This document shows, piece after piece, positions 1 through 32,000 of a stretch of 32,000 nucleotides of DNA. How positions within the stretch are numbered: the first letter of the stretch is position 1; the number at the start of each line of letters is the position of its first letter. Position numbers and translations under genes: made by a program. The notes under the pieces were generated by a model that saw only the letters and a program-made list of their open reading frames with translations, did not search any database and had not been told where the DNA came from. This DNA is from Parasynechococcus marenigrum WH 8102 (lineage in GTDB: Bacteria; Cyanobacteriota; Cyanobacteriia; PCC-6307; Cyanobiaceae), in NCBI RefSeq assembly GCF_000195975.1, contig NC_005070.1, positions 960,001 to 992,000 of the forward strand. Reading direction: 5' to 3'.

Positions 1-1
1 G

Positions 2-487
2 GATTACCTCTCCACGCAGAACCTCGACGACATTGTCGTGGTGTCACCGGATGTGGGCGGTGTGGCCAGGGCCCGGGCCTTCGCCAAACAGATGAACGAT
101 GCGCCATTGGCGATCATCGATAAGCGCCGCACGGGCCACAATCTGGCCGAAAGTCTCACGGTGATCGGCGACGTCTCCGGCCGTACGGCGATCCTGATCG
201 ACGACATGATCGACACCGGTGGCACCATCTGCGCCGGTGCCAGGCTTCTTCGCCAGCAGGGTGCAAAACGGGTGATCGCCTGTGCCACTCATGCGGTGTT
301 TTCGCCCCCGGCCAGTGAACGCCTCTCGGCCGATGGACTGTTCGAGCAGGTGGTCGTGACCAACAGCATCCCGATTCAGCAGGAGCGAACCTTCCCTCAG
401 CTTCAGGTGCTCTCAGTTGCCAACATGCTGGGCGAAGCCATCTGGCGCATCCACGAGGAGAGTTCCGTCAGTTCGATGTTCCGTTAA
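2..487 (+). CDS. prs: Ribose-phosphate pyrophosphokinase (PRPP synthetase), C-terminal part; the 5' end lies upstream of the window
   Basis: The frame is open from nt 2 (DYLSTQNLDDIVVVSPDVGG...). It contains VVSPDxGG, AIIDKRR and the PRPP-binding loop ILIDDMIDTGGT typical of Prs. Stop TAA at 485-487. Confidence 0.9.
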   Translation, partial: DYLSTQNLDDIVVVSPDVGGVARARAFAKQMNDAPLAIIDKRRTGHNLAESLTVIGDVSGRTAILIDDMIDTGGTICAGARLLRQQGAKRVIACATHAVFSPPASERLSADGLFEQVVVTNSIPIQQERTFPQLQVLSVANMLGEAIWRIHEESSVSSMFR

Positions 488-1613
488 GGCCGCAGGCCTG
501 GCTCTGGGTCTGCTGCTGGCGTCGCCGGCTCTGGCGGAGTCGCGGATTGAGCGGTTGCTGCCGCGACGCACAACCATGGGGGTGTGGCTGACCAACAGCC
601 CCAGCAAGCTTTACTACAGCCGCGAGCGGATCACGGCCGCACTGGATCAACTGCAGCAGGCCGGTTTCAATCGCGTGGTGCCCAATGTTTGGAGCCGCGG
701 CACCACGTTTCACCAAAGTCGCTTTGCACCGGTGGAGCCGCCGCTCGTGAAGGCAGGTGTGGAGGTGGATCCGATTTGCACGCTGGCGGAGGAGGGCCGC
801 AAGCGAGGCATCAAGGTGATGCCCTGGTTCGAGTACGGCCTGATGGAACCGGCCGACGCCGCCGTTGTCCGGGGGCACCCCGAGTGGGTGTTGGCCAAAG
901 CCGATGGTCAGCGCTGGATGGCGATGCATGGGAATCACCGCATGGCCTGGCTCAACCCGGCGCATCCGGAGGTGCGAGAACGGTTCATCGGCCTGGTCGT
1001 GGAGACGTTGAAGCGCTGTCCGATGGATGGTCTGCAGCTGGATGACCACTTCGCCTGGCCGGTGCAGTTCGGCTACGACCCCTACACCGTTGAGCTGTAC
1101 CGGCAGCAGACCGGATCAGCACCCCCGCGTGACCACACCAACCGAATGTGGATGAGCTGGCGTCGCCGTCAGCTCACAGCGTTGCTGCGGGACTTGCGGG
1201 AACGATTGGAGCAGGAGGACCTTTCCACGACGATCAGCCTGTCGCCGGGACCGTTCCGGCATGCCTACAACCTTTGGCTTCAGGACTGGGAACTGTGGGC
1301 ATTGGGGGAGTTGATCGACGAGTTGGTGGTGCAGAACTACGCCTATTCCGTGAACGGGTTTGCCCGCGATCTCGACCAACCGGCGTTGCGCAAGGCCCGC
1401 GACTGGCGGATCCCAACCCAGATCGGAATCCTGGCGGGGTTCGGACGACGCACCACGTCTATCGGCGATCTGGAGCAGAAGGTTCGCCTGGCCCGTGAAC
1501 GCGGTTACGGCGTGATCTTCTTTTACTGGGAGGGCCTCTGGGGTCGGCATGTGCCGGAGACCAACCGCCAGCATCGCTTTGATTCCTTCCGGTTGCTGGG
1601 GCGTGAGGACTGA
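417..1613 (+). CDS. Glycoside hydrolase-like family 10 (GHL10 / COG1649-type) protein, probably exported
   Basis: 398-aa ORF. The region GVWLTNSPS...ALDQLQQAGFNRVVPNVW...GIKVMPWFEYGLM...AWLNPAHPEVRE...GLQLDDHF resembles the TIM-barrel GHL10 family. A signal-peptide-like KAAGLALGLLLASPALA lies near the N-terminus. The start is uncertain: ATG 417 overlaps prs by 71 nt, the next ATG is 576, and I see no ATG/GTG/TTG between 417 and 555 in this frame. Confidence 0.7.
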   Translation: MPTCWAKPSGASTRRVPSVRCSVKAAGLALGLLLASPALAESRIERLLPRRTTMGVWLTNSPSKLYYSRERITAALDQLQQAGFNRVVPNVWSRGTTFHQSRFAPVEPPLVKAGVEVDPICTLAEEGRKRGIKVMPWFEYGLMEPADAAVVRGHPEWVLAKADGQRWMAMHGNHRMAWLNPAHPEVRERFIGLVVETLKRCPMDGLQLDDHFAWPVQFGYDPYTVELYRQQTGSAPPRDHTNRMWMSWRRRQLTALLRDLRERLEQEDLSTTISLSPGPFRHAYNLWLQDWELWALGELIDELVVQNYAYSVNGFARDLDQPALRKARDWRIPTQIGILAGFGRRTTSIGDLEQKVRLARERGYGVIFFYWEGLWGRHVPETNRQHRFDSFRLLGRED

Positions 1614-1616
1614 GCC

Positions 1617-1850
1617 TTGACGGAGATCGAGCTCAACCGACTGCGCGCAAAGTTGCGGCGCCTGGCATTCACCGAGGAGGCGATTGATCGCACCCTGCGG
1701 CGATTTCAGAGGGATCTGGAGACCTTTGCGTCCGCCAGCCGGATCATCGAGGGCCTGGAGCGTAATAATCCAGAACAGCAGGTGCTGCAAGCCCTGGCCT
1801 GTGGCCTGATCGCGGCTGTGTTGGGCGGATGGTTTGCCACTGTGTATTAG
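1617..1850 (+). CDS. Small hypothetical protein with a C-terminal transmembrane helix
   Basis: 77-codon ORF with a TTG start 4 nt after the preceding stop. The N-terminal half is charged and helical, and the C-terminus is hydrophobic (LACGLIAAVLGGWFATVY). No family recognised. Confidence 0.4.
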   Translation: MTEIELNRLRAKLRRLAFTEEAIDRTLRRFQRDLETFASASRIIEGLERNNPEQQVLQALACGLIAAVLGGWFATVY

Positions 1851-1874
1851 CTGATGCGTTGGTGCTGATGGCGA

Positions 1875-2651
1875 TCAGGGGCGTTTGAACAGCAACAGCC
1901 CTACACAGAGCACGCCAATCAAAGGGCCAGGGGGGAGATCCGCGACAACCGCGAGCATCATGCCGCCGCCACAGAGCAGCAGGCCTGTTCCCGCAGAGCG
2001 CAGCATCAGCCCCCGCAAGCTCAGGCAGCGGTCCACATGCACCAGCACCGGAGCACAGAGCAGGGCGATCACCAGCACGATGCCCACAGCTGTGATGGCG
2101 CTGATCACCACGAGGGCGGTGATCACGATGGCGGTGAAACGAATTCTGGATACCGGCCGTTTGGCCGCGACGGCTCCATCGGGATCGACGCCGAGGAACA
2201 CCAGATCGCTGTAGGACAGGCTCAGAAGCAGCAGCAGCGCGACGGTTGCCACGGCGGTGCGTATCAGGTCTGCCTCGTTGGCGGCCAGAAGGTCGCCGAA
2301 CAGCAGCGTTTCCAGATCAACTCGCGCCTGTAGCAAGGGCACCATCAGCACGCCAAGGGCGGTGAATCCGGCCAGAACAGTGTTCATGGCACCTTCTTCC
2401 CGGCCTTTGAAGCGTTGGTTGAGTCGTTCCGCCAACAGCGCTCCCAGCAGTCCGCTGATCAGGCCGCCGATGGTTGGGTCGAATTCGAAGGCCAGCGCCA
2501 GGATCAGGCCCGGCAAGACCGAATGGGCCATCAAATTGGCCAGCAGGATGCGCCGCTGGGTGATCAGCAGTGAGCCGGTCGCTGGGCAAATCAGCCCGAT
2601 CAGCAGGGCCAGGATCAGTGGCGTCAGCCACCAGAGGTCGAGCTCAGCCAC
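1875..2651 (-). CDS. znuB: Metal (zinc-type) ABC transporter permease, ABC-3 family
   Basis: 258-aa polytopic membrane protein. The N-terminus LILALLIGLICPATGSLLITQRRILLANLMAHSVLPG is typical of ZnuB/MntB/TroCD permeases. It overlaps the upstream ATPase gene by 8 nt and sits in a Zur-box-controlled locus. Confidence 0.85.
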   Translation of the reverse strand: MAELDLWWLTPLILALLIGLICPATGSLLITQRRILLANLMAHSVLPGLILALAFEFDPTIGGLISGLLGALLAERLNQRFKGREEGAMNTVLAGFTALGVLMVPLLQARVDLETLLFGDLLAANEADLIRTAVATVALLLLLSLSYSDLVFLGVDPDGAVAAKRPVSRIRFTAIVITALVVISAITAVGIVLVIALLCAPVLVHVDRCLSLRGLMLRSAGTGLLLCGGGMMLAVVADLPPGPLIGVLCVGLLLFKRP

Positions 2652-3336
2652 AGCAATGACTCCCCATCAGGCAGGCCATGTCGTTGAGCTGGTCGCGCAC
2701 CTCAGCGGGGGATCCCGCGGCAAGCACCCTGCGATCCAGAACGACGACACGGTCGTAGCTGTCGAGGGCACTGCCCCAGTCGTGGCTGCTTACAAGAAGG
2801 GTCTGACCGGAGCTGGCCTGTTGGCGCATCACCCCGAGAAGGTGCTCACGGCTGGGGGGATCGATGGCACTGCAGGGTTCATCAAGCAACAGGACGTCGC
2901 TCTGCTGCATCAAGGCTCGGGCCAGCAGCACGCGCTGTTGTTGGCCCCCGGAGAGCTGATTGAGACGCCGCCCCCGCATCTCCCCCATTCCGACCCGCTC
3001 CAGCAGGGTCTCGGCCGTCGTTGTGCCATGGCTTTTGGTTTGTCCAAGCCTGACCATGTCCCTCACGGTGATGGGAAAGGTCCAGTCGATGGCTGCCCTC
3101 TGGGGCATCAGGCCAACGCTGCCGCCGCATTCAAAGGTTCCTCCTGAAGGTTGGAGGCGGCCATGCAACAGATGCAGAAGCGTTGATTTGCCAGCGCCAT
3201 TGGGCCCAACCAGTGCCGTGAGCGTGCCGGGCTGGAGCTCCAGGTCGACACGCTCCAGTGTTGGTTTTGGGCCGTAGCTGTAGCTGAGATTCCTGGCTGC
3301 TAGATGCCCCTTGATGGACGAATGCGGTTCTGTCAC
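2644..3336 (-). CDS. znuC: Metal (zinc-type) ABC transporter ATP-binding protein
   Basis: Walker A GPNGAGKST, ABC signature LSGGQQQRV, Walker B LLLDEP. GTG start at 3336. Upstream of and overlapping znuB. Confidence 0.85.
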   Translation of the reverse strand: MTEPHSSIKGHLAARNLSYSYGPKPTLERVDLELQPGTLTALVGPNGAGKSTLLHLLHGRLQPSGGTFECGGSVGLMPQRAAIDWTFPITVRDMVRLGQTKSHGTTTAETLLERVGMGEMRGRRLNQLSGGQQQRVLLARALMQQSDVLLLDEPCSAIDPPSREHLLGVMRQQASSGQTLLVSSHDWGSALDSYDRVVVLDRRVLAAGSPAEVRDQLNDMACLMGSHCCG

Positions 3337-3401
3337 AGCTGCGGTGGGTTCACTTCATCATGCGGTCGCGATTGGGTTGCGCCAACCCGTTGAACTGTAA
3401 A

Positions 3402-3414
3402 AATGATAATCATT
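3402..3414. promoter_or_regulatory. Fur-family operator (Zur-type box) in the divergent znuC/znuA intergenic region
   Basis: AATGATAATCATT is a perfect 6-1-6 palindrome and is identical to the central 13 nt of the classical 19-bp Fur box GATAATGATAATCATTATC. It lies in the 92-bp spacer between znuC (start 3336, minus strand) and znuA (start 3429, plus strand). This is the only AT-rich patch there. Confidence 0.65.
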
Positions 3415-3428
3415 CTCATGCGAGTGTC

Positions 3429-4349
3429 ATGGCGCGTCCTGCGCTTTTGGTCAAGGGTCTGGCGGTCGCCCTGGGCGTTGTCTCGGGTTGTTCAGTCGCG
3501 GCGCAGGCGGCCCAGCCAAGCGTTGTGGCTGTGGATGGAACCCTGTGTGACATCACCCGAACGGTGGTGGGAGCGGCGGCGAAGGTCACCTGCCTGATCC
3601 CGCCGGGTGGTGATCCCCACGGCTATCGCCTCAAGCCCAGCGACCGGCAGGCCATCGCAACGTCGGCAGCGGTGGTTCACATCGGCTTTGGTCTCACCCC
3701 TGCAGCCAATGAGATCACCAGTCCTGGGTCTGTCGTGGCCGTTGGCGAACAGGCATTGCCGAATTACAAGGGCGACGACCCCCATGTGTGGCATGACCCG
3801 GCCAACTCGGCCGCCATGCTGTCCGCACTGAGCACTGCTCTGATTCCTGTTCTGCCCGCATCGGAAACAGAAGCTTTTAAAGAACGCGCGACGGCAGCTA
3901 TTGCTGTGTTCAACGACCTCGGCCGTTGGGGAGCCATTCAGTTTGAAACGCTGTCTCAACCGCAGCGGGTGATCGTCACCGATCACAAGACCTACAGCCA
4001 CCTGGCTGATCGCTACGGGGTGGATGAAATTGCCATGCTTGATAGCTACACCACTGGGGGTGTGCTGCGTCCCTCCAGCCTGCGCAGGATCAGCAAGGAG
4101 ATCCAATCTTCAGGCGCAAAGGTGATTTTCACGCCATCGATTCCTCCCAACAAAACGCTCCGCAGGATCAGTAAGTCAACCGGATTGCCGATTGCGCCCA
4201 CACCACTGTTTGGTGAGGGAACAGCTGCCGGAGAAACAGCGATCTCCACGGCGGCGATCAACATCTGCACGATGGTGCAAGGGCAGGGCGGGACCTGTGA
4301 TAAGGCCTCTGCTGAGGCCCTGAATGATCGTTGGCAGGCCATTCGTTGA
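3429..4349 (+). CDS. znuA: Periplasmic metal-binding lipoprotein of the cluster A-I (TroA/ZnuA) family
   Basis: A start at ATG 3429 gives MARPALLVKGLAVALGVVSGC with a lipobox-like VSGC. The conserved GGDPHGY, DDPHVWHDP and VTDHKTYSHLADRYG blocks match ZnuA/AdcA-type binding proteins. The track ORF starting at 3360 would run across the Zur box, so I prefer 3429. Confidence 0.8.
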   Translation: MARPALLVKGLAVALGVVSGCSVAAQAAQPSVVAVDGTLCDITRTVVGAAAKVTCLIPPGGDPHGYRLKPSDRQAIATSAAVVHIGFGLTPAANEITSPGSVVAVGEQALPNYKGDDPHVWHDPANSAAMLSALSTALIPVLPASETEAFKERATAAIAVFNDLGRWGAIQFETLSQPQRVIVTDHKTYSHLADRYGVDEIAMLDSYTTGGVLRPSSLRRISKEIQSSGAKVIFTPSIPPNKTLRRISKSTGLPIAPTPLFGEGTAAGETAISTAAINICTMVQGQGGTCDKASAEALNDRWQAIR

Positions 4350-4361
4350 TGCCTGCTTGAC

Positions 4362-5546
4362 GTGCACACGTCCAAGCATCCTCAATCTTTTTTCCTCTCC
4401 CTCAACATTTTTTCTCCCGTGTTCGTCTTCTCAGCCAAGCCACGTCTCAGGCTCCTGCTTCTTGCCCTGCTTCTGCTCCCTTGCACTGCAGCCCGGCCTG
4501 TCATGGCCCATGGATCCCATGGGGGAGGTGATGAGGAACTTGAGGCTGGTGAGTTTGATTTCACACCTCTGATCACCATCGAAGGGCATGGTGGGTTTGA
4601 AACCAACTTGGATGACAACCCCAAGCATTACGCCATTGATGGATTGTTTGGTGGCGTGTTCCAGTGGGGCTTGGGCAACGGCGGAAGTCTCACGGTTGAA
4701 GCCGCCGTGGGACCTTCAGTGGTGTGGGGTGAGGCTGAACATTTTTACGGCAAGGTGCATGTTGATGATGATCATGGCCATGAGGATGAGGACCATCACG
4801 ATCATGCTGATGCTCATGCTGGTCATGAGGACGATCATGATCATCACGACGAACATGCTGAGGATGATCATCACGACCACGAAGAGCATGCAGATCACGA
4901 CCATCACGATGACCATGACGATCATCACGACGAACATGCTGAGGATGATCATCATGAGCACGCAGAGCATGCCCACGATGAACACGGGCATGGCGATCCT
5001 GAGCTGAAACGAACGGACGTTCGTGGTTTCTTCAGCGTGCGCTATGAACCCAATGATCGCCTCAGCCTCACGGTGGATTGGATGCCCTATTACGTCACCA
5101 GGGATCAAGGTGACGATATCCAGGGTTTAAAGAATGAGTTGGGTGCTGAAGTGGTTTGGGCGCTTGGTGATGGTGACGTTGACTTCGCGCTGGGTGATGG
5201 TCTCGAGAACATTCTCGATGGCGTTTTCCTCTCCGTGATGCACCGTCAGGGATGGGAATCCGATGGCACCTGGATGGGCAACTACACCGATCCCCGCCTG
5301 GGCGTTGGCTTCAACATTGACCAGATCAATGTCACCATCGATGCCGGGCCTCGTTTCTACACACCTGGCAGCTATTCAGGTTTGAGTCAGCGGACTGACT
5401 TTGCCGGTGAAGTGGAAGTTTCGATTCCCGTTGGCGATGCCGTTCTGTTCGCCCATTGGAAGCCGACCTACAGCCCGGATGATGCTCCTGGCTGGGGTGA
5501 AGGATGGCAGCACCACCTCGGCACGGGGGTGACCTTCAGCTTCTGA
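4362..5546 (+). CDS. Exported His/Asp/Glu-rich protein with beta-barrel-like flanks and a C-terminal Phe; putative outer-membrane metal-binding protein
   Basis: The ORF starts 13 nt after the znuA stop, at GTG 4362 or GTG 4419. Signal peptide KPRLRLLLLALLLLPCTAARPVMA. An ~80-residue stretch (nt 4758-4997) consists almost only of H, D, E and A. The remainder shows alternating-hydrophobic strand patterns and ends ...HHLGTGVTFSF, an OMP-like terminal aromatic. Confidence 0.7.
   Translation: MHTSKHPQSFFLSLNIFSPVFVFSAKPRLRLLLLALLLLPCTAARPVMAHGSHGGGDEELEAGEFDFTPLITIEGHGGFETNLDDNPKHYAIDGLFGGVFQWGLGNGGSLTVEAAVGPSVVWGEAEHFYGKVHVDDDHGHEDEDHHDHADAHAGHEDDHDHHDEHAEDDHHDHEEHADHDHHDDHDDHHDEHAEDDHHEHAEHAHDEHGHGDPELKRTDVRGFFSVRYEPNDRLSLTVDWMPYYVTRDQGDDIQGLKNELGAEVVWALGDGDVDFALGDGLENILDGVFLSVMHRQGWESDGTWMGNYTDPRLGVGFNIDQINVTIDAGPRFYTPGSYSGLSQRTDFAGEVEVSIPVGDAVLFAHWKPTYSPDDAPGWGEGWQHHLGTGVTFSF
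4839..4954 (+). repeat. In-frame 81-nt-spaced direct repeat inside the His-rich coding region
   Basis: GATCATCACGACGAACATGCTGAGGATGATCATCA occurs at 4839-4873 and again at 4920-4954, encoding DHHDEHAEDDHH twice. Surrounding codons are variations on GAT/GAC/CAT/CAC/GAA/GAG. Confidence 0.8.
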
Positions 5547-6869
5547 TCACCCCGCCGGCAGCCAGCGGGCTTCCTTGATCGATTCGTCCATCACTTTCCT
5601 CAATCGGAGAGTGTCGGCCTCGATCAGGGCGGCTCGCCCTCCCTTCAGATCGGGTTGGGTCAACGTCATCAACAGATCGTTGCCAACGGGGTTGTGCTCC
5701 ATCCCCGTTCCTGGGCTCAGGCTCCAGGGGGCCAGATTTCGCCGTTGAAGGACTGTGCCTTCGCTGTTGAACTGCACCAGTTCATGTTGGCTGCGCCGGC
5801 CCTGCCAGATTCCCAACACCGCCCAGATCCGATCGCCGGAGCCACTGCAGCTCACCGCCAGCACGGCCTGTTCACCGAGGTGGAGTTGTCGCGGGGCCAG
5901 GCCAGGAATCACCAGTTCGATGGAGCGGCGGTAGTCCGGCCAATGTCGGATCAGCACCGCGCGGCCAGACGTGGCACAGAAGGCCCCCAGCTCACGGCTT
6001 CCCGGCAGCACTTGGGGAGGCTTGCCGTTGTCCTTGAGTGGCTGGATGCTGATGCCGTTGTAGCCCGGCACCACCAGGCCACCGCCGGCTGGCAGCAGCT
6101 GCATTGGTCCAGAAGACGGCAGCTTCAGCATCTGTCGCTCGCCGTTGGCCAGCAGCAGCTCAAGGCTTTCACTACCCGGTTTCAATCCACCGGTCTGCAC
6201 CAGCAAATCGCCATTGATGTTGCTGCTGATGTGTCCAAACAGCAGATCGCCCTTACTCAGTGGTTCCACTACGCCTTGCACTGGTACTCCCAGCTGTTGT
6301 TGCGACAGGGCAAGGTTGCGGGGGGTGAGCCGTTTTCGCCAGATCGTCTCCTTTCCTTTGCCGTTACTGCTCACCATGGCGACACCGCTGCCGTTGCCCA
6401 GGGGAACCAGGCTCTGCAGCGAGGTCCAGACAGGGCTGAGGGGATGCCACTGGCCTTGCCGGTCCTGCAGCTGCAGCTGCTCCCCGCCCTCCACCTGCCG
6501 CGTCACCAGTAACCACGGGCGTGGATCCCACCATCGCTTCTGAGGCGTCATCGGTTGCATGCGCTGGTCGCGGCCCGCCAACGTCAGTGCGATGGGGGCA
6601 TCGATGGGCGTCATCCCTTCGAGGATCAACCGCAATCGGTTGCCTTGGCCCAACCAGCGATGGGGCAGTGCAGGGTCAAGGCTGCTTTCCGCCGCCAGGT
6701 TGTTGCGGTGCATCGAGCGGCTGAAGCTCAGGTCCACCGCCGCTCGACCGGACTGCAGGGGTTGTGGTTCGACGCCCAGCAGCCGCGGGGCCCGTCGCAG
6801 CAGCAGCTGTTGCTGGAGGACCACGGTCGCAGCAGCCAACAGCAGCAGCAGCGTCAGCCTGCGCGTCAT
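5547..6869 (-). CDS. Hypothetical secreted protein (440 aa), last gene of the permease operon
   Basis: Longest ORF in the region. N-terminal signal or anchor MTRRLTLLLLLAAATVVL. Its ATG overlaps the stop of the upstream DUF1980 gene (ATGA at 6866-6869). No family confidently recognised; the body looks like a repetitive beta-rich fold. Confidence 0.6.
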   Translation of the reverse strand: MTRRLTLLLLLAAATVVLQQQLLLRRAPRLLGVEPQPLQSGRAAVDLSFSRSMHRNNLAAESSLDPALPHRWLGQGNRLRLILEGMTPIDAPIALTLAGRDQRMQPMTPQKRWWDPRPWLLVTRQVEGGEQLQLQDRQGQWHPLSPVWTSLQSLVPLGNGSGVAMVSSNGKGKETIWRKRLTPRNLALSQQQLGVPVQGVVEPLSKGDLLFGHISSNINGDLLVQTGGLKPGSESLELLLANGERQMLKLPSSGPMQLLPAGGGLVVPGYNGISIQPLKDNGKPPQVLPGSRELGAFCATSGRAVLIRHWPDYRRSIELVIPGLAPRQLHLGEQAVLAVSCSGSGDRIWAVLGIWQGRRSQHELVQFNSEGTVLQRRNLAPWSLSPGTGMEHNPVGNDLLMTLTQPDLKGGRAALIEADTLRLRKVMDESIKEARWLPAG

Positions 6870-7519
6870 GGCTCCAGCGGTCGCTCGGGGCGGGGGATGG
6901 TCTTGATCACAGTCGGCACCACCACAGCGGTGGGTTCACCATGGCGCGGGGCGACCGTCATCCGGCCCTGAATCGCCAACCATTGGTTGGCTTTTGGTTC
7001 GGCATCCTCGGGCCAGGCCACTGCAAGACCCGCCGGGGTGGCATCGGCCAGGCAACAGCGCACGGTGAGCCTGGCGATCAACGGCGGCCCCTTGGGTTGC
7101 CGCCACACGAAGCCGCTGATGTTGACGGGATTTCCGTCCACCAGCTGCGGGTCGGGCTGGCTGCGCAGCAGCCGCACCCATTCCGTGAGGCTGCGCTGCT
7201 CCGGCGGCAACACGAAGGCGAGCTCCGTCGGCTCCGGCAGACCCTGGGGGCGGTTGCTCGCCAGATCACTGAAGGAGGGGTTCGGGGGGATCAGCAACAC
7301 CAGACAACCCAGTGCTGCGCTGATCAGCCAGGGCCAGCGCGTGGCCTCACGGCGGCGGCGATGTCCGATCACCAGCAGGAGTCCTGCTGCGATCAAAACG
7401 GCTCCAGAGGCACCGACCAGGCTGTGAAACACTCCGCGCAGCAACAGATCCAAGCGGCCGCTGAGCACGCTCCAAATCACCATCCATCCCCAGAGGATCA
7501 GCAGCAATCCGCGACTCAT
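6866..7519 (-). CDS. TIGR03943 / DUF1980 family membrane protein (partner subunit of the COG0701 permease)
   Basis: Two N-terminal TM helices are followed by a soluble domain with the CC-x-x-D motif (RLTVRCCLADATPAG) that I recall as characteristic of DUF1980/YcgQ-type proteins. It lies 13 nt downstream of a COG0701 permease, which is the canonical pairing. Confidence 0.65.
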   Translation of the reverse strand: MSRGLLLILWGWMVIWSVLSGRLDLLLRGVFHSLVGASGAVLIAAGLLLVIGHRRRREATRWPWLISAALGCLVLLIPPNPSFSDLASNRPQGLPEPTELAFVLPPEQRSLTEWVRLLRSQPDPQLVDGNPVNISGFVWRQPKGPPLIARLTVRCCLADATPAGLAVAWPEDAEPKANQWLAIQGRMTVAPRHGEPTAVVVPTVIKTIPRPERPLEP

Positions 7520-7532
7520 GCCACCCCCCGGA

Positions 7533-8489
7533 TCACAGCTGCCACAGGTTGACCCATTGGCCGATCAGCAACACACCAAGGCTGGCAGCGACGGCGGTGA
7601 TGGCGATGGCGCGGGGCCGAATCAGCACTGTGAACAATCCCGCCAATTTGAGGTCAACAACCGGTCCAAGCAACAGGAATGCCAGCAGTGCGCCCGGGGT
7701 CACCTGCGCCGCGAAACCGAGGGCGAGGAAGGCATCCACGCTCGAGCACACCGACACCACCACCGCCAGCAGCATCAACGCCAGGATTGATCCTGTCGGT
7801 GCCCCGCCGATCGCCAGCAGCCAGCTGCGCGGCAACCAGGTCTGCACGGTGGCGGCGATGACGCAGCCGAGCACCAGCAGAGCCAGCAGATCCAGGAATT
7901 CGCGACTGCTTTGATTGAGCACATTCCTCAGTGATGGGCGCTGCGGCCTTGGTGCCGTGCTGTCTGGCAGCGGTGCACCAATCAACCCGCTGCCCCGTTG
8001 CAGCAGGTCGAGCTTGCGGAGCGGTTGACTGAGGCGCCGTTCGCTCAACAACGCCGTTTCCAGCAGCTGTGCTTCGGGCAGTTTTGCCAAGAGCATGCTC
8101 AGCAGGATGGCCAGAAGGAAAGCCCCCAGAGGCCTGGCGATCAGCAGCCAGGGTTGATCGGGAAAGGCCGCCCAGGTGCTGGCCAGCACGATCGGATTGA
8201 GCACCGGTGCTGCAAACAGGAATCCAAAGCCGGTGCCCAAGGGTGCGCCACTGGCGAGCAGGCGGCGGGCGACCGGCACATTGCCGCACTCGCAGGCCGG
8301 CAGGGCAAACCCCATCAGTGCGCCGGTGACCGGGGCGAGCACTGGGTGACGGGGCAACCGGCTGATCCAGGCCCCCTGGGGCACCAGCCAACGGGCCAGG
8401 CCTGCGATCACCACCCCCAGCAGCAGAAACGGAATCGCCTCCAGGAGCAACCCCTGAAAGATTGCCCAGGCGGTGGCCACTCGTTCCAC
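7533..8489 (-). CDS. Predicted permease, COG0701 / DUF318 family
   Basis: 318-aa polytopic membrane protein. N-terminal block LLLEAIPFLLLGVVIAGL and the Cys pair CECGNVPVARRLL are typical of this family. Followed by its usual DUF1980 partner. Confidence 0.8.
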   Translation of the reverse strand: MERVATAWAIFQGLLLEAIPFLLLGVVIAGLARWLVPQGAWISRLPRHPVLAPVTGALMGFALPACECGNVPVARRLLASGAPLGTGFGFLFAAPVLNPIVLASTWAAFPDQPWLLIARPLGAFLLAILLSMLLAKLPEAQLLETALLSERRLSQPLRKLDLLQRGSGLIGAPLPDSTAPRPQRPSLRNVLNQSSREFLDLLALLVLGCVIAATVQTWLPRSWLLAIGGAPTGSILALMLLAVVVSVCSSVDAFLALGFAAQVTPGALLAFLLLGPVVDLKLAGLFTVLIRPRAIAITAVAASLGVLLIGQWVNLWQL

Positions 8490-8568
8490 GCTCTGGCTGT
8501 TGCACGTAAAGGGATTCTCACAGCTTTACCAGCCATGGCGATGGCGGTGTGTGCGACGTTGAAGGCTG

Positions 8569-8868
8569 GTGCGGGAGCACGCGGTGGCGTTACGGAGGGT
8601 GTTGTCAGGGCTGGTGTTGCTCTCGACCCTTGGGGCGGCTGCTCATGCCCAGACCCTCGACCAACGCTTTTTCCAGGTGCAGCTGCTGCTGGATCAGATC
8701 CAGCTGGCGGTATCGACAGGAGACGCCGCTGGGGTGTGTGCATTGTCCCGCCGCGCCAACGACCGCTTGCTCGACATTCTTCCGGCGCTGCAGCGGCAGC
8801 GCCCTGGGCTTGATCACGCGGCTCTTCAGGACCGGATTCTTCTGGGGTTCAGCCGCTGTGATCGGTAG
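8569..8868 (+). CDS. Small hypothetical secreted protein
   Basis: 99-codon ORF with a plausible signal peptide (LRRVLSGLVLLSTLGAAAHA/QT). Competing overlapping ORFs on both strands lack such features. No family recognised. Confidence 0.35.
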   Translation: MREHAVALRRVLSGLVLLSTLGAAAHAQTLDQRFFQVQLLLDQIQLAVSTGDAAGVCALSRRANDRLLDILPALQRQRPGLDHAALQDRILLGFSRCDR

Positions 8869-8927
8869 GTCCACTCATTGCTGAGCGCTAATCCGCGATC
8901 CAGGTTGTTGTCAGTGAATGCACTGCG

Positions 8928-9233
8928 ATGGGATTGATCCAGACCCTTCAGAGCCGTCTGCTGCGATACGAATCCACGGCGCTACGTTATCGACAAGCTT
9001 ATTTCAGCGCTGCACGCAATCTGGCGCGGGCCCAGTTTCTGCTGGGGGATGCTGAACTCAGTCAGCGGTTGTGGCAGGACGTCGCCGATCGAGGGCTGGA
9101 TGTCGAGCGGATCGAACAGTTGATGTACGGCTGCTGGTTTCAGGACGATCCAGACGCCATGGCTGAGGCCGATGCGGCGTATCTGAGCCGGACGGCTCCG
9201 CACGAATCTCCCGGCATCTTCGAGCACTGCTGA
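8928..9233 (+). CDS. Hypothetical protein (101 aa)
   Basis: Clean ATG-started ORF in an otherwise unassigned gap, with non-repetitive, helix-like composition. No family recognised. Confidence 0.4.
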   Translation: MGLIQTLQSRLLRYESTALRYRQAYFSAARNLARAQFLLGDAELSQRLWQDVADRGLDVERIEQLMYGCWFQDDPDAMAEADAAYLSRTAPHESPGIFEHC

Positions 9234-9261
9234 TGGCTTTGCCGCCAGGTTTTGAGTTGCG

Positions 9262-9975
9262 GTGAACATCCTGCTGCTGCGCCAAGGGGACGACTGGCTT
9301 GATGCGACCACGGTGCACATCACCGATCACAGGGCTGATCACCTCCGCCAGGTGTTGCGATCAGCGGTAGGGGAGTCGATCCGGATCGGCGTTGTGGGGG
9401 GGAAGCGGGGTGATGCTCGGGTCGAAGCGAGCGATGCCACCGGCGTGACCCTGAGGGTGGCCCTCAACGAACCGCCACCGCCACGGCACCGATTCGACAT
9501 CGTCCTGGCCCTGCCGCGCCCGAAGATGCTGCGCCGGATCCTGCGCACCGTGGCGGAATACGGGGTCTGCAACCTCCACCTGATCAACAGTGCCCGGGTG
9601 GAGAAGAGCTTCTGGCAAACCCCGCTTCTGACGGCGAACAAAGTTGAGGAAGCCCTGATGGCGGGGATGGAACGGGCCCGGGACACCGTGGCGCCGGTGG
9701 TTCATCAGCACCGGTTGTTTCGCCCTTTTGTGGAGGATCAACTGTCGACAATCTGCGCCGGTCGCCCCTGCTGGCTGGCGGAGATGGGATCAGCCCTGGC
9801 CCTTTCAGCGACCCCAGCCGTACCAGCGGTGGTGATGATCGGTCCGGAGGGGGGCTTTGTTCCCTTCGAGTTGGAGTTAGCCCAGGCGGTGATCGCGCAG
9901 CCGGTGCATCTGGGCACTCGGGTGCTCAGTGTGGATACGGCATTGACGGCCGCATTGGCGCTGGGTTGGGGATGA
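9262..9975 (+). CDS. rsmE: 16S rRNA (uracil1498-N3)-methyltransferase
   Basis: GTG start. The N-terminal PUA-like segment (...VTLRV...), ALPRPKMLRRILRTVAEYGVCNLHLINSARVEKSF and the C-terminal IGPEGGF motif are diagnostic of RsmE/SPOUT methyltransferases. Confidence 0.85.
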   Translation: MNILLLRQGDDWLDATTVHITDHRADHLRQVLRSAVGESIRIGVVGGKRGDARVEASDATGVTLRVALNEPPPPRHRFDIVLALPRPKMLRRILRTVAEYGVCNLHLINSARVEKSFWQTPLLTANKVEEALMAGMERARDTVAPVVHQHRLFRPFVEDQLSTICAGRPCWLAEMGSALALSATPAVPAVVMIGPEGGFVPFELELAQAVIAQPVHLGTRVLSVDTALTAALALGWG

Positions 9976-10319
9976 TGGATGGCAACGTCAACACTGCATC
10001 GATGGGTGAGATGAACGACCAGGCCGGACTGGAGGCGTTGGTGGCAGATCTGGGCAGCGGCAATGTGATCGATGCCGAGCTGCTGGAGGGTTGTTCGGTG
10101 GAGGCCCATGAGCTGGATGAGATGGGACCCGAGGAGGCCGCCCAGGTTGCTGCCCACTGTTTTGCCACCTTGTTTGGCCATACCGTGGAGTCCGCTCAAT
10201 GCAGCGAGGCCGATGCGGATGCAGGCCGCTGGGCCGGAACGCTGGACGGTTTTGGGTTCGTGATCAGCCGGGATGACCTGGGGGACCTGGTGCTGGACTT
10301 CAGCGGGCCGGCGTCCTGA
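9972..10319 (+). CDS. Acidic hypothetical protein
   Basis: ORF overlapping the rsmE stop (ATGATG at 9972-9977; the track starts it at TTG 9966). Strongly acidic, non-repetitive sequence. No family recognised. Confidence 0.35.
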   Translation: MMDGNVNTASMGEMNDQAGLEALVADLGSGNVIDAELLEGCSVEAHELDEMGPEEAAQVAAHCFATLFGHTVESAQCSEADADAGRWAGTLDGFGFVISRDDLGDLVLDFSGPAS

Positions 10320-10581
10320 TCAGCAGCACGAGTCCGGAGATGGTCACCACGACGGTGAGCACCCCAAGGATCACCGAATAGATCGGCTGCAGGTTGATTG
10401 GCCCAAAGTCTCCGGTGTGGATCTTCATCAGCCAGAAGGCATCGATGTCCTGCTCCAGCAGCAGGCTGTAGAGGGAACCGGTTCCGGCCGTTAGCAGCAG
10501 TGGTGCTGCGGCGATCGGCACCAGCCAGCGGTGCAGACGTCGAGCCTGACGCTGTTGTTTGCGGTTGGGCTGCACCGTCAT
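10300..10581 (-). CDS. Small two-helix membrane protein (PepSY-TM-like)
   Basis: 93 aa. A basic N-terminus (KQQRQARRLHRW) precedes TM helix 1, followed by FWLMKIHTGDFG and TM helix 2. This arrangement resembles PepSY-associated TM helix proteins. Its ATG overlaps the stop of the upstream gene (ATGA at 10578-10581). Confidence 0.5.
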   Translation of the reverse strand: MTVQPNRKQQRQARRLHRWLVPIAAAPLLLTAGTGSLYSLLLEQDIDAFWLMKIHTGDFGPINLQPIYSVILGVLTVVVTISGLVLLIRTPAR

Positions 10582-10787
10582 TGCTTGCGCAGCTGCTGAT
10601 GCAATTCCCGTTCATCGGAGCAGGGCATCCAACGACCGTTGTTCTGGTGAACCGTGGAGCAACCGATCTCCACAGCGCGGTTCATGGCCTCTGCTTCGTT
10701 ATCGTAAGTCCCCTTGCGATGGGCCTGAGCCCAACCGCTGTGGAGAAGGGATGTGCCAAGCAGCGCGAAGAGAGCGAACCGATGCAT
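10578..10787 (-). CDS. DUF3721-type small secreted protein
   Basis: A start at internal ATG 10787 gives MHRFALFALLGTSLLHSGWA, a signal peptide. The sequence ...EAEAMNRAVEIGCSTVHQNNGRWMPCSDE then matches my recollection of the GC-x-x-H ... WMPC signature of DUF3721 from marine picocyanobacteria. Confidence 0.55.
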   Translation of the reverse strand: MHRFALFALLGTSLLHSGWAQAHRKGTYDNEAEAMNRAVEIGCSTVHQNNGRWMPCSDERELHQQLRKQ

Positions 10788-10803
10788 TGAACAAGACCCT
10801 TGA

Positions 10804-11061
10804 TCAACGGCCTTCGCAGTGTTGAAAGGCCTTGAGCTCATTGATTCTGCCAGGCCCCTGCTGGCTGCCGGGATTGATGGCATCACGCATCTGGATCTGA
10901 GCATCGACGCAACGGTTGAAGCGGTGATGTCTGACCGCCTGAGGAATGAGCAGTAGCGCCATGGCGAACAGGCTCAAGCTGCTGACAGCTGCCAGCACGG
11001 GGTAGGCATGGGCACGCACCATCTCTCGGGCGGAAAGGGACTGGTTTTTGTGGTCGGTCAT
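10804..11061 (-). CDS. Small hypothetical membrane protein
   Basis: 85-aa ORF with one clear TM helix (AYPVLAAVSSLSLFAMALLLIP). Same strand as the two small genes downstream and adjacent to them. Confidence 0.4.
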   Translation of the reverse strand: MTDHKNQSLSAREMVRAHAYPVLAAVSSLSLFAMALLLIPQAVRHHRFNRCVDAQIQMRDAINPGSQQGPGRINELKAFQHCEGR

Positions 11062-11125
11062 GACCTGACACCTTGCTTTGTCATTGTGCGGCGATCGCTA
11101 AGGAAACTTTGACGCAGCCGACCAA

Positions 11126-11246
11126 CGCTGGCCCTGGTGGTCGCTGCTGCCACTTCGCTCTCAGTTGCAGAACAAGGTCGAAGGGCTTGTCCCTGAGTTG
11201 TCCCTCGTTTTTTGTGCAATTGGGCTGGATGGTGTGCAACTTAGTT
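11126..11246 (+). repeat. Boundary repeat copy A (core 26 nt plus ~95-nt shared arm)
   Basis: CGCTGGCCCTGGTGGTCGCTGCTGCC (11126-11151) matches 13117-13142 and 31975-32000. The following ~95 nt (..CTTGTCCCTGAGTTGTCCCT..TTTTGTGCAATTGGGCTGGATGGTGTGCAA..) align by eye with 13143-13238. Sequence upstream of 11126 is unrelated to the other copies. Confidence 0.75.
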
Positions 11247-11308
11247 CCTTATTCACTCCCGCTTGATTTAGTCCTAGTGATTAACCGGTGCATCACCACA
11301 ACCTCTTT

Positions 11309-11629
11309 TTAAATCGTTTGATCGGTGCCAGCCGTGTTCAGTAAGCCCCAAGAATTGGCTTGGGGTGTCTCCAGCCGATCTAGGTCTTTGAGCTCTCTCG
11401 ATAAGGACCCACAGCAGCCTTGACCAACAAACTCATCACCGCCGTGAACGCAGTGCCAGCGACTCACATCCTCGGCACCGAGCAGAAACAGCACGGTCGT
11501 GATGGCACTGCGCTGCTGGCCATCGGGCCTTGTGACCTGAATGGAGCTCCGTTGCACTTCCCGATACCAACCGCCTTCTGGATGAGGCTGCAGCCGCCAA
11601 CGGGCCACGAGGGAGTCCATCAAGTCCAA
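11309..11629 (-). CDS. DUF985 (cupin-like) protein, apparently C-terminally truncated or diverged
   Basis: The N-terminal 65 aa (WRLQPHPEGGWYREV....SAITTVLFLL....SRWHCVHGGDE) match the DUF985 pattern. The remaining 40 aa have no cupin-like character, and the ORF is shorter than I would expect for the family. Confidence 0.45.
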   Translation of the reverse strand: MDLMDSLVARWRLQPHPEGGWYREVQRSSIQVTRPDGQQRSAITTVLFLLGAEDVSRWHCVHGGDEFVGQGCCGSLSRELKDLDRLETPQANSWGLLNTAGTDQTI

Positions 11630-11660
11630 CGCTGATCAGAACGCAGGCCGCCAACGTTGG

Positions 11661-11696
11661 CACAACAAAAAGCCCCCACCGATTGGTGAGGGCTTT
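11661..11696 (-). terminator. Rho-independent terminator downstream of psbA
   Basis: On the minus strand: AAAGCCCTCACC-AATC-GGTGGGGGCTTT, a 12-bp stem with one G-U pair, followed by TTTTGTTGTG. It lies about 60 nt after the psbA stop. Confidence 0.65.
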
Positions 11697-11754
11697 CCGA
11701 TTCAGTTGATCTGAATCGCTTGTTCTATTCCCGAGGGAACAGGTTGATTCCAGA

Positions 11755-12834
11755 TCAACCGATGGCAGGAGCCTGCAGAGCCACAGGAGTGGACTCAGCA
11801 GCAGCCAGGTCGAGGGGGAAGTTGTGAGCGTTGCGCTCGTGCATCACTTCCATGCCGAGGCCGGCACGGTTCAACACGTCGGCCCAGGTGTTCAGGACGC
11901 GGCCCTGACCATCAAGGATGGACTGGTTGAAGTTGAAGCCATTCAGGTTGAAGGCCATGGTTGACACGCCCAGGGCGGTGAACCAGATACCGACAACAGG
12001 CCAGGCAGCCAGGAAGAAGTGGAGGCTACGGCTGTTGTTGAAGGAGGCGTATTGGAAGATCAGGCGACCGAAGTAACCGTGGGCAGCCACGATGTTGTAG
12101 GTCTCTTCCTCTTGGCCAAACTTGTAGCCGTAGTTCTGGGACTCGGTCTCGGTGGTTTCACGCACCAGGGAGGAGGTCACCAGGGAGCCATGCATGGCGG
12201 AGAACAGGGAGCCACCGAACACACCTGCAACACCCAGCATGTGGAAGGGGTGCATCAGGATGTTGTGCTCAGCCTGGAACACCAGCATGTAGTTGAACGT
12301 GCCGGAGATGCCCAGGGGCATGGCGTCAGAGAAGGAGCCCTGACCGAAGGGGTAGACCAGGAAGACTGCAGAGGCAGCAGCGACAGGTGCGCTGTAGGCG
12401 ACGCAGATCCAGGGGCGCATGCCCAGGCGGTAGGAGAGTTCCCACTCACGACCCATGTAGGCGTAGATGCCGATCAGGAAGTGGAAGACGACGAGCTGGA
12501 AAGGACCGCCGTTGTACAGCCACTCATCGAGAGAAGCGGCTTCCCAGATGGGATAGAAGTGCAGGCCGATGGCATTGCTGGAAGGAACAACAGCACCAGA
12601 GATGATGTTGTTGCCGTAGATCAGGGAGCCAGCGACAGGCTCGCGGATGCCATCGATGTCAACCGGAGGAGCGGCGACGAAAGCGATGACGAAGCAGATG
12701 GTGGCAGCCAGCAGGGTGGGGATCATCAGCACACCGAACCAACCGACATAAAGACGGTTGTTGGTGGAGGTGACCCACTCGCAGAAGGCCTGCCAGCTGG
12801 AAGCGCCGGAGCGCTGCTGGAGGGTGGTGGTCAT
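11755..12834 (-). CDS. psbA: Photosystem II reaction-centre protein D1, Glu130 (D1:2-type) isoform
   Basis: 359-aa translation is unmistakably D1 (MTTTLQQR...[18 protein letters not shown]...HNFPLDLAA...). Counting residues gives ...YMGRE(130)[12 protein letters not shown], i.e. Glu at position 130. Confidence 0.97.
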
Positions 12835-13035
12835 GAGAACGGAAAGAAGCCGGTGGGATGAATCCCGGTGGCAGATAAGAAAAGTCGGTTACCCGACCTC
12901 AGTAATGTAAAGGAAGTTTGCGGCGCCAGCACGAAACCCGGCCCGAGCACTCCTGATGAGATCGATAGGCTCCGCTTATCAGCTGCCCATGGTGCGCTTC
13001 GGAGCGATCTGGGATGAAGTGATCGGCCCGATGAA

Positions 13036-13238
13036 TGCCCTGATCCTTTCCTCTGCAGAATCACTGCGTTAATGGGGAGCATGGTGGCTGGAGCTGGTGT
13101 GAATCCTGCTGATCAGCGCTGGCCTTGGTGGCCGCTGCTGCCATTTAGCTACCAGTTACGGGAACAGGTCTGAGGGCCTTGTCCCTGAGTTGTCCCTGGA
13201 ATTTTGTGCAAGTGGGCTGGATTGTGGGCAAGTGAGTT
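13036..13238 (+). repeat. Boundary repeat copy B (full segment plus shared arm); contains a 33-codon relic ORF at 13072-13173
   Basis: 13036-13142 align nearly base for base with 31893-32000 (..CAGAATCACTGC.TT.ATGGGGAGCATGGTGGC.GGAGCTGG.GTGAATCCTGC.GATCAGCGCTGG....TGGCCGCTGCTGCC). 13143-13238 align with copy A 11152-11246. The reading frame MGSMVAGAGVNPADQRWPWWPLLP continues only 9 codons further to a TGA. Confidence 0.8.
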
Positions 13239-13279
13239 AGGGCTCTGGCTTCATTTAGAAAATGTTTTGTGATGTCAGA

Positions 13280-13909
13280 TCAGATGAGATCGGGCTGATA
13301 GGTGATGAGATCGTCGTGATTGATGTTGAGGAGTGTTGTTTTGATGTTGTGTTCTGAGTCTTTGAGGAGGAGGTGATTGCCGCGTTGGATGAGTTGAAGA
13401 TTGAGGTTGTTGGGAGCATTGATGAGATCGCCTTCAGTGATGGAGAAATCACGGATGGTGTCGTTGCCTTTGGAGAGCTTGAAGGTGTCAGAGCCTTTAG
13501 CGCCGGTGAGGGTGTCTTGGCCTTTGCCGCCAAAGAGGGTGTCGTCGCCAGAGCCGCCATGGAGGCTGTCGTGATACAGCTGACCTTTGAGGAGGTCATC
13601 ACCTGAGGAACCCCTAAGGGTGTCTTGACCTCTGCCGCCTTTAAGAGTGTCGTCGCCCCTGCCTGCATTGAGGTGATCGCGTCCTTGTCCGCCGAAAAGC
13701 AAGTCGGTTTGAGGTCCGCCTTTGAGGGTGTCGTTGTCGGCCCCACCGGTGATCAGATCTTGCCCGCGTCCACCGATGAGCAGGTCATCTCCACCGGCTG
13801 AACCGATGGTGTCGTTGCCTCCTCCGAGAACAATGATCTGCGCAGAGTCATCGGCGTAAACGACATTGCTGCCGCTGCCACCAGTGATTTCGACTGATCC
13901 AATAATCAC
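13280..13909 (-). CDS. RTX (hemolysin-type calcium-binding) repeat domain, in frame with and probably the detached C-terminus of the upstream giant adhesin
   Basis: About ten GGxGxDxLx-type nonapeptides (GGGNDTIGS, GGDDLLIGG, GRGQDLITG, GADNDTLKG ...). The track start is GTG 13909. The frame is open upstream to 13978 and continuous with the 2230-aa ORF apart from one TAG at 13979-13981. Confidence 0.75.
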   Translation of the reverse strand: MIIGSVEITGGSGSNVVYADDSAQIIVLGGGNDTIGSAGGDDLLIGGRGQDLITGGADNDTLKGGPQTDLLFGGQGRDHLNAGRGDDTLKGGRGQDTLRGSSGDDLLKGQLYHDSLHGGSGDDTLFGGKGQDTLTGAKGSDTFKLSKGNDTIRDFSITEGDLINAPNNLNLQLIQRGNHLLLKDSEHNIKTTLLNINHDDLITYQPDLI

Positions 13910-13978
13910 TGCGAAGTCAATGTTGTCGAGTTGAATTTCAGTGCCACTGGGTAAATTGGAGAGGTCGATAATGAAGGC

Positions 13979-16900
13979 CTAAGTCTGATCGTCGCCCGTT
14001 GAGCTGCCCGAGCTACCTGTGAAGACGATGGGTTGCTCCAGATTGGTGGATGTGGTGGTGGGGACGATGGTTCGAACATCGACTTGGGTGGAATCCGGAA
14101 GTTGGTTAATGAAATTATTGACGTTCCCGATCAGGTCATCTGTGGTTTCAGTTTCGCTATTGAGTTGTTGGATTGATTCTGTAAGGCTTTCCTGGGCTTC
14201 TTCAGAGGATTGAGCATCGGCTGATCCTTCTGACGTGATCGACACACCAGGCGGGAGTGTGACAGTGACGAGGTTGTCGTTGCTGGCGGTGTTTTCAACG
14301 AGTGTGGCGATGCCGGTTTGTGTGGAGGAGGTGTTGGTGAAGGTCTGGGAGTCATCACCCGAATCTGAGGTTTCGTCATCGGTTGCTGAAGACGTTGACG
14401 CGATGATGATGAGACCGGATTCATCCTCGACGGCCTCATCGATGGTGAGGCTGATGGTTTGGGTTTCCTTGTTGCCATCGCCATCAGTAACTTCAACGGT
14501 GAAGGAATCAGAACCGTTGAAGTCTGCGTTTGGTGTGTAGGTCCAAGCGCCAGTGGTGGCGTTGATGGAAGCGGTGCCGCTAGTTGCTGCAGAGGAAACG
14601 GTGAAGTTGGGTGTGGAGTCTCCGTCTGCGGCATCCGTGAAGCTGAGGGTGCCGGTGATGGTGACGCCTTCTGCACCGGATGTGCTGGTATCACCACCAA
14701 AGGAGCCGGCGTCATTTTGTTGGTTGATGGTGACACTGACGGTGGCTGTTTCTGTCACGCCACCGGATGTGACCGTGTAAGTAAAGGAATCAGAGCCGTT
14801 GAAGTGTTCGTTGGGTGTGTATTTCAGGGTGCCTGCATCGGCATCAACGATTTCAACGGAGCCATTGGAGCCTTGGGAGATCGCTGAAATGGCGTGAGAG
14901 CCATCAAAGGAATCATTGCTGAGGACGTTGTAGGTGAGAGTGGCGTCCTCATTGAGCGAGAAGGAATCAGCAACGATGTCATCAGCGGCGTTGACGGTTA
15001 GGGAGATAACTTGCGTTTCATTGTTGTTGTCGTCGTCAGTGACTTGAACGGTGACGGCAGTGGAGAGGCTGAGGGTTGCCGCGGAGATATCTGTGGTGTT
15101 TCCGTTGGTTGAGACATCAACGGTGGAGGCGTCAGCACGATCGGGACCACTGCCCGCGAAGCCAGCCGTGAAAGCCGGCGCGGCCGAGGTGCCGGTGTTG
15201 TTGAAATAAACAGTGTTGCCGTCGTTGTTGCCAATGAAGGCATCGAGATCACCGTCGGCATCGATGTCCGCGAAGTCCGGAGCGGAGCGGGAGCCAACAT
15301 CGCTGATCCCGAAGGGATTGGTGGTGGAACCACCAGAGAAGTCAGGTGCAGCCGAGGTGCCGGTGTTTTGAAAGAAAACAGTTAGGCCACGAATGTCACC
15401 GATCAAGGCATCGAGATCACCGTCGCCATCGATGTCCGCGAAGTCCGGATTGGAGCGGTCGCCAACATCGCTGATCCCGAAGGGATTGGTGGTGGAACCA
15501 GCGGAGAAGTCGGGAGCAGTTGATGTGCCGGTGTTTTGGAAGAAAACGGTGTTGCCGTCGTTGTTGCCAATGAAGGCATCAAGATCACCGTCGCCATCGA
15601 TGTCTACAAATTCCGGAGCGACGTAGTAGCCAAACTTTTCAAGCCCGAAGGGATTGGTGGTGGAACCGCCAGAGAAGTCGGGAGCGGCAGATGTGCCGGT
15701 GTTTAAGAAGAAAAGAGTGTCGCCGAACGTCCGATACCCTCTGTTGCCAATGAAGGCATCGAGATCACCGTCGCCATCGATATCTACAAAGTCCGGACGG
15801 GCTTCATAGCGACCACTCCCGCTTACTGCGCTGATCCCGAAGGGATTGGTGGTGGAACCGCGAGAGAAGTCAGGAACGGCCGAGGTGCCGTTGTTTTGGA
15901 AGAAAACAGTGTTGCCGTCGTAGTTGCCAATGAAGGCATCGAGATCACCGTCAGCATCGATGTCCGCGAAGACCGGAGCGGCGTTGCTGCCAACATCGCT
16001 GATCCCGAAGGGATTGATCGATGGGGATGAGGCCGCAGGGATGCCGGCTGAGTTATCAATCAGCCGAGTGGTGAGTGCTCCGGGCGTGCCGCTGAAGTCG
16101 GCAGCGGGAAGAAAGCGGAGCTTGGCGTCTGTGGTGAGATAAAGCGCGGTGGCATCGGCCAGTCCTGTGGTGGCAATGGCGGTCCAGTTGCTGCCGTCAT
16201 CAGTGGAGTATTGCCAGGCGCCTTGTGATGCGGTGGCGGCATTGGCGGTGATGGCGATGCCAACGAGGCTGTCGCCGTCGACATCGGAGAACGAGGAGGA
16301 AAACAGATTGGCAACGGTGTCGCCGACGGGATCGGTGCTGTCTTCTGAGATGGCGGCGAGGGATGGACTGCCGCTGGTGACTGGAGCATCATTAACAGCG
16401 GTGACGGTGATGGTGGAGGTCACCGCAGAAGAATCGGTATCGCCGTCATTCACAAGCCAGGAGATGGTGCGATCGGCGGTGTTGGGGTTATCTGAAGTGT
16501 TGTTGTAAGTGACGGATTCGAGAGCCGCTTTGTAGTTAGCGAGGCTGTCGGAACCGGTAAGGGTCAGGACGCCTGTGGATGCATTCCAGGAGCCTGAAAT
16601 TGAGGAGGTATCTAAGAAGGCGAGGACATCTTCTGCGGATTGGAAACCAGAGGAGATGGAGACGGTGGCCGATTCGATGTTGGTGTCATCGGCATCGGTG
16701 ATGGTGAGGGAAGAGTCGATTGGGGTAGCGCCATCCTCTTCTGAGAAGGCGAGAGTGGCTGAAGCTCCAGAGATGACGGGAGCGTTATTAACGGCCGTGA
16801 CGGTGATGGTGGAGGTCACCGCAGAAGAGTTGGTATCGCCATCATTGACAACCCAGGAAATGGTGCGATCGGCGGTGTTGGGATTATCTGATGTGTTGTT

Positions 16901-19900
16901 GTAGGTGACAGATTCGAAAGCCGCCTTGTAGTTCGCGAGGCTGTCGGAACCGGTGAGGGTGAGGACGCCTGTGGATGCATTCCAGGAGCCCGTGATTGCG
17001 GAGGTATCGGAGAAGGCGAGGACATCTTCTGCGGATTGGAAACCAGAGGAGATGGAGACGGTGGCCGATTCGATGTTGGAGTCGTCGGCATCGGTGATGG
17101 TGAGGGAGGAGTCGATGATTGTGGCGCCATTGCCTTCTGAGAAGGCGAGAGTGGCTGAGGCACCGGCGATGACGGGAGCGTCGTTAACAGCAGCGACGCT
17201 GATGGTGGAGGTCACCGCAGAAGAATTGGTGTCGCCGTCATTGACGACCCAGGAGATGATGCGATTGGAGGTATTGGGTGTATCGGACGTGTTGTTGTAG
17301 GTGACGGATTCCAGAGCCGCCTTGTAATTGGCAAGGGTGCCGGAACCGGTGAGGGTGAGGACGCCTGTGGATGCATTCCAGGAGCCTGAAATTGAGGAGG
17401 TATCTAAGAAGGCGAGGACATCTTCTGCGGATTGGAAACCTGAGGAGATGGAGACGGTGGCCGATTCGATGTTGGTGTCATCGGCATCGGTGATGGTGAG
17501 GGAAGAGTCGATTGGGGTAGCGCCATCCTCTTCTGAGAAGGCGAGAGTGGCTGAAGCTCCAGAGATGACGGGAGCGTTATTAACGGCCGTGACGGTGATG
17601 GTGGAGGTCACCGCAGAAGAGTTGGTATCGCCATCATTGACAACCCAGGAAATGGTGCGATCGGCGGTGTTGGGATTATCTGATGTGTTGTTGTAGGTGA
17701 CAGATTCGAAAGCCGCCTTGTAGTTCGCGAGGCTGTCGGAACCGGTGAGGGTGAGGACGCCTGTGGATGCATTCCAGGAGCCCATGATTGCGGAGGTATC
17801 GGAGAAGGCGAGGACATCTTCTGCGGATTGGAAACCAGAGGAGATGGAGACGGTGGCCGATTCGATGTTGGAGTCGTCGGCATCGGTGATGGTGAGGGAG
17901 GAGTCGATGATTGTGGCGCCATTGCCTTCTGAGAAGGCGAGAGTGGCTGAGGCACCGGCGATGACGGGAGCGTCGTTAACAGCAGCGACGCTGATGGTGG
18001 AGGTCACCGCAGAAGAATTGGTGTCGCCGTCATTGACGACCCAGGAGATGATGCGATTGGAGGTATTGGGTGTATCGGACGTGTTGTTGTAGGTGACGGA
18101 TTCCAGAGCCGCCTTGTAATTGGCAAGGGTGCCGGAACCGGTGAGGGTGAGGACGCCTGTGGATGCATCCCAGGAACCTGTGATTGCGGAGGTATCTAAG
18201 AAAGCGAGGACATCTTCTGTGGATTGGAAACCAGAGGAGATGGTGATGGTGGCCGATTCGATGTTGGAGTCATCGGCATCGGTGATGGTGAGGGAAGAGT
18301 CGATTGGGGTAGCGCCATCCTCTTCTGAGAAGGCGAGAGTGGCTGAAGCTCCAGAGATGACGGGAGCGTCGTTAACAGCAGCGACGCTGATGGTGGAGGT
18401 CACCGCAGAAGAATTGGTGTCACCGTCATTGACGACCCAGGAGATGATGCGATTGGAGGTATTGGGGTTATCGGACGTGTTGTTGTAAGTGACGGATTCG
18501 AGAGCCGCTTTGTAGTTCGCGAGGCTGTCGGAACCGGTAAGGGTGAGGACGCCTGTGGATGCATTCCAGGAGCCTGAAATTGAGGAGGTATTGGAGAAGG
18601 CGAGGACATCTTCTGCGGATTGGAAACCAGAGGAGATGGAGACGGTGGCCGATTCGATGTTGGTGTCATCGGCATCGGTGATGGTGAGGGAGGAATCAAT
18701 AACAGTGGCGCCATTGCCTTCTGTGAAAGCAAGGGTGCTGCCGGCACCGGTGATTGTGGGTGAGTCATTAACAGCGGTGACGGCCGTGGAAAGGCTGAGG
18801 GTTGCCGCGGAGATATCTGTGGTGTTGCCGTTGGTTGAGACATCAATGGTGGAGGCGTTGGTGGAGGCGTTGGCACGAGCGGATCTTCCCGCGAAGCCAG
18901 CCGCGAAAGCCGGCGCGGAAGAGGTGCCGGTGTTGTGGAAGAAAACAGTGTTGCCCCAGCGGTCGCCAATGAAAGCATCGAGAAGTCCGTCGCCATCGAT
19001 GTCCGCGAAGACCGGTGCGGCCGCTAGGCCAACATTGCTGATCCCAAAGGGATTGGCAGTGGAATCGTCAGTGAAGTCCGGCGCGGCCGAGGTGCCGGTG
19101 TTGTTGAAGAAAGCAGTGGTGCCGTCGGTGCCGCCAATAAAAGCATCGAGATCACCGTCGCCATCGATATCAACAAAGTCCGGCGCGGCGCGGGTGCCAA
19201 CATCGCTGATCCCGAAGGCACTGGTGGTGGAACCGCCAGAGAAGTCGGGAGCGGCCGAGGTACCGGTGTTTAGGAAGAAAACGGTTGTGCCGTTGATTTG
19301 GCCAATGAAGGCATCGAGATCACCGTCAGCATCGATGTCCGCGAAGACCGGAGTGGAGCGGTCGCCAACATCTGCAAGCCCGAAGGGATTGGTGGTGGAA
19401 CCGCCAGAGAAGTCGGGAGCGGCCGAGGTGCCGGTGTTTAGGAAGAAAACGGTGTTGCCGACTGAGTTGCCAATGAAGGCATCGAGATCACCGTCGCCAT
19501 CGATATCTACAAAGTCCGGAGAGGCGTAGAAGCCAACATCTGCAAGTCCGAAGGGATTGGTGGTGGAACCGCCAGAGAAGTCGGGAGCGTCCGAGGTGCC
19601 GTTGTTTTGGAAGAAAACAGTGTTGCCGTGGTTGTTGCCAATGAAGGCATCGAGATCACCGTCGCCATCGATGTCTACAAAGTCCGGAGCGATGTAGTTG
19701 GCAGCATCTGCAAGCCCGAAGGGATTGATCGATGGGGATGAGGCCGCAGGGATGCCGGCTGAGTTATCAATCAGCCGAGTGGTGAGTGCTCCGGGCGTGC
19801 CGCTGAAGTCGGCAGCGGGAAGAAAGCGGAGCTTGGCGTCTGTGGTGAGATAAAGCGCGGTGGCATCGGCCAGTCCTGTGGTGGCAATGGCGGTCCAGTT

Positions 19901-20671
19901 GCTGCCGTCATCAGTGGAGTATTGCCAGGCGCCTTGTGATGCGGTGGCGGCATTGGCGGTGATGGCGATGCCAGCGAGGGTGTCGCTATCGACATCGGAG
20001 AACGAGGAGGAAAACAGATTGGCAACGGTTTCACCGGCTGGATCAGTGCTCTCTTCTGAGATGGCGGCGAGGGATGGGCTGCCGCTGGCAACGGGTGCTC
20101 CATTGAGCTGAGCCTGCCAGGCCTGGCGTCGTGCCGGTTCGACGGGTAGAGCCGGCGATGCTGCTGCGCTGCTCGCGTTTCTAGTCGCAAGAGTCCAATG
20201 GGAGCTGCCATCCTCGTGGCAACCGAGGGTGTTGGCTGTGCTCCAAATCGTGGTTCCGGTGAGCTCTTCTAAAAGGGCGATGAAGTTGTGATCAGCGCCA
20301 GCGCGGCAACTCCACAGGGCCAGGTTGCTGAGCTCCCAGTTGGCGAGGTTTTGGGCGTTGGCCAGTAGATAGGCGCTGTTGATTCGGTTGTCGCCCAGGT
20401 GGAGTTCGCCTGGGCTGCCATGGCTCACCCAATGCAGGGTGTCCACCGGCTGGCCCAGCGTTCGGCGCTCGGCCAGAGCACGGCTCACGGTTTCTAGGGG
20501 CAGCTCCTGGCCATCGAGCCAGAGCACCAGTGCTTCTGTTGCCGTGAGCAGTTTGCGGATTTGAGGACACGCGCCGTCCGCAACAATCAATTCACTCGCT
20601 TTGGCTGCGGTGAAAGAGGTAAACTTGCCTGAGTCCACCAGGGAAAAGCTGCTGAACACAACTTTATTCAA
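13979..20671 (-). CDS. Giant repeat-rich cell-surface protein: DUF4347-like N-terminus, two cadherin-like modules, 5+5 FG-GAP/VCBS calcium-binding repeats, six 132-aa VNDAP-delimited Ig/cadherin-like repeats, acidic Thr/Ser-rich tail
   Basis: 2230-aa ORF. The N-terminal block LHWVSHGSPGELHLGD...LALWSCRAGAD resembles DUF4347. F(V/A)DIDGDGDLDAFIGN...TVFF.NTGTS motifs occur ten times. Six near-identical 132-aa units start with AVN(D/N)AP. GC content is visibly lower than in the core genes to the left. The start is uncertain (TTG 20671 per the track; GTG 20659 is also possible). Confidence 0.85.
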   Translation of the reverse strand: MNKVVFSSFSLVDSGKFTSFTAAKASELIVADGACPQIRKLLTATEALVLWLDGQELPLETVSRALAERRTLGQPVDTLHWVSHGSPGELHLGDNRINSAYLLANAQNLANWELSNLALWSCRAGADHNFIALLEELTGTTIWSTANTLGCHEDGSSHWTLATRNASSAAASPALPVEPARRQAWQAQLNGAPVASGSPSLAAISEESTDPAGETVANLFSSSFSDVDSDTLAGIAITANAATASQGAWQYSTDDGSNWTAIATTGLADATALYLTTDAKLRFLPAADFSGTPGALTTRLIDNSAGIPAASSPSINPFGLADAANYIAPDFVDIDGDGDLDAFIGNNHGNTVFFQNNGTSDAPDFSGGSTTNPFGLADVGFYASPDFVDIDGDGDLDAFIGNSVGNTVFFLNTGTSAAPDFSGGSTTNPFGLADVGDRSTPVFADIDADGDLDAFIGQINGTTVFFLNTGTSAAPDFSGGSTTSAFGISDVGTRAAPDFVDIDGDGDLDAFIGGTDGTTAFFNNTGTSAAPDFTDDSTANPFGISNVGLAAAPVFADIDGDGLLDAFIGDRWGNTVFFHNTGTSSAPAFAAGFAGRSARANASTNASTIDVSTNGNTTDISAATLSLSTAVTAVNDSPTITGAGSTLAFTEGNGATVIDSSLTITDADDTNIESATVSISSGFQSAEDVLAFSNTSSISGSWNASTGVLTLTGSDSLANYKAALESVTYNNTSDNPNTSNRIISWVVNDGDTNSSAVTSTISVAAVNDAPVISGASATLAFSEEDGATPIDSSLTITDADDSNIESATITISSGFQSTEDVLAFLDTSAITGSWDASTGVLTLTGSGTLANYKAALESVTYNNTSDTPNTSNRIISWVVNDGDTNSSAVTSTISVAAVNDAPVIAGASATLAFSEGNGATIIDSSLTITDADDSNIESATVSISSGFQSAEDVLAFSDTSAIMGSWNASTGVLTLTGSDSLANYKAAFESVTYNNTSDNPNTADRTISWVVNDGDTNSSAVTSTITVTAVNNAPVISGASATLAFSEEDGATPIDSSLTITDADDTNIESATVSISSGFQSAEDVLAFLDTSSISGSWNASTGVLTLTGSGTLANYKAALESVTYNNTSDTPNTSNRIISWVVNDGDTNSSAVTSTISVAAVNDAPVIAGASATLAFSEGNGATIIDSSLTITDADDSNIESATVSISSGFQSAEDVLAFSDTSAITGSWNASTGVLTLTGSDSLANYKAAFESVTYNNTSDNPNTADRTISWVVNDGDTNSSAVTSTITVTAVNNAPVISGASATLAFSEEDGATPIDSSLTITDADDTNIESATVSISSGFQSAEDVLAFLDTSSISGSWNASTGVLTLTGSDSLANYKAALESVTYNNTSDNPNTADRTISWLVNDGDTDSSAVTSTITVTAVNDAPVTSGSPSLAAISEDSTDPVGDTVANLFSSSFSDVDGDSLVGIAITANAATASQGAWQYSTDDGSNWTAIATTGLADATALYLTTDAKLRFLPAADFSGTPGALTTRLIDNSAGIPAASSPSINPFGISDVGSNAAPVFADIDADGDLDAFIGNYDGNTVFFQNNGTSAVPDFSRGSTTNPFGISAVSGSGRYEARPDFVDIDGDGDLDAFIGNRGYRTFGDTLFFLNTGTSAAPDFSGGSTTNPFGLEKFGYYVAPEFVDIDGDGDLDAFIGNNDGNTVFFQNTGTSTAPDFSAGSTTNPFGISDVGDRSNPDFADIDGDGDLDALIGDIRGLTVFFQNTGTSAAPDFSGGSTTNPFGISDVGSRSAPDFADIDADGDLDAFIGNNDGNTVYFNNTGTSAAPAFTAGFAGSGPDRADASTVDVSTNGNTTDISAATLSLSTAVTVQVTDDDNNNETQVISLTVNAADDIVADSFSLNEDATLTYNVLSNDSFDGSHAISAISQGSNGSVEIVDADAGTLKYTPNEHFNGSDSFTYTVTSGGVTETATVSVTINQQNDAGSFGGDTSTSGAEGVTITGTLSFTDAADGDSTPNFTVSSAATSGTASINATTGAWTYTPNADFNGSDSFTVEVTDGDGNKETQTISLTIDEAVEDESGLIIIASTSSATDDETSDSGDDSQTFTNTSSTQTGIATLVENTASNDNLVTVTLPPGVSITSEGSADAQSSEEAQESLTESIQQLNSETETTDDLIGNVNNFINQLPDSTQVDVRTIVPTTTSTNLEQPIVFTGSSGSSTGDDQT
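16004..16388 (-). repeat. Distal copy of a ~385-nt intragenic segmental duplication (partner at 19715-20099)
   Basis: Sequence from CCCGAAGGGATTGATCGATGGGGATGAGGCCGCAGGG onward reads identically by eye for roughly 260 nt at both positions (offset 3711 nt), then diverges by scattered substitutions. Both copies encode ...SPSLAAISE.STDP...AWQYSTDDGSNWTAIATTGLADATALYLTTDAKLRFLPAADFSGTPGALTTRLIDNSAGIPAASSPSINPFG. Confidence 0.85.
16390..18780 (-). repeat. Six tandem 396-nt coding repeats organised as a 792-nt higher-order repeat
   Basis: Unit boundaries (GTTAACAGC / ATTAACGGC motifs encoding AVND/AVNN) recur about every 396 nt. Shadow ORFs in the track recur with an exact 792-nt offset (16953 vs 17745, 16816 vs 17608, 17328 vs 18120) and differ by one residue or none (17328 vs 18120 by a few). 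Confidence 0.9.
19715..20099 (-). repeat. Proximal copy of the intragenic segmental duplication (partner at 16004-16388)
   Basis: See partner entry. Each copy is followed, in the protein direction, by a block of five FG-GAP-type repeats. Confidence 0.85.
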
Positions 20672-20674
20672 ATT

Positions 20675-20703
20675 TTTATAATTTAAATCTACTTGAAATT
20701 CAA
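20675..20703 (-). promoter_or_regulatory. Candidate sigma70-type promoter in the AT-rich spacer upstream of the giant gene
   Basis: The minus strand reads TTGAAT, then a 17-nt spacer, then TATAAA, inside a 99-bp strongly AT-rich gap (20672-20770) that contrasts with the flanking GC-rich coding DNA. The -10 element ends only 3 nt before the TTG used by the ORF track. Confidence 0.4.
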
Positions 20704-20770
20704 AAGTGTGTAGTAAATATTTCGTTTTTGTTTGATTTATCCTGGTTAAAAAACGAGGATCGCGAAGTCG

Positions 20771-23557
20771 TCATCCATTCAACGCAGCAACCAGGCTGCT
20801 GACCCAGAGTCGTTGTTGAAACAGCGGCAGCTCCTGGGGGTCGCTGTGCAGCTGGGTTCTGAGTTGAGCGATGGCGCCTGGAGTGGTGGCCAGCTCAATC
20901 GCTTTTTGTTGATAAGCCTCTGGTGTTGTGGTGATCAACTGCGGTTGATGAACGGCATTGCAAAGGCTGGCGCCCATGCGGGCGCAGAAGCGATTCCCGG
21001 CGATGGTGATCAAGGGAAGGCCGGCATTGAGCGCCAGCACGCCGATCGCACCGGCATTGAAGCCGGCAGTGTCGAGAAACAGATCGGCGCAGGCCATGGC
21101 AGCGATGAAACGCTGCACCGGCTTCTGGTAGGGAGCTGCCACGAGGCGATGAGGATCGATGCCGCGTTTCTGCGCCTGGGCCTGAAGGCTCTGCAGCGCC
21201 TTGGGTTTCACCGCCAGCCAGAGCAAGCTGCCAGGAACCGCCTCCAGGATCGTCATCCAGCTGGAGAAGATGCCGGCAGTGATCTTGTCCCCCCTGTTGA
21301 AGCAACAGAACACAACTGCCTCATCGGGTAGCCCGAAGCTGCTGCGGCTGATGCCAGCCATGGGCTGGCGCCAGCGACTAGCGAAGGTGTGGGGTAGCCG
21401 CCATACCTGTTCGGGGTAATTGACTTCCTGCTCAGCAGGAATCAACGCTGCATCGGCAATGATTCCATCCACGTAGTAAGAGCCCTGGCTGCTGGGAAAG
21501 CCGAGGTAATTCAGAACCGTGGGCGCCGGGCGGGCGCAGGCGATGGCTGGTCTGGAGAAGGTGGTGAGTCCGGTGAGATCGATCAGCACATCGAGCTCAT
21601 CGGCTCGGATCTGATCAATGGCGTTGGTGTCGTTCAGGTGGTGCAGATCACAAAAGTGATTTGCCGAGCTGCGGTATCGCTCAGTCAGCTTGTCTTGAAT
21701 TGGGCTGGTGCTGTAGGCGTAGGTGCACGCTTGGTTGGGATCGTGGGCCTCGAACAGCCCCTCCAGCAGCAGCCCCATCGCATGGGTACGGAAATCGGCC
21801 GACAAATATCCGATCCTTAATGGTCGTCGCTCCCCATGGACTGCCGGCAGTCGCGGATGGTGATCCTCAGGCGGGCAATGGCCATTGGCCAGCACCCAGC
21901 GGTCCAGTTCCTGATGGTGCAGCGCCAGGGGGAGTGGCAGTGTCACCAAGCCAAACGGTGGAAGCGGCTGGTGAACGGGGGTGCCTGAATCAATGCTTGC
22001 AGCACCCCGTTCATGCAGCTGCTGGATGATGCGGTTGAGTTGAACGTCAAGCGTCTCCCATTGGCAGAGTGCCTGACAGGCGTAGATCTCCAGCAGTAGC
22101 AGCTCCAAGCGCTGTGGCTCCTGCTGCAAGCCCTGTCGGCACAAGGCGAGGGATGCTTCCAACTCACCCATGAATTGCAGGATCTCGGCTTTGCGTTGCA
22201 ACGCCGCGATCTGCTCGGGCTGGTGCTTCAGCAAGGCATTCACTGCTTTGAGAGCAGCTTCCGGCTGGCCGGCTTCCAGCAACAGGGTGGCTTGGGCGAG
22301 TGCGCAGGCGGAATCGGATGGATCAAGCAGCAATCCGTTGTGCAGTGCGTTGAACGCTTTTCGTTTGTCTCCGCGTTGGACCAGCAGGTGAGCGAGGCGG
22401 TGCCACAGGCCCACAGCCTTGGGTTGTTGGCCGAGGCCATGGGTGGCCGACCGCAGCAGCGATTCGGCATCGTCAAGGGCCTGACACTGGACAAGACCAT
22501 CGGCGAGAAGACCGATGCTCCCCAGGTTGTTGGGCTGAAGCGCCAACAGGTTTTCCAGGGCTTCTCTGGCCTTGGCGAGATGTCCCTTCTGTTGGTGCAG
22601 CAATGCCAAATTGCGCCAACCATCAGCGGCGCCCGGCAACTGTTCGGTGAGCTGCTCCAGGGTGGTGATTGCGGCGTCGATCTGTCCCTGGCGGCGCTGA
22701 CTGTTGGCCCACTGCAGCCAGCTCCACAGGTGATCGGGTGCCTGGGTCACGGCTTGGGCAAAAGCGATTTCTGCCTCGGCGTAGCGGCTGGAGCGGTAGG
22801 CGATGCGGCCCTGCTGAAAGGCAACTGGCGTTTGGCTTTGGTCGCCTGTGGTTGGAGGAGCGCTGTTGGTGTTGCTGTTGGGTTCATAGAAGGGCTGTTG
22901 CCACTTCTCGCAGAAGCGTTCCGCTTCTTCGCGCCAAGCCGCACTGTCGTAGTCGCCGCCACTGGCGTGGATGCAATCCAGCCGGATCACACCGATGGAG
23001 AGCCCCTGGCGGCGGGCGTTGCGGCAGAGATCGAGGTCGTGCAAATGAAAGTGAAACCGGGGATCGAAACCAACCCCGTGATCCAGCAGCTGTTGGCGTT
23101 GCACGGCGATCAGCACGCCATCAATCAGCTGCACCGGCGCGTTGCTGATCCCAAACACGTCTTTGCGTTTGCTCGAGGCCGTGAGTGTGGTGATGGCTCC
23201 CCGCAGGTAGGGGAAGTCCCAGCCATTTCCATTGGGACGCCAATGCCAACTCAGGTGTCCTTGATCGCGGCTGTTGCCGCAAAGGCCGGCAATCGCAAAC
23301 CGCTCCAGCTGCGGACGCAGCAGCGGCTCCAAGGGTTCAGGCGGCAGGGCCAGATCGTCGTGGCAGAACAGCAGGATCTCCTCGCTGCAGATTTGGAGGG
23401 CCTGGTTGTAAAGCTCGGGCAACCCTGTGCTGTTGTTGGTGTGGATCGTGCGGGGCAGATCGGCGTGGGCAGGGTGTTGCAGCGATTGCCCCAGCAGGCT
23501 CTGGGCTGGGAAGGCCGCGTCATTCAGGCGGCTGGCGCTGATCAGGCGCAGGCTCAT
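20771..23557 (-). CDS. Three-part protein: N-terminal GT2-like glycosyltransferase, central TPR repeats, C-terminal GT41 (OGT/SPINDLY-like, COG3914-type) domain
   Basis: N-terminus has LLFCHDDL (DxD-like) and FHFHLHDLDLC, as in Glyco_tranf_2_5-type enzymes. The middle holds several 34-aa TPR-like units (AEIAFAQAVTQAPDH..., DAAITTLEQLTEQLPG..., AREALENLLALQPNN...). The C-terminal LRIGYLSADFRTHAMGLLLEGLFEAHD... is the block I associate with GT41 C-terminal domains. ATGA overlap with the upstream gene at 23554-23557. Confidence 0.75.
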   Translation of the reverse strand: MSLRLISASRLNDAAFPAQSLLGQSLQHPAHADLPRTIHTNNSTGLPELYNQALQICSEEILLFCHDDLALPPEPLEPLLRPQLERFAIAGLCGNSRDQGHLSWHWRPNGNGWDFPYLRGAITTLTASSKRKDVFGISNAPVQLIDGVLIAVQRQQLLDHGVGFDPRFHFHLHDLDLCRNARRQGLSIGVIRLDCIHASGGDYDSAAWREEAERFCEKWQQPFYEPNSNTNSAPPTTGDQSQTPVAFQQGRIAYRSSRYAEAEIAFAQAVTQAPDHLWSWLQWANSQRRQGQIDAAITTLEQLTEQLPGAADGWRNLALLHQQKGHLAKAREALENLLALQPNNLGSIGLLADGLVQCQALDDAESLLRSATHGLGQQPKAVGLWHRLAHLLVQRGDKRKAFNALHNGLLLDPSDSACALAQATLLLEAGQPEAALKAVNALLKHQPEQIAALQRKAEILQFMGELEASLALCRQGLQQEPQRLELLLLEIYACQALCQWETLDVQLNRIIQQLHERGAASIDSGTPVHQPLPPFGLVTLPLPLALHHQELDRWVLANGHCPPEDHHPRLPAVHGERRPLRIGYLSADFRTHAMGLLLEGLFEAHDPNQACTYAYSTSPIQDKLTERYRSSANHFCDLHHLNDTNAIDQIRADELDVLIDLTGLTTFSRPAIACARPAPTVLNYLGFPSSQGSYYVDGIIADAALIPAEQEVNYPEQVWRLPHTFASRWRQPMAGISRSSFGLPDEAVVFCCFNRGDKITAGIFSSWMTILEAVPGSLLWLAVKPKALQSLQAQAQKRGIDPHRLVAAPYQKPVQRFIAAMACADLFLDTAGFNAGAIGVLALNAGLPLITIAGNRFCARMGASLCNAVHQPQLITTTPEAYQQKAIELATTPGAIAQLRTQLHSDPQELPLFQQRLWVSSLVAALNG

Positions 23558-25572
23558 CGTTGCTGAGCTCCGGCGGTCTTCAGGGTGAGTTGGCTAGAGC
23601 GGGCCGACGTCACCGATTTGAGGTGTGCTCCGAGATGACGATCCACCAGGCGCAGCATCGCCTGGCTGTGGGGTGCCACCGCCGCGCGCGCAATGGGAAT
23701 GCCGGCAGCGTGCTGTTGGCGGAAGGCATGGACGAGCAGCGTTAACGCCTGGCCGCGGGGGCGGTGGCCTTTGGCCACAAACAGCGAACTGATGCGGGTG
23801 GCGTTGGCGCTGGTGCGATCCACCAACACCCATCCCACGACGTTGCCGTGGTGCAGCAGCGCCAGCGAGGCCTGGGCTTCCAGTTGGCTGCTCTGCATGG
23901 CTGCGGTGAGGTTGTCTCCAGCCGGAAACTGCGCTGCGACGTCGGCGTAGTCGGCGCGCCAGGGCACCAGTTGATAGCCCGCAGGGAAGAGAAAGCGTTC
24001 GGGCCAGTTCATCGAGGCGAGTTGTGCGGCCTGGCCCTCCAGCAGCAGAAAGGTCTGCCGTGGCGGCGACCAGCCGAGCCGTGGTAGCAGGCGATCCAGT
24101 GGGCCGGGCTGGCGATGGGGAGCCTGATAACTCACCGAGAGACTTGTCTGACTCTGCTGCGTGAGAAATACGCTGAGGTGGGCGATCAAACGGGTGCCGA
24201 TGCCCTGGCGCCGCTGGGGTGGGCTGACACAGAGCGAGACGAGACGTGCATTGCCCTCTGGTGTGCACTCCGCCAGAGCCAGACCCACCAGGGTGCCGTT
24301 CTGGTTGGCGGCGATCCCCAGCAGTTCGCCCTTGAGCTTGCGCCACGCAGCCGAACCTGGTGCCAGGGAGGGATAGGTGAGGGACGCGAAGGGGGCGAGG
24401 GTGGCTTCTGTGAGCTGGAAGACCCGCTGGTAGTGAACGGCGGTGCCGTCTGCGGGGGTGGGCTGGGGCAGGCCAAGGCGCTCCACTGCCGGGCCCTGGT
24501 GGGGTGTGCCGCTGGGGATGGAGGGTTTGATCCGCACCAGGTTGTCCTGCTGGGGCAGTTTCACCAGGCAGTCGATGGCGTCATCGACCAGGCCAAGGGC
24601 CTTGGGTTGCCGGCAGTTCTCCAGAACGGCCAGATCGAAGAGCTCGTCGATTGGTTCCGGTAGATCGAGGCTGTGCAGCACGTTGCCGCTGGCGAGATCA
24701 ATCACGCGAATGCCGCAGCATCCCTTGGGCTGGCCACTGGTCTGCAAGCTCTCCTCCAGGGGCAGCCCGGTGAACTGGGGCGAGCGCAGCTTGGACAGCC
24801 CCACCACGGCGCAGCCACCTGCGAAGGCCAGCCCCCGCACGAAGCCCGGCAAGGTGCAGAGCGGCTGGAAGCGCTCCTGCTCGATCCATCCCAGCTCGCC
24901 GGTGCCGGAATTGAGCAGCCAAAGCTTGTCTTGGTACCAGCGGGGTGAGTGGGGCATGGTGAGCCCCCTGGTGGTGATGGAGCCGGTGGGGATGTGCACC
25001 ACCACACCGCCTTCCTGGCGCGTGTTGCGCCAACTGGTGGGTGTGTTGCCGGCACTGCATGCTGTGGCCCAGGTGATCTCGCCGTTCTTGAGGGCGACGC
25101 CATTGAGGTGGCAGCGGTCTTCCGGTTTGAGGGCATCGATGAAGGGCGGCTGCCACACCGGCCGGAAGCTGCAGCCCGGTGTGAGCTCCGCCAGACAACT
25201 GAACACCGTGTTCACAAACAGCGGTGCCCCCTCGGCGGTGAGCACGAGTTCGTGGGCATTCACCTCGCCGGTGAGGAAGCTGGCCGCAGGCGTGTAAAGG
25301 CGATCGGCACCGTCATGGTGCTGGCCTGGTGCGAGCAGGTTGTCGAAACGCCAGAGATGGGAGCGGCCCGCCATCCAGAGGCTTTGACCGCTGGTGAACA
25401 ATCCCATCGGGCGGTCATAGAGCCGCTCATGAACGCGGAGGGTCTGACTGTGATCCACGCCAAGGAAGATCAGCCGGTTGGCGCGGTAGGTGGAGAGGGC
25501 CAGGGAGATGCCCTGTTGGCTCAGCCAGGTTGCAAGTTCCGGGTTGAAGCTGGCTGGGGTCTGCAGGGTCAC
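23554..25572 (-). CDS. Fusion protein: TIGR03032/DUF4915-like N-terminal domain plus two GNAT acetyltransferase-like domains
   Basis: The N-terminal ISLALSTYRANRLIFLGVD...RPMGLF...LWRFDNLL matches my recollection of the uncharacterised TIGR03032 family. The C-terminal third has two acetyl-CoA-binding-type motifs (VSPPQRRQGIGTRLI and VAKGHRPRGQALTLL). Confidence 0.65.
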   Translation of the reverse strand: MTLQTPASFNPELATWLSQQGISLALSTYRANRLIFLGVDHSQTLRVHERLYDRPMGLFTSGQSLWMAGRSHLWRFDNLLAPGQHHDGADRLYTPAASFLTGEVNAHELVLTAEGAPLFVNTVFSCLAELTPGCSFRPVWQPPFIDALKPEDRCHLNGVALKNGEITWATACSAGNTPTSWRNTRQEGGVVVHIPTGSITTRGLTMPHSPRWYQDKLWLLNSGTGELGWIEQERFQPLCTLPGFVRGLAFAGGCAVVGLSKLRSPQFTGLPLEESLQTSGQPKGCCGIRVIDLASGNVLHSLDLPEPIDELFDLAVLENCRQPKALGLVDDAIDCLVKLPQQDNLVRIKPSIPSGTPHQGPAVERLGLPQPTPADGTAVHYQRVFQLTEATLAPFASLTYPSLAPGSAAWRKLKGELLGIAANQNGTLVGLALAECTPEGNARLVSLCVSPPQRRQGIGTRLIAHLSVFLTQQSQTSLSVSYQAPHRQPGPLDRLLPRLGWSPPRQTFLLLEGQAAQLASMNWPERFLFPAGYQLVPWRADYADVAAQFPAGDNLTAAMQSSQLEAQASLALLHHGNVVGWVLVDRTSANATRISSLFVAKGHRPRGQALTLLVHAFRQQHAAGIPIARAAVAPHSQAMLRLVDRHLGAHLKSVTSARSSQLTLKTAGAQQR

Positions 25573-25629
25573 GTGGCTTTGAAGCGTGTTAGCGGGTGAC
25601 GGGTGTGGAGATCAGACTGATCGGTTGGC

Positions 25630-26361
25630 TCAATTTGCGTTGTAGATGGCTTTCTGTTCCCAGAGCGCGTTGTGGTCATTGGTGCCGATGGCTCCCATTT
25701 GCTCAAGGGTTTGGCGGAATCCTTGTCTGCTGGTTGGTTTGTAAAAACCTGCGATCTGGCCGTTTGGTAACACCATGGCGCGGTTCTTGATTTCGTGCTG
25801 CGGGCTGAGCTCGATGAAGTCTCCAAAGACGGTGGAGCTGGCAACTCCTTCTTCGCAGATGGCACGGCCCCAGACATTTGGGCCCGTTGGGAAAAATGGT
25901 GTGTAGCCGTAGTAGTTGCTTTCGCAGTTGTGCGTGATGATGTCGATCGCCCGTCGCAAGACAGGGTGGCCTGCTTGTGCATAAAACAAACCGTTAGCGA
26001 CGGACCAAGAGGCATAGTGGGTCAGCCTTGGGTTTTCTCTGAACGCAGCAAGTTTGATTCGAGGCTCAAACTGAACACCTGGAAAAGGGCAGTAAAAGCC
26101 AATATCGAAATACCAACCTCCGACGGCATAAACAATGCAAAGTCTCGCTAAATCTGATTTGTAGGCATATGGAATCAGCTTGTTGTATGCAGCACTCACG
26201 CGGCTGTCAAAGTGTTCATTCATCAGGGCCTGGATGTCCCTGTCGCCATAAAGAACATGCGTTAAGTGAGCAAAAGCTCGCCTTACGCTGGCGATGTACC
26301 GCTGCAGCAGCGCAGGCGGCTCAGCGTTGTTGTCGGAGAGATAGATCTGCGTGACTTGCAT
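25630..26361 (-). CDS. Glycosyltransferase with a DXD sugar-binding region (GT32 / Gly_transf_sug-like)
   Basis: 243 aa. LIPYAYKSDLARLCIVYAVGGWYFDIG resembles the conserved A/K-SD-x-x-R...GG-x-Y-x-D core of OCH1/GT32-type transferases. Same strand as the neighbouring transferase genes and tightly spaced with them. Confidence 0.6.
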   Translation of the reverse strand: MQVTQIYLSDNNAEPPALLQRYIASVRRAFAHLTHVLYGDRDIQALMNEHFDSRVSAAYNKLIPYAYKSDLARLCIVYAVGGWYFDIGFYCPFPGVQFEPRIKLAAFRENPRLTHYASWSVANGLFYAQAGHPVLRRAIDIITHNCESNYYGYTPFFPTGPNVWGRAICEEGVASSTVFGDFIELSPQHEIKNRAMVLPNGQIAGFYKPTSRQGFRQTLEQMGAIGTNDHNALWEQKAIYNAN

Positions 26362-26377
26362 GGCGTCGCGTTAGCAC

Positions 26378-28096
26378 TCAGGAATGTCTGGCGAGATGGT
26401 GTTGCTGGCGTAGGGCCGGCAGGAAACTGGGATCGATTGCAAGGGCGCGCAGGCAGGCGGCCTGCGCCTCTGGCCACTGGCCCTGACGGCTGAGCAGGAT
26501 CGACTGGTTGGTGTGGCCGTGCACGTGATCGGGATGGGCATGCAGCAGTCGCTCCAGGCAGAACGCGGCCTGCTCACTGTTTCCCTGGCGTTGCAGCAGC
26601 GTGGCCAGCTGCAGCAGGGCGCCGTTGTGGCTGGGGAGTTGATCGAGAATCGCGCGGTAGTGCCGCTCTGCAGCGGCTGAATTGCCCCGGCGTTCGAGCA
26701 GGCGCGCCGCAGCAAAGGTTCGTTGATGCGGCCGCTCCAGCCCGCGCCGGGGCCGCAGCGCCAGGGGATCGAGCTGATGAGCAGTGCGGAATGCCCGGCT
26801 GGCCTGTTCTGACTGGCCCTGTTTTTCGGCGCACACCCCCAGGAAGGTGTGGGCAGGGGCATGGTCAGGTTCATTCTGAATCGCCGCTTGGAGGTGTTCT
26901 GTTGCTGCCGACCAGTGGCCGCCCTGCAGCGCCTTGAGGCCTTTGGCGAAGCCCTGATCAGCATTGCTGCTCAGTTTCAGGCGGCAGTGGCGCTCGCCGA
27001 TCCGTTTCCATCCGGGGATTTGCGTGAGCGTCCGCTCGCGCTGCTGCTCAAGCGGAGCTGGCAAGGGGCCCGGCACGGAATTGCTCTGTTGGAGCAGGCC
27101 TATATAAAACGTCTGGCGTTCAACCACGGCGGTTTGGATGTCGCGGTTGGTGCTCACGTAGGCATGGGCACGGCGGGCCTGTTCCAGCCGTTGCTCTGGG
27201 TTCTGCACCAGGCCTTCGAGCTGCTGGATCATCGCCTCTGGACTGTCAAACAGGCTCGCTAGATCAGTTGCAGCGAGGGCCTGGTAGGGGGTTTCGTTCT
27301 GGAGCACGGCCGCTGCACCGGCCGCCGCATACTCCAGGAATTTCACATCGGAGCGGCAACGGTTGTAGTCCGTGGGCAGCAGAGGAGCCAGGCCGATGTG
27401 CAGGCTGTTCAGCCAGCTGCGGTAGTGATCAAGGCTTCCTGGCTTGCGGATCAGCACGTGCTCCTCGGCCCTTCCCTCGAAGACAGCTGCCAGAGATGGA
27501 TCAGCCATGATCTCGAGCTGAACATCGCTCTGCTGAGGCAACCACTGCAGCAGCGCTGGTGCGATGTGGCGCAGGTCCTCTAAGTGGCCGATCGATCCAC
27601 CCCAGCCGATCCGCAGCGGCCGGCCATCAGCACGATGTTTCAGCTCATCGAAGCCGGGGATGGCATCAAGGTGATTCGGCAAGACAACGGCCGAGCGGGC
27701 CTGTTGCTGCAGCCGGTCAGCCAGTCCGCCGGAGCTGAACTGGCAGGCATCAGCGTTGTGGATCAGGCCGTGGAAGAGCTTCTGGCCACGGGGATCATGC
27801 CAGGAGCCGGCAGCAGGATTCCAAGCCTGCACATCGGGGAGATAGTCATTGACTTCCACCACGGTGGGCCGGCCCAGCAGGCGGCGTTGGCGGATCAGCC
27901 GGAAGGCCTCCAGATCCAGGGTCATCGTGAGCACGAGCAGGTCGGCGGCCAGGGCGGCGGCGTCGCGGTAACGGGCATCTGGATGCACCTCGAACACCTC
28001 CACTCCCGGCAGGGCGGCCAGGGCGGCAGCGGGCTGATGCATGCGGTAATGCTGATCACCGCTGCTACCGAAGCTGCCGATCAAAACAATGCGCAT
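26378..28096 (-). CDS. GT-B-like glycosyltransferase domain fused to C-terminal TPR repeats
   Basis: 572 aa. The N-terminal ~340 aa have a Rossmann-like alternation and ...RSDVKFLEYAAAGAAAV..., reminiscent of GT-B C-terminal domains. The C-terminal ~200 aa are TPR-like (ATEHLQAAIQNEPDHAPAH..., AERHYRAILDQLPSHNGAL..., AAFCLERLLHAHPDHVHGH...). First gene of the minus-strand cluster. Confidence 0.65.
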   Translation of the reverse strand: MRIVLIGSFGSSGDQHYRMHQPAAALAALPGVEVFEVHPDARYRDAAALAADLLVLTMTLDLEAFRLIRQRRLLGRPTVVEVNDYLPDVQAWNPAAGSWHDPRGQKLFHGLIHNADACQFSSGGLADRLQQQARSAVVLPNHLDAIPGFDELKHRADGRPLRIGWGGSIGHLEDLRHIAPALLQWLPQQSDVQLEIMADPSLAAVFEGRAEEHVLIRKPGSLDHYRSWLNSLHIGLAPLLPTDYNRCRSDVKFLEYAAAGAAAVLQNETPYQALAATDLASLFDSPEAMIQQLEGLVQNPEQRLEQARRAHAYVSTNRDIQTAVVERQTFYIGLLQQSNSVPGPLPAPLEQQRERTLTQIPGWKRIGERHCRLKLSSNADQGFAKGLKALQGGHWSAATEHLQAAIQNEPDHAPAHTFLGVCAEKQGQSEQASRAFRTAHQLDPLALRPRRGLERPHQRTFAAARLLERRGNSAAAERHYRAILDQLPSHNGALLQLATLLQRQGNSEQAAFCLERLLHAHPDHVHGHTNQSILLSRQGQWPEAQAACLRALAIDPSFLPALRQQHHLARHS

Positions 28097-28337
28097 GGTG
28101 CTCAGCTAGGGGTGGCGTTGATCACGGTTTGCAGGGGTGCAGGCCAGCCGGGTTCGATTTGGCTTGAGCCGGTGGACCTGTCGTTGGGCGTGGTTAATGC
28201 CGGCGACAACAGCCTCGATGTCGCAACCCAGCTCAAGGATGGTGCGGGCTTGAGTCGGGATGCGCTCAAGGGGGGGCAGTGCGTGAAGGCACTTCTCGCG
28301 GCTCAAAGACACTCTGATGCCAATCAGCAGAAGCGCC

Positions 28338-28442
28338 TGCCCACGATCCATTCCTCATCAGAATCACTGCATCGATAGTGAGCGTTGTTGCTGGTAAGTA
28401 TGAATCCTGGAGATCAATGCTGATGTTTCTTGGCGTTGCTAC
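28338..28442 (+). repeat. Boundary repeat copy D (full length, decayed)
   Basis: TGCCCACGATCCATTCCTCATCAGAATCACTGCATCGATAGTGAGCGTTGTTGCTGG...GAATCCTGGAGATCAATGCTGATGTTTCTTGGCGTTGCTAC aligns along its whole length with copy C (31893-32000). It carries many substitutions and in-frame stops. Confidence 0.6.
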
Positions 28443-28787
28443 TAATTAATTGTATTCACTAATAGACAGCTTGAAATTCTTGTGCCTGATGTGTTTCTTT
28501 TGTTCTGTGTGCCTGTTTAATTCATGATGAAGCTCGACATGATGGCCTTCTATGAGTTTGCGGCTCTCTGAGCTAGCAAAGAAATTAATGGTTGCACAGT
28601 AAATTCTGCTTTTCTTGGGCGCAAGTTGATATTTGGGATTCAAATTAATTATGTCTTTCAGACTTCCAACTATCTGTGGATCTTTCAATAAATTGCAGGC
28701 TCGGCTTTGCGGGCAGCCAGTGGCTTCGGCAAAGCAGGCACTACCACCCTCGTTTCTTCTAGCTTTGTTGTAGGAAAGGTTCAACAC

Positions 28788-29504
28788 ATGTTTTCTGGCT
28801 GGACCTCGATGCAACGTGATCGGCAGCCCGAAGTCATGGATCAGCCGGGGCTCGATCCAGCCGAGCACGACCGAGCCCTTCAAGGTCTTCGTCGTATCAA
28901 TGGAATCAGTCGCTGTGTGCCAGGGCTGTTTCGTCACGTAGAGGCGCTCGCAGGTGAGAGTCCAGCCACTCAGCTGAGCGTGCTTGAGCTGGCTTGCGGA
29001 GGTGGCGATACGGCGATTGAGCTCGCTGCGCTCGCCCGTGGACGCGATTTGGATGTATTGGTTCAAGCCTGCGATCTGAATCCTGAAGCGGTGCGTCTCG
29101 CCCGCCGCAATGTGGCCAGATCAGACAGCAACGTTGGTGTGTTTGTTGCTGATGCTTTGGACCCGTCCGAATCCAAACAATTTGACGTGGTGTACTGCAC
29201 CCTTTTTGTTCACCATCTCGATCCACCCGATGTGGTGCGCCTACTCAAAGGGATGACAGCTAGGGCTCGTCGACTTGTGATTGTCGATGATCTAATCCGC
29301 AGCCGTCTTGGGTATTCCTTGGCTTGGATGGGTACACGACTGCTGAGTCGATCCTGGGTGGTTCATCACGATGGTCCACTGTCGGTGAAGGGAGCTTTTA
29401 CTCCTTCAGAGATCCTGGACCTCGCCTCTCAAGCTGGATTGCACGATTGTGTCTTGGAACGGACCTGGCCCGAGCGCTACCGGCTCTGCTGGAGACCCCA
29501 CTGA
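28788..29504 (+). CDS. Class I SAM-dependent methyltransferase
   Basis: A start at ATG 28788 (or 28809) gives ...RDRQPEVMDQPGLDPAEHDRALQGLRRIN, followed by motif I VLELACGGGD and DVVYCTLFVHHL. The track ORF start (28707) lies in non-coding-looking AT-rich DNA. The stop TGA at 29502-29504 is 1 nt before the next gene. Confidence 0.8.
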   Translation: MFSGWTSMQRDRQPEVMDQPGLDPAEHDRALQGLRRINGISRCVPGLFRHVEALAGESPATQLSVLELACGGGDTAIELAALARGRDLDVLVQACDLNPEAVRLARRNVARSDSNVGVFVADALDPSESKQFDVVYCTLFVHHLDPPDVVRLLKGMTARARRLVIVDDLIRSRLGYSLAWMGTRLLSRSWVVHHDGPLSVKGAFTPSEILDLASQAGLHDCVLERTWPERYRLCWRPH

Positions 29505-29505
29505 C

Positions 29506-30651
29506 ATGCAAAGCAATTGGGATGTCATCGTGATTGGGGCAGGAGTTGCCGGAGGCTTGGCAGCCTTCGATTGTGCAAATCGCGGCCTGCGAGTTCTGCT
29601 CGTCGAAAAACGGTCCTTCCCTCGCTGGAAGGTGTGTGGTTGCTGCTTTAACGCCAATGCCTTGGCAGCTCTGACTGCCACAGGCCTCCCGAACTTCTTT
29701 GATGATCAGGGTGCCGTGCCCCTCGATCAACTTCGTCTTGGTTGGGGTGGCAAGTCCCTCAAGCTTGAGTTGCCAGGCGGTTGGGCACTTTCGCGGGAGC
29801 GCTTCGATCAGGCTTTGGTCAACGCGGCTGAGGCTGCTGGTGCAACATTGCGCTTTCAAACCGGTGCCGTGCTTGAGGAGAGCACTCCCGATGGGCGAAT
29901 GGTGCGATTACGACCGCCGGGTGATGCTCCCATTGAACGGATCAGGGCCCGTGTGGTTCTCGTTGCAGCCGGACTGCAGCACCAGGTGATGTCCCCCTCC
30001 CATGCGGCCAGCTCGAGGAGCACCCCGGAATCGAGGCTTGGGGCAGGCTGCCTCATCAATGATGACGACAGCTCCTACGAGTCAGGGGCGATTCATATGG
30101 CCATTGGCCAGCGTGGCTACGTCGGCTTGGTTCGACGTGAGGACGGTGCTCTCAACCTGGCGGCCGCTTTCGACCGCGCTGTGGTCAAGTCGTCTGGCGG
30201 TGTGGCGCGTGCGGCACAACTTGTTCTGACTCAAGCCGGCTTCACTTTGCCTCGAAGATTGGAGTCGTCTCGTTGGCAATTAACTCCTGCGCTCACCCGT
30301 CGTGCTGGTTTGTTCGCAGGGGATCGCTTTTTGTTGCTTGGCGACGCGACCGGTTATGTGGAACCGTTTACCGGTGAGGGTATGGCGTGGGCTCTCGCCG
30401 CTGGGGCGGCGGTTGCTCCATTTGTGGAGGAGGCTCAGGGTGAATGGTCAGCGGATCTCGAGCGACGCTGGCAAAGGAGGTTGGTGGATCTGACGATCAG
30501 CCGTCAACGGGTTTGCAGTGTGTTGTCGACGTTGTTACGACAACCGCTCACCACAAATGCGTTGTTCAACCTTGGGTGCCAATGGCCTGCGATCCCGCAG
30601 CGCATTATTCGCAGCCTCAATCGGGTGTCTCCTCTGATGGCGAGTTCCTAA
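29506..30651 (+). CDS. FAD-dependent oxidoreductase / flavoprotein monooxygenase-like
   Basis: A start at ATG 29506 gives MQSNWDVIVIGAGVAGGLAAFDCANRGLRVLLVEKR, a GxGxxG dinucleotide fold. A later LLLGDATGYVEPFTGEGM motif is typical of the FAD-binding GD motif in this family. Confidence 0.85.
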   Translation: MQSNWDVIVIGAGVAGGLAAFDCANRGLRVLLVEKRSFPRWKVCGCCFNANALAALTATGLPNFFDDQGAVPLDQLRLGWGGKSLKLELPGGWALSRERFDQALVNAAEAAGATLRFQTGAVLEESTPDGRMVRLRPPGDAPIERIRARVVLVAAGLQHQVMSPSHAASSRSTPESRLGAGCLINDDDSSYESGAIHMAIGQRGYVGLVRREDGALNLAAAFDRAVVKSSGGVARAAQLVLTQAGFTLPRRLESSRWQLTPALTRRAGLFAGDRFLLLGDATGYVEPFTGEGMAWALAAGAAVAPFVEEAQGEWSADLERRWQRRLVDLTISRQRVCSVLSTLLRQPLTTNALFNLGCQWPAIPQRIIRSLNRVSPLMASS

Positions 30652-30654
30652 ACC

Positions 30655-31743
30655 ATGCCTCTCATCCTTCATGGCATTGGTACTGCGGTGCCATCTCGGC
30701 GACTGAGCCAGGCAGATGCCGTGCAGGTGGCACATCGCATCAATGCCGAAACCCCTGAGCAGGTAAGGCTGATGACACGCATCTATCAGAAAACCAAGGT
30801 GCTCAGCCGTGGAAGTGTGCTGCTGGAGAAGGATGGAGACGATGGCACGATCCAGGAGCGTCTCAGTTTCTACGGCGAAGAAAGCCCTGGTACCGCCGAA
30901 CGGATGCAGGCGTTTGAGGATCATGCCGGTGAGCTGGCTCTTGAGGCCGCTGCAAAGGCGCTAAGCGATAGCGATATCTCAGCCACGGCGATCACGCATC
31001 TCGTCACTGTCAGTTGCACCGGTTTTCAGTCACCAGGTGTTGACCTTTTCTTGATTGAAAAGCTTGATCTATCGCCGAGTGTTCAGCGAACCCATATCGG
31101 ATTCATGGGATGCCACGCTGCGCTGAATGGCTTGCGTGTTGCCCACGCCTTTGCGGAGATGGATCCCAAGGCTGTTGTTCTGCTGTGCGCTGTAGAGCTT
31201 TGCAGCCTCCATATGGCTTATGGCTGGCACCCAGAGCAGGTTGTTGCCAACGCTTTGTTTGCCGATGGGGCGGCTGCCGTTGTCGCCTCCGTCAATCCTT
31301 CCCCTACACATCAGACCTTGGCGTTGCGACGCAGTGGCTCGATGGTGATTCCAAACAGCTCAGATCTGATGCACTGGGAGATTGGCGACCATGGTTTTGC
31401 GATGGGCTTGTCGCCCCTTGTTCCGGAAACGGTTGGCGCTGCCTTGTTGCCCTGGTTGCGAGATTGGCTCAAAGAGCAGGCCATTGATCTTGAGGCGGTG
31501 ACGAGCTGGGCTGTTCATCCAGGGGGCCCCAAGATTCTCTCGACCTGTGCCGAGGTTTTGTCGCTGGACCCAGGCCTACTGCACGAGTCCAGAGGAATAC
31601 TTCAGGATCACGGCAACATGTCATCCGCAACGATCCTGTTCATCCTTGAAAGGTTGAGGCGGCGGGAATGTTCCGGTCCTTGTCTTGCACTGGCCTTTGG
31701 CCCTGGGCTGAGTGCTGAGGTAGCACTTTTTGATTTTCAATAA
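30655..31743 (+). CDS. Type III polyketide synthase (chalcone synthase superfamily)
   Basis: 362 aa. Catalytic Cys context HLVTVSCTGFQSPG, His context WAVHPGGPKIL and Asn context QDHGNMSSATILF together make the Cys-His-Asn triad signature. Starts 3 nt after the flavoprotein stop. Confidence 0.9.
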   Translation: MPLILHGIGTAVPSRRLSQADAVQVAHRINAETPEQVRLMTRIYQKTKVLSRGSVLLEKDGDDGTIQERLSFYGEESPGTAERMQAFEDHAGELALEAAAKALSDSDISATAITHLVTVSCTGFQSPGVDLFLIEKLDLSPSVQRTHIGFMGCHAALNGLRVAHAFAEMDPKAVVLLCAVELCSLHMAYGWHPEQVVANALFADGAAAVVASVNPSPTHQTLALRRSGSMVIPNSSDLMHWEIGDHGFAMGLSPLVPETVGAALLPWLRDWLKEQAIDLEAVTSWAVHPGGPKILSTCAEVLSLDPGLLHESRGILQDHGNMSSATILFILERLRRRECSGPCLALAFGPGLSAEVALFDFQ

Positions 31744-31892
31744 CAGTCAATCTTCGTTTTGCCTGTTTCACTGCCTGAGGAATTAATACCGCATCTGAAC
31801 ATCTCTGTCTGATCAGATGATGTTTCTCGGCGATGTCACGCCCGGGTAACCCTAAGGCTTCAGTGGCGTAAATCTTTTCAATGATTTTGTGC

Positions 31893-32000
31893 TGCCTTGC
31901 CCCTTTCCTTCAGCAGAATCACTGCATTGATGGGGAGCATGGTGGCCGGAGCTGGGGTGAATCCTGCAGATCAGCGCTGGGGTTTCTGGCCGCTGCTGCC
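31893..32000 (+). repeat. Boundary repeat copy C, presumably the functional copy
   Basis: Best-conserved copy of the segment. It runs to the window edge with an open reading frame. Confidence 0.75.
31930..32000 (+). CDS. 5' end of an unidentified gene continuing beyond the window (MGSMVAGAGVNPADQRWGFWPLLP...)
   Basis: ATG at 31930 (a second ATG at 31939) opens a frame with no stop up to nt 32000. The same 5' end is found as truncated relics at 13072-13173 and, decayed, at 28338-28442. The W-x-x-WPL(L/V)P motif reminds me of DUF4336-type cyanobacterial proteins, but that is memory only. Confidence 0.4.
   Translation, partial: MGSMVAGAGVNPADQRWGFWPLL

Follow-up and report, generated by a model that had tools for sequence, protein, structure and literature searches.

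The window analysed here, a stretch of 32,000 nucleotides of the Parasynechococcus marenigrum WH 8102 genome (NC_005070.1, positions 960,001 to 992,000), carries in its last 21 kb three modules of unrelated genes divided by copies of one short segment (Table 1). Pfam agreed with the cargo that the initial annotation had assigned to these modules, namely a cupin fragment plus psbA, a glycosyltransferase/adhesin cluster and a type III PKS cassette. No tRNA, Rfam family or recombinase was detected in the window with ARAGORN, Rfam and Pfam, the lack of a recombinase having been noted before; the window holds cargo only, with none of the integrase or replication-type genes of related loci. The open reading frame that starts in the last copy runs on past nucleotide 32000, as had been anticipated, and encodes the 397-aa DUF4336 protein CAE07509.1 of WH8102, after which come the core genes DUF760, lepB, menD, menB, glgA and murF.

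Table 1. Features of the module array in the WH8102 window
Feature	Position	Strand	Evidence and remarks
Last conserved left-flank gene, 85 aa	10804..11061	-	Outer array boundary; homolog in WH7803
Copy A, core (O), encodes ADQRWPWWSLLP	11117..11151	+	Repeat detection, BLAST, core pattern; read as attL core of the outermost module
P' arm of A	11152..11246	+	2x TTGTCCCT (10-nt spacing), 2x TGTGnGCAA (~20-21-nt spacing)
Module 1: truncated Cupin_5 ORF (11309-11629), psbA (11755-12834)	11309..12834	-	Pfam
Copy B: P1 leader, ATG 13072, core O 13108-13142	13036..13142	+	87% identity to C
P' arm of B	13143..13238	+	Repeat detection, BLAST, 52-nt arm pattern
Module 2: RTX protein, 2230-aa FG-GAP/cadherin adhesin, GT41/TPR, DUF4915+GNAT, glycosyltransferases	13280..28096	-	Pfam
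Copy D: decayed P1 leader and core 28338-28442, decayed arm ~28443-28515	28338..28515	+	~77% identity to P1 units
Module 3: methyltransferase, FAD oxidoreductase, type III PKS	28707..31743	+	Pfam, called genes
Copy C: P1 leader, ATG 31930, core	31893..32000	+	Live 5' end (read as attR) of the DUF4336 gene, which exits the window

Repeat detection returned B and C as a 96-nt pair with 88% identity, a three-copy family made of B, D and C, and two pairs joining A to B (11117-11186 with 13108-13177, and 11170-11246 with 13162-13238). By BLAST, B and C were 87% identical over 108 nt (E 3e-29), and A and B 82% identical over 132 nt that covered both the core and the arm. The matches to a degenerate 32-nt core pattern were exactly A, B and C, with 0 in 100 shuffles, and a 52-nt arm pattern matched A and B alone, the shuffles giving 0 here too. 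The frame opened by copy B ends after 33 codons (stop at 13171-13173), and copy D has lost its start codon and carries stops; these results bear out the earlier description of B, C and D as copies of one 5'-end segment, and B can be read as a former functional 5' end that is by now a hybrid site. For copy A that description had to be corrected: it was said to keep only the last 26 nt of the segment, but the shared core is 35 nt long (Table 1). The initial annotation also saw in A a possible original native 5' end; compared with the leader types, the DNA left of A scored no higher than shuffled controls. A native leader of the P3 type in decayed form was considered at this position and rejected, as the local alignments equalled those of shuffles or were worse.

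Writing P for the leader, O for the core and P' for the arm, the layout of the units is flank-O-P' in A, P-O-P' in B and D, and P-O-gene in C, which fits an array of tandem att sites with A as attL, B and D as hybrid sites and C as attR. The arm of about 95 nt that the initial annotation had seen in A and B was recovered by repeat detection, BLAST and the arm pattern, and a decayed arm is retained in D too. This arm is not gene sequence, since the true DUF4336 gene departs from A and B right after CTGCTGCC. The O|P' junction is constant: in an alignment of ~25 internal copies, nearly all switch to P' at one and the same nucleotide after CTGCTGCC, and gene copies run on with GCTCTATCC where the internal copies enter P'. 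The direct sub-repeats of the arm are helically phased and almost exclusive to arms, and the GTGCAA pair recurs in inverted form in the P arm beside the integrase-like gene described below. The arm was also considered as a structured RNA or a terminator, and this identity was rejected: the RNAalifold consensus was weak (-3 kcal/mol) and showed no covariation, the terminator scan, like the promoter scan, gave nothing in the arms, and Rfam was empty.

Of the 14 Synechococcus genomes having the full 10-kb flank, 11 carry units of this family upstream of DUF4336 (three units in WH8017 and four in MIT S9451; in MIT S1220 they span at least 34 kb), as do 72-73 of 120 metagenome contigs, in which the units are always collinear and delimit modules of ~1-10 kb. 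In the flanks examined, every copy found lay upstream of DUF4336 and shared its orientation; none occurred in the 10 kb downstream flanks or in the Prochlorococcus loci L027-L058, and three scans of IMG/VR viral contigs for P-O-P' units returned chance matches only. Between the same boundaries each strain carries different cargo, the boundary-associated variation among relatives that the initial annotation had called for. This cargo is unrelated and comprises Nramp and chromate transporters, DUF1214/1254 proteins, amine oxidases, RTX/adhesins, and genes for a phosphonate-binding protein, a permease and a 2-hydroxyacid dehydrogenase (ptxBCD-like). RTX/adhesin homologs follow arms in L061, L024, L011, L016 and L025, and the P'-then-RTX junction of copy B is also present in MIT S1220 (L061) and in the contig L210. 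In WH7803 the left flank and the outermost arm are as in WH8102 and the cargo is different: homologs of the 85-aa gene and of the three left-flank genes before it (L013 2877-4407) are followed by a decayed arm (L013 4564-4620), and the homolog of the PKS is located outside the array. Strain PH41509 (L010) shows the order psbA-P1-O-gene, the 18.8 kb of modules 2 and 3 being absent with nothing in their place. We also considered Prochlorococcus as an example of the empty site and rejected it; DUF4336 there lies after an ABC-3/ABC/ZnuA cluster with 22-35% identity to window genes, which is probably paralogous and therefore was not counted as evidence.

A phmmer search of the six-frame ORFs of 64 loci, using XerD and gamma-delta resolvase queries, found nothing, Phage_integrase was not among the recurrent families in a Pfam screen of 133 upstream ORFs, and the 72 arm-bearing metagenome contigs contained no integrase. 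The phmmer search had passed over a 407-aa protein that we recognised by eye from its translation, and whose gene (int) divergently abuts the 5' end of DUF4336 in 10 contigs (L018, L024, L206-L209 and L212-L215); across these contigs the variants are 60-95% identical and the cargo differs. Its AF2 model (pLDDT 82.8) gave XerA, XerH, IntIA, Brujita Int and lambda Int as the top Foldseek matches in the PDB, with probabilities of 0.93-1.00 at TM-scores of only 0.25-0.43, and the matches to recombinases extend across both domains. The residues R241, K272, R357 and Y390, in the motifs TGAR, SKRGRNRPxxL, LRH and TY, are invariant; R354 and L378 seem to stand in place of the two catalytic His residues, an assignment made by eye with a non-significant hhalign to XerD. 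The protein had no Pfam match even at E<=10, PF00589 included, and its PDB sequence search was negative; distant relatives reach PF00589 at 7.9e-6 and 26.2 bits, below the cutoff of 27.1. The family has only 39 representatives in 1.84 billion proteins, and none of its 38 homolog clusters includes a WH8102 protein. The modelled fold and the position of its gene make the 407-aa protein a strong candidate for the missing recombinase. The initial annotation had proposed to look for such an enzyme beyond the window; a tyrosine-recombinase-like candidate does occur at the predicted place, in other strains only.

One element could be delimited at both ends in MIT S1220. It measures ~8.7 kb, from a P3-O-P' unit (L024 ~1198-1348) to int-P3-O-gene (8654-10065), so that it starts with the same P' arm and ends with the 407-aa gene, and it contains int, a DUF3854/P-loop protein and a LuxR-type regulator. 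The KORDI-52 element carries hsdMSR; in L212 there are genes for a helicase and for a nuclease of the Mrr type. For the elements of KORDI-52 and L209, no far end (attL) came within the 10 kb covered. The order in L210 is int-P4-O-P'-RTX, with the type of junction seen in copy B: an RTX element that arrived later has displaced an integrase-bearing one. The leaders seen beside the integrase gene are of the P3 and P4 types only, and the P1 leader of WH8102 was never seen there.

Taken with the anatomy of the repeats and the variable cargo, the integrase candidate of other strains supports the earlier proposal of repeated site-specific integration at the 5' end of one gene, and we consider it probable that a family of integrative elements in marine Synechococcus uses the 5' end of DUF4336 as its attachment site in the chromosome. 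The attP of such an element would consist of a P arm (promoter/leader and the initial ~12-24 DUF4336 codons), the core O with TGGCCGCTGCTGCC at its end, and the P' arm of ~95 nt. Recombination between attP and the gene would be catalysed by the divergent tyrosine recombinase, presumably the 407-aa protein, whose gene adjoins the P arm and faces into the element, and would yield oldP-O-P' at the outer and newP-O-gene body at the inner end, thus leaving the gene intact with its promoter and N-terminus swapped. DUF4336 ORFs are in fact intact behind interchangeable leaders (P1-P4), with displaced, truncated 5' ends upstream. Repeated integrations would displace older elements outward and build a tandem array, in which A would be the attL of the outermost module and C the live attR. 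Copy D, the innermost internal site, is nevertheless more decayed than B, which contradicts a strict outward age gradient. As WH8102 lacks the integrase gene, its three modules would be integrase-less remnants that lost the integrase or never had it, and which can possibly still be moved in trans or through homologous recombination between units. The integrase-like gene at exactly this spot in relatives thus suggests how the 21-kb island of WH8102 was built.

An unlikely but more serious alternative is that the island is kept by homologous recombination, the ~200-nt P-O-P' units serving as portable homology blocks for RecA-dependent exchange between units, or whole intervals being replaced via the flanking core genes, with no current role for site-specific recombination, at least in WH8102. 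The integrase is indeed absent from the window and from most arrays. P1 units of some strains bear remnants, of variable length, of the 3' end of an upstream chromate-transporter gene, a feature better explained by host-flank capture or homologous recombination than by a clean attP; the PWW/GFW core polymorphism is mosaic across leader types and arm/gene contexts; and copy B reaches up to 94% identity with P1 units from other strains, against 87% with copy C of its own genome. This alternative nonetheless leaves unexplained the origin of the flank-O-P' and P-O-gene ends, the conservation of phased sub-repeats in the arm across clades, the tyrosine-recombinase-like gene found at the site in 10 contigs with different cargo, and the int-P-O-P'-RTX junction. 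Homologous recombination between repeats may still contribute to an array built by site-specific integration.

It is far less plausible that the arm and leader units have a regulatory function, for instance as promoters or as transcription-factor sites for DUF4336 or neighbouring cargo, having been copied in local duplications, and that the 407-aa protein is a DNA-binding regulator. Such a role would agree with the presence of arm motifs in the intergenic region from which the 407-aa gene and DUF4336 diverge, and with the absence of canonical His residues and of Pfam matches in the protein, but it is at odds with the recombinase fold matches over both domains, the invariant nucleophile Tyr and R-K-R residues and the empty promoter scan of the arms; moreover, the unrelated cargo between units shows that the copies did not arise by local duplication. 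A generic, dispersed repeat or a similarity by chance, without connection to island boundaries, is a scarcely credible reading of the segment, given that we found no point in its favour and that the patterns had no shuffle matches, the copies in genomes and metagenome contigs are collinear and confined, in the flanks examined, to the region upstream of DUF4336 in its orientation, and both the 10 kb downstream flanks and the Prochlorococcus loci L027-L058 are devoid of them.

Returning to site-specific integration at DUF4336, a broader proposal, which we put forward tentatively and hold to be rather doubtful, is that a tyrosine-recombinase lineage invisible to Pfam runs island building in picocyanobacteria at the start of a protein-coding gene. 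Each integration would give DUF4336 a rewritten promoter and N-terminus, the modules with psbA, adhesin/glycosyltransferase and PKS genes would still be mobilisable in trans via P-O-P', and the array would act as a chromosomal platform for multi-gene cassettes across Synechococcus clades. Island building in marine Synechococcus is largely unexplained beyond tRNA-linked, tycheposon-like cases, and at this locus a concrete mechanism can be put to the test in a model strain: the att core is defined, the arms are conserved, and a candidate integrase, overlooked by annotation pipelines, is at hand. Natural variants are available for each stage: an occupied site with integrase (KORDI-52, MIT S1220), a displaced integrase-bearing element (L210) and integrase-less arrays (WH8102, WH8017, WH7803). 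The cargo associated with the site is ecologically relevant and includes psbA, giant adhesins with glycosyltransferases, type III PKS, metal and chromate transporters, phosphite-utilisation-like genes, and restriction-modification and other defence systems. The conserved unit could mark island cargo for metagenome mining, and possibly provide a landing pad for genetic tools.

In the literature searched we found no description of the site, the DUF4336 islands, their locus tags, the target gene or the recombinase lineage. Elements of comparable behaviour are nonetheless familiar from other bacteria; Hochhut and Waldor reportedly found in 1999 that SXT gives prfC a replacement 5' end. The SXT/R391 integrative conjugative elements integrate in the 5' end of prfC (PMC2791158) and form tandem arrays (PMC2786100), and thus share with the present family a tyrosine recombinase (here a candidate), the 5' end of a conserved protein-coding gene as target and the tandem occupation of one site. 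They differ in target gene, host phylum and size (modules here are 1-15 kb); no conjugation genes were seen at the DUF4336 loci, and the 407-aa protein, which has no PF00589 match, is probably unrelated by sequence. DusA-associated integrases and their genomic islands occupy the 5' end of dusA (PMC4482086); as at DUF4336, with its candidate enzyme, a dedicated integrase lineage is found at a single 5'-end site in one housekeeping gene, with varied cargo. The gene (DUF4336) and the host group are different, the integrase lineage is probably different too, and long integrase-less remnant arrays are prominent in Synechococcus. Of the traits of SXT and dusA elements, the integrase gene adjoining the target 5' end was found in the 10 contigs of other strains and not in WH8102, and a replacement 5' end, with the displaced one left as a direct repeat, was found as well.

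A comparable setting is that of the tycheposons of Prochlorococcus and the tycheposon-like insertions at tRNA-Phe in Synechococcus (bioRxiv 10.1101/2020.12.28.424599; PMC8995045). Like these, the DUF4336 arrays are picocyanobacterial islands with repeated integration at one site, partial target copies between elements, an inward-facing candidate tyrosine recombinase at the att-proximal end, an optional replication module, niche-adaptation or defence cargo, and a content that is mostly integrase-less remnant. The parallel drawn by the initial annotation, with the proviso of a protein-coding target, thus stands: a tRNA or tmRNA was rejected as the target, as ARAGORN and Rfam found none in the window, and the repeated piece is the 5' end of DUF4336 together with a long P' arm. 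The unit of ~230 nt, with a core between arms that carry phased repeated motifs, recalls lambda-type attP, as does the extra N-terminal three-stranded sheet domain predicted in the AF2 model, although in sequence neither the motifs nor the protein is related to those of lambda, and the arm-type sites are putative here. The division of an array of cargo units by recombination sites beside one fixed site is reminiscent of integrons. IntI and attI are absent here, however, the units are not attC hairpins (the consensus fold of the arms has -3 kcal/mol with no covariation), and the modules are multi-gene, in both orientations and with their own promoters. The mechanism is of a known kind, that of SXT/prfC, the dusA islands and the tycheposons.

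Beyond the window, which is from Synechococcus (Parasynechococcus marenigrum) WH8102, a contig with an identical type III PKS gene showed that, as the initial annotation had anticipated, the ORF of copy C continues past nt 32000 into a 397-aa DUF4336 gene (starting at 31930; CAE07509.1), followed by DUF760, lepB, menD, menB, a YkuD protein gene, glgA and murF. Repeat detection and BLAST confirmed the four proposed copies of the 5'-end segment of this gene (A, B, D and C from left to right; table). B and C are 87% identical across 108 nt, and B does end after 33 codons; D, described as decayed, no longer has a start codon and aligns along its length at about 77%. Copy A is indeed partial, but shares 35 nt with the other copies rather than the proposed 26. 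The further arm of about 95 nt in A and B was also present, and degenerate core and arm patterns matched at these copies only, with zero matches in shuffles. The cargo of the three intervals was unrelated, as claimed. When the extended sequence was aligned to A, B and D, the gene and the internal copies diverged directly after CTGCTGCC; past this junction the gene reads GCTCTATCCCTATGG, whereas A, B and, in decayed form, D run into the shared arm. Thus B and D comprise a promoter/leader with the first codons (P), a core (O) and the arm (P'), A has flanking sequence in place of P, and in C the gene takes the place of P'; the whole anatomy has the appearance of tandem elements integrated at one attachment site.

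Features of the DUF4336 arrays in the window and in loci or contigs from other strains or metagenomes (L-numbers)
Feature	Source	Position (strand)	Description
znuABC-like cluster	window	1875-4349	
His/Asp-rich ORF	window	4362-5546	repeat core 4758-4973
Copy A	window	11117-11151	flank-O-P'
Arm of A	window	11152-11246	
Copy B	window	13036-13142	P-O-P'
ORF of B	window	13072-13173	from ATG
Arm of B	window	13143-13238	
RTX gene	window	13280-13909	next to B
Adhesin-like ORF	window	13979-20671 (-)	2230 aa; DUF4347, FG-GAP, cadherin-like, Big_9; internal repeats 6 x 396 nt and about 10 x 168 nt
DUF4915 ORF	window	23554-25572 (-)	full domain fused to GNAT acetyltransferase
Copy D	window	28338-28442	P-O-P', decayed
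Type III PKS	window	30655-31743	CAE07508.1
Copy C	window	31893-32000	P-O-gene
PKS homolog	WH7803 (L013)	2-730	
Chromate-transporter 3' end	L062	1843-3027	upstream of P1
Chromate-transporter 3' end	L059, L025	about 8000-8215	upstream of P1
P1-O/P3-O site	MIT S9451 (L016)	10029-10560	truncated P1-O, about 470 nt unrelated, P3-O-gene
Arm and following genes	L064	178-4433	phosphonate-binding protein, permease, 2-hydroxyacid dehydrogenase
ORF behind integrase gene	L206	11256-11561 (-)	
ORF behind integrase gene	L212	11300-11599 (-)	
Integrase-side cargo	KORDI-52 (L206)		hsdMSR with NucS-like and RmuC genes
Integrase-side cargo	L212		large helicase, Mrr-type nuclease
Integrase-side cargo	L209		many small ORFs with HTH domains
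Integrase-side cargo	MIT S1220 (L024)		DUF3854/P-loop protein, helicase-like protein, LuxR-type regulator
Leader P1			MGSMVAGAGVNPADQRW
Leader P2			VAASSIQSEDQSW
Leader P3			MPGDLSATEGISAQDQSW
Leader P4			MASPLSSDTNDLSGNPADQNW

The left 11 kb of the window carry prs, a GHL10 hydrolase gene, the znuABC-like cluster, a permease pair, rsmE and small conserved ORFs. The ORF directly behind znuABC has a long His/Asp-rich low-complexity stretch with weak Phage_OMP/Zip matches, and its product may be a metal-binding outer-membrane protein. An unusual DUF4915 fusion lies within the glycosyltransferase cluster.

In a scan that took one genome from each species, DUF4336 turned up at 62 loci. Some short matches covered just its first ~25 residues; in MIT S1220 one of these sits 27 kb upstream of the complete gene. 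Among the 14 Synechococcus genomes whose upstream flank reached a full 10 kb, 11 had one to four extra copies, every one upstream of DUF4336 and in its orientation. WH8017 carries P-O-P' at 2333, 5437 and 7647 and then the gene, MIT S9451 four units, and MIT S1220 at least five across at least 34 kb. The O-P' junction fell at the identical nucleotide in nearly all of ~25 aligned internal copies; none of the Prochlorococcus loci mapped carries the unit. A metagenome scan for this junction gave at least 120 contigs; among the matches listed, 72-73 of 120 had true arms, with collinear units and modules of ~1-10 kb. Two contigs with Synechococcus DUF4336/attachment-site units, assigned to a 'Salipiger bermudensis' MAG (L018) and a 'Gammaproteobacteria bacterium' (L060), appear to be mis-binned.

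Between the units the cargo differed in every strain, a variation that the initial annotation had set as a check, and included Nramp, a chromate transporter, ptxBCD-like genes, DUF1214/1254 proteins, amine oxidases and RTX/giant adhesins. The PH41509 arrangement, psbA-P1-O-gene, is that of WH8102 minus the 18.8 kb that separate B from C. WH7803 has the conserved left-flank genes and a decayed outermost arm in common with WH8102, with other cargo. Its PKS homolog is located outside the array, to the left of these flank genes, and therefore the position of this cassette differs between the two strains. N-terminal pieces of homologs of the 2230-aa adhesin recur behind arms in MIT S1220.

In the window the absence of a visible recombinase was borne out: the genes of the left 11 kb include none, and no tRNA or Rfam family was found across the window. 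In the wider set of loci, a Pfam screen of 133 upstream ORFs and an XerD/resolvase search yielded none either. In other strains, a few inverted arm-motif matches just upstream of P3-type genes lay beside a 407-aa ORF divergent from DUF4336, the tyrosine-recombinase-like candidate. Its translation contains the motifs TGAR, SKRGRNRPANL, LRTLRH and TY, and matched no Pfam or PDB sequence. The family is rare (39 representatives in 1.84 billion proteins); the 38 homolog clusters are apparently all marine, every one annotated as hypothetical, with Synechococcus (KORDI-52, MIT S9509) as named sources and no member in WH8102. Three distant representatives touched PF00589 below threshold. In the AF2 model (pLDDT 82.8), a three-stranded sheet forms the N-terminal part and helical and catalytic-like domains come after it; the best PDB matches of the model were XerA, XerH, integron IntIA, the Brujita integrase and lambda Int (prob 0.93-1.00, TM 0.25-0.43). 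R241, K272, R357 and Y390 are invariant, while the two usual catalytic histidines seem to be replaced; an hhalign alignment with XerD, not significant in itself, put the motifs at the expected places.

In all contexts retrieved (L018, L024, L206-L209, L212-L215), the integrase gene lies immediately next to the 5' end of DUF4336 and points into variable cargo. At its far boundary the MIT S1220 element has a P3-O-P' unit, the arm of which is the one found in the window. Internal units also bear family members: a pseudogenised copy in L017 and, in L210/L211, a distant member arranged int-P4-O-P'-RTX, where a later element with RTX cargo has displaced an integrase-bearing one outward; this junction is of the same type as that of copy B, with its RTX gene next. 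A conserved ORF of ~100 aa without a Pfam match follows directly behind the integrase gene on the other strand and is a candidate excisionase or regulator.

Conservation of the arm is focused on two direct sub-repeat pairs, TTGTCCCTGAGTTGTCCCT with a 10-nt phase and TTTTGTGCAAnTGG...TGTGnGCAAnTG with a phase of ~20-21 nt; a regular-expression search with the second motif in ~350 kb of loci gave matches nearly confined to arms. Relative to P', the integrase-proximal P arm has the TCCCT pair in direct and the GTGCAA pair in inverted orientation. The arm showed no conserved RNA structure and no terminator or promoter matches, and the sub-repeats are putative protein-binding sites.

The same core stands behind four alternative leaders, each seen both on the gene itself and in internal units. 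The best-supported reading is that the candidate recombinase family integrates elements site-specifically into the 5' end of DUF4336, whereby each element would bring in a replacement promoter and N-terminus and newer integrations would displace older ones outward. Since WH8102 has no family member, its array consists of integrase-less modules. Homologous recombination among the units, together with captured host flank, is suggested to shape the arrays as well, because no P1 or P2 leader adjoined an integrase gene in the loci examined, P1 bears variable remnants of the upstream chromate-transporter gene in some strains, the PWW/GFW polymorphism of the core is mosaic, and D is more decayed than B. 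The chromate-transporter 3' end lies upstream of many P1 leaders, its retained length varying with strain; the MIT S9451 P1-O/P3-O site is a very small module or scar within the site.

We found no description of the DUF4336 site in the literature searched (subscription-only papers lay outside its scope), and the candidate integrase has no placement in the SXT/R391, dusA-island or tycheposon families. Functionally, the site resembles prfC as used by SXT/R391 (PMC2791158, PMC2786100) and the site of dusA islands (PMC4482086). The arrays depart from tycheposons (10.1101/2020.12.28.424599; PMC8995045) on the tRNA criterion, but resemble them in ecology and architecture; the gene set of L064 looks like a ptxBCD-type phosphite cluster, a reported tycheposon cargo in Prochlorococcus.

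Follow-up and report, generated by a model that had tools for sequence, protein, structure and literature searches.

Four co-directional genes on the minus strand of Synechococcus (Parasynechococcus) WH8102 probably encode a dedicated module that modifies the adjoining FG-GAP/cadherin/RTX protein, a predicted type I secretion substrate, in the cytoplasm (a probability of roughly 0.6). The cluster is one version of a widespread, previously undescribed enzyme set that lies beside one kind of surface protein in many bacteria.

Organization of the cluster and its presumed substrate

In the window, the whole 32,000-nt stretch of DNA that was analysed, the four ORFs run in the order gene 1, gene 2, gene 3 and gene 4, and are followed by the adhesin gene; all are on the minus strand, as are the domains described below. 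Gene 1 (26378-28096, 572 aa) and gene 2 (25630-26361, 243 aa) are separated by 16 nt (26362-26377), and gene 2 and gene 3 (23554-25572, 672 aa) by 57 nt. The stop codon of gene 3 shares a 4-nt ATGA overlap with the start of gene 4 (20771-23557, 928 aa) at positions 23554-23557, and a further 99 nt separate gene 4 from the adhesin ORF. The same four genes are found in independent gene calls on metagenome contigs that carry the same sequence. The tight packing described in the first-pass annotation, with its ATGA overlap and 16-nt gap, is therefore borne out. The proposal that the module is bounded by repeats held only in part. An intergenic repeat of ~95 nt, to which no strand is assigned, is located upstream of the cluster (28351-28445), and sequence comparison reveals other copies at 13048-13140 and 31906-32000, the former being ~75-78% identical to the upstream copy. 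The repeat thus exists on both sides, but the third copy in the window marks it as a dispersed intergenic element rather than a specific module boundary. It has no significant fold, Rfam family or tRNA match.

The presumed substrate is a surface protein of 2230 aa (13979-20671) in which Pfam identifies DUF4347, seven FG-GAP_3 stretches, Big_9 and cadherin-like domains. A first FG-GAP array (18896-19789) is followed by ~5.8 copies of a 132-aa repeat (16378-18691) and by a second FG-GAP array (15161-16078), and these arrays share 44-56% identity with DUF4915-adjacent proteins in other phyla. The protein is composed of 26% Ser+Thr and 0.7% Lys. Sequence prediction found neither a transmembrane segment nor a signal peptide in the adhesin or in any of the four enzymes. 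A single in-frame TAG (13979-13981) separates the adhesin from an RTX nonapeptide/C-terminal secretion-signal segment in the same frame (ORF 13280-13909, 209 aa; 13280-13981 with the TAG; HemolysinCabind, 130 bits), and the same split is called on a metagenome contig (L001). Because this stop codon precedes the RTX tail, the WH8102 adhesin may remain unexported or be in decay. Domain searches detected no T1SS ABC, MFP or OMP genes in the 32,000-nt window.

Domain architecture of the four encoded proteins

Gene 4 combines a GT2-like domain (aa 1-225, nt 22883-23557), a TPR array (aa 245-505, nt 22043-22825) and an OGT/SPY-type GT41 catalytic domain (aa 555-921, nt 20795-21895). The GT41 family (PF13844) is matched with 183.9 bits (cutoff 25, 4.9e-54), and the PDB matches are human OGT (4e-47), XcOGT (3e-46), SPINDLY (3e-35) and T. 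terrenum OGT (8e-35). The alignment to full-length OGT covers both the TPRs and the catalytic domain, the TPR array being contiguous with GT41. These alignments place the predicted catalytic domain in the OGT/SPINDLY branch, and the identical WH8102 entry at NCBI (CAE07501.1/WP_011127851.1) is named "O-linked N-acetylglucosamine transferase family protein". Equivalents of human OGT (hOGT) residues His498 and Lys842 are present (DFRTH/DFGNH and NRGDK/NQLYK aligned) and invariant in all DUF4915-linked GT41 sequences that cover those columns. The His920/Thr921/Thr922 donor-phosphate triad of hOGT is replaced by Gly/Ala/Ile, and in most DUF4915-linked homologues this position reads Gly-(Ala/Thr)-Thr. 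As a result of the replaced triad, UDP-GlcNAc cannot be assumed as the donor sugar, and both the activity and the donor of the putative GT41 enzyme are uncertain.

HMW1C-type N-glycosylation, for which the first-pass annotation had argued from the GT41 family and the N-x-S/T sequons, is not supported. A PDB-wide phmmer search gave no match to HMW1C/NGT chains even at E ≤ 10, and the protein carries a TPR array. Rather than five to six sequons per 132-aa repeat, the six repeats contain 6, 4, 4, 5, 4 and 3, and the adhesin as a whole contains 47 versus 40.4 ± 5.4 expected from composition-preserving shuffles, which is the level set by composition and not an enrichment.

Gene 3 encodes a six-bladed TIGR03032/DUF4915 β-propeller (aa 10-338, nt 24559-25545) followed by two GNAT domains (GNAT1, aa 379-515, nt 24028-24438; GNAT2, aa 530-663, nt 23584-23985). 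The TIGR03032 match spans positions 6-334 of the 335-position model (477.9 bits, cutoff 251.5, 1.5e-143), and DUF4915 scores 386.6 bits (1.2e-115). An AF2 model of the DUF4915 domain alone is all-β (pLDDT 86, pTM 0.88) and matches generic six-bladed propellers only (Kelch, NHL and YWTD; TM ≤ 0.55); the domain models as a six-bladed β-propeller without a close solved relative. In the C-terminal half, Pfam finds Acetyltransf_1 in two stretches (51.9 bits), and the full-length AF2 model matches the tandem-GNAT structures 2wpw, VipF and MshD (Foldseek, E 1e-8 to 1e-14). Both acetyl-CoA motifs of the R/Q-x-x-G-x-G/A type are intact (RRQGIG at aa 454 and RPRGQA at aa 604), and the PDB sequences nearest to GNAT1 are RimI and Naa10/ARD1.

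The TIGR03032/DUF4915 family comprises ~1,900 clusters at 50% identity (E ≤ 1e-10), and no mention of it was found in the literature searched. Its members keep invariant polar His, Arg, Cys, Asp and Ser residues across phyla in the motifs DRCHLNG, MPHSPRW and TGDxxxH, which suggests catalysis. Tentatively, the family may represent new enzymes that install an undescribed modification on "NPFGL-type" FG-GAP repeats of type-I-secreted proteins, a reading that is possible but doubtful; DUF4915 may then work by itself in many bacteria and in partnership with GNAT and OGT-type glycosyltransferases in cyanobacteria. Sulfation is a candidate for the modification, since APS kinase genes recur near DUF4915 (8 of ~80 loci, ~10%). 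The same genes, as a hint of small-molecule/sulfur chemistry, would also fit a non-covalent role for the DUF4915-GNAT protein as a cytoplasmic chaperone, secretion adaptor, antitoxin-like partner or maker of a small molecule or ligand bound by the secreted FG-GAP propeller. Such a role is consistent with the resemblance of DUF4915 to interaction propellers and with the many DUF4915 genes that stand alone without GNAT or glycosyltransferase, but it is quite unlikely given the invariant polar motifs and fusion partners that are transferases (GNAT, GT2 and GT41) rather than chaperone or secretion domains.

The remaining components are less sharply defined. The GT2-like domain of gene 4 has an HDD motif at aa 67 and is borderline for Glycos_transf_2 (23.4 bits, cutoff 23.3) and below cutoff for Glyco_tranf_2_5 (20.6 bits, cutoff 27). 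Gene 1 encodes a GT-B-like part (aa 1-340, nt 27077-28096; Glyco_trans_1_2, 28.2 bits, cutoff 25) and a C-terminal TPR array (aa 374-562, nt 26411-26977) that matches multiple TPR families; for its N-terminal 350 aa, the PDB contains no sequence relative at E ≤ 1. The small GT32-like protein of gene 2 matches Gly_transf_sug (29.6 bits, cutoff 23) and weakly Caps_synth, has no sequence relative in a PDB search, and carries D-I-G (YFDIGF) at the position expected for DXD. Of the initial domain calls, profile HMMs thus place GT41, TPR, DUF4915 and GNAT above their cutoffs, while GT2 is borderline and GT32 lacks the canonical DXD.

Synteny and gene fusions across genomes

To place the cluster in a wider context, 80 genome loci were compared, one per species and not phylogenetically independent. 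A co-directional FG-GAP/RTX gene lies directly downstream of 15/18 DUF4915+GNAT genes and of 14/48 stand-alone DUF4915 genes, versus a background rate of 9/413 among genes more than two positions away (Fisher p = 5e-19 and 1e-9, respectively, for loci that are not independent by phylogeny). The other 34 of the 48 stand-alone genes have no recognisable surface-protein gene directly downstream. In a Pfam census of neighbours, FG-GAP ranks first downstream (26/66), followed by RTX (7), and is present upstream in 6/61. This arrangement, DUF4915 with or without GNAT followed by an FG-GAP/RTX/cadherin gene, is observed in cyanobacteria, in Beta-, Gamma- and Alphaproteobacteria, in Desulfobacterota and in Chloroflexota. 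The spacing between DUF4915-GNAT and its partner is tight and co-directional, often 10-60 nt. The partner proteins form a distinct FG-GAP subfamily (44-56% identity across phyla) that often starts M-S/T-D-P-x-F...TNPFGL; among eight partners from six genera, FG-GAP_3 is present in 8/8 and RTX and/or cadherin/Big_9 in 7/8. As a negative control, none of 73 generic FG-GAP loci from metagenomes has DUF4915 nearby. For close FG-GAP relatives on metagenome contigs, a DUF4915 gene is present in only 3/7, and for two of the four without it, 10 kb of upstream sequence holds none. The first-pass annotation would have been refuted if most copies of the gene set had no large surface protein nearby; these counts do not refute it.

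The overlapping genes 3 and 4 of the window correspond to a single fused polypeptide elsewhere. DUF4915-GNAT-(GT2)-TPR-GT41 is one ORF in Nostoc (L016, twice), Dolichospermum (L012) and Dapis (L014), and Planktothrix (L080) has a GT41-DUF4915 fusion. In the L014 and L016 fusions, the GT2 at the same position is strongly matched (1e-30) and has no BLAST similarity to the GT2-like domain of gene 4. Among 50 long DUF4915 cluster representatives, TPR is found in 26, GT41 in 20, GNAT in 18 and GT2 in 7. These results agree with the initial idea of a dedicated modification unit in that the set behaves as a unit tied to a large surface protein; the part of that idea which did not stand is HMW1C-type N-glycosylation.

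In picocyanobacteria, the cluster is conserved in varied flanking contexts (L083, L084, L085 and L003), and Cyanobium genomes hold GT-B-TPR, TPR-GT41, DUF4915-2xGNAT and FG-GAP protein genes together in differing chromosomal contexts. Gene 1 has homologues at the same position in two Cyanobium loci (L083 and L084) and in part in L003, and gene 2 has homologues in L003 (58% identity) and L085. Because the GT32-like and GT-B-TPR genes were found only in picocyanobacterial loci among those examined, they look like accessory parts and not the core.

An alternative is that the cluster makes a polysaccharide of the cell surface (EPS, LPS or an S-layer-anchoring glycan), with TPRs that scaffold a polysaccharide machine and an adhesin that is adjacent through a shared variable surface island. 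GT2, GT32 (with its weak Caps_synth match) and GT-B are folds commonly met in polysaccharide synthesis, the TPR matches include BcsC, PgaA and PrsT-type proteins, and the region is island-like, with a dispersed repeat at its flanks and differences between genomes. However, the window contains no flippase, polymerase, ABC exporter, undecaprenyl-phosphate transferase or sugar-nucleotide synthesis gene, and all four enzymes lack transmembrane segments. In addition, every solved GT41 match (OGT, XcOGT, SPINDLY and TtOGT) belongs to the OGT/SPINDLY protein-glycosyltransferase group, and chance co-location does not explain why the DUF4915-GNAT core, with or without GT41, tracks FG-GAP/RTX genes across phyla. 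Polysaccharide synthesis is therefore very unlikely.

Proposed mechanism, related systems and significance

We infer that the adjoining adhesin is the substrate and that the linkage is O-linked, and we likewise infer the order of the steps and a role for the propeller as either a docking module or an enzyme. In the proposed mechanism, the adhesin, which lacks a signal peptide, would stay unfolded in the low-calcium cytoplasm, where the TPR arrays and/or the TIGR03032 β-propeller would bind it. The OGT/SPINDLY-type GT41 domain would put a sugar on Ser/Thr hydroxyls, and the GT2-like domain, the GT32-like protein and the GT-B-TPR protein may add or extend sugars. The tandem GNAT would acetylate or acylate an amine of either the protein or an amino sugar, and the modified chain would be exported via the C-terminal RTX signal.

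The architecture of gene 4 is similar to that of OGT, XcOGT, SPINDLY and Thermobaculum OGT (PMC2556091, PMC9715652, PMC4683255) in that a TPR superhelix runs directly into a GT-B GT41 domain and the hOGT His498 and Lys842 equivalents are kept. It differs in its N-terminal GT2-like domain, its altered triad, its translational coupling to DUF4915-GNAT (a fusion elsewhere) and its genomic tie to one substrate family. The same kinship raises the alternative that the TPR-GT41 protein, with helpers, is a general O-glycosyltransferase with many substrates (pilins, SwmA, regulatory proteins), of which the adhesin is at most one. Its closest relatives are broad-specificity OGT/SPY enzymes. The S. elongatus TPR-GT41 Ogt, a cyanobacterial member, is needed to glycosylate an exported surface protein, pilin, and affects several other processes (PMC9306852); an Ogt of this kind may therefore not need to be encoded next to the protein that it selects. 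SwmA of WH8102 is a glycoprotein (PMC3034196) whose transferase was not found named in the literature searched. This alternative leaves unexplained both the GT41 fusion with DUF4915-GNAT and the tight co-directional spacing of DUF4915-GNAT to one FG-GAP subfamily, and is unlikely as an account of the cluster; it is compatible with the dedicated module provided that the adhesin is its main substrate.

Compared with known systems, the dedicated module is a fresh variation on the theme of a modifying enzyme next to its adhesin. In HMW1C/HMW1 and ApNGT-type pairs (PMC3012730, PMC3983070), a soluble GT41 enzyme is likewise encoded beside a very large adhesin that is modified in the cytoplasm before export. 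In contrast to HMW1C-like NGTs, the GT41 domain of the module has no detectable similarity to solved NGTs, general Pfam/PDB searches do not indicate the NGT-type all-α domain, and its TPR array, non-enriched sequons and extra GT2, GT32, GT-B, GNAT and DUF4915 components set the module apart, as does the proposed type I (RTX) export in place of two-partner secretion. FlmG is a modular cytoplasmic O-glycosyltransferase whose N-terminal domain binds flagellin (PMC7591256). FlmG-/Maf-type enzymes resemble the module in their modularity, in the binding of a secreted substrate before export by a separate TPR-containing N-terminal domain, and in being encoded with the gene set of the substrate; they differ in catalytic family, in substrate, in flagellar T3SS export and in lacking a partner with a propeller or GNAT domain. 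RTX toxins are acylated before export, and HlyC/CyaC, an acyl-CoA/ACP-dependent transferase encoded beside hlyA/cyaA, modifies its type-I-secreted RTX protein in the cytoplasm (PMC3034196). Unlike HlyC, for which the gene 3 protein has no Pfam family match, the gene 3 GNATs are canonical Acetyltransf_1 domains nearest RimI/Naa10 and fused to a β-propeller, and the adhesin is very lysine-poor. SwmA, from the strain of the window, and oscillin are cyanobacterial calcium-binding RTX surface glycoproteins (PMC3034196), and the SwmA island contains a β-glycosyltransferase (PMC7522525); neither protein is reported as an FG-GAP protein or with TIGR03032 neighbours, and no defined modifying enzyme set for them was found in the literature searched.

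These comparisons connect the large, uncharacterised TIGR03032/DUF4915 family with OGT-type glycosyltransferases and with one particular class of secreted FG-GAP/RTX proteins. Cyanobacterial RTX surface glycoproteins such as SwmA and oscillin have been known for decades, and surface proteins of the giant-adhesin kind are implicated in grazing resistance and motility of WH8102. If the proposed function is correct, it would provide a handle on how picocyanobacterial giant adhesins get decorated. Autotransporter heptosyltransferases are a further type V example of an enzyme beside its adhesin, and the principle would then extend from type V (HMW1C) to type I secretion. WH8102 is a sequenced model strain in which swmA inactivation is reported (PMC3034196), so the hypothesis should be testable there. 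Finally, on the doubtful reading of DUF4915 as an enzyme family, it would define a new route by which bacterial surface proteins and exoproteins mature after translation, the targets of which may include the abundant secreted FG-GAP proteins of symbiotic Nostoc, presuming that these belong to the subfamily and have DUF4915 neighbours.

The transferase cluster and the adjoining adhesin gene

The four minus-strand ORFs described in the first-pass annotation are present at the coordinates it assigned, one pair separated by 16 nt and another overlapping by ATGA, and independent gene calling on metagenome contigs that carry the window sequence gives the same four genes. When searched against Pfam and NCBIfam profiles, the GT-B-TPR ORF (26378–28096, minus strand) matches Glyco_trans_1_2 (28.2 bits versus a cutoff of 25) and contains a TPR array, and the GT32-like ORF (25630–26361, minus) matches Gly_transf_sug (29.6 bits versus a cutoff of 23). 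The third ORF (23554–25572, minus) joins DUF4915 (TIGR03032, 477.9 bits versus a cutoff of 251.5) to GNAT in two stretches, and the fourth, GT2-TPR-GT41 (20771–23557, minus), encodes a 928-aa protein, identical to CAE07501.1 of WH8102, with a TPR array and a GT41 domain (183.9 bits). The domain assignments made from sequence inspection are therefore upheld for GT41, the TPRs of two proteins, DUF4915/TIGR03032, GNAT, Gly_transf_sug and Glyco_trans_1_2, while the N-terminal GT2 is borderline. Promoter and terminator scans of the cluster gave the same result as shuffled sequences and are thus uninformative on operon structure. An 81-aa ORF (28106–28351, minus), called on a matching metagenome contig and with no Pfam match on record, lies directly upstream of the GT-B-TPR gene.

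This ORF abuts an intergenic element of approximately 95 nt (core TTCCTCNNCAGAATCACTGC) that occurs three times, at 13048–13140, 28351–28445 and 31906–32000. Its copies separate the psbA region (psbA, 11755–12834), the adhesin/transferase block and the polyketide synthase operon; the outer two copies are approximately 90% alike. The direct repeat at 13048 and 28351 that had been taken to bound a module is real, but the third copy removes a module-specific boundary and marks the sequence as a dispersed intergenic element. The idea of a repeat-bounded mobile module is further weakened by the lack of a significant fold, an Rfam match or a nearby tRNA. Elsewhere in the window, which has a GC content of approximately 60%, are znuABC-like genes (1875–4349) and a three-gene operon (28809–31743, plus strand) for a SAM methyltransferase (gene call from the metagenome contig L001), an FAD-dependent oxidoreductase and a type III polyketide synthase, which we presume to resemble the alkylresorcinol/hierridin-type clusters of picocyanobacteria. 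The synthase and the ZnuA-like protein are identical to CAE07508.1 and CAE07486.1 of WH8102, respectively.

A 99-nt gap separates the GT2-TPR-GT41 gene from the 2230-aa adhesin ORF (13979–20671, minus), in which Pfam identifies DUF4347, FG-GAP_3, Big_9 and cadherin-like domains. The ORF contains 5.8 copies of a 396-nt repeat and two arrays of 168-nt FG-GAP units (15161–16078 and 18896–19789). These arrays, together with an 84-nt stretch (15049–15132 and 18775–18858; 95% identical), form an internal segmental duplication with its parts approximately 3.7 kb apart on either side of the 396-nt repeats, and metagenome assemblies of the gene (compare contigs L001 and L002) break or collapse there. 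A single in-frame TAG (13979–13981, minus; ...GDDQT*AFIIDLSNL...) lies between the adhesin ORF and a 209-aa RTX ORF in the same frame (13280–13909, minus), and the same split is called on L001. At least formally, this codon severs the body of the WH8102 adhesin from the tail for type I secretion; it could be a nonsense mutation, mark a gene split in two or be a site of readthrough. The motile WH8102 serves as a model strain, and SwmA, an RTX glycoprotein, and SwmB, a giant protein, were described in it (PMC3034196, PMC7522525). For the locus tags SYNW0984–0989, which were derived by accession arithmetic and may not be exact, nothing was found in the literature searched.

The DUF4915 propeller and its FG-GAP partners

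In an AF2 model (pLDDT 86, pTM 0.88), DUF4915 residues 1–344 fold into an all-beta propeller of six blades. Foldseek returns only generic propellers for this model at TM ≤ 0.55 (Pizza designs, Kelch, NHL, YWTD, strictosidine synthase and arylsulfate sulfotransferase), and a family profile search finds no solved sequence relative. The family comprises 1,941 cluster representatives at E ≤ 1e-10, and no mention of TIGR03032/DUF4915 was found in the literature searched. Diverse members have many invariant polar residues, located in DRCHLNG, MPHSPRW and TGDxxxH motifs plus several Arg, a pattern that would suit an active site better than a scaffold. The C-terminal half of the window protein is a tandem GNAT (matches to 2wpw, VipF, MshD and Eis) with intact R-x-x-G-x-G/A motifs in both halves, and, among PDB sequences, GNAT1 lies closest to RimI and Naa10, which are protein N-alpha-acetyltransferases.

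The decisive evidence is comparative synteny. One genome per species was scanned and 80 loci with DUF4915 relatives were kept; 11 loci whose DUF4915 ORF was missed by the simple ORF caller fall outside the counts. Where DUF4915 occurs with at least one GNAT and a downstream neighbour is available, a co-directional gene homologous to the FG-GAP region of the adhesin and/or to RTX follows in 15 of 18 cases, often after just 10–60 nt. Stand-alone DUF4915 genes have such a downstream homologue in 14 of 48 cases, and the background among genes more than two positions away is 9/413 (Fisher p of 5e-19 with GNAT and 1e-9 for stand-alone genes). The expected co-occurrence of the gene set with a large surface protein is thus supported. 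An unbiased Pfam census of 66 downstream neighbours likewise places FG-GAP first (26/66) and RTX second (7); upstream, six more FG-GAP proteins are found, and TPR and GT41 recur. The hosts include many cyanobacteria, Nitrosomonas, Methylobacter, Methylocucumis, Massilia, Azospirillum, Desulfamplus and an Anaerolineae MAG. On one contig binned to a Polaromonas MAG (L006), a DUF4915-2xGNAT gene 51% identical to that of the window precedes an FG-GAP gene, the arrangement of picocyanobacteria; the contig may be mis-binned cyanobacterial DNA or reflect horizontal transfer.

The FG-GAP proteins encoded beside DUF4915, here called partners, are a distinct subfamily rather than generic FG-GAP proteins. 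They share 44–56% identity with the window adhesin across phyla and the repeat unit F-F-x-N-T-G-T/S...P-x-F...T-N-P-F-G-L-x-D-V-G...P-T-F-x-D-I-D-G-D-G-D-L-D-A-F-V/I-G, in which no obvious modification site stands out, and many start M-S/T-D-P-x-F directly at the first repeat. By Pfam, FG-GAP_3 is present in 8/8 partners and RTX and/or cadherin/Big_9 in 7/8. The partner of Cyanobium sp. NIES-981 (L083:12198–15830) ends in Hint_2 in place of RTX repeats, so an RTX tail is not universal in the family. In a negative control, no DUF4915 gene lies in the available flanks of 73 generic FG-GAP metagenome loci (<36% identity). Among close relatives on metagenome contigs, DUF4915 accompanies 3/7; most of the other four lie on short contigs or were matched at a contig end, and two have 10 kb upstream and no DUF4915. 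This reciprocal scan yielded just seven informative close relatives, since its pattern, the common DxDGDGxLD loop, swamped it with generic FG-GAP proteins.

GT41 type and gene fusions

Among solved structures, the GT41 catalytic domain (aa 520–928) matches human OGT (4e-47), Xanthomonas XcOGT (3e-46), Arabidopsis SPINDLY (3e-35) and Thermobaculum OGT (8e-35), and no HMW1C/NGT chain of the PDB even at E ≤ 10. The first-pass annotation had counted five to six N-x-S/T sequons per 132-aa adhesin repeat and argued from them for HMW1C-type N-glycosylation. The repeats actually hold 6, 4, 4, 5, 4 and 3, and the 47 in the whole adhesin compare with 40.4 ± 5.4 in shuffles, as expected from its composition of 26% Ser+Thr and 7% Asn. 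With OGT/SPINDLY matches, a TPR array and no sequon enrichment, the argument for N-glycosylation falls away and the HMW1C-type reading is rejected; if anything, the evidence favours O-linked modification of a Ser/Thr-rich substrate. Equivalents of human OGT His498 and Lys842 are kept in the window GT41 and in all DUF4915-linked GT41 sequences that cover those columns. The donor-phosphate triad His920/Thr921/Thr922 is replaced by Gly/Ala/Ile in the window GT41, and the sugar donor therefore cannot be assumed.

Gene fusions link the enzymes with each other. Dolichospermum and Dapis, and Nostoc calcicola in two copies, carry DUF4915-GNAT-(GT2)-TPR-GT41 as one ORF, which places the two ATGA-coupled genes of the window in one chain, and Planktothrix has a GT41-DUF4915 fusion. 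Fifty long DUF4915 representatives contain TPR in 26, GT41 in 20, GNAT in 18 and GT2 in 7 cases. In Nostoc calcicola FACHB-3891 (L016:9938–21516), a DUF4915-GNAT-TPR-GT41 gene and a DUF4915-GNAT-GT2-TPR-GT41 gene flank one FG-GAP/cadherin/RTX gene. Cyanobium NIES-981 and Cyanobium Morenito 9A2 have GT-B-TPR, TPR-GT41, DUF4915-2xGNAT and FG-GAP genes in a row, in an order and with flanking genes unlike those of the window, and another picocyanobacterial contig has DUF4915-2xGNAT, GT32-like and GT2-TPR-GT41 genes with a transposase at the adhesin position. The GT-B-TPR and GT32-like genes occur only in the picocyanobacterial loci among those examined. These fusions and variants indicate a core of DUF4915(-GNAT) and its FG-GAP partner, often joined by TPR-GT41. 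Three rival readings are weaker: that the cluster makes a polysaccharide, that the GT41 enzyme is a general OGT acting on many substrates, and that DUF4915-GNAT is a non-covalent helper or has a small-molecule function. None of them accounts at once for the fused genes and for synteny specific to one FG-GAP subfamily.

Proposed modification before export

Signal peptides and convincing TM segments are absent from all four enzymes and from the adhesin, whose gene region includes an RTX tail. Type I systems export RTX proteins in the unfolded state, and acylation of RTX toxins takes place in the cytoplasm, ahead of export (PMC3034196). On these grounds, a dedicated pre-export modification of the adhesin by the enzyme module is proposed, at a probability of roughly 60%. 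Domain architecture and genomic associations are observed; that the adhesin is the substrate, how it would be linked, which donor serves and what the propeller does are inferred. All of the enzyme parts are predicted to work in the cytoplasm, on donors present there (nucleotide sugars, acyl-CoA). TPR arrays, the propeller or both would capture the unfolded FG-GAP protein, GT41 would place a sugar on Ser/Thr, the other transferases would lengthen or diversify it, and the GNAT would acetylate or acylate an amine on the protein or on the sugar. In addition, 8 of approximately 80 loci, from cyanobacteria and proteobacteria (L009, L019, L021, L027, L035, L056, L057 and L064), encode an APS kinase (CysC; PF01583, E 1e-58 to 1e-67) at a distance of one to three genes from DUF4915, and no sulfotransferase was found among the few neighbours scanned. 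Some forms of the system may include sulfation, or a PAPS-like donor may be used by the propeller itself.

The literature searched contains no description of the TIGR03032 propeller-GNAT core, of its fusion with an OGT-type GT41 or of the FG-GAP/RTX subfamily link across phyla, and its titles and abstracts hold nothing specific on dedicated glycosylation of T1SS adhesins. Pre-export modification has precedents in HMW1C/HMW1 (PMC3012730, PMC3983070), FlmG/flagellin (PMC7591256) and S. elongatus Ogt/pilin (PMC9306852). Finally, a dedicated cytoplasmic modifying enzyme encoded beside its secreted adhesin is a theme already known.

Follow-up and report, generated by a model that had tools for sequence, protein, structure and literature searches.

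The three tightly packed genes near the right-hand end of the 32,000-nucleotide stretch that we analyzed (hereafter the window) are the hierridin-type (hidABC) alkylresorcinol operon of marine Synechococcus WH8102, and they lie in a tandem array of modules whose boundaries are displaced pieces of the 5′ end of DUF4336, a core gene adjacent to the operon. We consider it probable that this array was built by repeated site-specific integration at the 5′ end of DUF4336 and that the hid cassette within it has been exchanged horizontally. To the extent of our search, the published literature contains no mention of DUF4336 as an integration site or as the setting of a repeat array, and the published descriptions of hidABC (Martins et al. 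2019, Larsen et al. 2021) do not mention the array of 5′ fragments that surrounds the operon in WH8102.

The operon consists of three forward-strand open reading frames separated by gaps of 1 and 3 nt (Table 1). The original prediction had described a packed methyltransferase, flavoprotein, and type III polyketide synthase (PKS) trio of the hierridin type, and HMM annotation with Pfam and NCBIfam agrees with this description. The hidA product is a class I SAM methyltransferase (Pfam Methyltransf_25, 5.9e-15; NCBIfam PRK06202, 308 bits with a cutoff of 243), the hidB product is an FAD oxidoreductase (Pfam FAD_binding_3, 3e-11), and the hidC product is a type III PKS (Pfam Chal_sti_synt_N, 2.2e-27; Chal_sti_synt_C, 2.6e-20). 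The Cys-His-Asn triad of HidC is intact, as assessed by alignment with PKS18 (PDB 1TED; E 4.8e-50), where the three residues fall in the fmgC, aiHpGG, and fGNm motifs. The gene order is that of the published hidA > hidB > hidC cluster (methyltransferase > FAD oxidoreductase > type III PKS), and the window proteins are exactly CAE07506-08 (hidABC) and CAE07509 (DUF4336) of WH8102. The biosynthetic reading thus holds, though it is not new. Genomes previously mined for hid-like clusters include that of WH 8102, whose enzyme appears in the mined set and the active-site alignment of Larsen et al. 2021 beside those of BL107 and WH 8103. The picocyanobacterial PKSs have been reported to form a "hidABC clade" (Martins et al. 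2019), and the HidC clade is clade 3.222 of Larsen et al. 2021. Since the operon is published from this model strain, the gene trio in itself adds nothing new.

Table 1. Positions in the window of the hid operon, the DUF4336-derived repeats, and the neighboring modules
Feature	Position	Strand	Description
A-B module	11309-12834	-	truncated Cupin_5 gene (11309-11629) and psbA (D1) copy (11755-12834)
B-D module	13280-28351	-	RTX protein, 2230-aa repeat protein, TPR/glycosyltransferase genes, 81-aa ORF; missing in the near-identical contig L065
Repeat A	11101-11241, including arm F at 11153-11241	+	core only, ∼11120-11155; boundary between small-gene module and psbA module
Repeat B	13027-13232, including arm F′ at 13145-13232	+	DUF4336 upstream region and codons 1-24; boundary between psbA module and giant-protein module
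Repeat D	28340-28446	+	degenerate DUF4336 upstream region and codons 1-25; core ∼28412-28449; left boundary of hid module
AT-rich spacer	28447-28787		between D and hidA; 341 nt, GC 0.416
hidA	28788-29504	+	SAM-dependent methyltransferase, 238 aa, CAE07506
hidB	29506-30651	+	FAD-dependent oxidoreductase/hydroxylase, 381 aa, CAE07507
hidC	30655-31743	+	type III polyketide (alkylresorcinol) synthase, 362 aa, CAE07508; Cys153/His288/Asn321
hidC-DUF4336 intergenic region	31744-31929	+	carries TTTTGTGC motif
Repeat C	31885-32000 (window end)	+	upstream region and first codons of intact DUF4336

The hidABC hierridin biosynthetic gene cluster of Cyanobium sp. LEGE 06113, reportedly described by Costa and co-workers in 2019, has in common with WH8102 the three enzyme classes, their order, their tight packing, and the PKS triad. 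In Streptomyces griseus, the phenolic-lipid operon srsABC encodes a methyltransferase and a flavoprotein hydroxylase together with a type III PKS, all of them acting on alkylresorcinols. The likeness to srsABC that had been proposed for the WH8102 genes holds as an analogy confined to enzyme classes. The WH8102 order is MT-FAD-PKS. The srs products are alkylquinones; the predicted product of WH8102 is a hierridin-like methoxylated alkylphenol. This predicted chemistry is carried over from Cyanobium HidABC and from planctomycetal homologues. HidC would condense a long-chain acyl thioester with malonyl-CoA and then cyclize the chain to a 5-alkylresorcinol; HidA would O-methylate this product, and HidB would hydroxylate the ring. 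Hierridins B and C are dimethoxy, hydroxylated pentadecyl-resorcinols, and HidA of hidABC methylates 5-pentadecylresorcinol. The planctomycetal methyltransferase-oxidoreductase-type III PKS operons share the hidABC gene order and encode proteins with 48-55% identity to the cyanobacterial ones (PMC10896814), although they belong to another phylum and have no DUF4336 context. The planctomycetal PKS gave C15/C17 alkylresorcinols in a heterologous host, and the G. maris methyltransferase appears to C-methylate (PMC10896814). Nearly all of a further set of metagenome loci (L098-L144), in which HidC is 46-53% identical, have methyltransferase and oxidoreductase homologues upstream in the identical order. 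The operon could instead yield alkylquinone- or alkylpyrone-type lipids, that is, membrane or electron-carrier polyketide quinones like those of the srs and mycobacterial systems, but we regard this as quite improbable. The closest solved structure, PKS18, is an alkylpyrone synthase of M. tuberculosis, HidB falls within the geranylgeranyl-reductase/UbiH-like flavoprotein superfamily (2.6e-31 and 109 bits with the geranylgeranyl-reductase superfamily model, under its 158.8-bit cutoff), and homologous alkylquinone-forming systems are noted in the literature. However, gene order and family fit hidABC with its resorcinol-methylating HidA, the planctomycetal homologues made alkylresorcinols, and Larsen et al. 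2021 group the picocyanobacterial enzymes with HidC.

The repeats on either side of the operon, which had been proposed as the boundaries of the cassette, are real. A repeat search joins 13042-13091, 28345-28394, and 31900-31949 in one family (D12), and extension with BLASTN gives the limits of D and C listed in Table 1. The repeats are displaced 5′ fragments of DUF4336, comprising its upstream region and ∼25 codons. The intact gene starts at the ATG at 31930, has its core from 31969, encodes 397 aa, and continues beyond the window end; together with this intact gene at C, repeats A, B, and D are direct repeats that delimit inserted DNA. Among 38 partial DUF4336 copies in Synechococcus loci, 37 end within codons 23-25, mostly at 25, and the remaining copy stops early, at codon 15. 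That the repeats arise from chance similarity or faulty assembly is a negligible prospect. Repeat D shares just 74-78% identity with the other copies, and several related contigs (L002, L074) end at repeats, as such an explanation would have it, but the BLAST and profile scores are significant (window D and the C region of L065 align over 96 nt with 74% identity, E 8e-9; D is collinear with positions 1-92 of a profile of the core plus the arm F described below, E 0.0013), and the same architecture is present in the complete genomes of WH8017, WH7803, MIT S9451, MIT S1220, and KORDI-52.

The claim that the cassette lies exactly between D and C is correct as to its position between them but not as to its ends, because the cassette is not flush with the repeats: hidA follows D by 341 nt, and the hidC stop precedes C by ∼141 nt. 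The repeats are also not ends owned by the cassette; they appear to be attachment-site scars common to all island modules. The AT-rich DNA noted ahead of the cassette is borne out (GC 0.416 in the spacer vs 0.597 in the whole window). This spacer presumably holds the hid promoter, and its first part may be the decayed remnant of an F arm. A small ORF on the minus strand of the spacer is doubtful: its frames are not conserved across L065, L072, and L085, and the window has a 1-nt indel. D itself is conserved jointly with hidA in these contigs (98, 82, and 78%, respectively). At the other end, a terminator-like hairpin (31710-31728) lies within the end of hidC, just 5′ of the intergenic region, whose TTTTGTGC motif is the point of fusion to the 3′ half of F in other strains. 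The N termini of DUF4336 fall into types whose mosaic distribution is out of step with the phylogeny of the remaining gene; type 1, which is the 5′ type joined to hid, is also the commonest on intact genes and is without clear arm boxes.

A conserved arm of ∼90 nt, which we call F, follows 32 of the 38 partial copies. A search with its profile finds 43 copies, in one orientation throughout and all upstream of DUF4336. Modules end in the DUF4336 upstream region and codons 1-25, and the next one starts with F, except at D. After D, an F-only profile match is not significant (E 0.87) and only the combined core and F model aligns, so that the D flank was not accepted as an F arm. Because D is degenerate and has no recognizable F after it, the left end of the hid module may no longer be competent for recombination. 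We take F to be a putative set of recombinase arm sites. Its boxes (TCCCTG..TGTCCCT, and in reverse complement GCCCAGTTGCACAA) recur in the intergenic arm beside a candidate recombinase gene of other strains. A structured RNA was considered for F and rejected: RNAalifold gives −4 kcal/mol and no covariation, which favors a protein-binding DNA site. RNA families in the window or around A and B gave no match at gathering score, with only chance-level matches at E up to 1.

The hid module is the one closest to DUF4336 in the WH8102 array. The photosynthesis gene psbA, present in the A-B module, is also the immediate upstream neighbor of DUF4336 in L010, and in L079 it has the same position relative to a partial copy. 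Contig L065 amounts to WH8102 minus 17 kb of neighboring modules, with hidABC kept. The segment by which the two differ extends from F to the upstream side of D, and its ends do not coincide with attachment cores. Four lineages conserve D, the spacer, and hidABC as one block, whatever its left neighbor, and a simple model of one element per repeat interval fails to explain this. The window contains no recombinase (tblastn), excisionase, or tRNA, and a tRNA-seeded island was discarded because an ARAGORN scan of the window and of 18 related loci detected no tRNA gene. It follows that the modules with hid, with psbA, and with the giant-protein and glycosyltransferase genes are cargo or flanking segments that have no recombinase of their own.

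The hid cassette is accessory at the DUF4336 site, in line with the original prediction. Among the 16 Synechococcus species representatives with at least 4 kb upstream of DUF4336, one (WH7803) has hidC within 10 kb, and hidC is at the DUF4336 locus in none of ∼25 Prochlorococcus loci. Earlier work reported the operon to be accessory and to be enriched in cold-water populations. Horizontal exchange of hid is supported by several observations. Nucleotide identity between strains is 86-95% for the cassette vs 69-86% for flanking core genes; when L078/L079 are compared with WH8102, for example, hidA, hidB, and hidC are 95, 94, and 88% identical and DUF4336, DUF760, lepB, and menD are 80, 86, 77, and 70% identical, and the contrast is similar in L069 and L070. 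The module order is permuted, with hid to the left of the small-gene module in L069, L072, and WH7803 and to the right in WH8102 and L065, and the more distant picocyanobacteria of the L087 clade have hid at a different locus. The mosaic N-terminal types of DUF4336, the 17 kb missing from L065, and the GC3 of hidABC (see below) point the same way. The mobility claim thus stands as far as exchange is concerned, but that the cassette moves independently as a 3.4-kb unit we infer at most, because the module has no recombinase, D is degenerate, and L065 keeps hidABC without the 17 kb.

The same observations bear on the alternative that hidABC is an old, vertically inherited neighbor of DUF4336 that was lost in most lineages, with other modules inserted around an immobile cassette. 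Such a history would fit the position of hid next to a DUF4336 5′ copy in many strains, the recombinase-less module, the degenerate D, and the near-identical L065 that differs only in other modules; the fused type 1 5′ end, with the features given above, is likewise what would be expected of native chromosomal sequence. We nevertheless judge it unlikely in view of the identity contrast, the permuted position, the other locus in the L087 clade, and an atypical GC3 (0.54-0.60 in hidABC vs 0.73-0.82 in flanking core genes). In addition, in L067 and L068 the intergenic region of hid is fused, at a junction with 8-nt microhomology, to one half of an F arm, after which different cargo comes next.

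A candidate enzyme for the integration that we favor is found in other strains. In MIT S1220, KORDI-52, MIT S9509-like, and further contexts, an orphan 407-aa ORF lies 96-114 nt upstream of DUF4336 in divergent orientation. The gene is strictly tied to the DUF4336 site in about 7 to 8 or more contexts (L024, L018, L145-L153), and the defense or phage-like cargo beside it differs in each (terS and helicase, hsdMSR, MmeI/PLD/MZB, Mrr, and HTH_17 Xis-like genes). The protein sequence has no match in Pfam, PHROGs, or PDB sequences, and the ORF was therefore identified by structure prediction and fold search, together with weak matches of distant family members to PF00589 (7.9e-6). In a Foldseek search of the PDB with the AlphaFold model (mean pLDDT 81.6), the top 12 matches are all tyrosine recombinases (XerH, IntI, Cre, lambda Int), with TM-scores of 0.24-0.49. 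Within the family, which has 39 representatives among 1.84 billion proteins, the TGAR, LRHNAARR, and TYADH motifs are invariant, as are R241, K272, R357, and Y390, while the two usual His residues of the R-K-H-R-H/W-Y catalytic set are replaced by R354 and Ser/Thr. On the basis of fold and motifs, the 407-aa ORF is a predicted tyrosine recombinase and is likely the enzyme that acts at the DUF4336 site. An integrase was also sought among ten ORFs beside partial copies in other genomes, but Pfam assigns these to ordinary cargo (P450, DUF1254/1214, Coq4, 2OG oxygenase, and others). None of the contigs examined carries both the 407-aa recombinase and hidABC, and the collections searched yielded neither an excised nor a circular form. 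Carriage by phage was set aside because no viral contig in IMG/VR matches the HidC or the recombinase profile.

The modules could also have been shuffled purely by homologous recombination between the DUF4336 5′/F repeats of ∼100-200 bp and the conserved flanks, for instance once a cell has taken up exogenous DNA, with no dedicated site-specific recombinase. The WH8102 island has no recombinase, the repeats are long enough for RecA, the L067 and L068 junction lies at microhomology, and the ends of the L065/WH8102 indel are not at cores. We hold this to be rather unlikely as the whole explanation, since almost all of the 38 copies, which come from many strains, have their breakpoint in codons 23-25, the conserved F boxes recur inverted beside the recombinase gene, and that gene keeps to the DUF4336 site across contexts.

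Site-specific integration of the kind that we propose has precedents. The target of the dusA islands is a protein-coding gene, whose 5′ end is exchanged on integration for sequence that the island brings; the displaced 5′ remnant forms a direct repeat, and the integrase adjoins the target gene (Farrugia et al. 2015, PMC4482086). The DUF4336 array resembles them in its displaced 5′ fragments that serve as direct repeats and in the common breakpoint of independent insertions. The integrase beside the regenerated target gene is absent from the WH8102 window but present in L024, L018, and L145-L153. Unlike the dusA islands, the DUF4336 arrays have DUF4336 as the target, an orphan recombinase without a Pfam match, tandem arrays of up to four copies, and the conserved ∼90-nt arm after the fragments. 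Tycheposons of Prochlorococcus (Hackl et al.) and the tycheposon-like insertions at tRNA-Phe in Synechococcus (Grebert et al. 2022) arise by iterative integration at one site, which leaves modules separated by partial target copies; they carry hsdMSR, helicase, and terS, and recombinase-less remnants and flanking DNA become mobilizable (Hackl et al.; Grebert et al. 2022). One-site module islands, partial target copies, and hsdMSR/helicase/terS cargo are common to tycheposons and DUF4336 arrays, but tycheposons target tRNA/tmRNA genes, whereas the boundaries here are DUF4336 fragments, with no tRNA in the window and the 18 related loci.

In the assembly that we propose, the array would be the footprint of repeated site-specific integration into a core of ∼38 nt (GAYCARCGCTGG..TGGCCGCTGCTGCC), likely catalyzed by the orphan 407-aa tyrosine recombinase, with the incoming DNA supplying a new DUF4336 5′ end and displacing the old one. 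The attP of such an element would span ∼215 bp and comprise a P′ arm, the core of 38 nt, which lies within codons 13-25, and the F arm, which is 90 nt long and carries paired boxes. The recombinase-less modules of WH8102, hid among them, would pass between lineages within composite elements or via a recombinase acting in trans; homologous recombination across the ∼200-bp repeats would be an alternative route. We lean, with some reserve, toward the broader reading that the DUF4336 5′ end is the attachment site of undescribed integrative elements specific to marine Synechococcus and driven by the divergent recombinase, in which serial integration and composite excision build a major island and move modules between clades. 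The modules moved in this way would be those for photosynthesis (psbA), the cell surface, defense, and natural products (hidABC).

These findings offer a testable explanation for the patchy distribution of hidABC in marine Synechococcus and suggest how one genomic island of WH8102 is assembled, namely, as a tandem array at a protein-coding attachment site. They also point to a dedicated recombinase family that is currently annotated as "hypothetical," and the ∼200-bp site with its putative recombinase could serve for targeted insertion in Synechococcus. If the broader reading is true, the elements would be a protein-gene-targeted counterpart of tycheposons. Because marine picocyanobacteria are without the usual gene-transfer machinery, newly defined integration systems of this kind help to explain their large flexible genome.

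The cassette consists of three co-oriented open reading frames, hidA, hidB and hidC, which are tightly packed as originally noted, with intergenic gaps of 1 and 3 nt, and which carry methyltransferase, oxidoreductase and type III PKS domains. HidA matches Methyltransf_25 (5.9e-15) and, at 308 bits, exceeds the 243-bit cutoff of the NCBIfam equivalog PRK06202; at NCBI the family name is still "hypothetical protein". HidB matches FAD_binding_3 and the geranylgeranyl-reductase superfamily (2.6e-31), and HidC contains both chalcone/stilbene synthase domains. The closest solved structure to HidC is PKS18 of M. tuberculosis (1TED, E 4.8e-50), and the catalytic triad, Cys153, His288 and Asn321, is complete in the alignment to it. 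CAE07506-CAE07509 from Synechococcus (Parasynechococcus marenigrum) WH8102, a strain among the genomes mined by Larsen et al., match the three proteins and the product of the next gene exactly.

Cyanobium sp. LEGE 06113 has its hierridin genes in this order, hidA>hidB>hidC; the likeness to hierridin-type clusters had been noted and is already published. Recombinant HidA methylated 5-pentadecylresorcinol, the highest prevalence of hid-like clusters has been reported in picocyanobacteria, and hidABC figures among the accessory gene clusters that Doré et al. give for cold-water Synechococcus. Operons of this order from planctomycetes yield C15/C17 alkylresorcinols in a heterologous host (PMC10896814). 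Nearly all metagenome loci with a HidC 46-53% identical to ours have methyltransferase and oxidoreductase homologues upstream in this order. The biosynthetic interpretation is thus correct but already known; hierridin-type chemistry in WH8102 itself is inferred from homologues only. The likeness to srsABC of S. griseus is an analogy at the level of enzyme classes.

The repeats that flank the cassette have a different identity from the one first assumed. In contigs with an identical HidC, the gene after hidC begins at window position 31930 and encodes a DUF4336 protein of 397 aa; the core genes DUF760, lepB, menD, menB, glgA, murF and glmU come next. Repeats A, B, C and D are all variants of one stretch, made up of the region upstream of DUF4336 and the ∼25 initial codons of the gene. 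Searching a single genome from each species located the DUF4336-DUF760 pair at 62 picocyanobacterial loci. The Synechococcus loci among them contained 38 extra partial N-terminal copies of DUF4336, as many as three in the 10 kb ahead of the intact gene in WH 8017, MIT S9451 and MIT S1220. Nearly all of these stop at codon 25 (...WPLLPL; range 23-25, one truncated at 15), and a conserved arm of ∼90 nt, F, lies directly 3′ of 32 of them. A profile of F recovered 43 copies, in a single orientation and all upstream of DUF4336; it found none in the Prochlorococcus loci, and F matched no Rfam family and gave no conserved RNA structure. F holds paired boxes (TTGTCCCT and GTGCAAC, each twice). The first ∼15 residues of intact DUF4336 fall into several unrelated types, and their distribution is at odds with the phylogeny of the remaining gene sequence. 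The claim of a repeat-bounded module is right in substance, and repeats D and C exist, but as copies of the DUF4336 5′ end they are reinterpreted as attachment-site scars of an island-building system, with a putative core of ∼38 nt (GAYCARCGCTGG..CTGCTGCC).

Some successive 5′ copies are separated by mini-modules of only ∼290-490 bp (L016:10001-10491; L065:3457-3739), in which a short spacer alone joins F to the following 5′ fragment and no cargo is present; these may be element remnants or non-autonomous attP-only units. The DUF4336 locus of Synechococcus, or a 5′ copy with F, also occurs in two contigs from foreign-labelled MAGs, L018 (CAXQPR010000123.1) and L060 (NYVG01000051.1), labelled Salipiger bermudensis and Gammaproteobacteria, respectively, which are probably binning contaminants.

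A candidate enzyme for this system is encoded in MIT S1220, where the immediate upstream neighbor of DUF4336 is a divergently oriented gene for a 407-aa protein, beside a helicase and a small terminase subunit. The protein has no match in Pfam, PHROG or PDB sequences, and its homologues form 38 clusters, every one annotated hypothetical (e.g., KR52_11040); an exhaustive profile search of 1.84 billion proteins gave only 39 representatives, all lacking a Pfam domain. The AlphaFold model (mean pLDDT 81.6) retrieves only tyrosine recombinases in the top 12 Foldseek PDB hits, among them XerH, IntI, Cre, lambda Int and Brujita Int; two distant family members match PF00589 weakly, and the motifs LTGARG, DSKRGRNR, RTLRHNAARR and RTYADHH are invariant. 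In all contexts examined the gene lies 96-114 nt from DUF4336, and the DUF4336 N-terminal type beside it is always the same. The arm between this gene and DUF4336 contains the F box TCCCTG..TGTCCCT in direct orientation as well as GCCCAGTTGCACAA, the exact reverse complement of TTGTGCAACTGGGC in F; judged by sequence, the shared boxes would look like arm-type sites flanking a core. Neighboring cargo comprises hsdMSR, NucS-like and RmuC genes in KORDI-52, small phage-like genes and HTH_17 in an MIT S9509-like contig, helicase/HTH_17/PLD/MZB/MmeI-type genes in two contigs, and an AAA helicase with Mrr in three, and a pseudogene fragment of the family lies within another array. This orphan, unannotated family is the probable recombinase of the DUF4336 island system. 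The window has no recombinase gene, and we found no contig with both this gene and hid, no viral copy of it or of HidC and no excised form.

The closest described architecture is that of the dusA-specific islands, where insertion exchanges the 5′ end of the target gene for sequence brought by the island (Farrugia et al. 2015, PMC4482086). Tycheposon arrays (Hackl et al.; Grebert et al. 2022) resemble the DUF4336 tandem arrays, but the latter lack a tRNA. The available literature yielded no account of a system that builds islands at the start of DUF4336.

Coordinates of the features discussed (window positions unless a contig handle, L, is given)
Feature	Position	Strand	Remark
ZnuA homologue	3315-4349		
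ORF	4350-5546	+	weak ZIP-transporter match
Repeat A	11101-11160		DUF4336 5′ copy
Arm F	11153-11241		3′ of copy A
Cupin_5/DUF985, truncated	11309-11629	-	matches profile positions 2-61 of 139 only
psbA (D1)	11755-12834	-	full gene
Repeat B	13027-13150		DUF4336 5′ copy
Arm F′	13145-13232		3′ of copy B
RTX calcium-binding protein	13280-13909	-	209 aa; adjoins 2230-aa protein gene
2230-aa protein	13979-20671	-	six 396-nt tandem repeats, about ten 168-nt repeats (motif DIDGDGDLDAFIG)
Repeat D	28340-28446		DUF4336 5′ copy
Spacer	28447-28787		341 nt
hidA	28788-29504	+	class I SAM methyltransferase
hidB	29506-30651	+	FAD-dependent oxidoreductase
hidC	30655-31743	+	type III PKS
Repeat C	31885 to window end		5′ end of intact DUF4336
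407-aa protein	L024:8654-9877	-	
Further 407-aa family loci	L145:10001-11224; L148-L153		

Read in this way, the island in the window is a series of modules: three small genes closing with copy A and F; the truncated cupin gene and psbA, closing with copy B and F′; the RTX protein, the 2230-aa protein, TPR/glycosyltransferase genes and orf81, closing with copy D; and the AT-rich spacer with hidABC, closing with intact DUF4336. The psbA and cupin genes occupy a 2-kb module between repeats A and B. In loci L010 and L079, too, psbA immediately precedes DUF4336 or a partial copy of it, so one marine Synechococcus psbA copy belongs to this integration hotspot. In MIT S1220 (L061), partial copies of DUF4336 are followed by homologous N-termini and by RTX genes; a distant clade thus has the giant-protein/RTX module type at this site too. 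An island protein of MIT S9451 (467 aa; L016:908-2311, minus strand) begins with a ubiquitin-family domain (8.6e-20), an unusual fold for a cyanobacterial surface-type protein, and continues with SWM_repeat and DUF4114 domains. Elsewhere in the window, the ORF adjoining the ZnuA homologue contains a His/Asp/Glu-rich low-complexity stretch (4758-4973) of overlapping CAT/GAT-rich imperfect repeats with spacings of 9-24 nt, all multiples of 3; the stretch is probably a metal-binding region.

The AT-rich DNA noted ahead of the cassette is the spacer before hidA (GC 0.416 against 0.597 for the window), and GC3 of hidABC is 0.54-0.60 against 0.73-0.82 in neighboring core genes. The spacer is 78-98% conserved between strains (L065, L072, L085), including a block at ∼28500-28560, with a 1-nt indel in the window relative to these three; a possible small minus-strand ORF (...ESRKLIEGH.VELHHELNRHTEQKKHIRHKNFKLSISEYN) does not keep its frame in all strains. 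hidABC is not universal at the locus: of the 16 Synechococcus species loci whose upstream sequence is long enough, only one has hidC within 10 kb. In L078/L079, nucleotide identity to WH8102 is 95, 94 and 88% for hidA, hidB and hidC, against 80% for DUF4336, 86% for DUF760, 77% for lepB and 70% for menD. L069 and L070 show a similar contrast, and a 75-nt DUF4336 5′ fragment is 93% identical to WH8102. Cassette identity so far above that of adjacent core genes is sequence evidence of hidABC exchange.

The surroundings of the cassette vary as well. In L065, 99% identical to the window across hidABC, the small genes are followed by an A-like core with F, then by a spacer of 90 nt, and then by D and hidABC; window ∼11250-28345 is missing, and the endpoints of this difference do not lie at cores. 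L079 has psbA and a partial copy with F ahead of hidABC; L069, L072 and WH7803 have hidABC, then a partial copy with F, then the small-gene module, the reverse of the WH8102 order. The hidC intergenic region of L067 and L068 runs, from TTTTGTGC on, into the 3′ half of F, and other cargo comes after that. In the L087 clade (HidC ∼77% identical), the hid operon sits at a different locus, between MFS/saccharopine-dehydrogenase genes and deaminase/OprB genes.

The identity contrast, the permuted order and the L087 locus support the horizontal mobility that had been proposed; independent movement as a 3.4-kb unit would go beyond them. Copy D is degenerate, and it takes a combined model to bring out an F-like flank beside it. 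D, spacer and hidA are kept together in four lineages whatever lies to the left. Because the 5′ type joined to hid is the commonest on intact DUF4336 genes and lacks clear arm boxes, the hid segment may originally have been chromosomal flanking DNA of some donor rather than a self-contained 3.4-kb element, and it may have travelled within a composite element or through homologous recombination.
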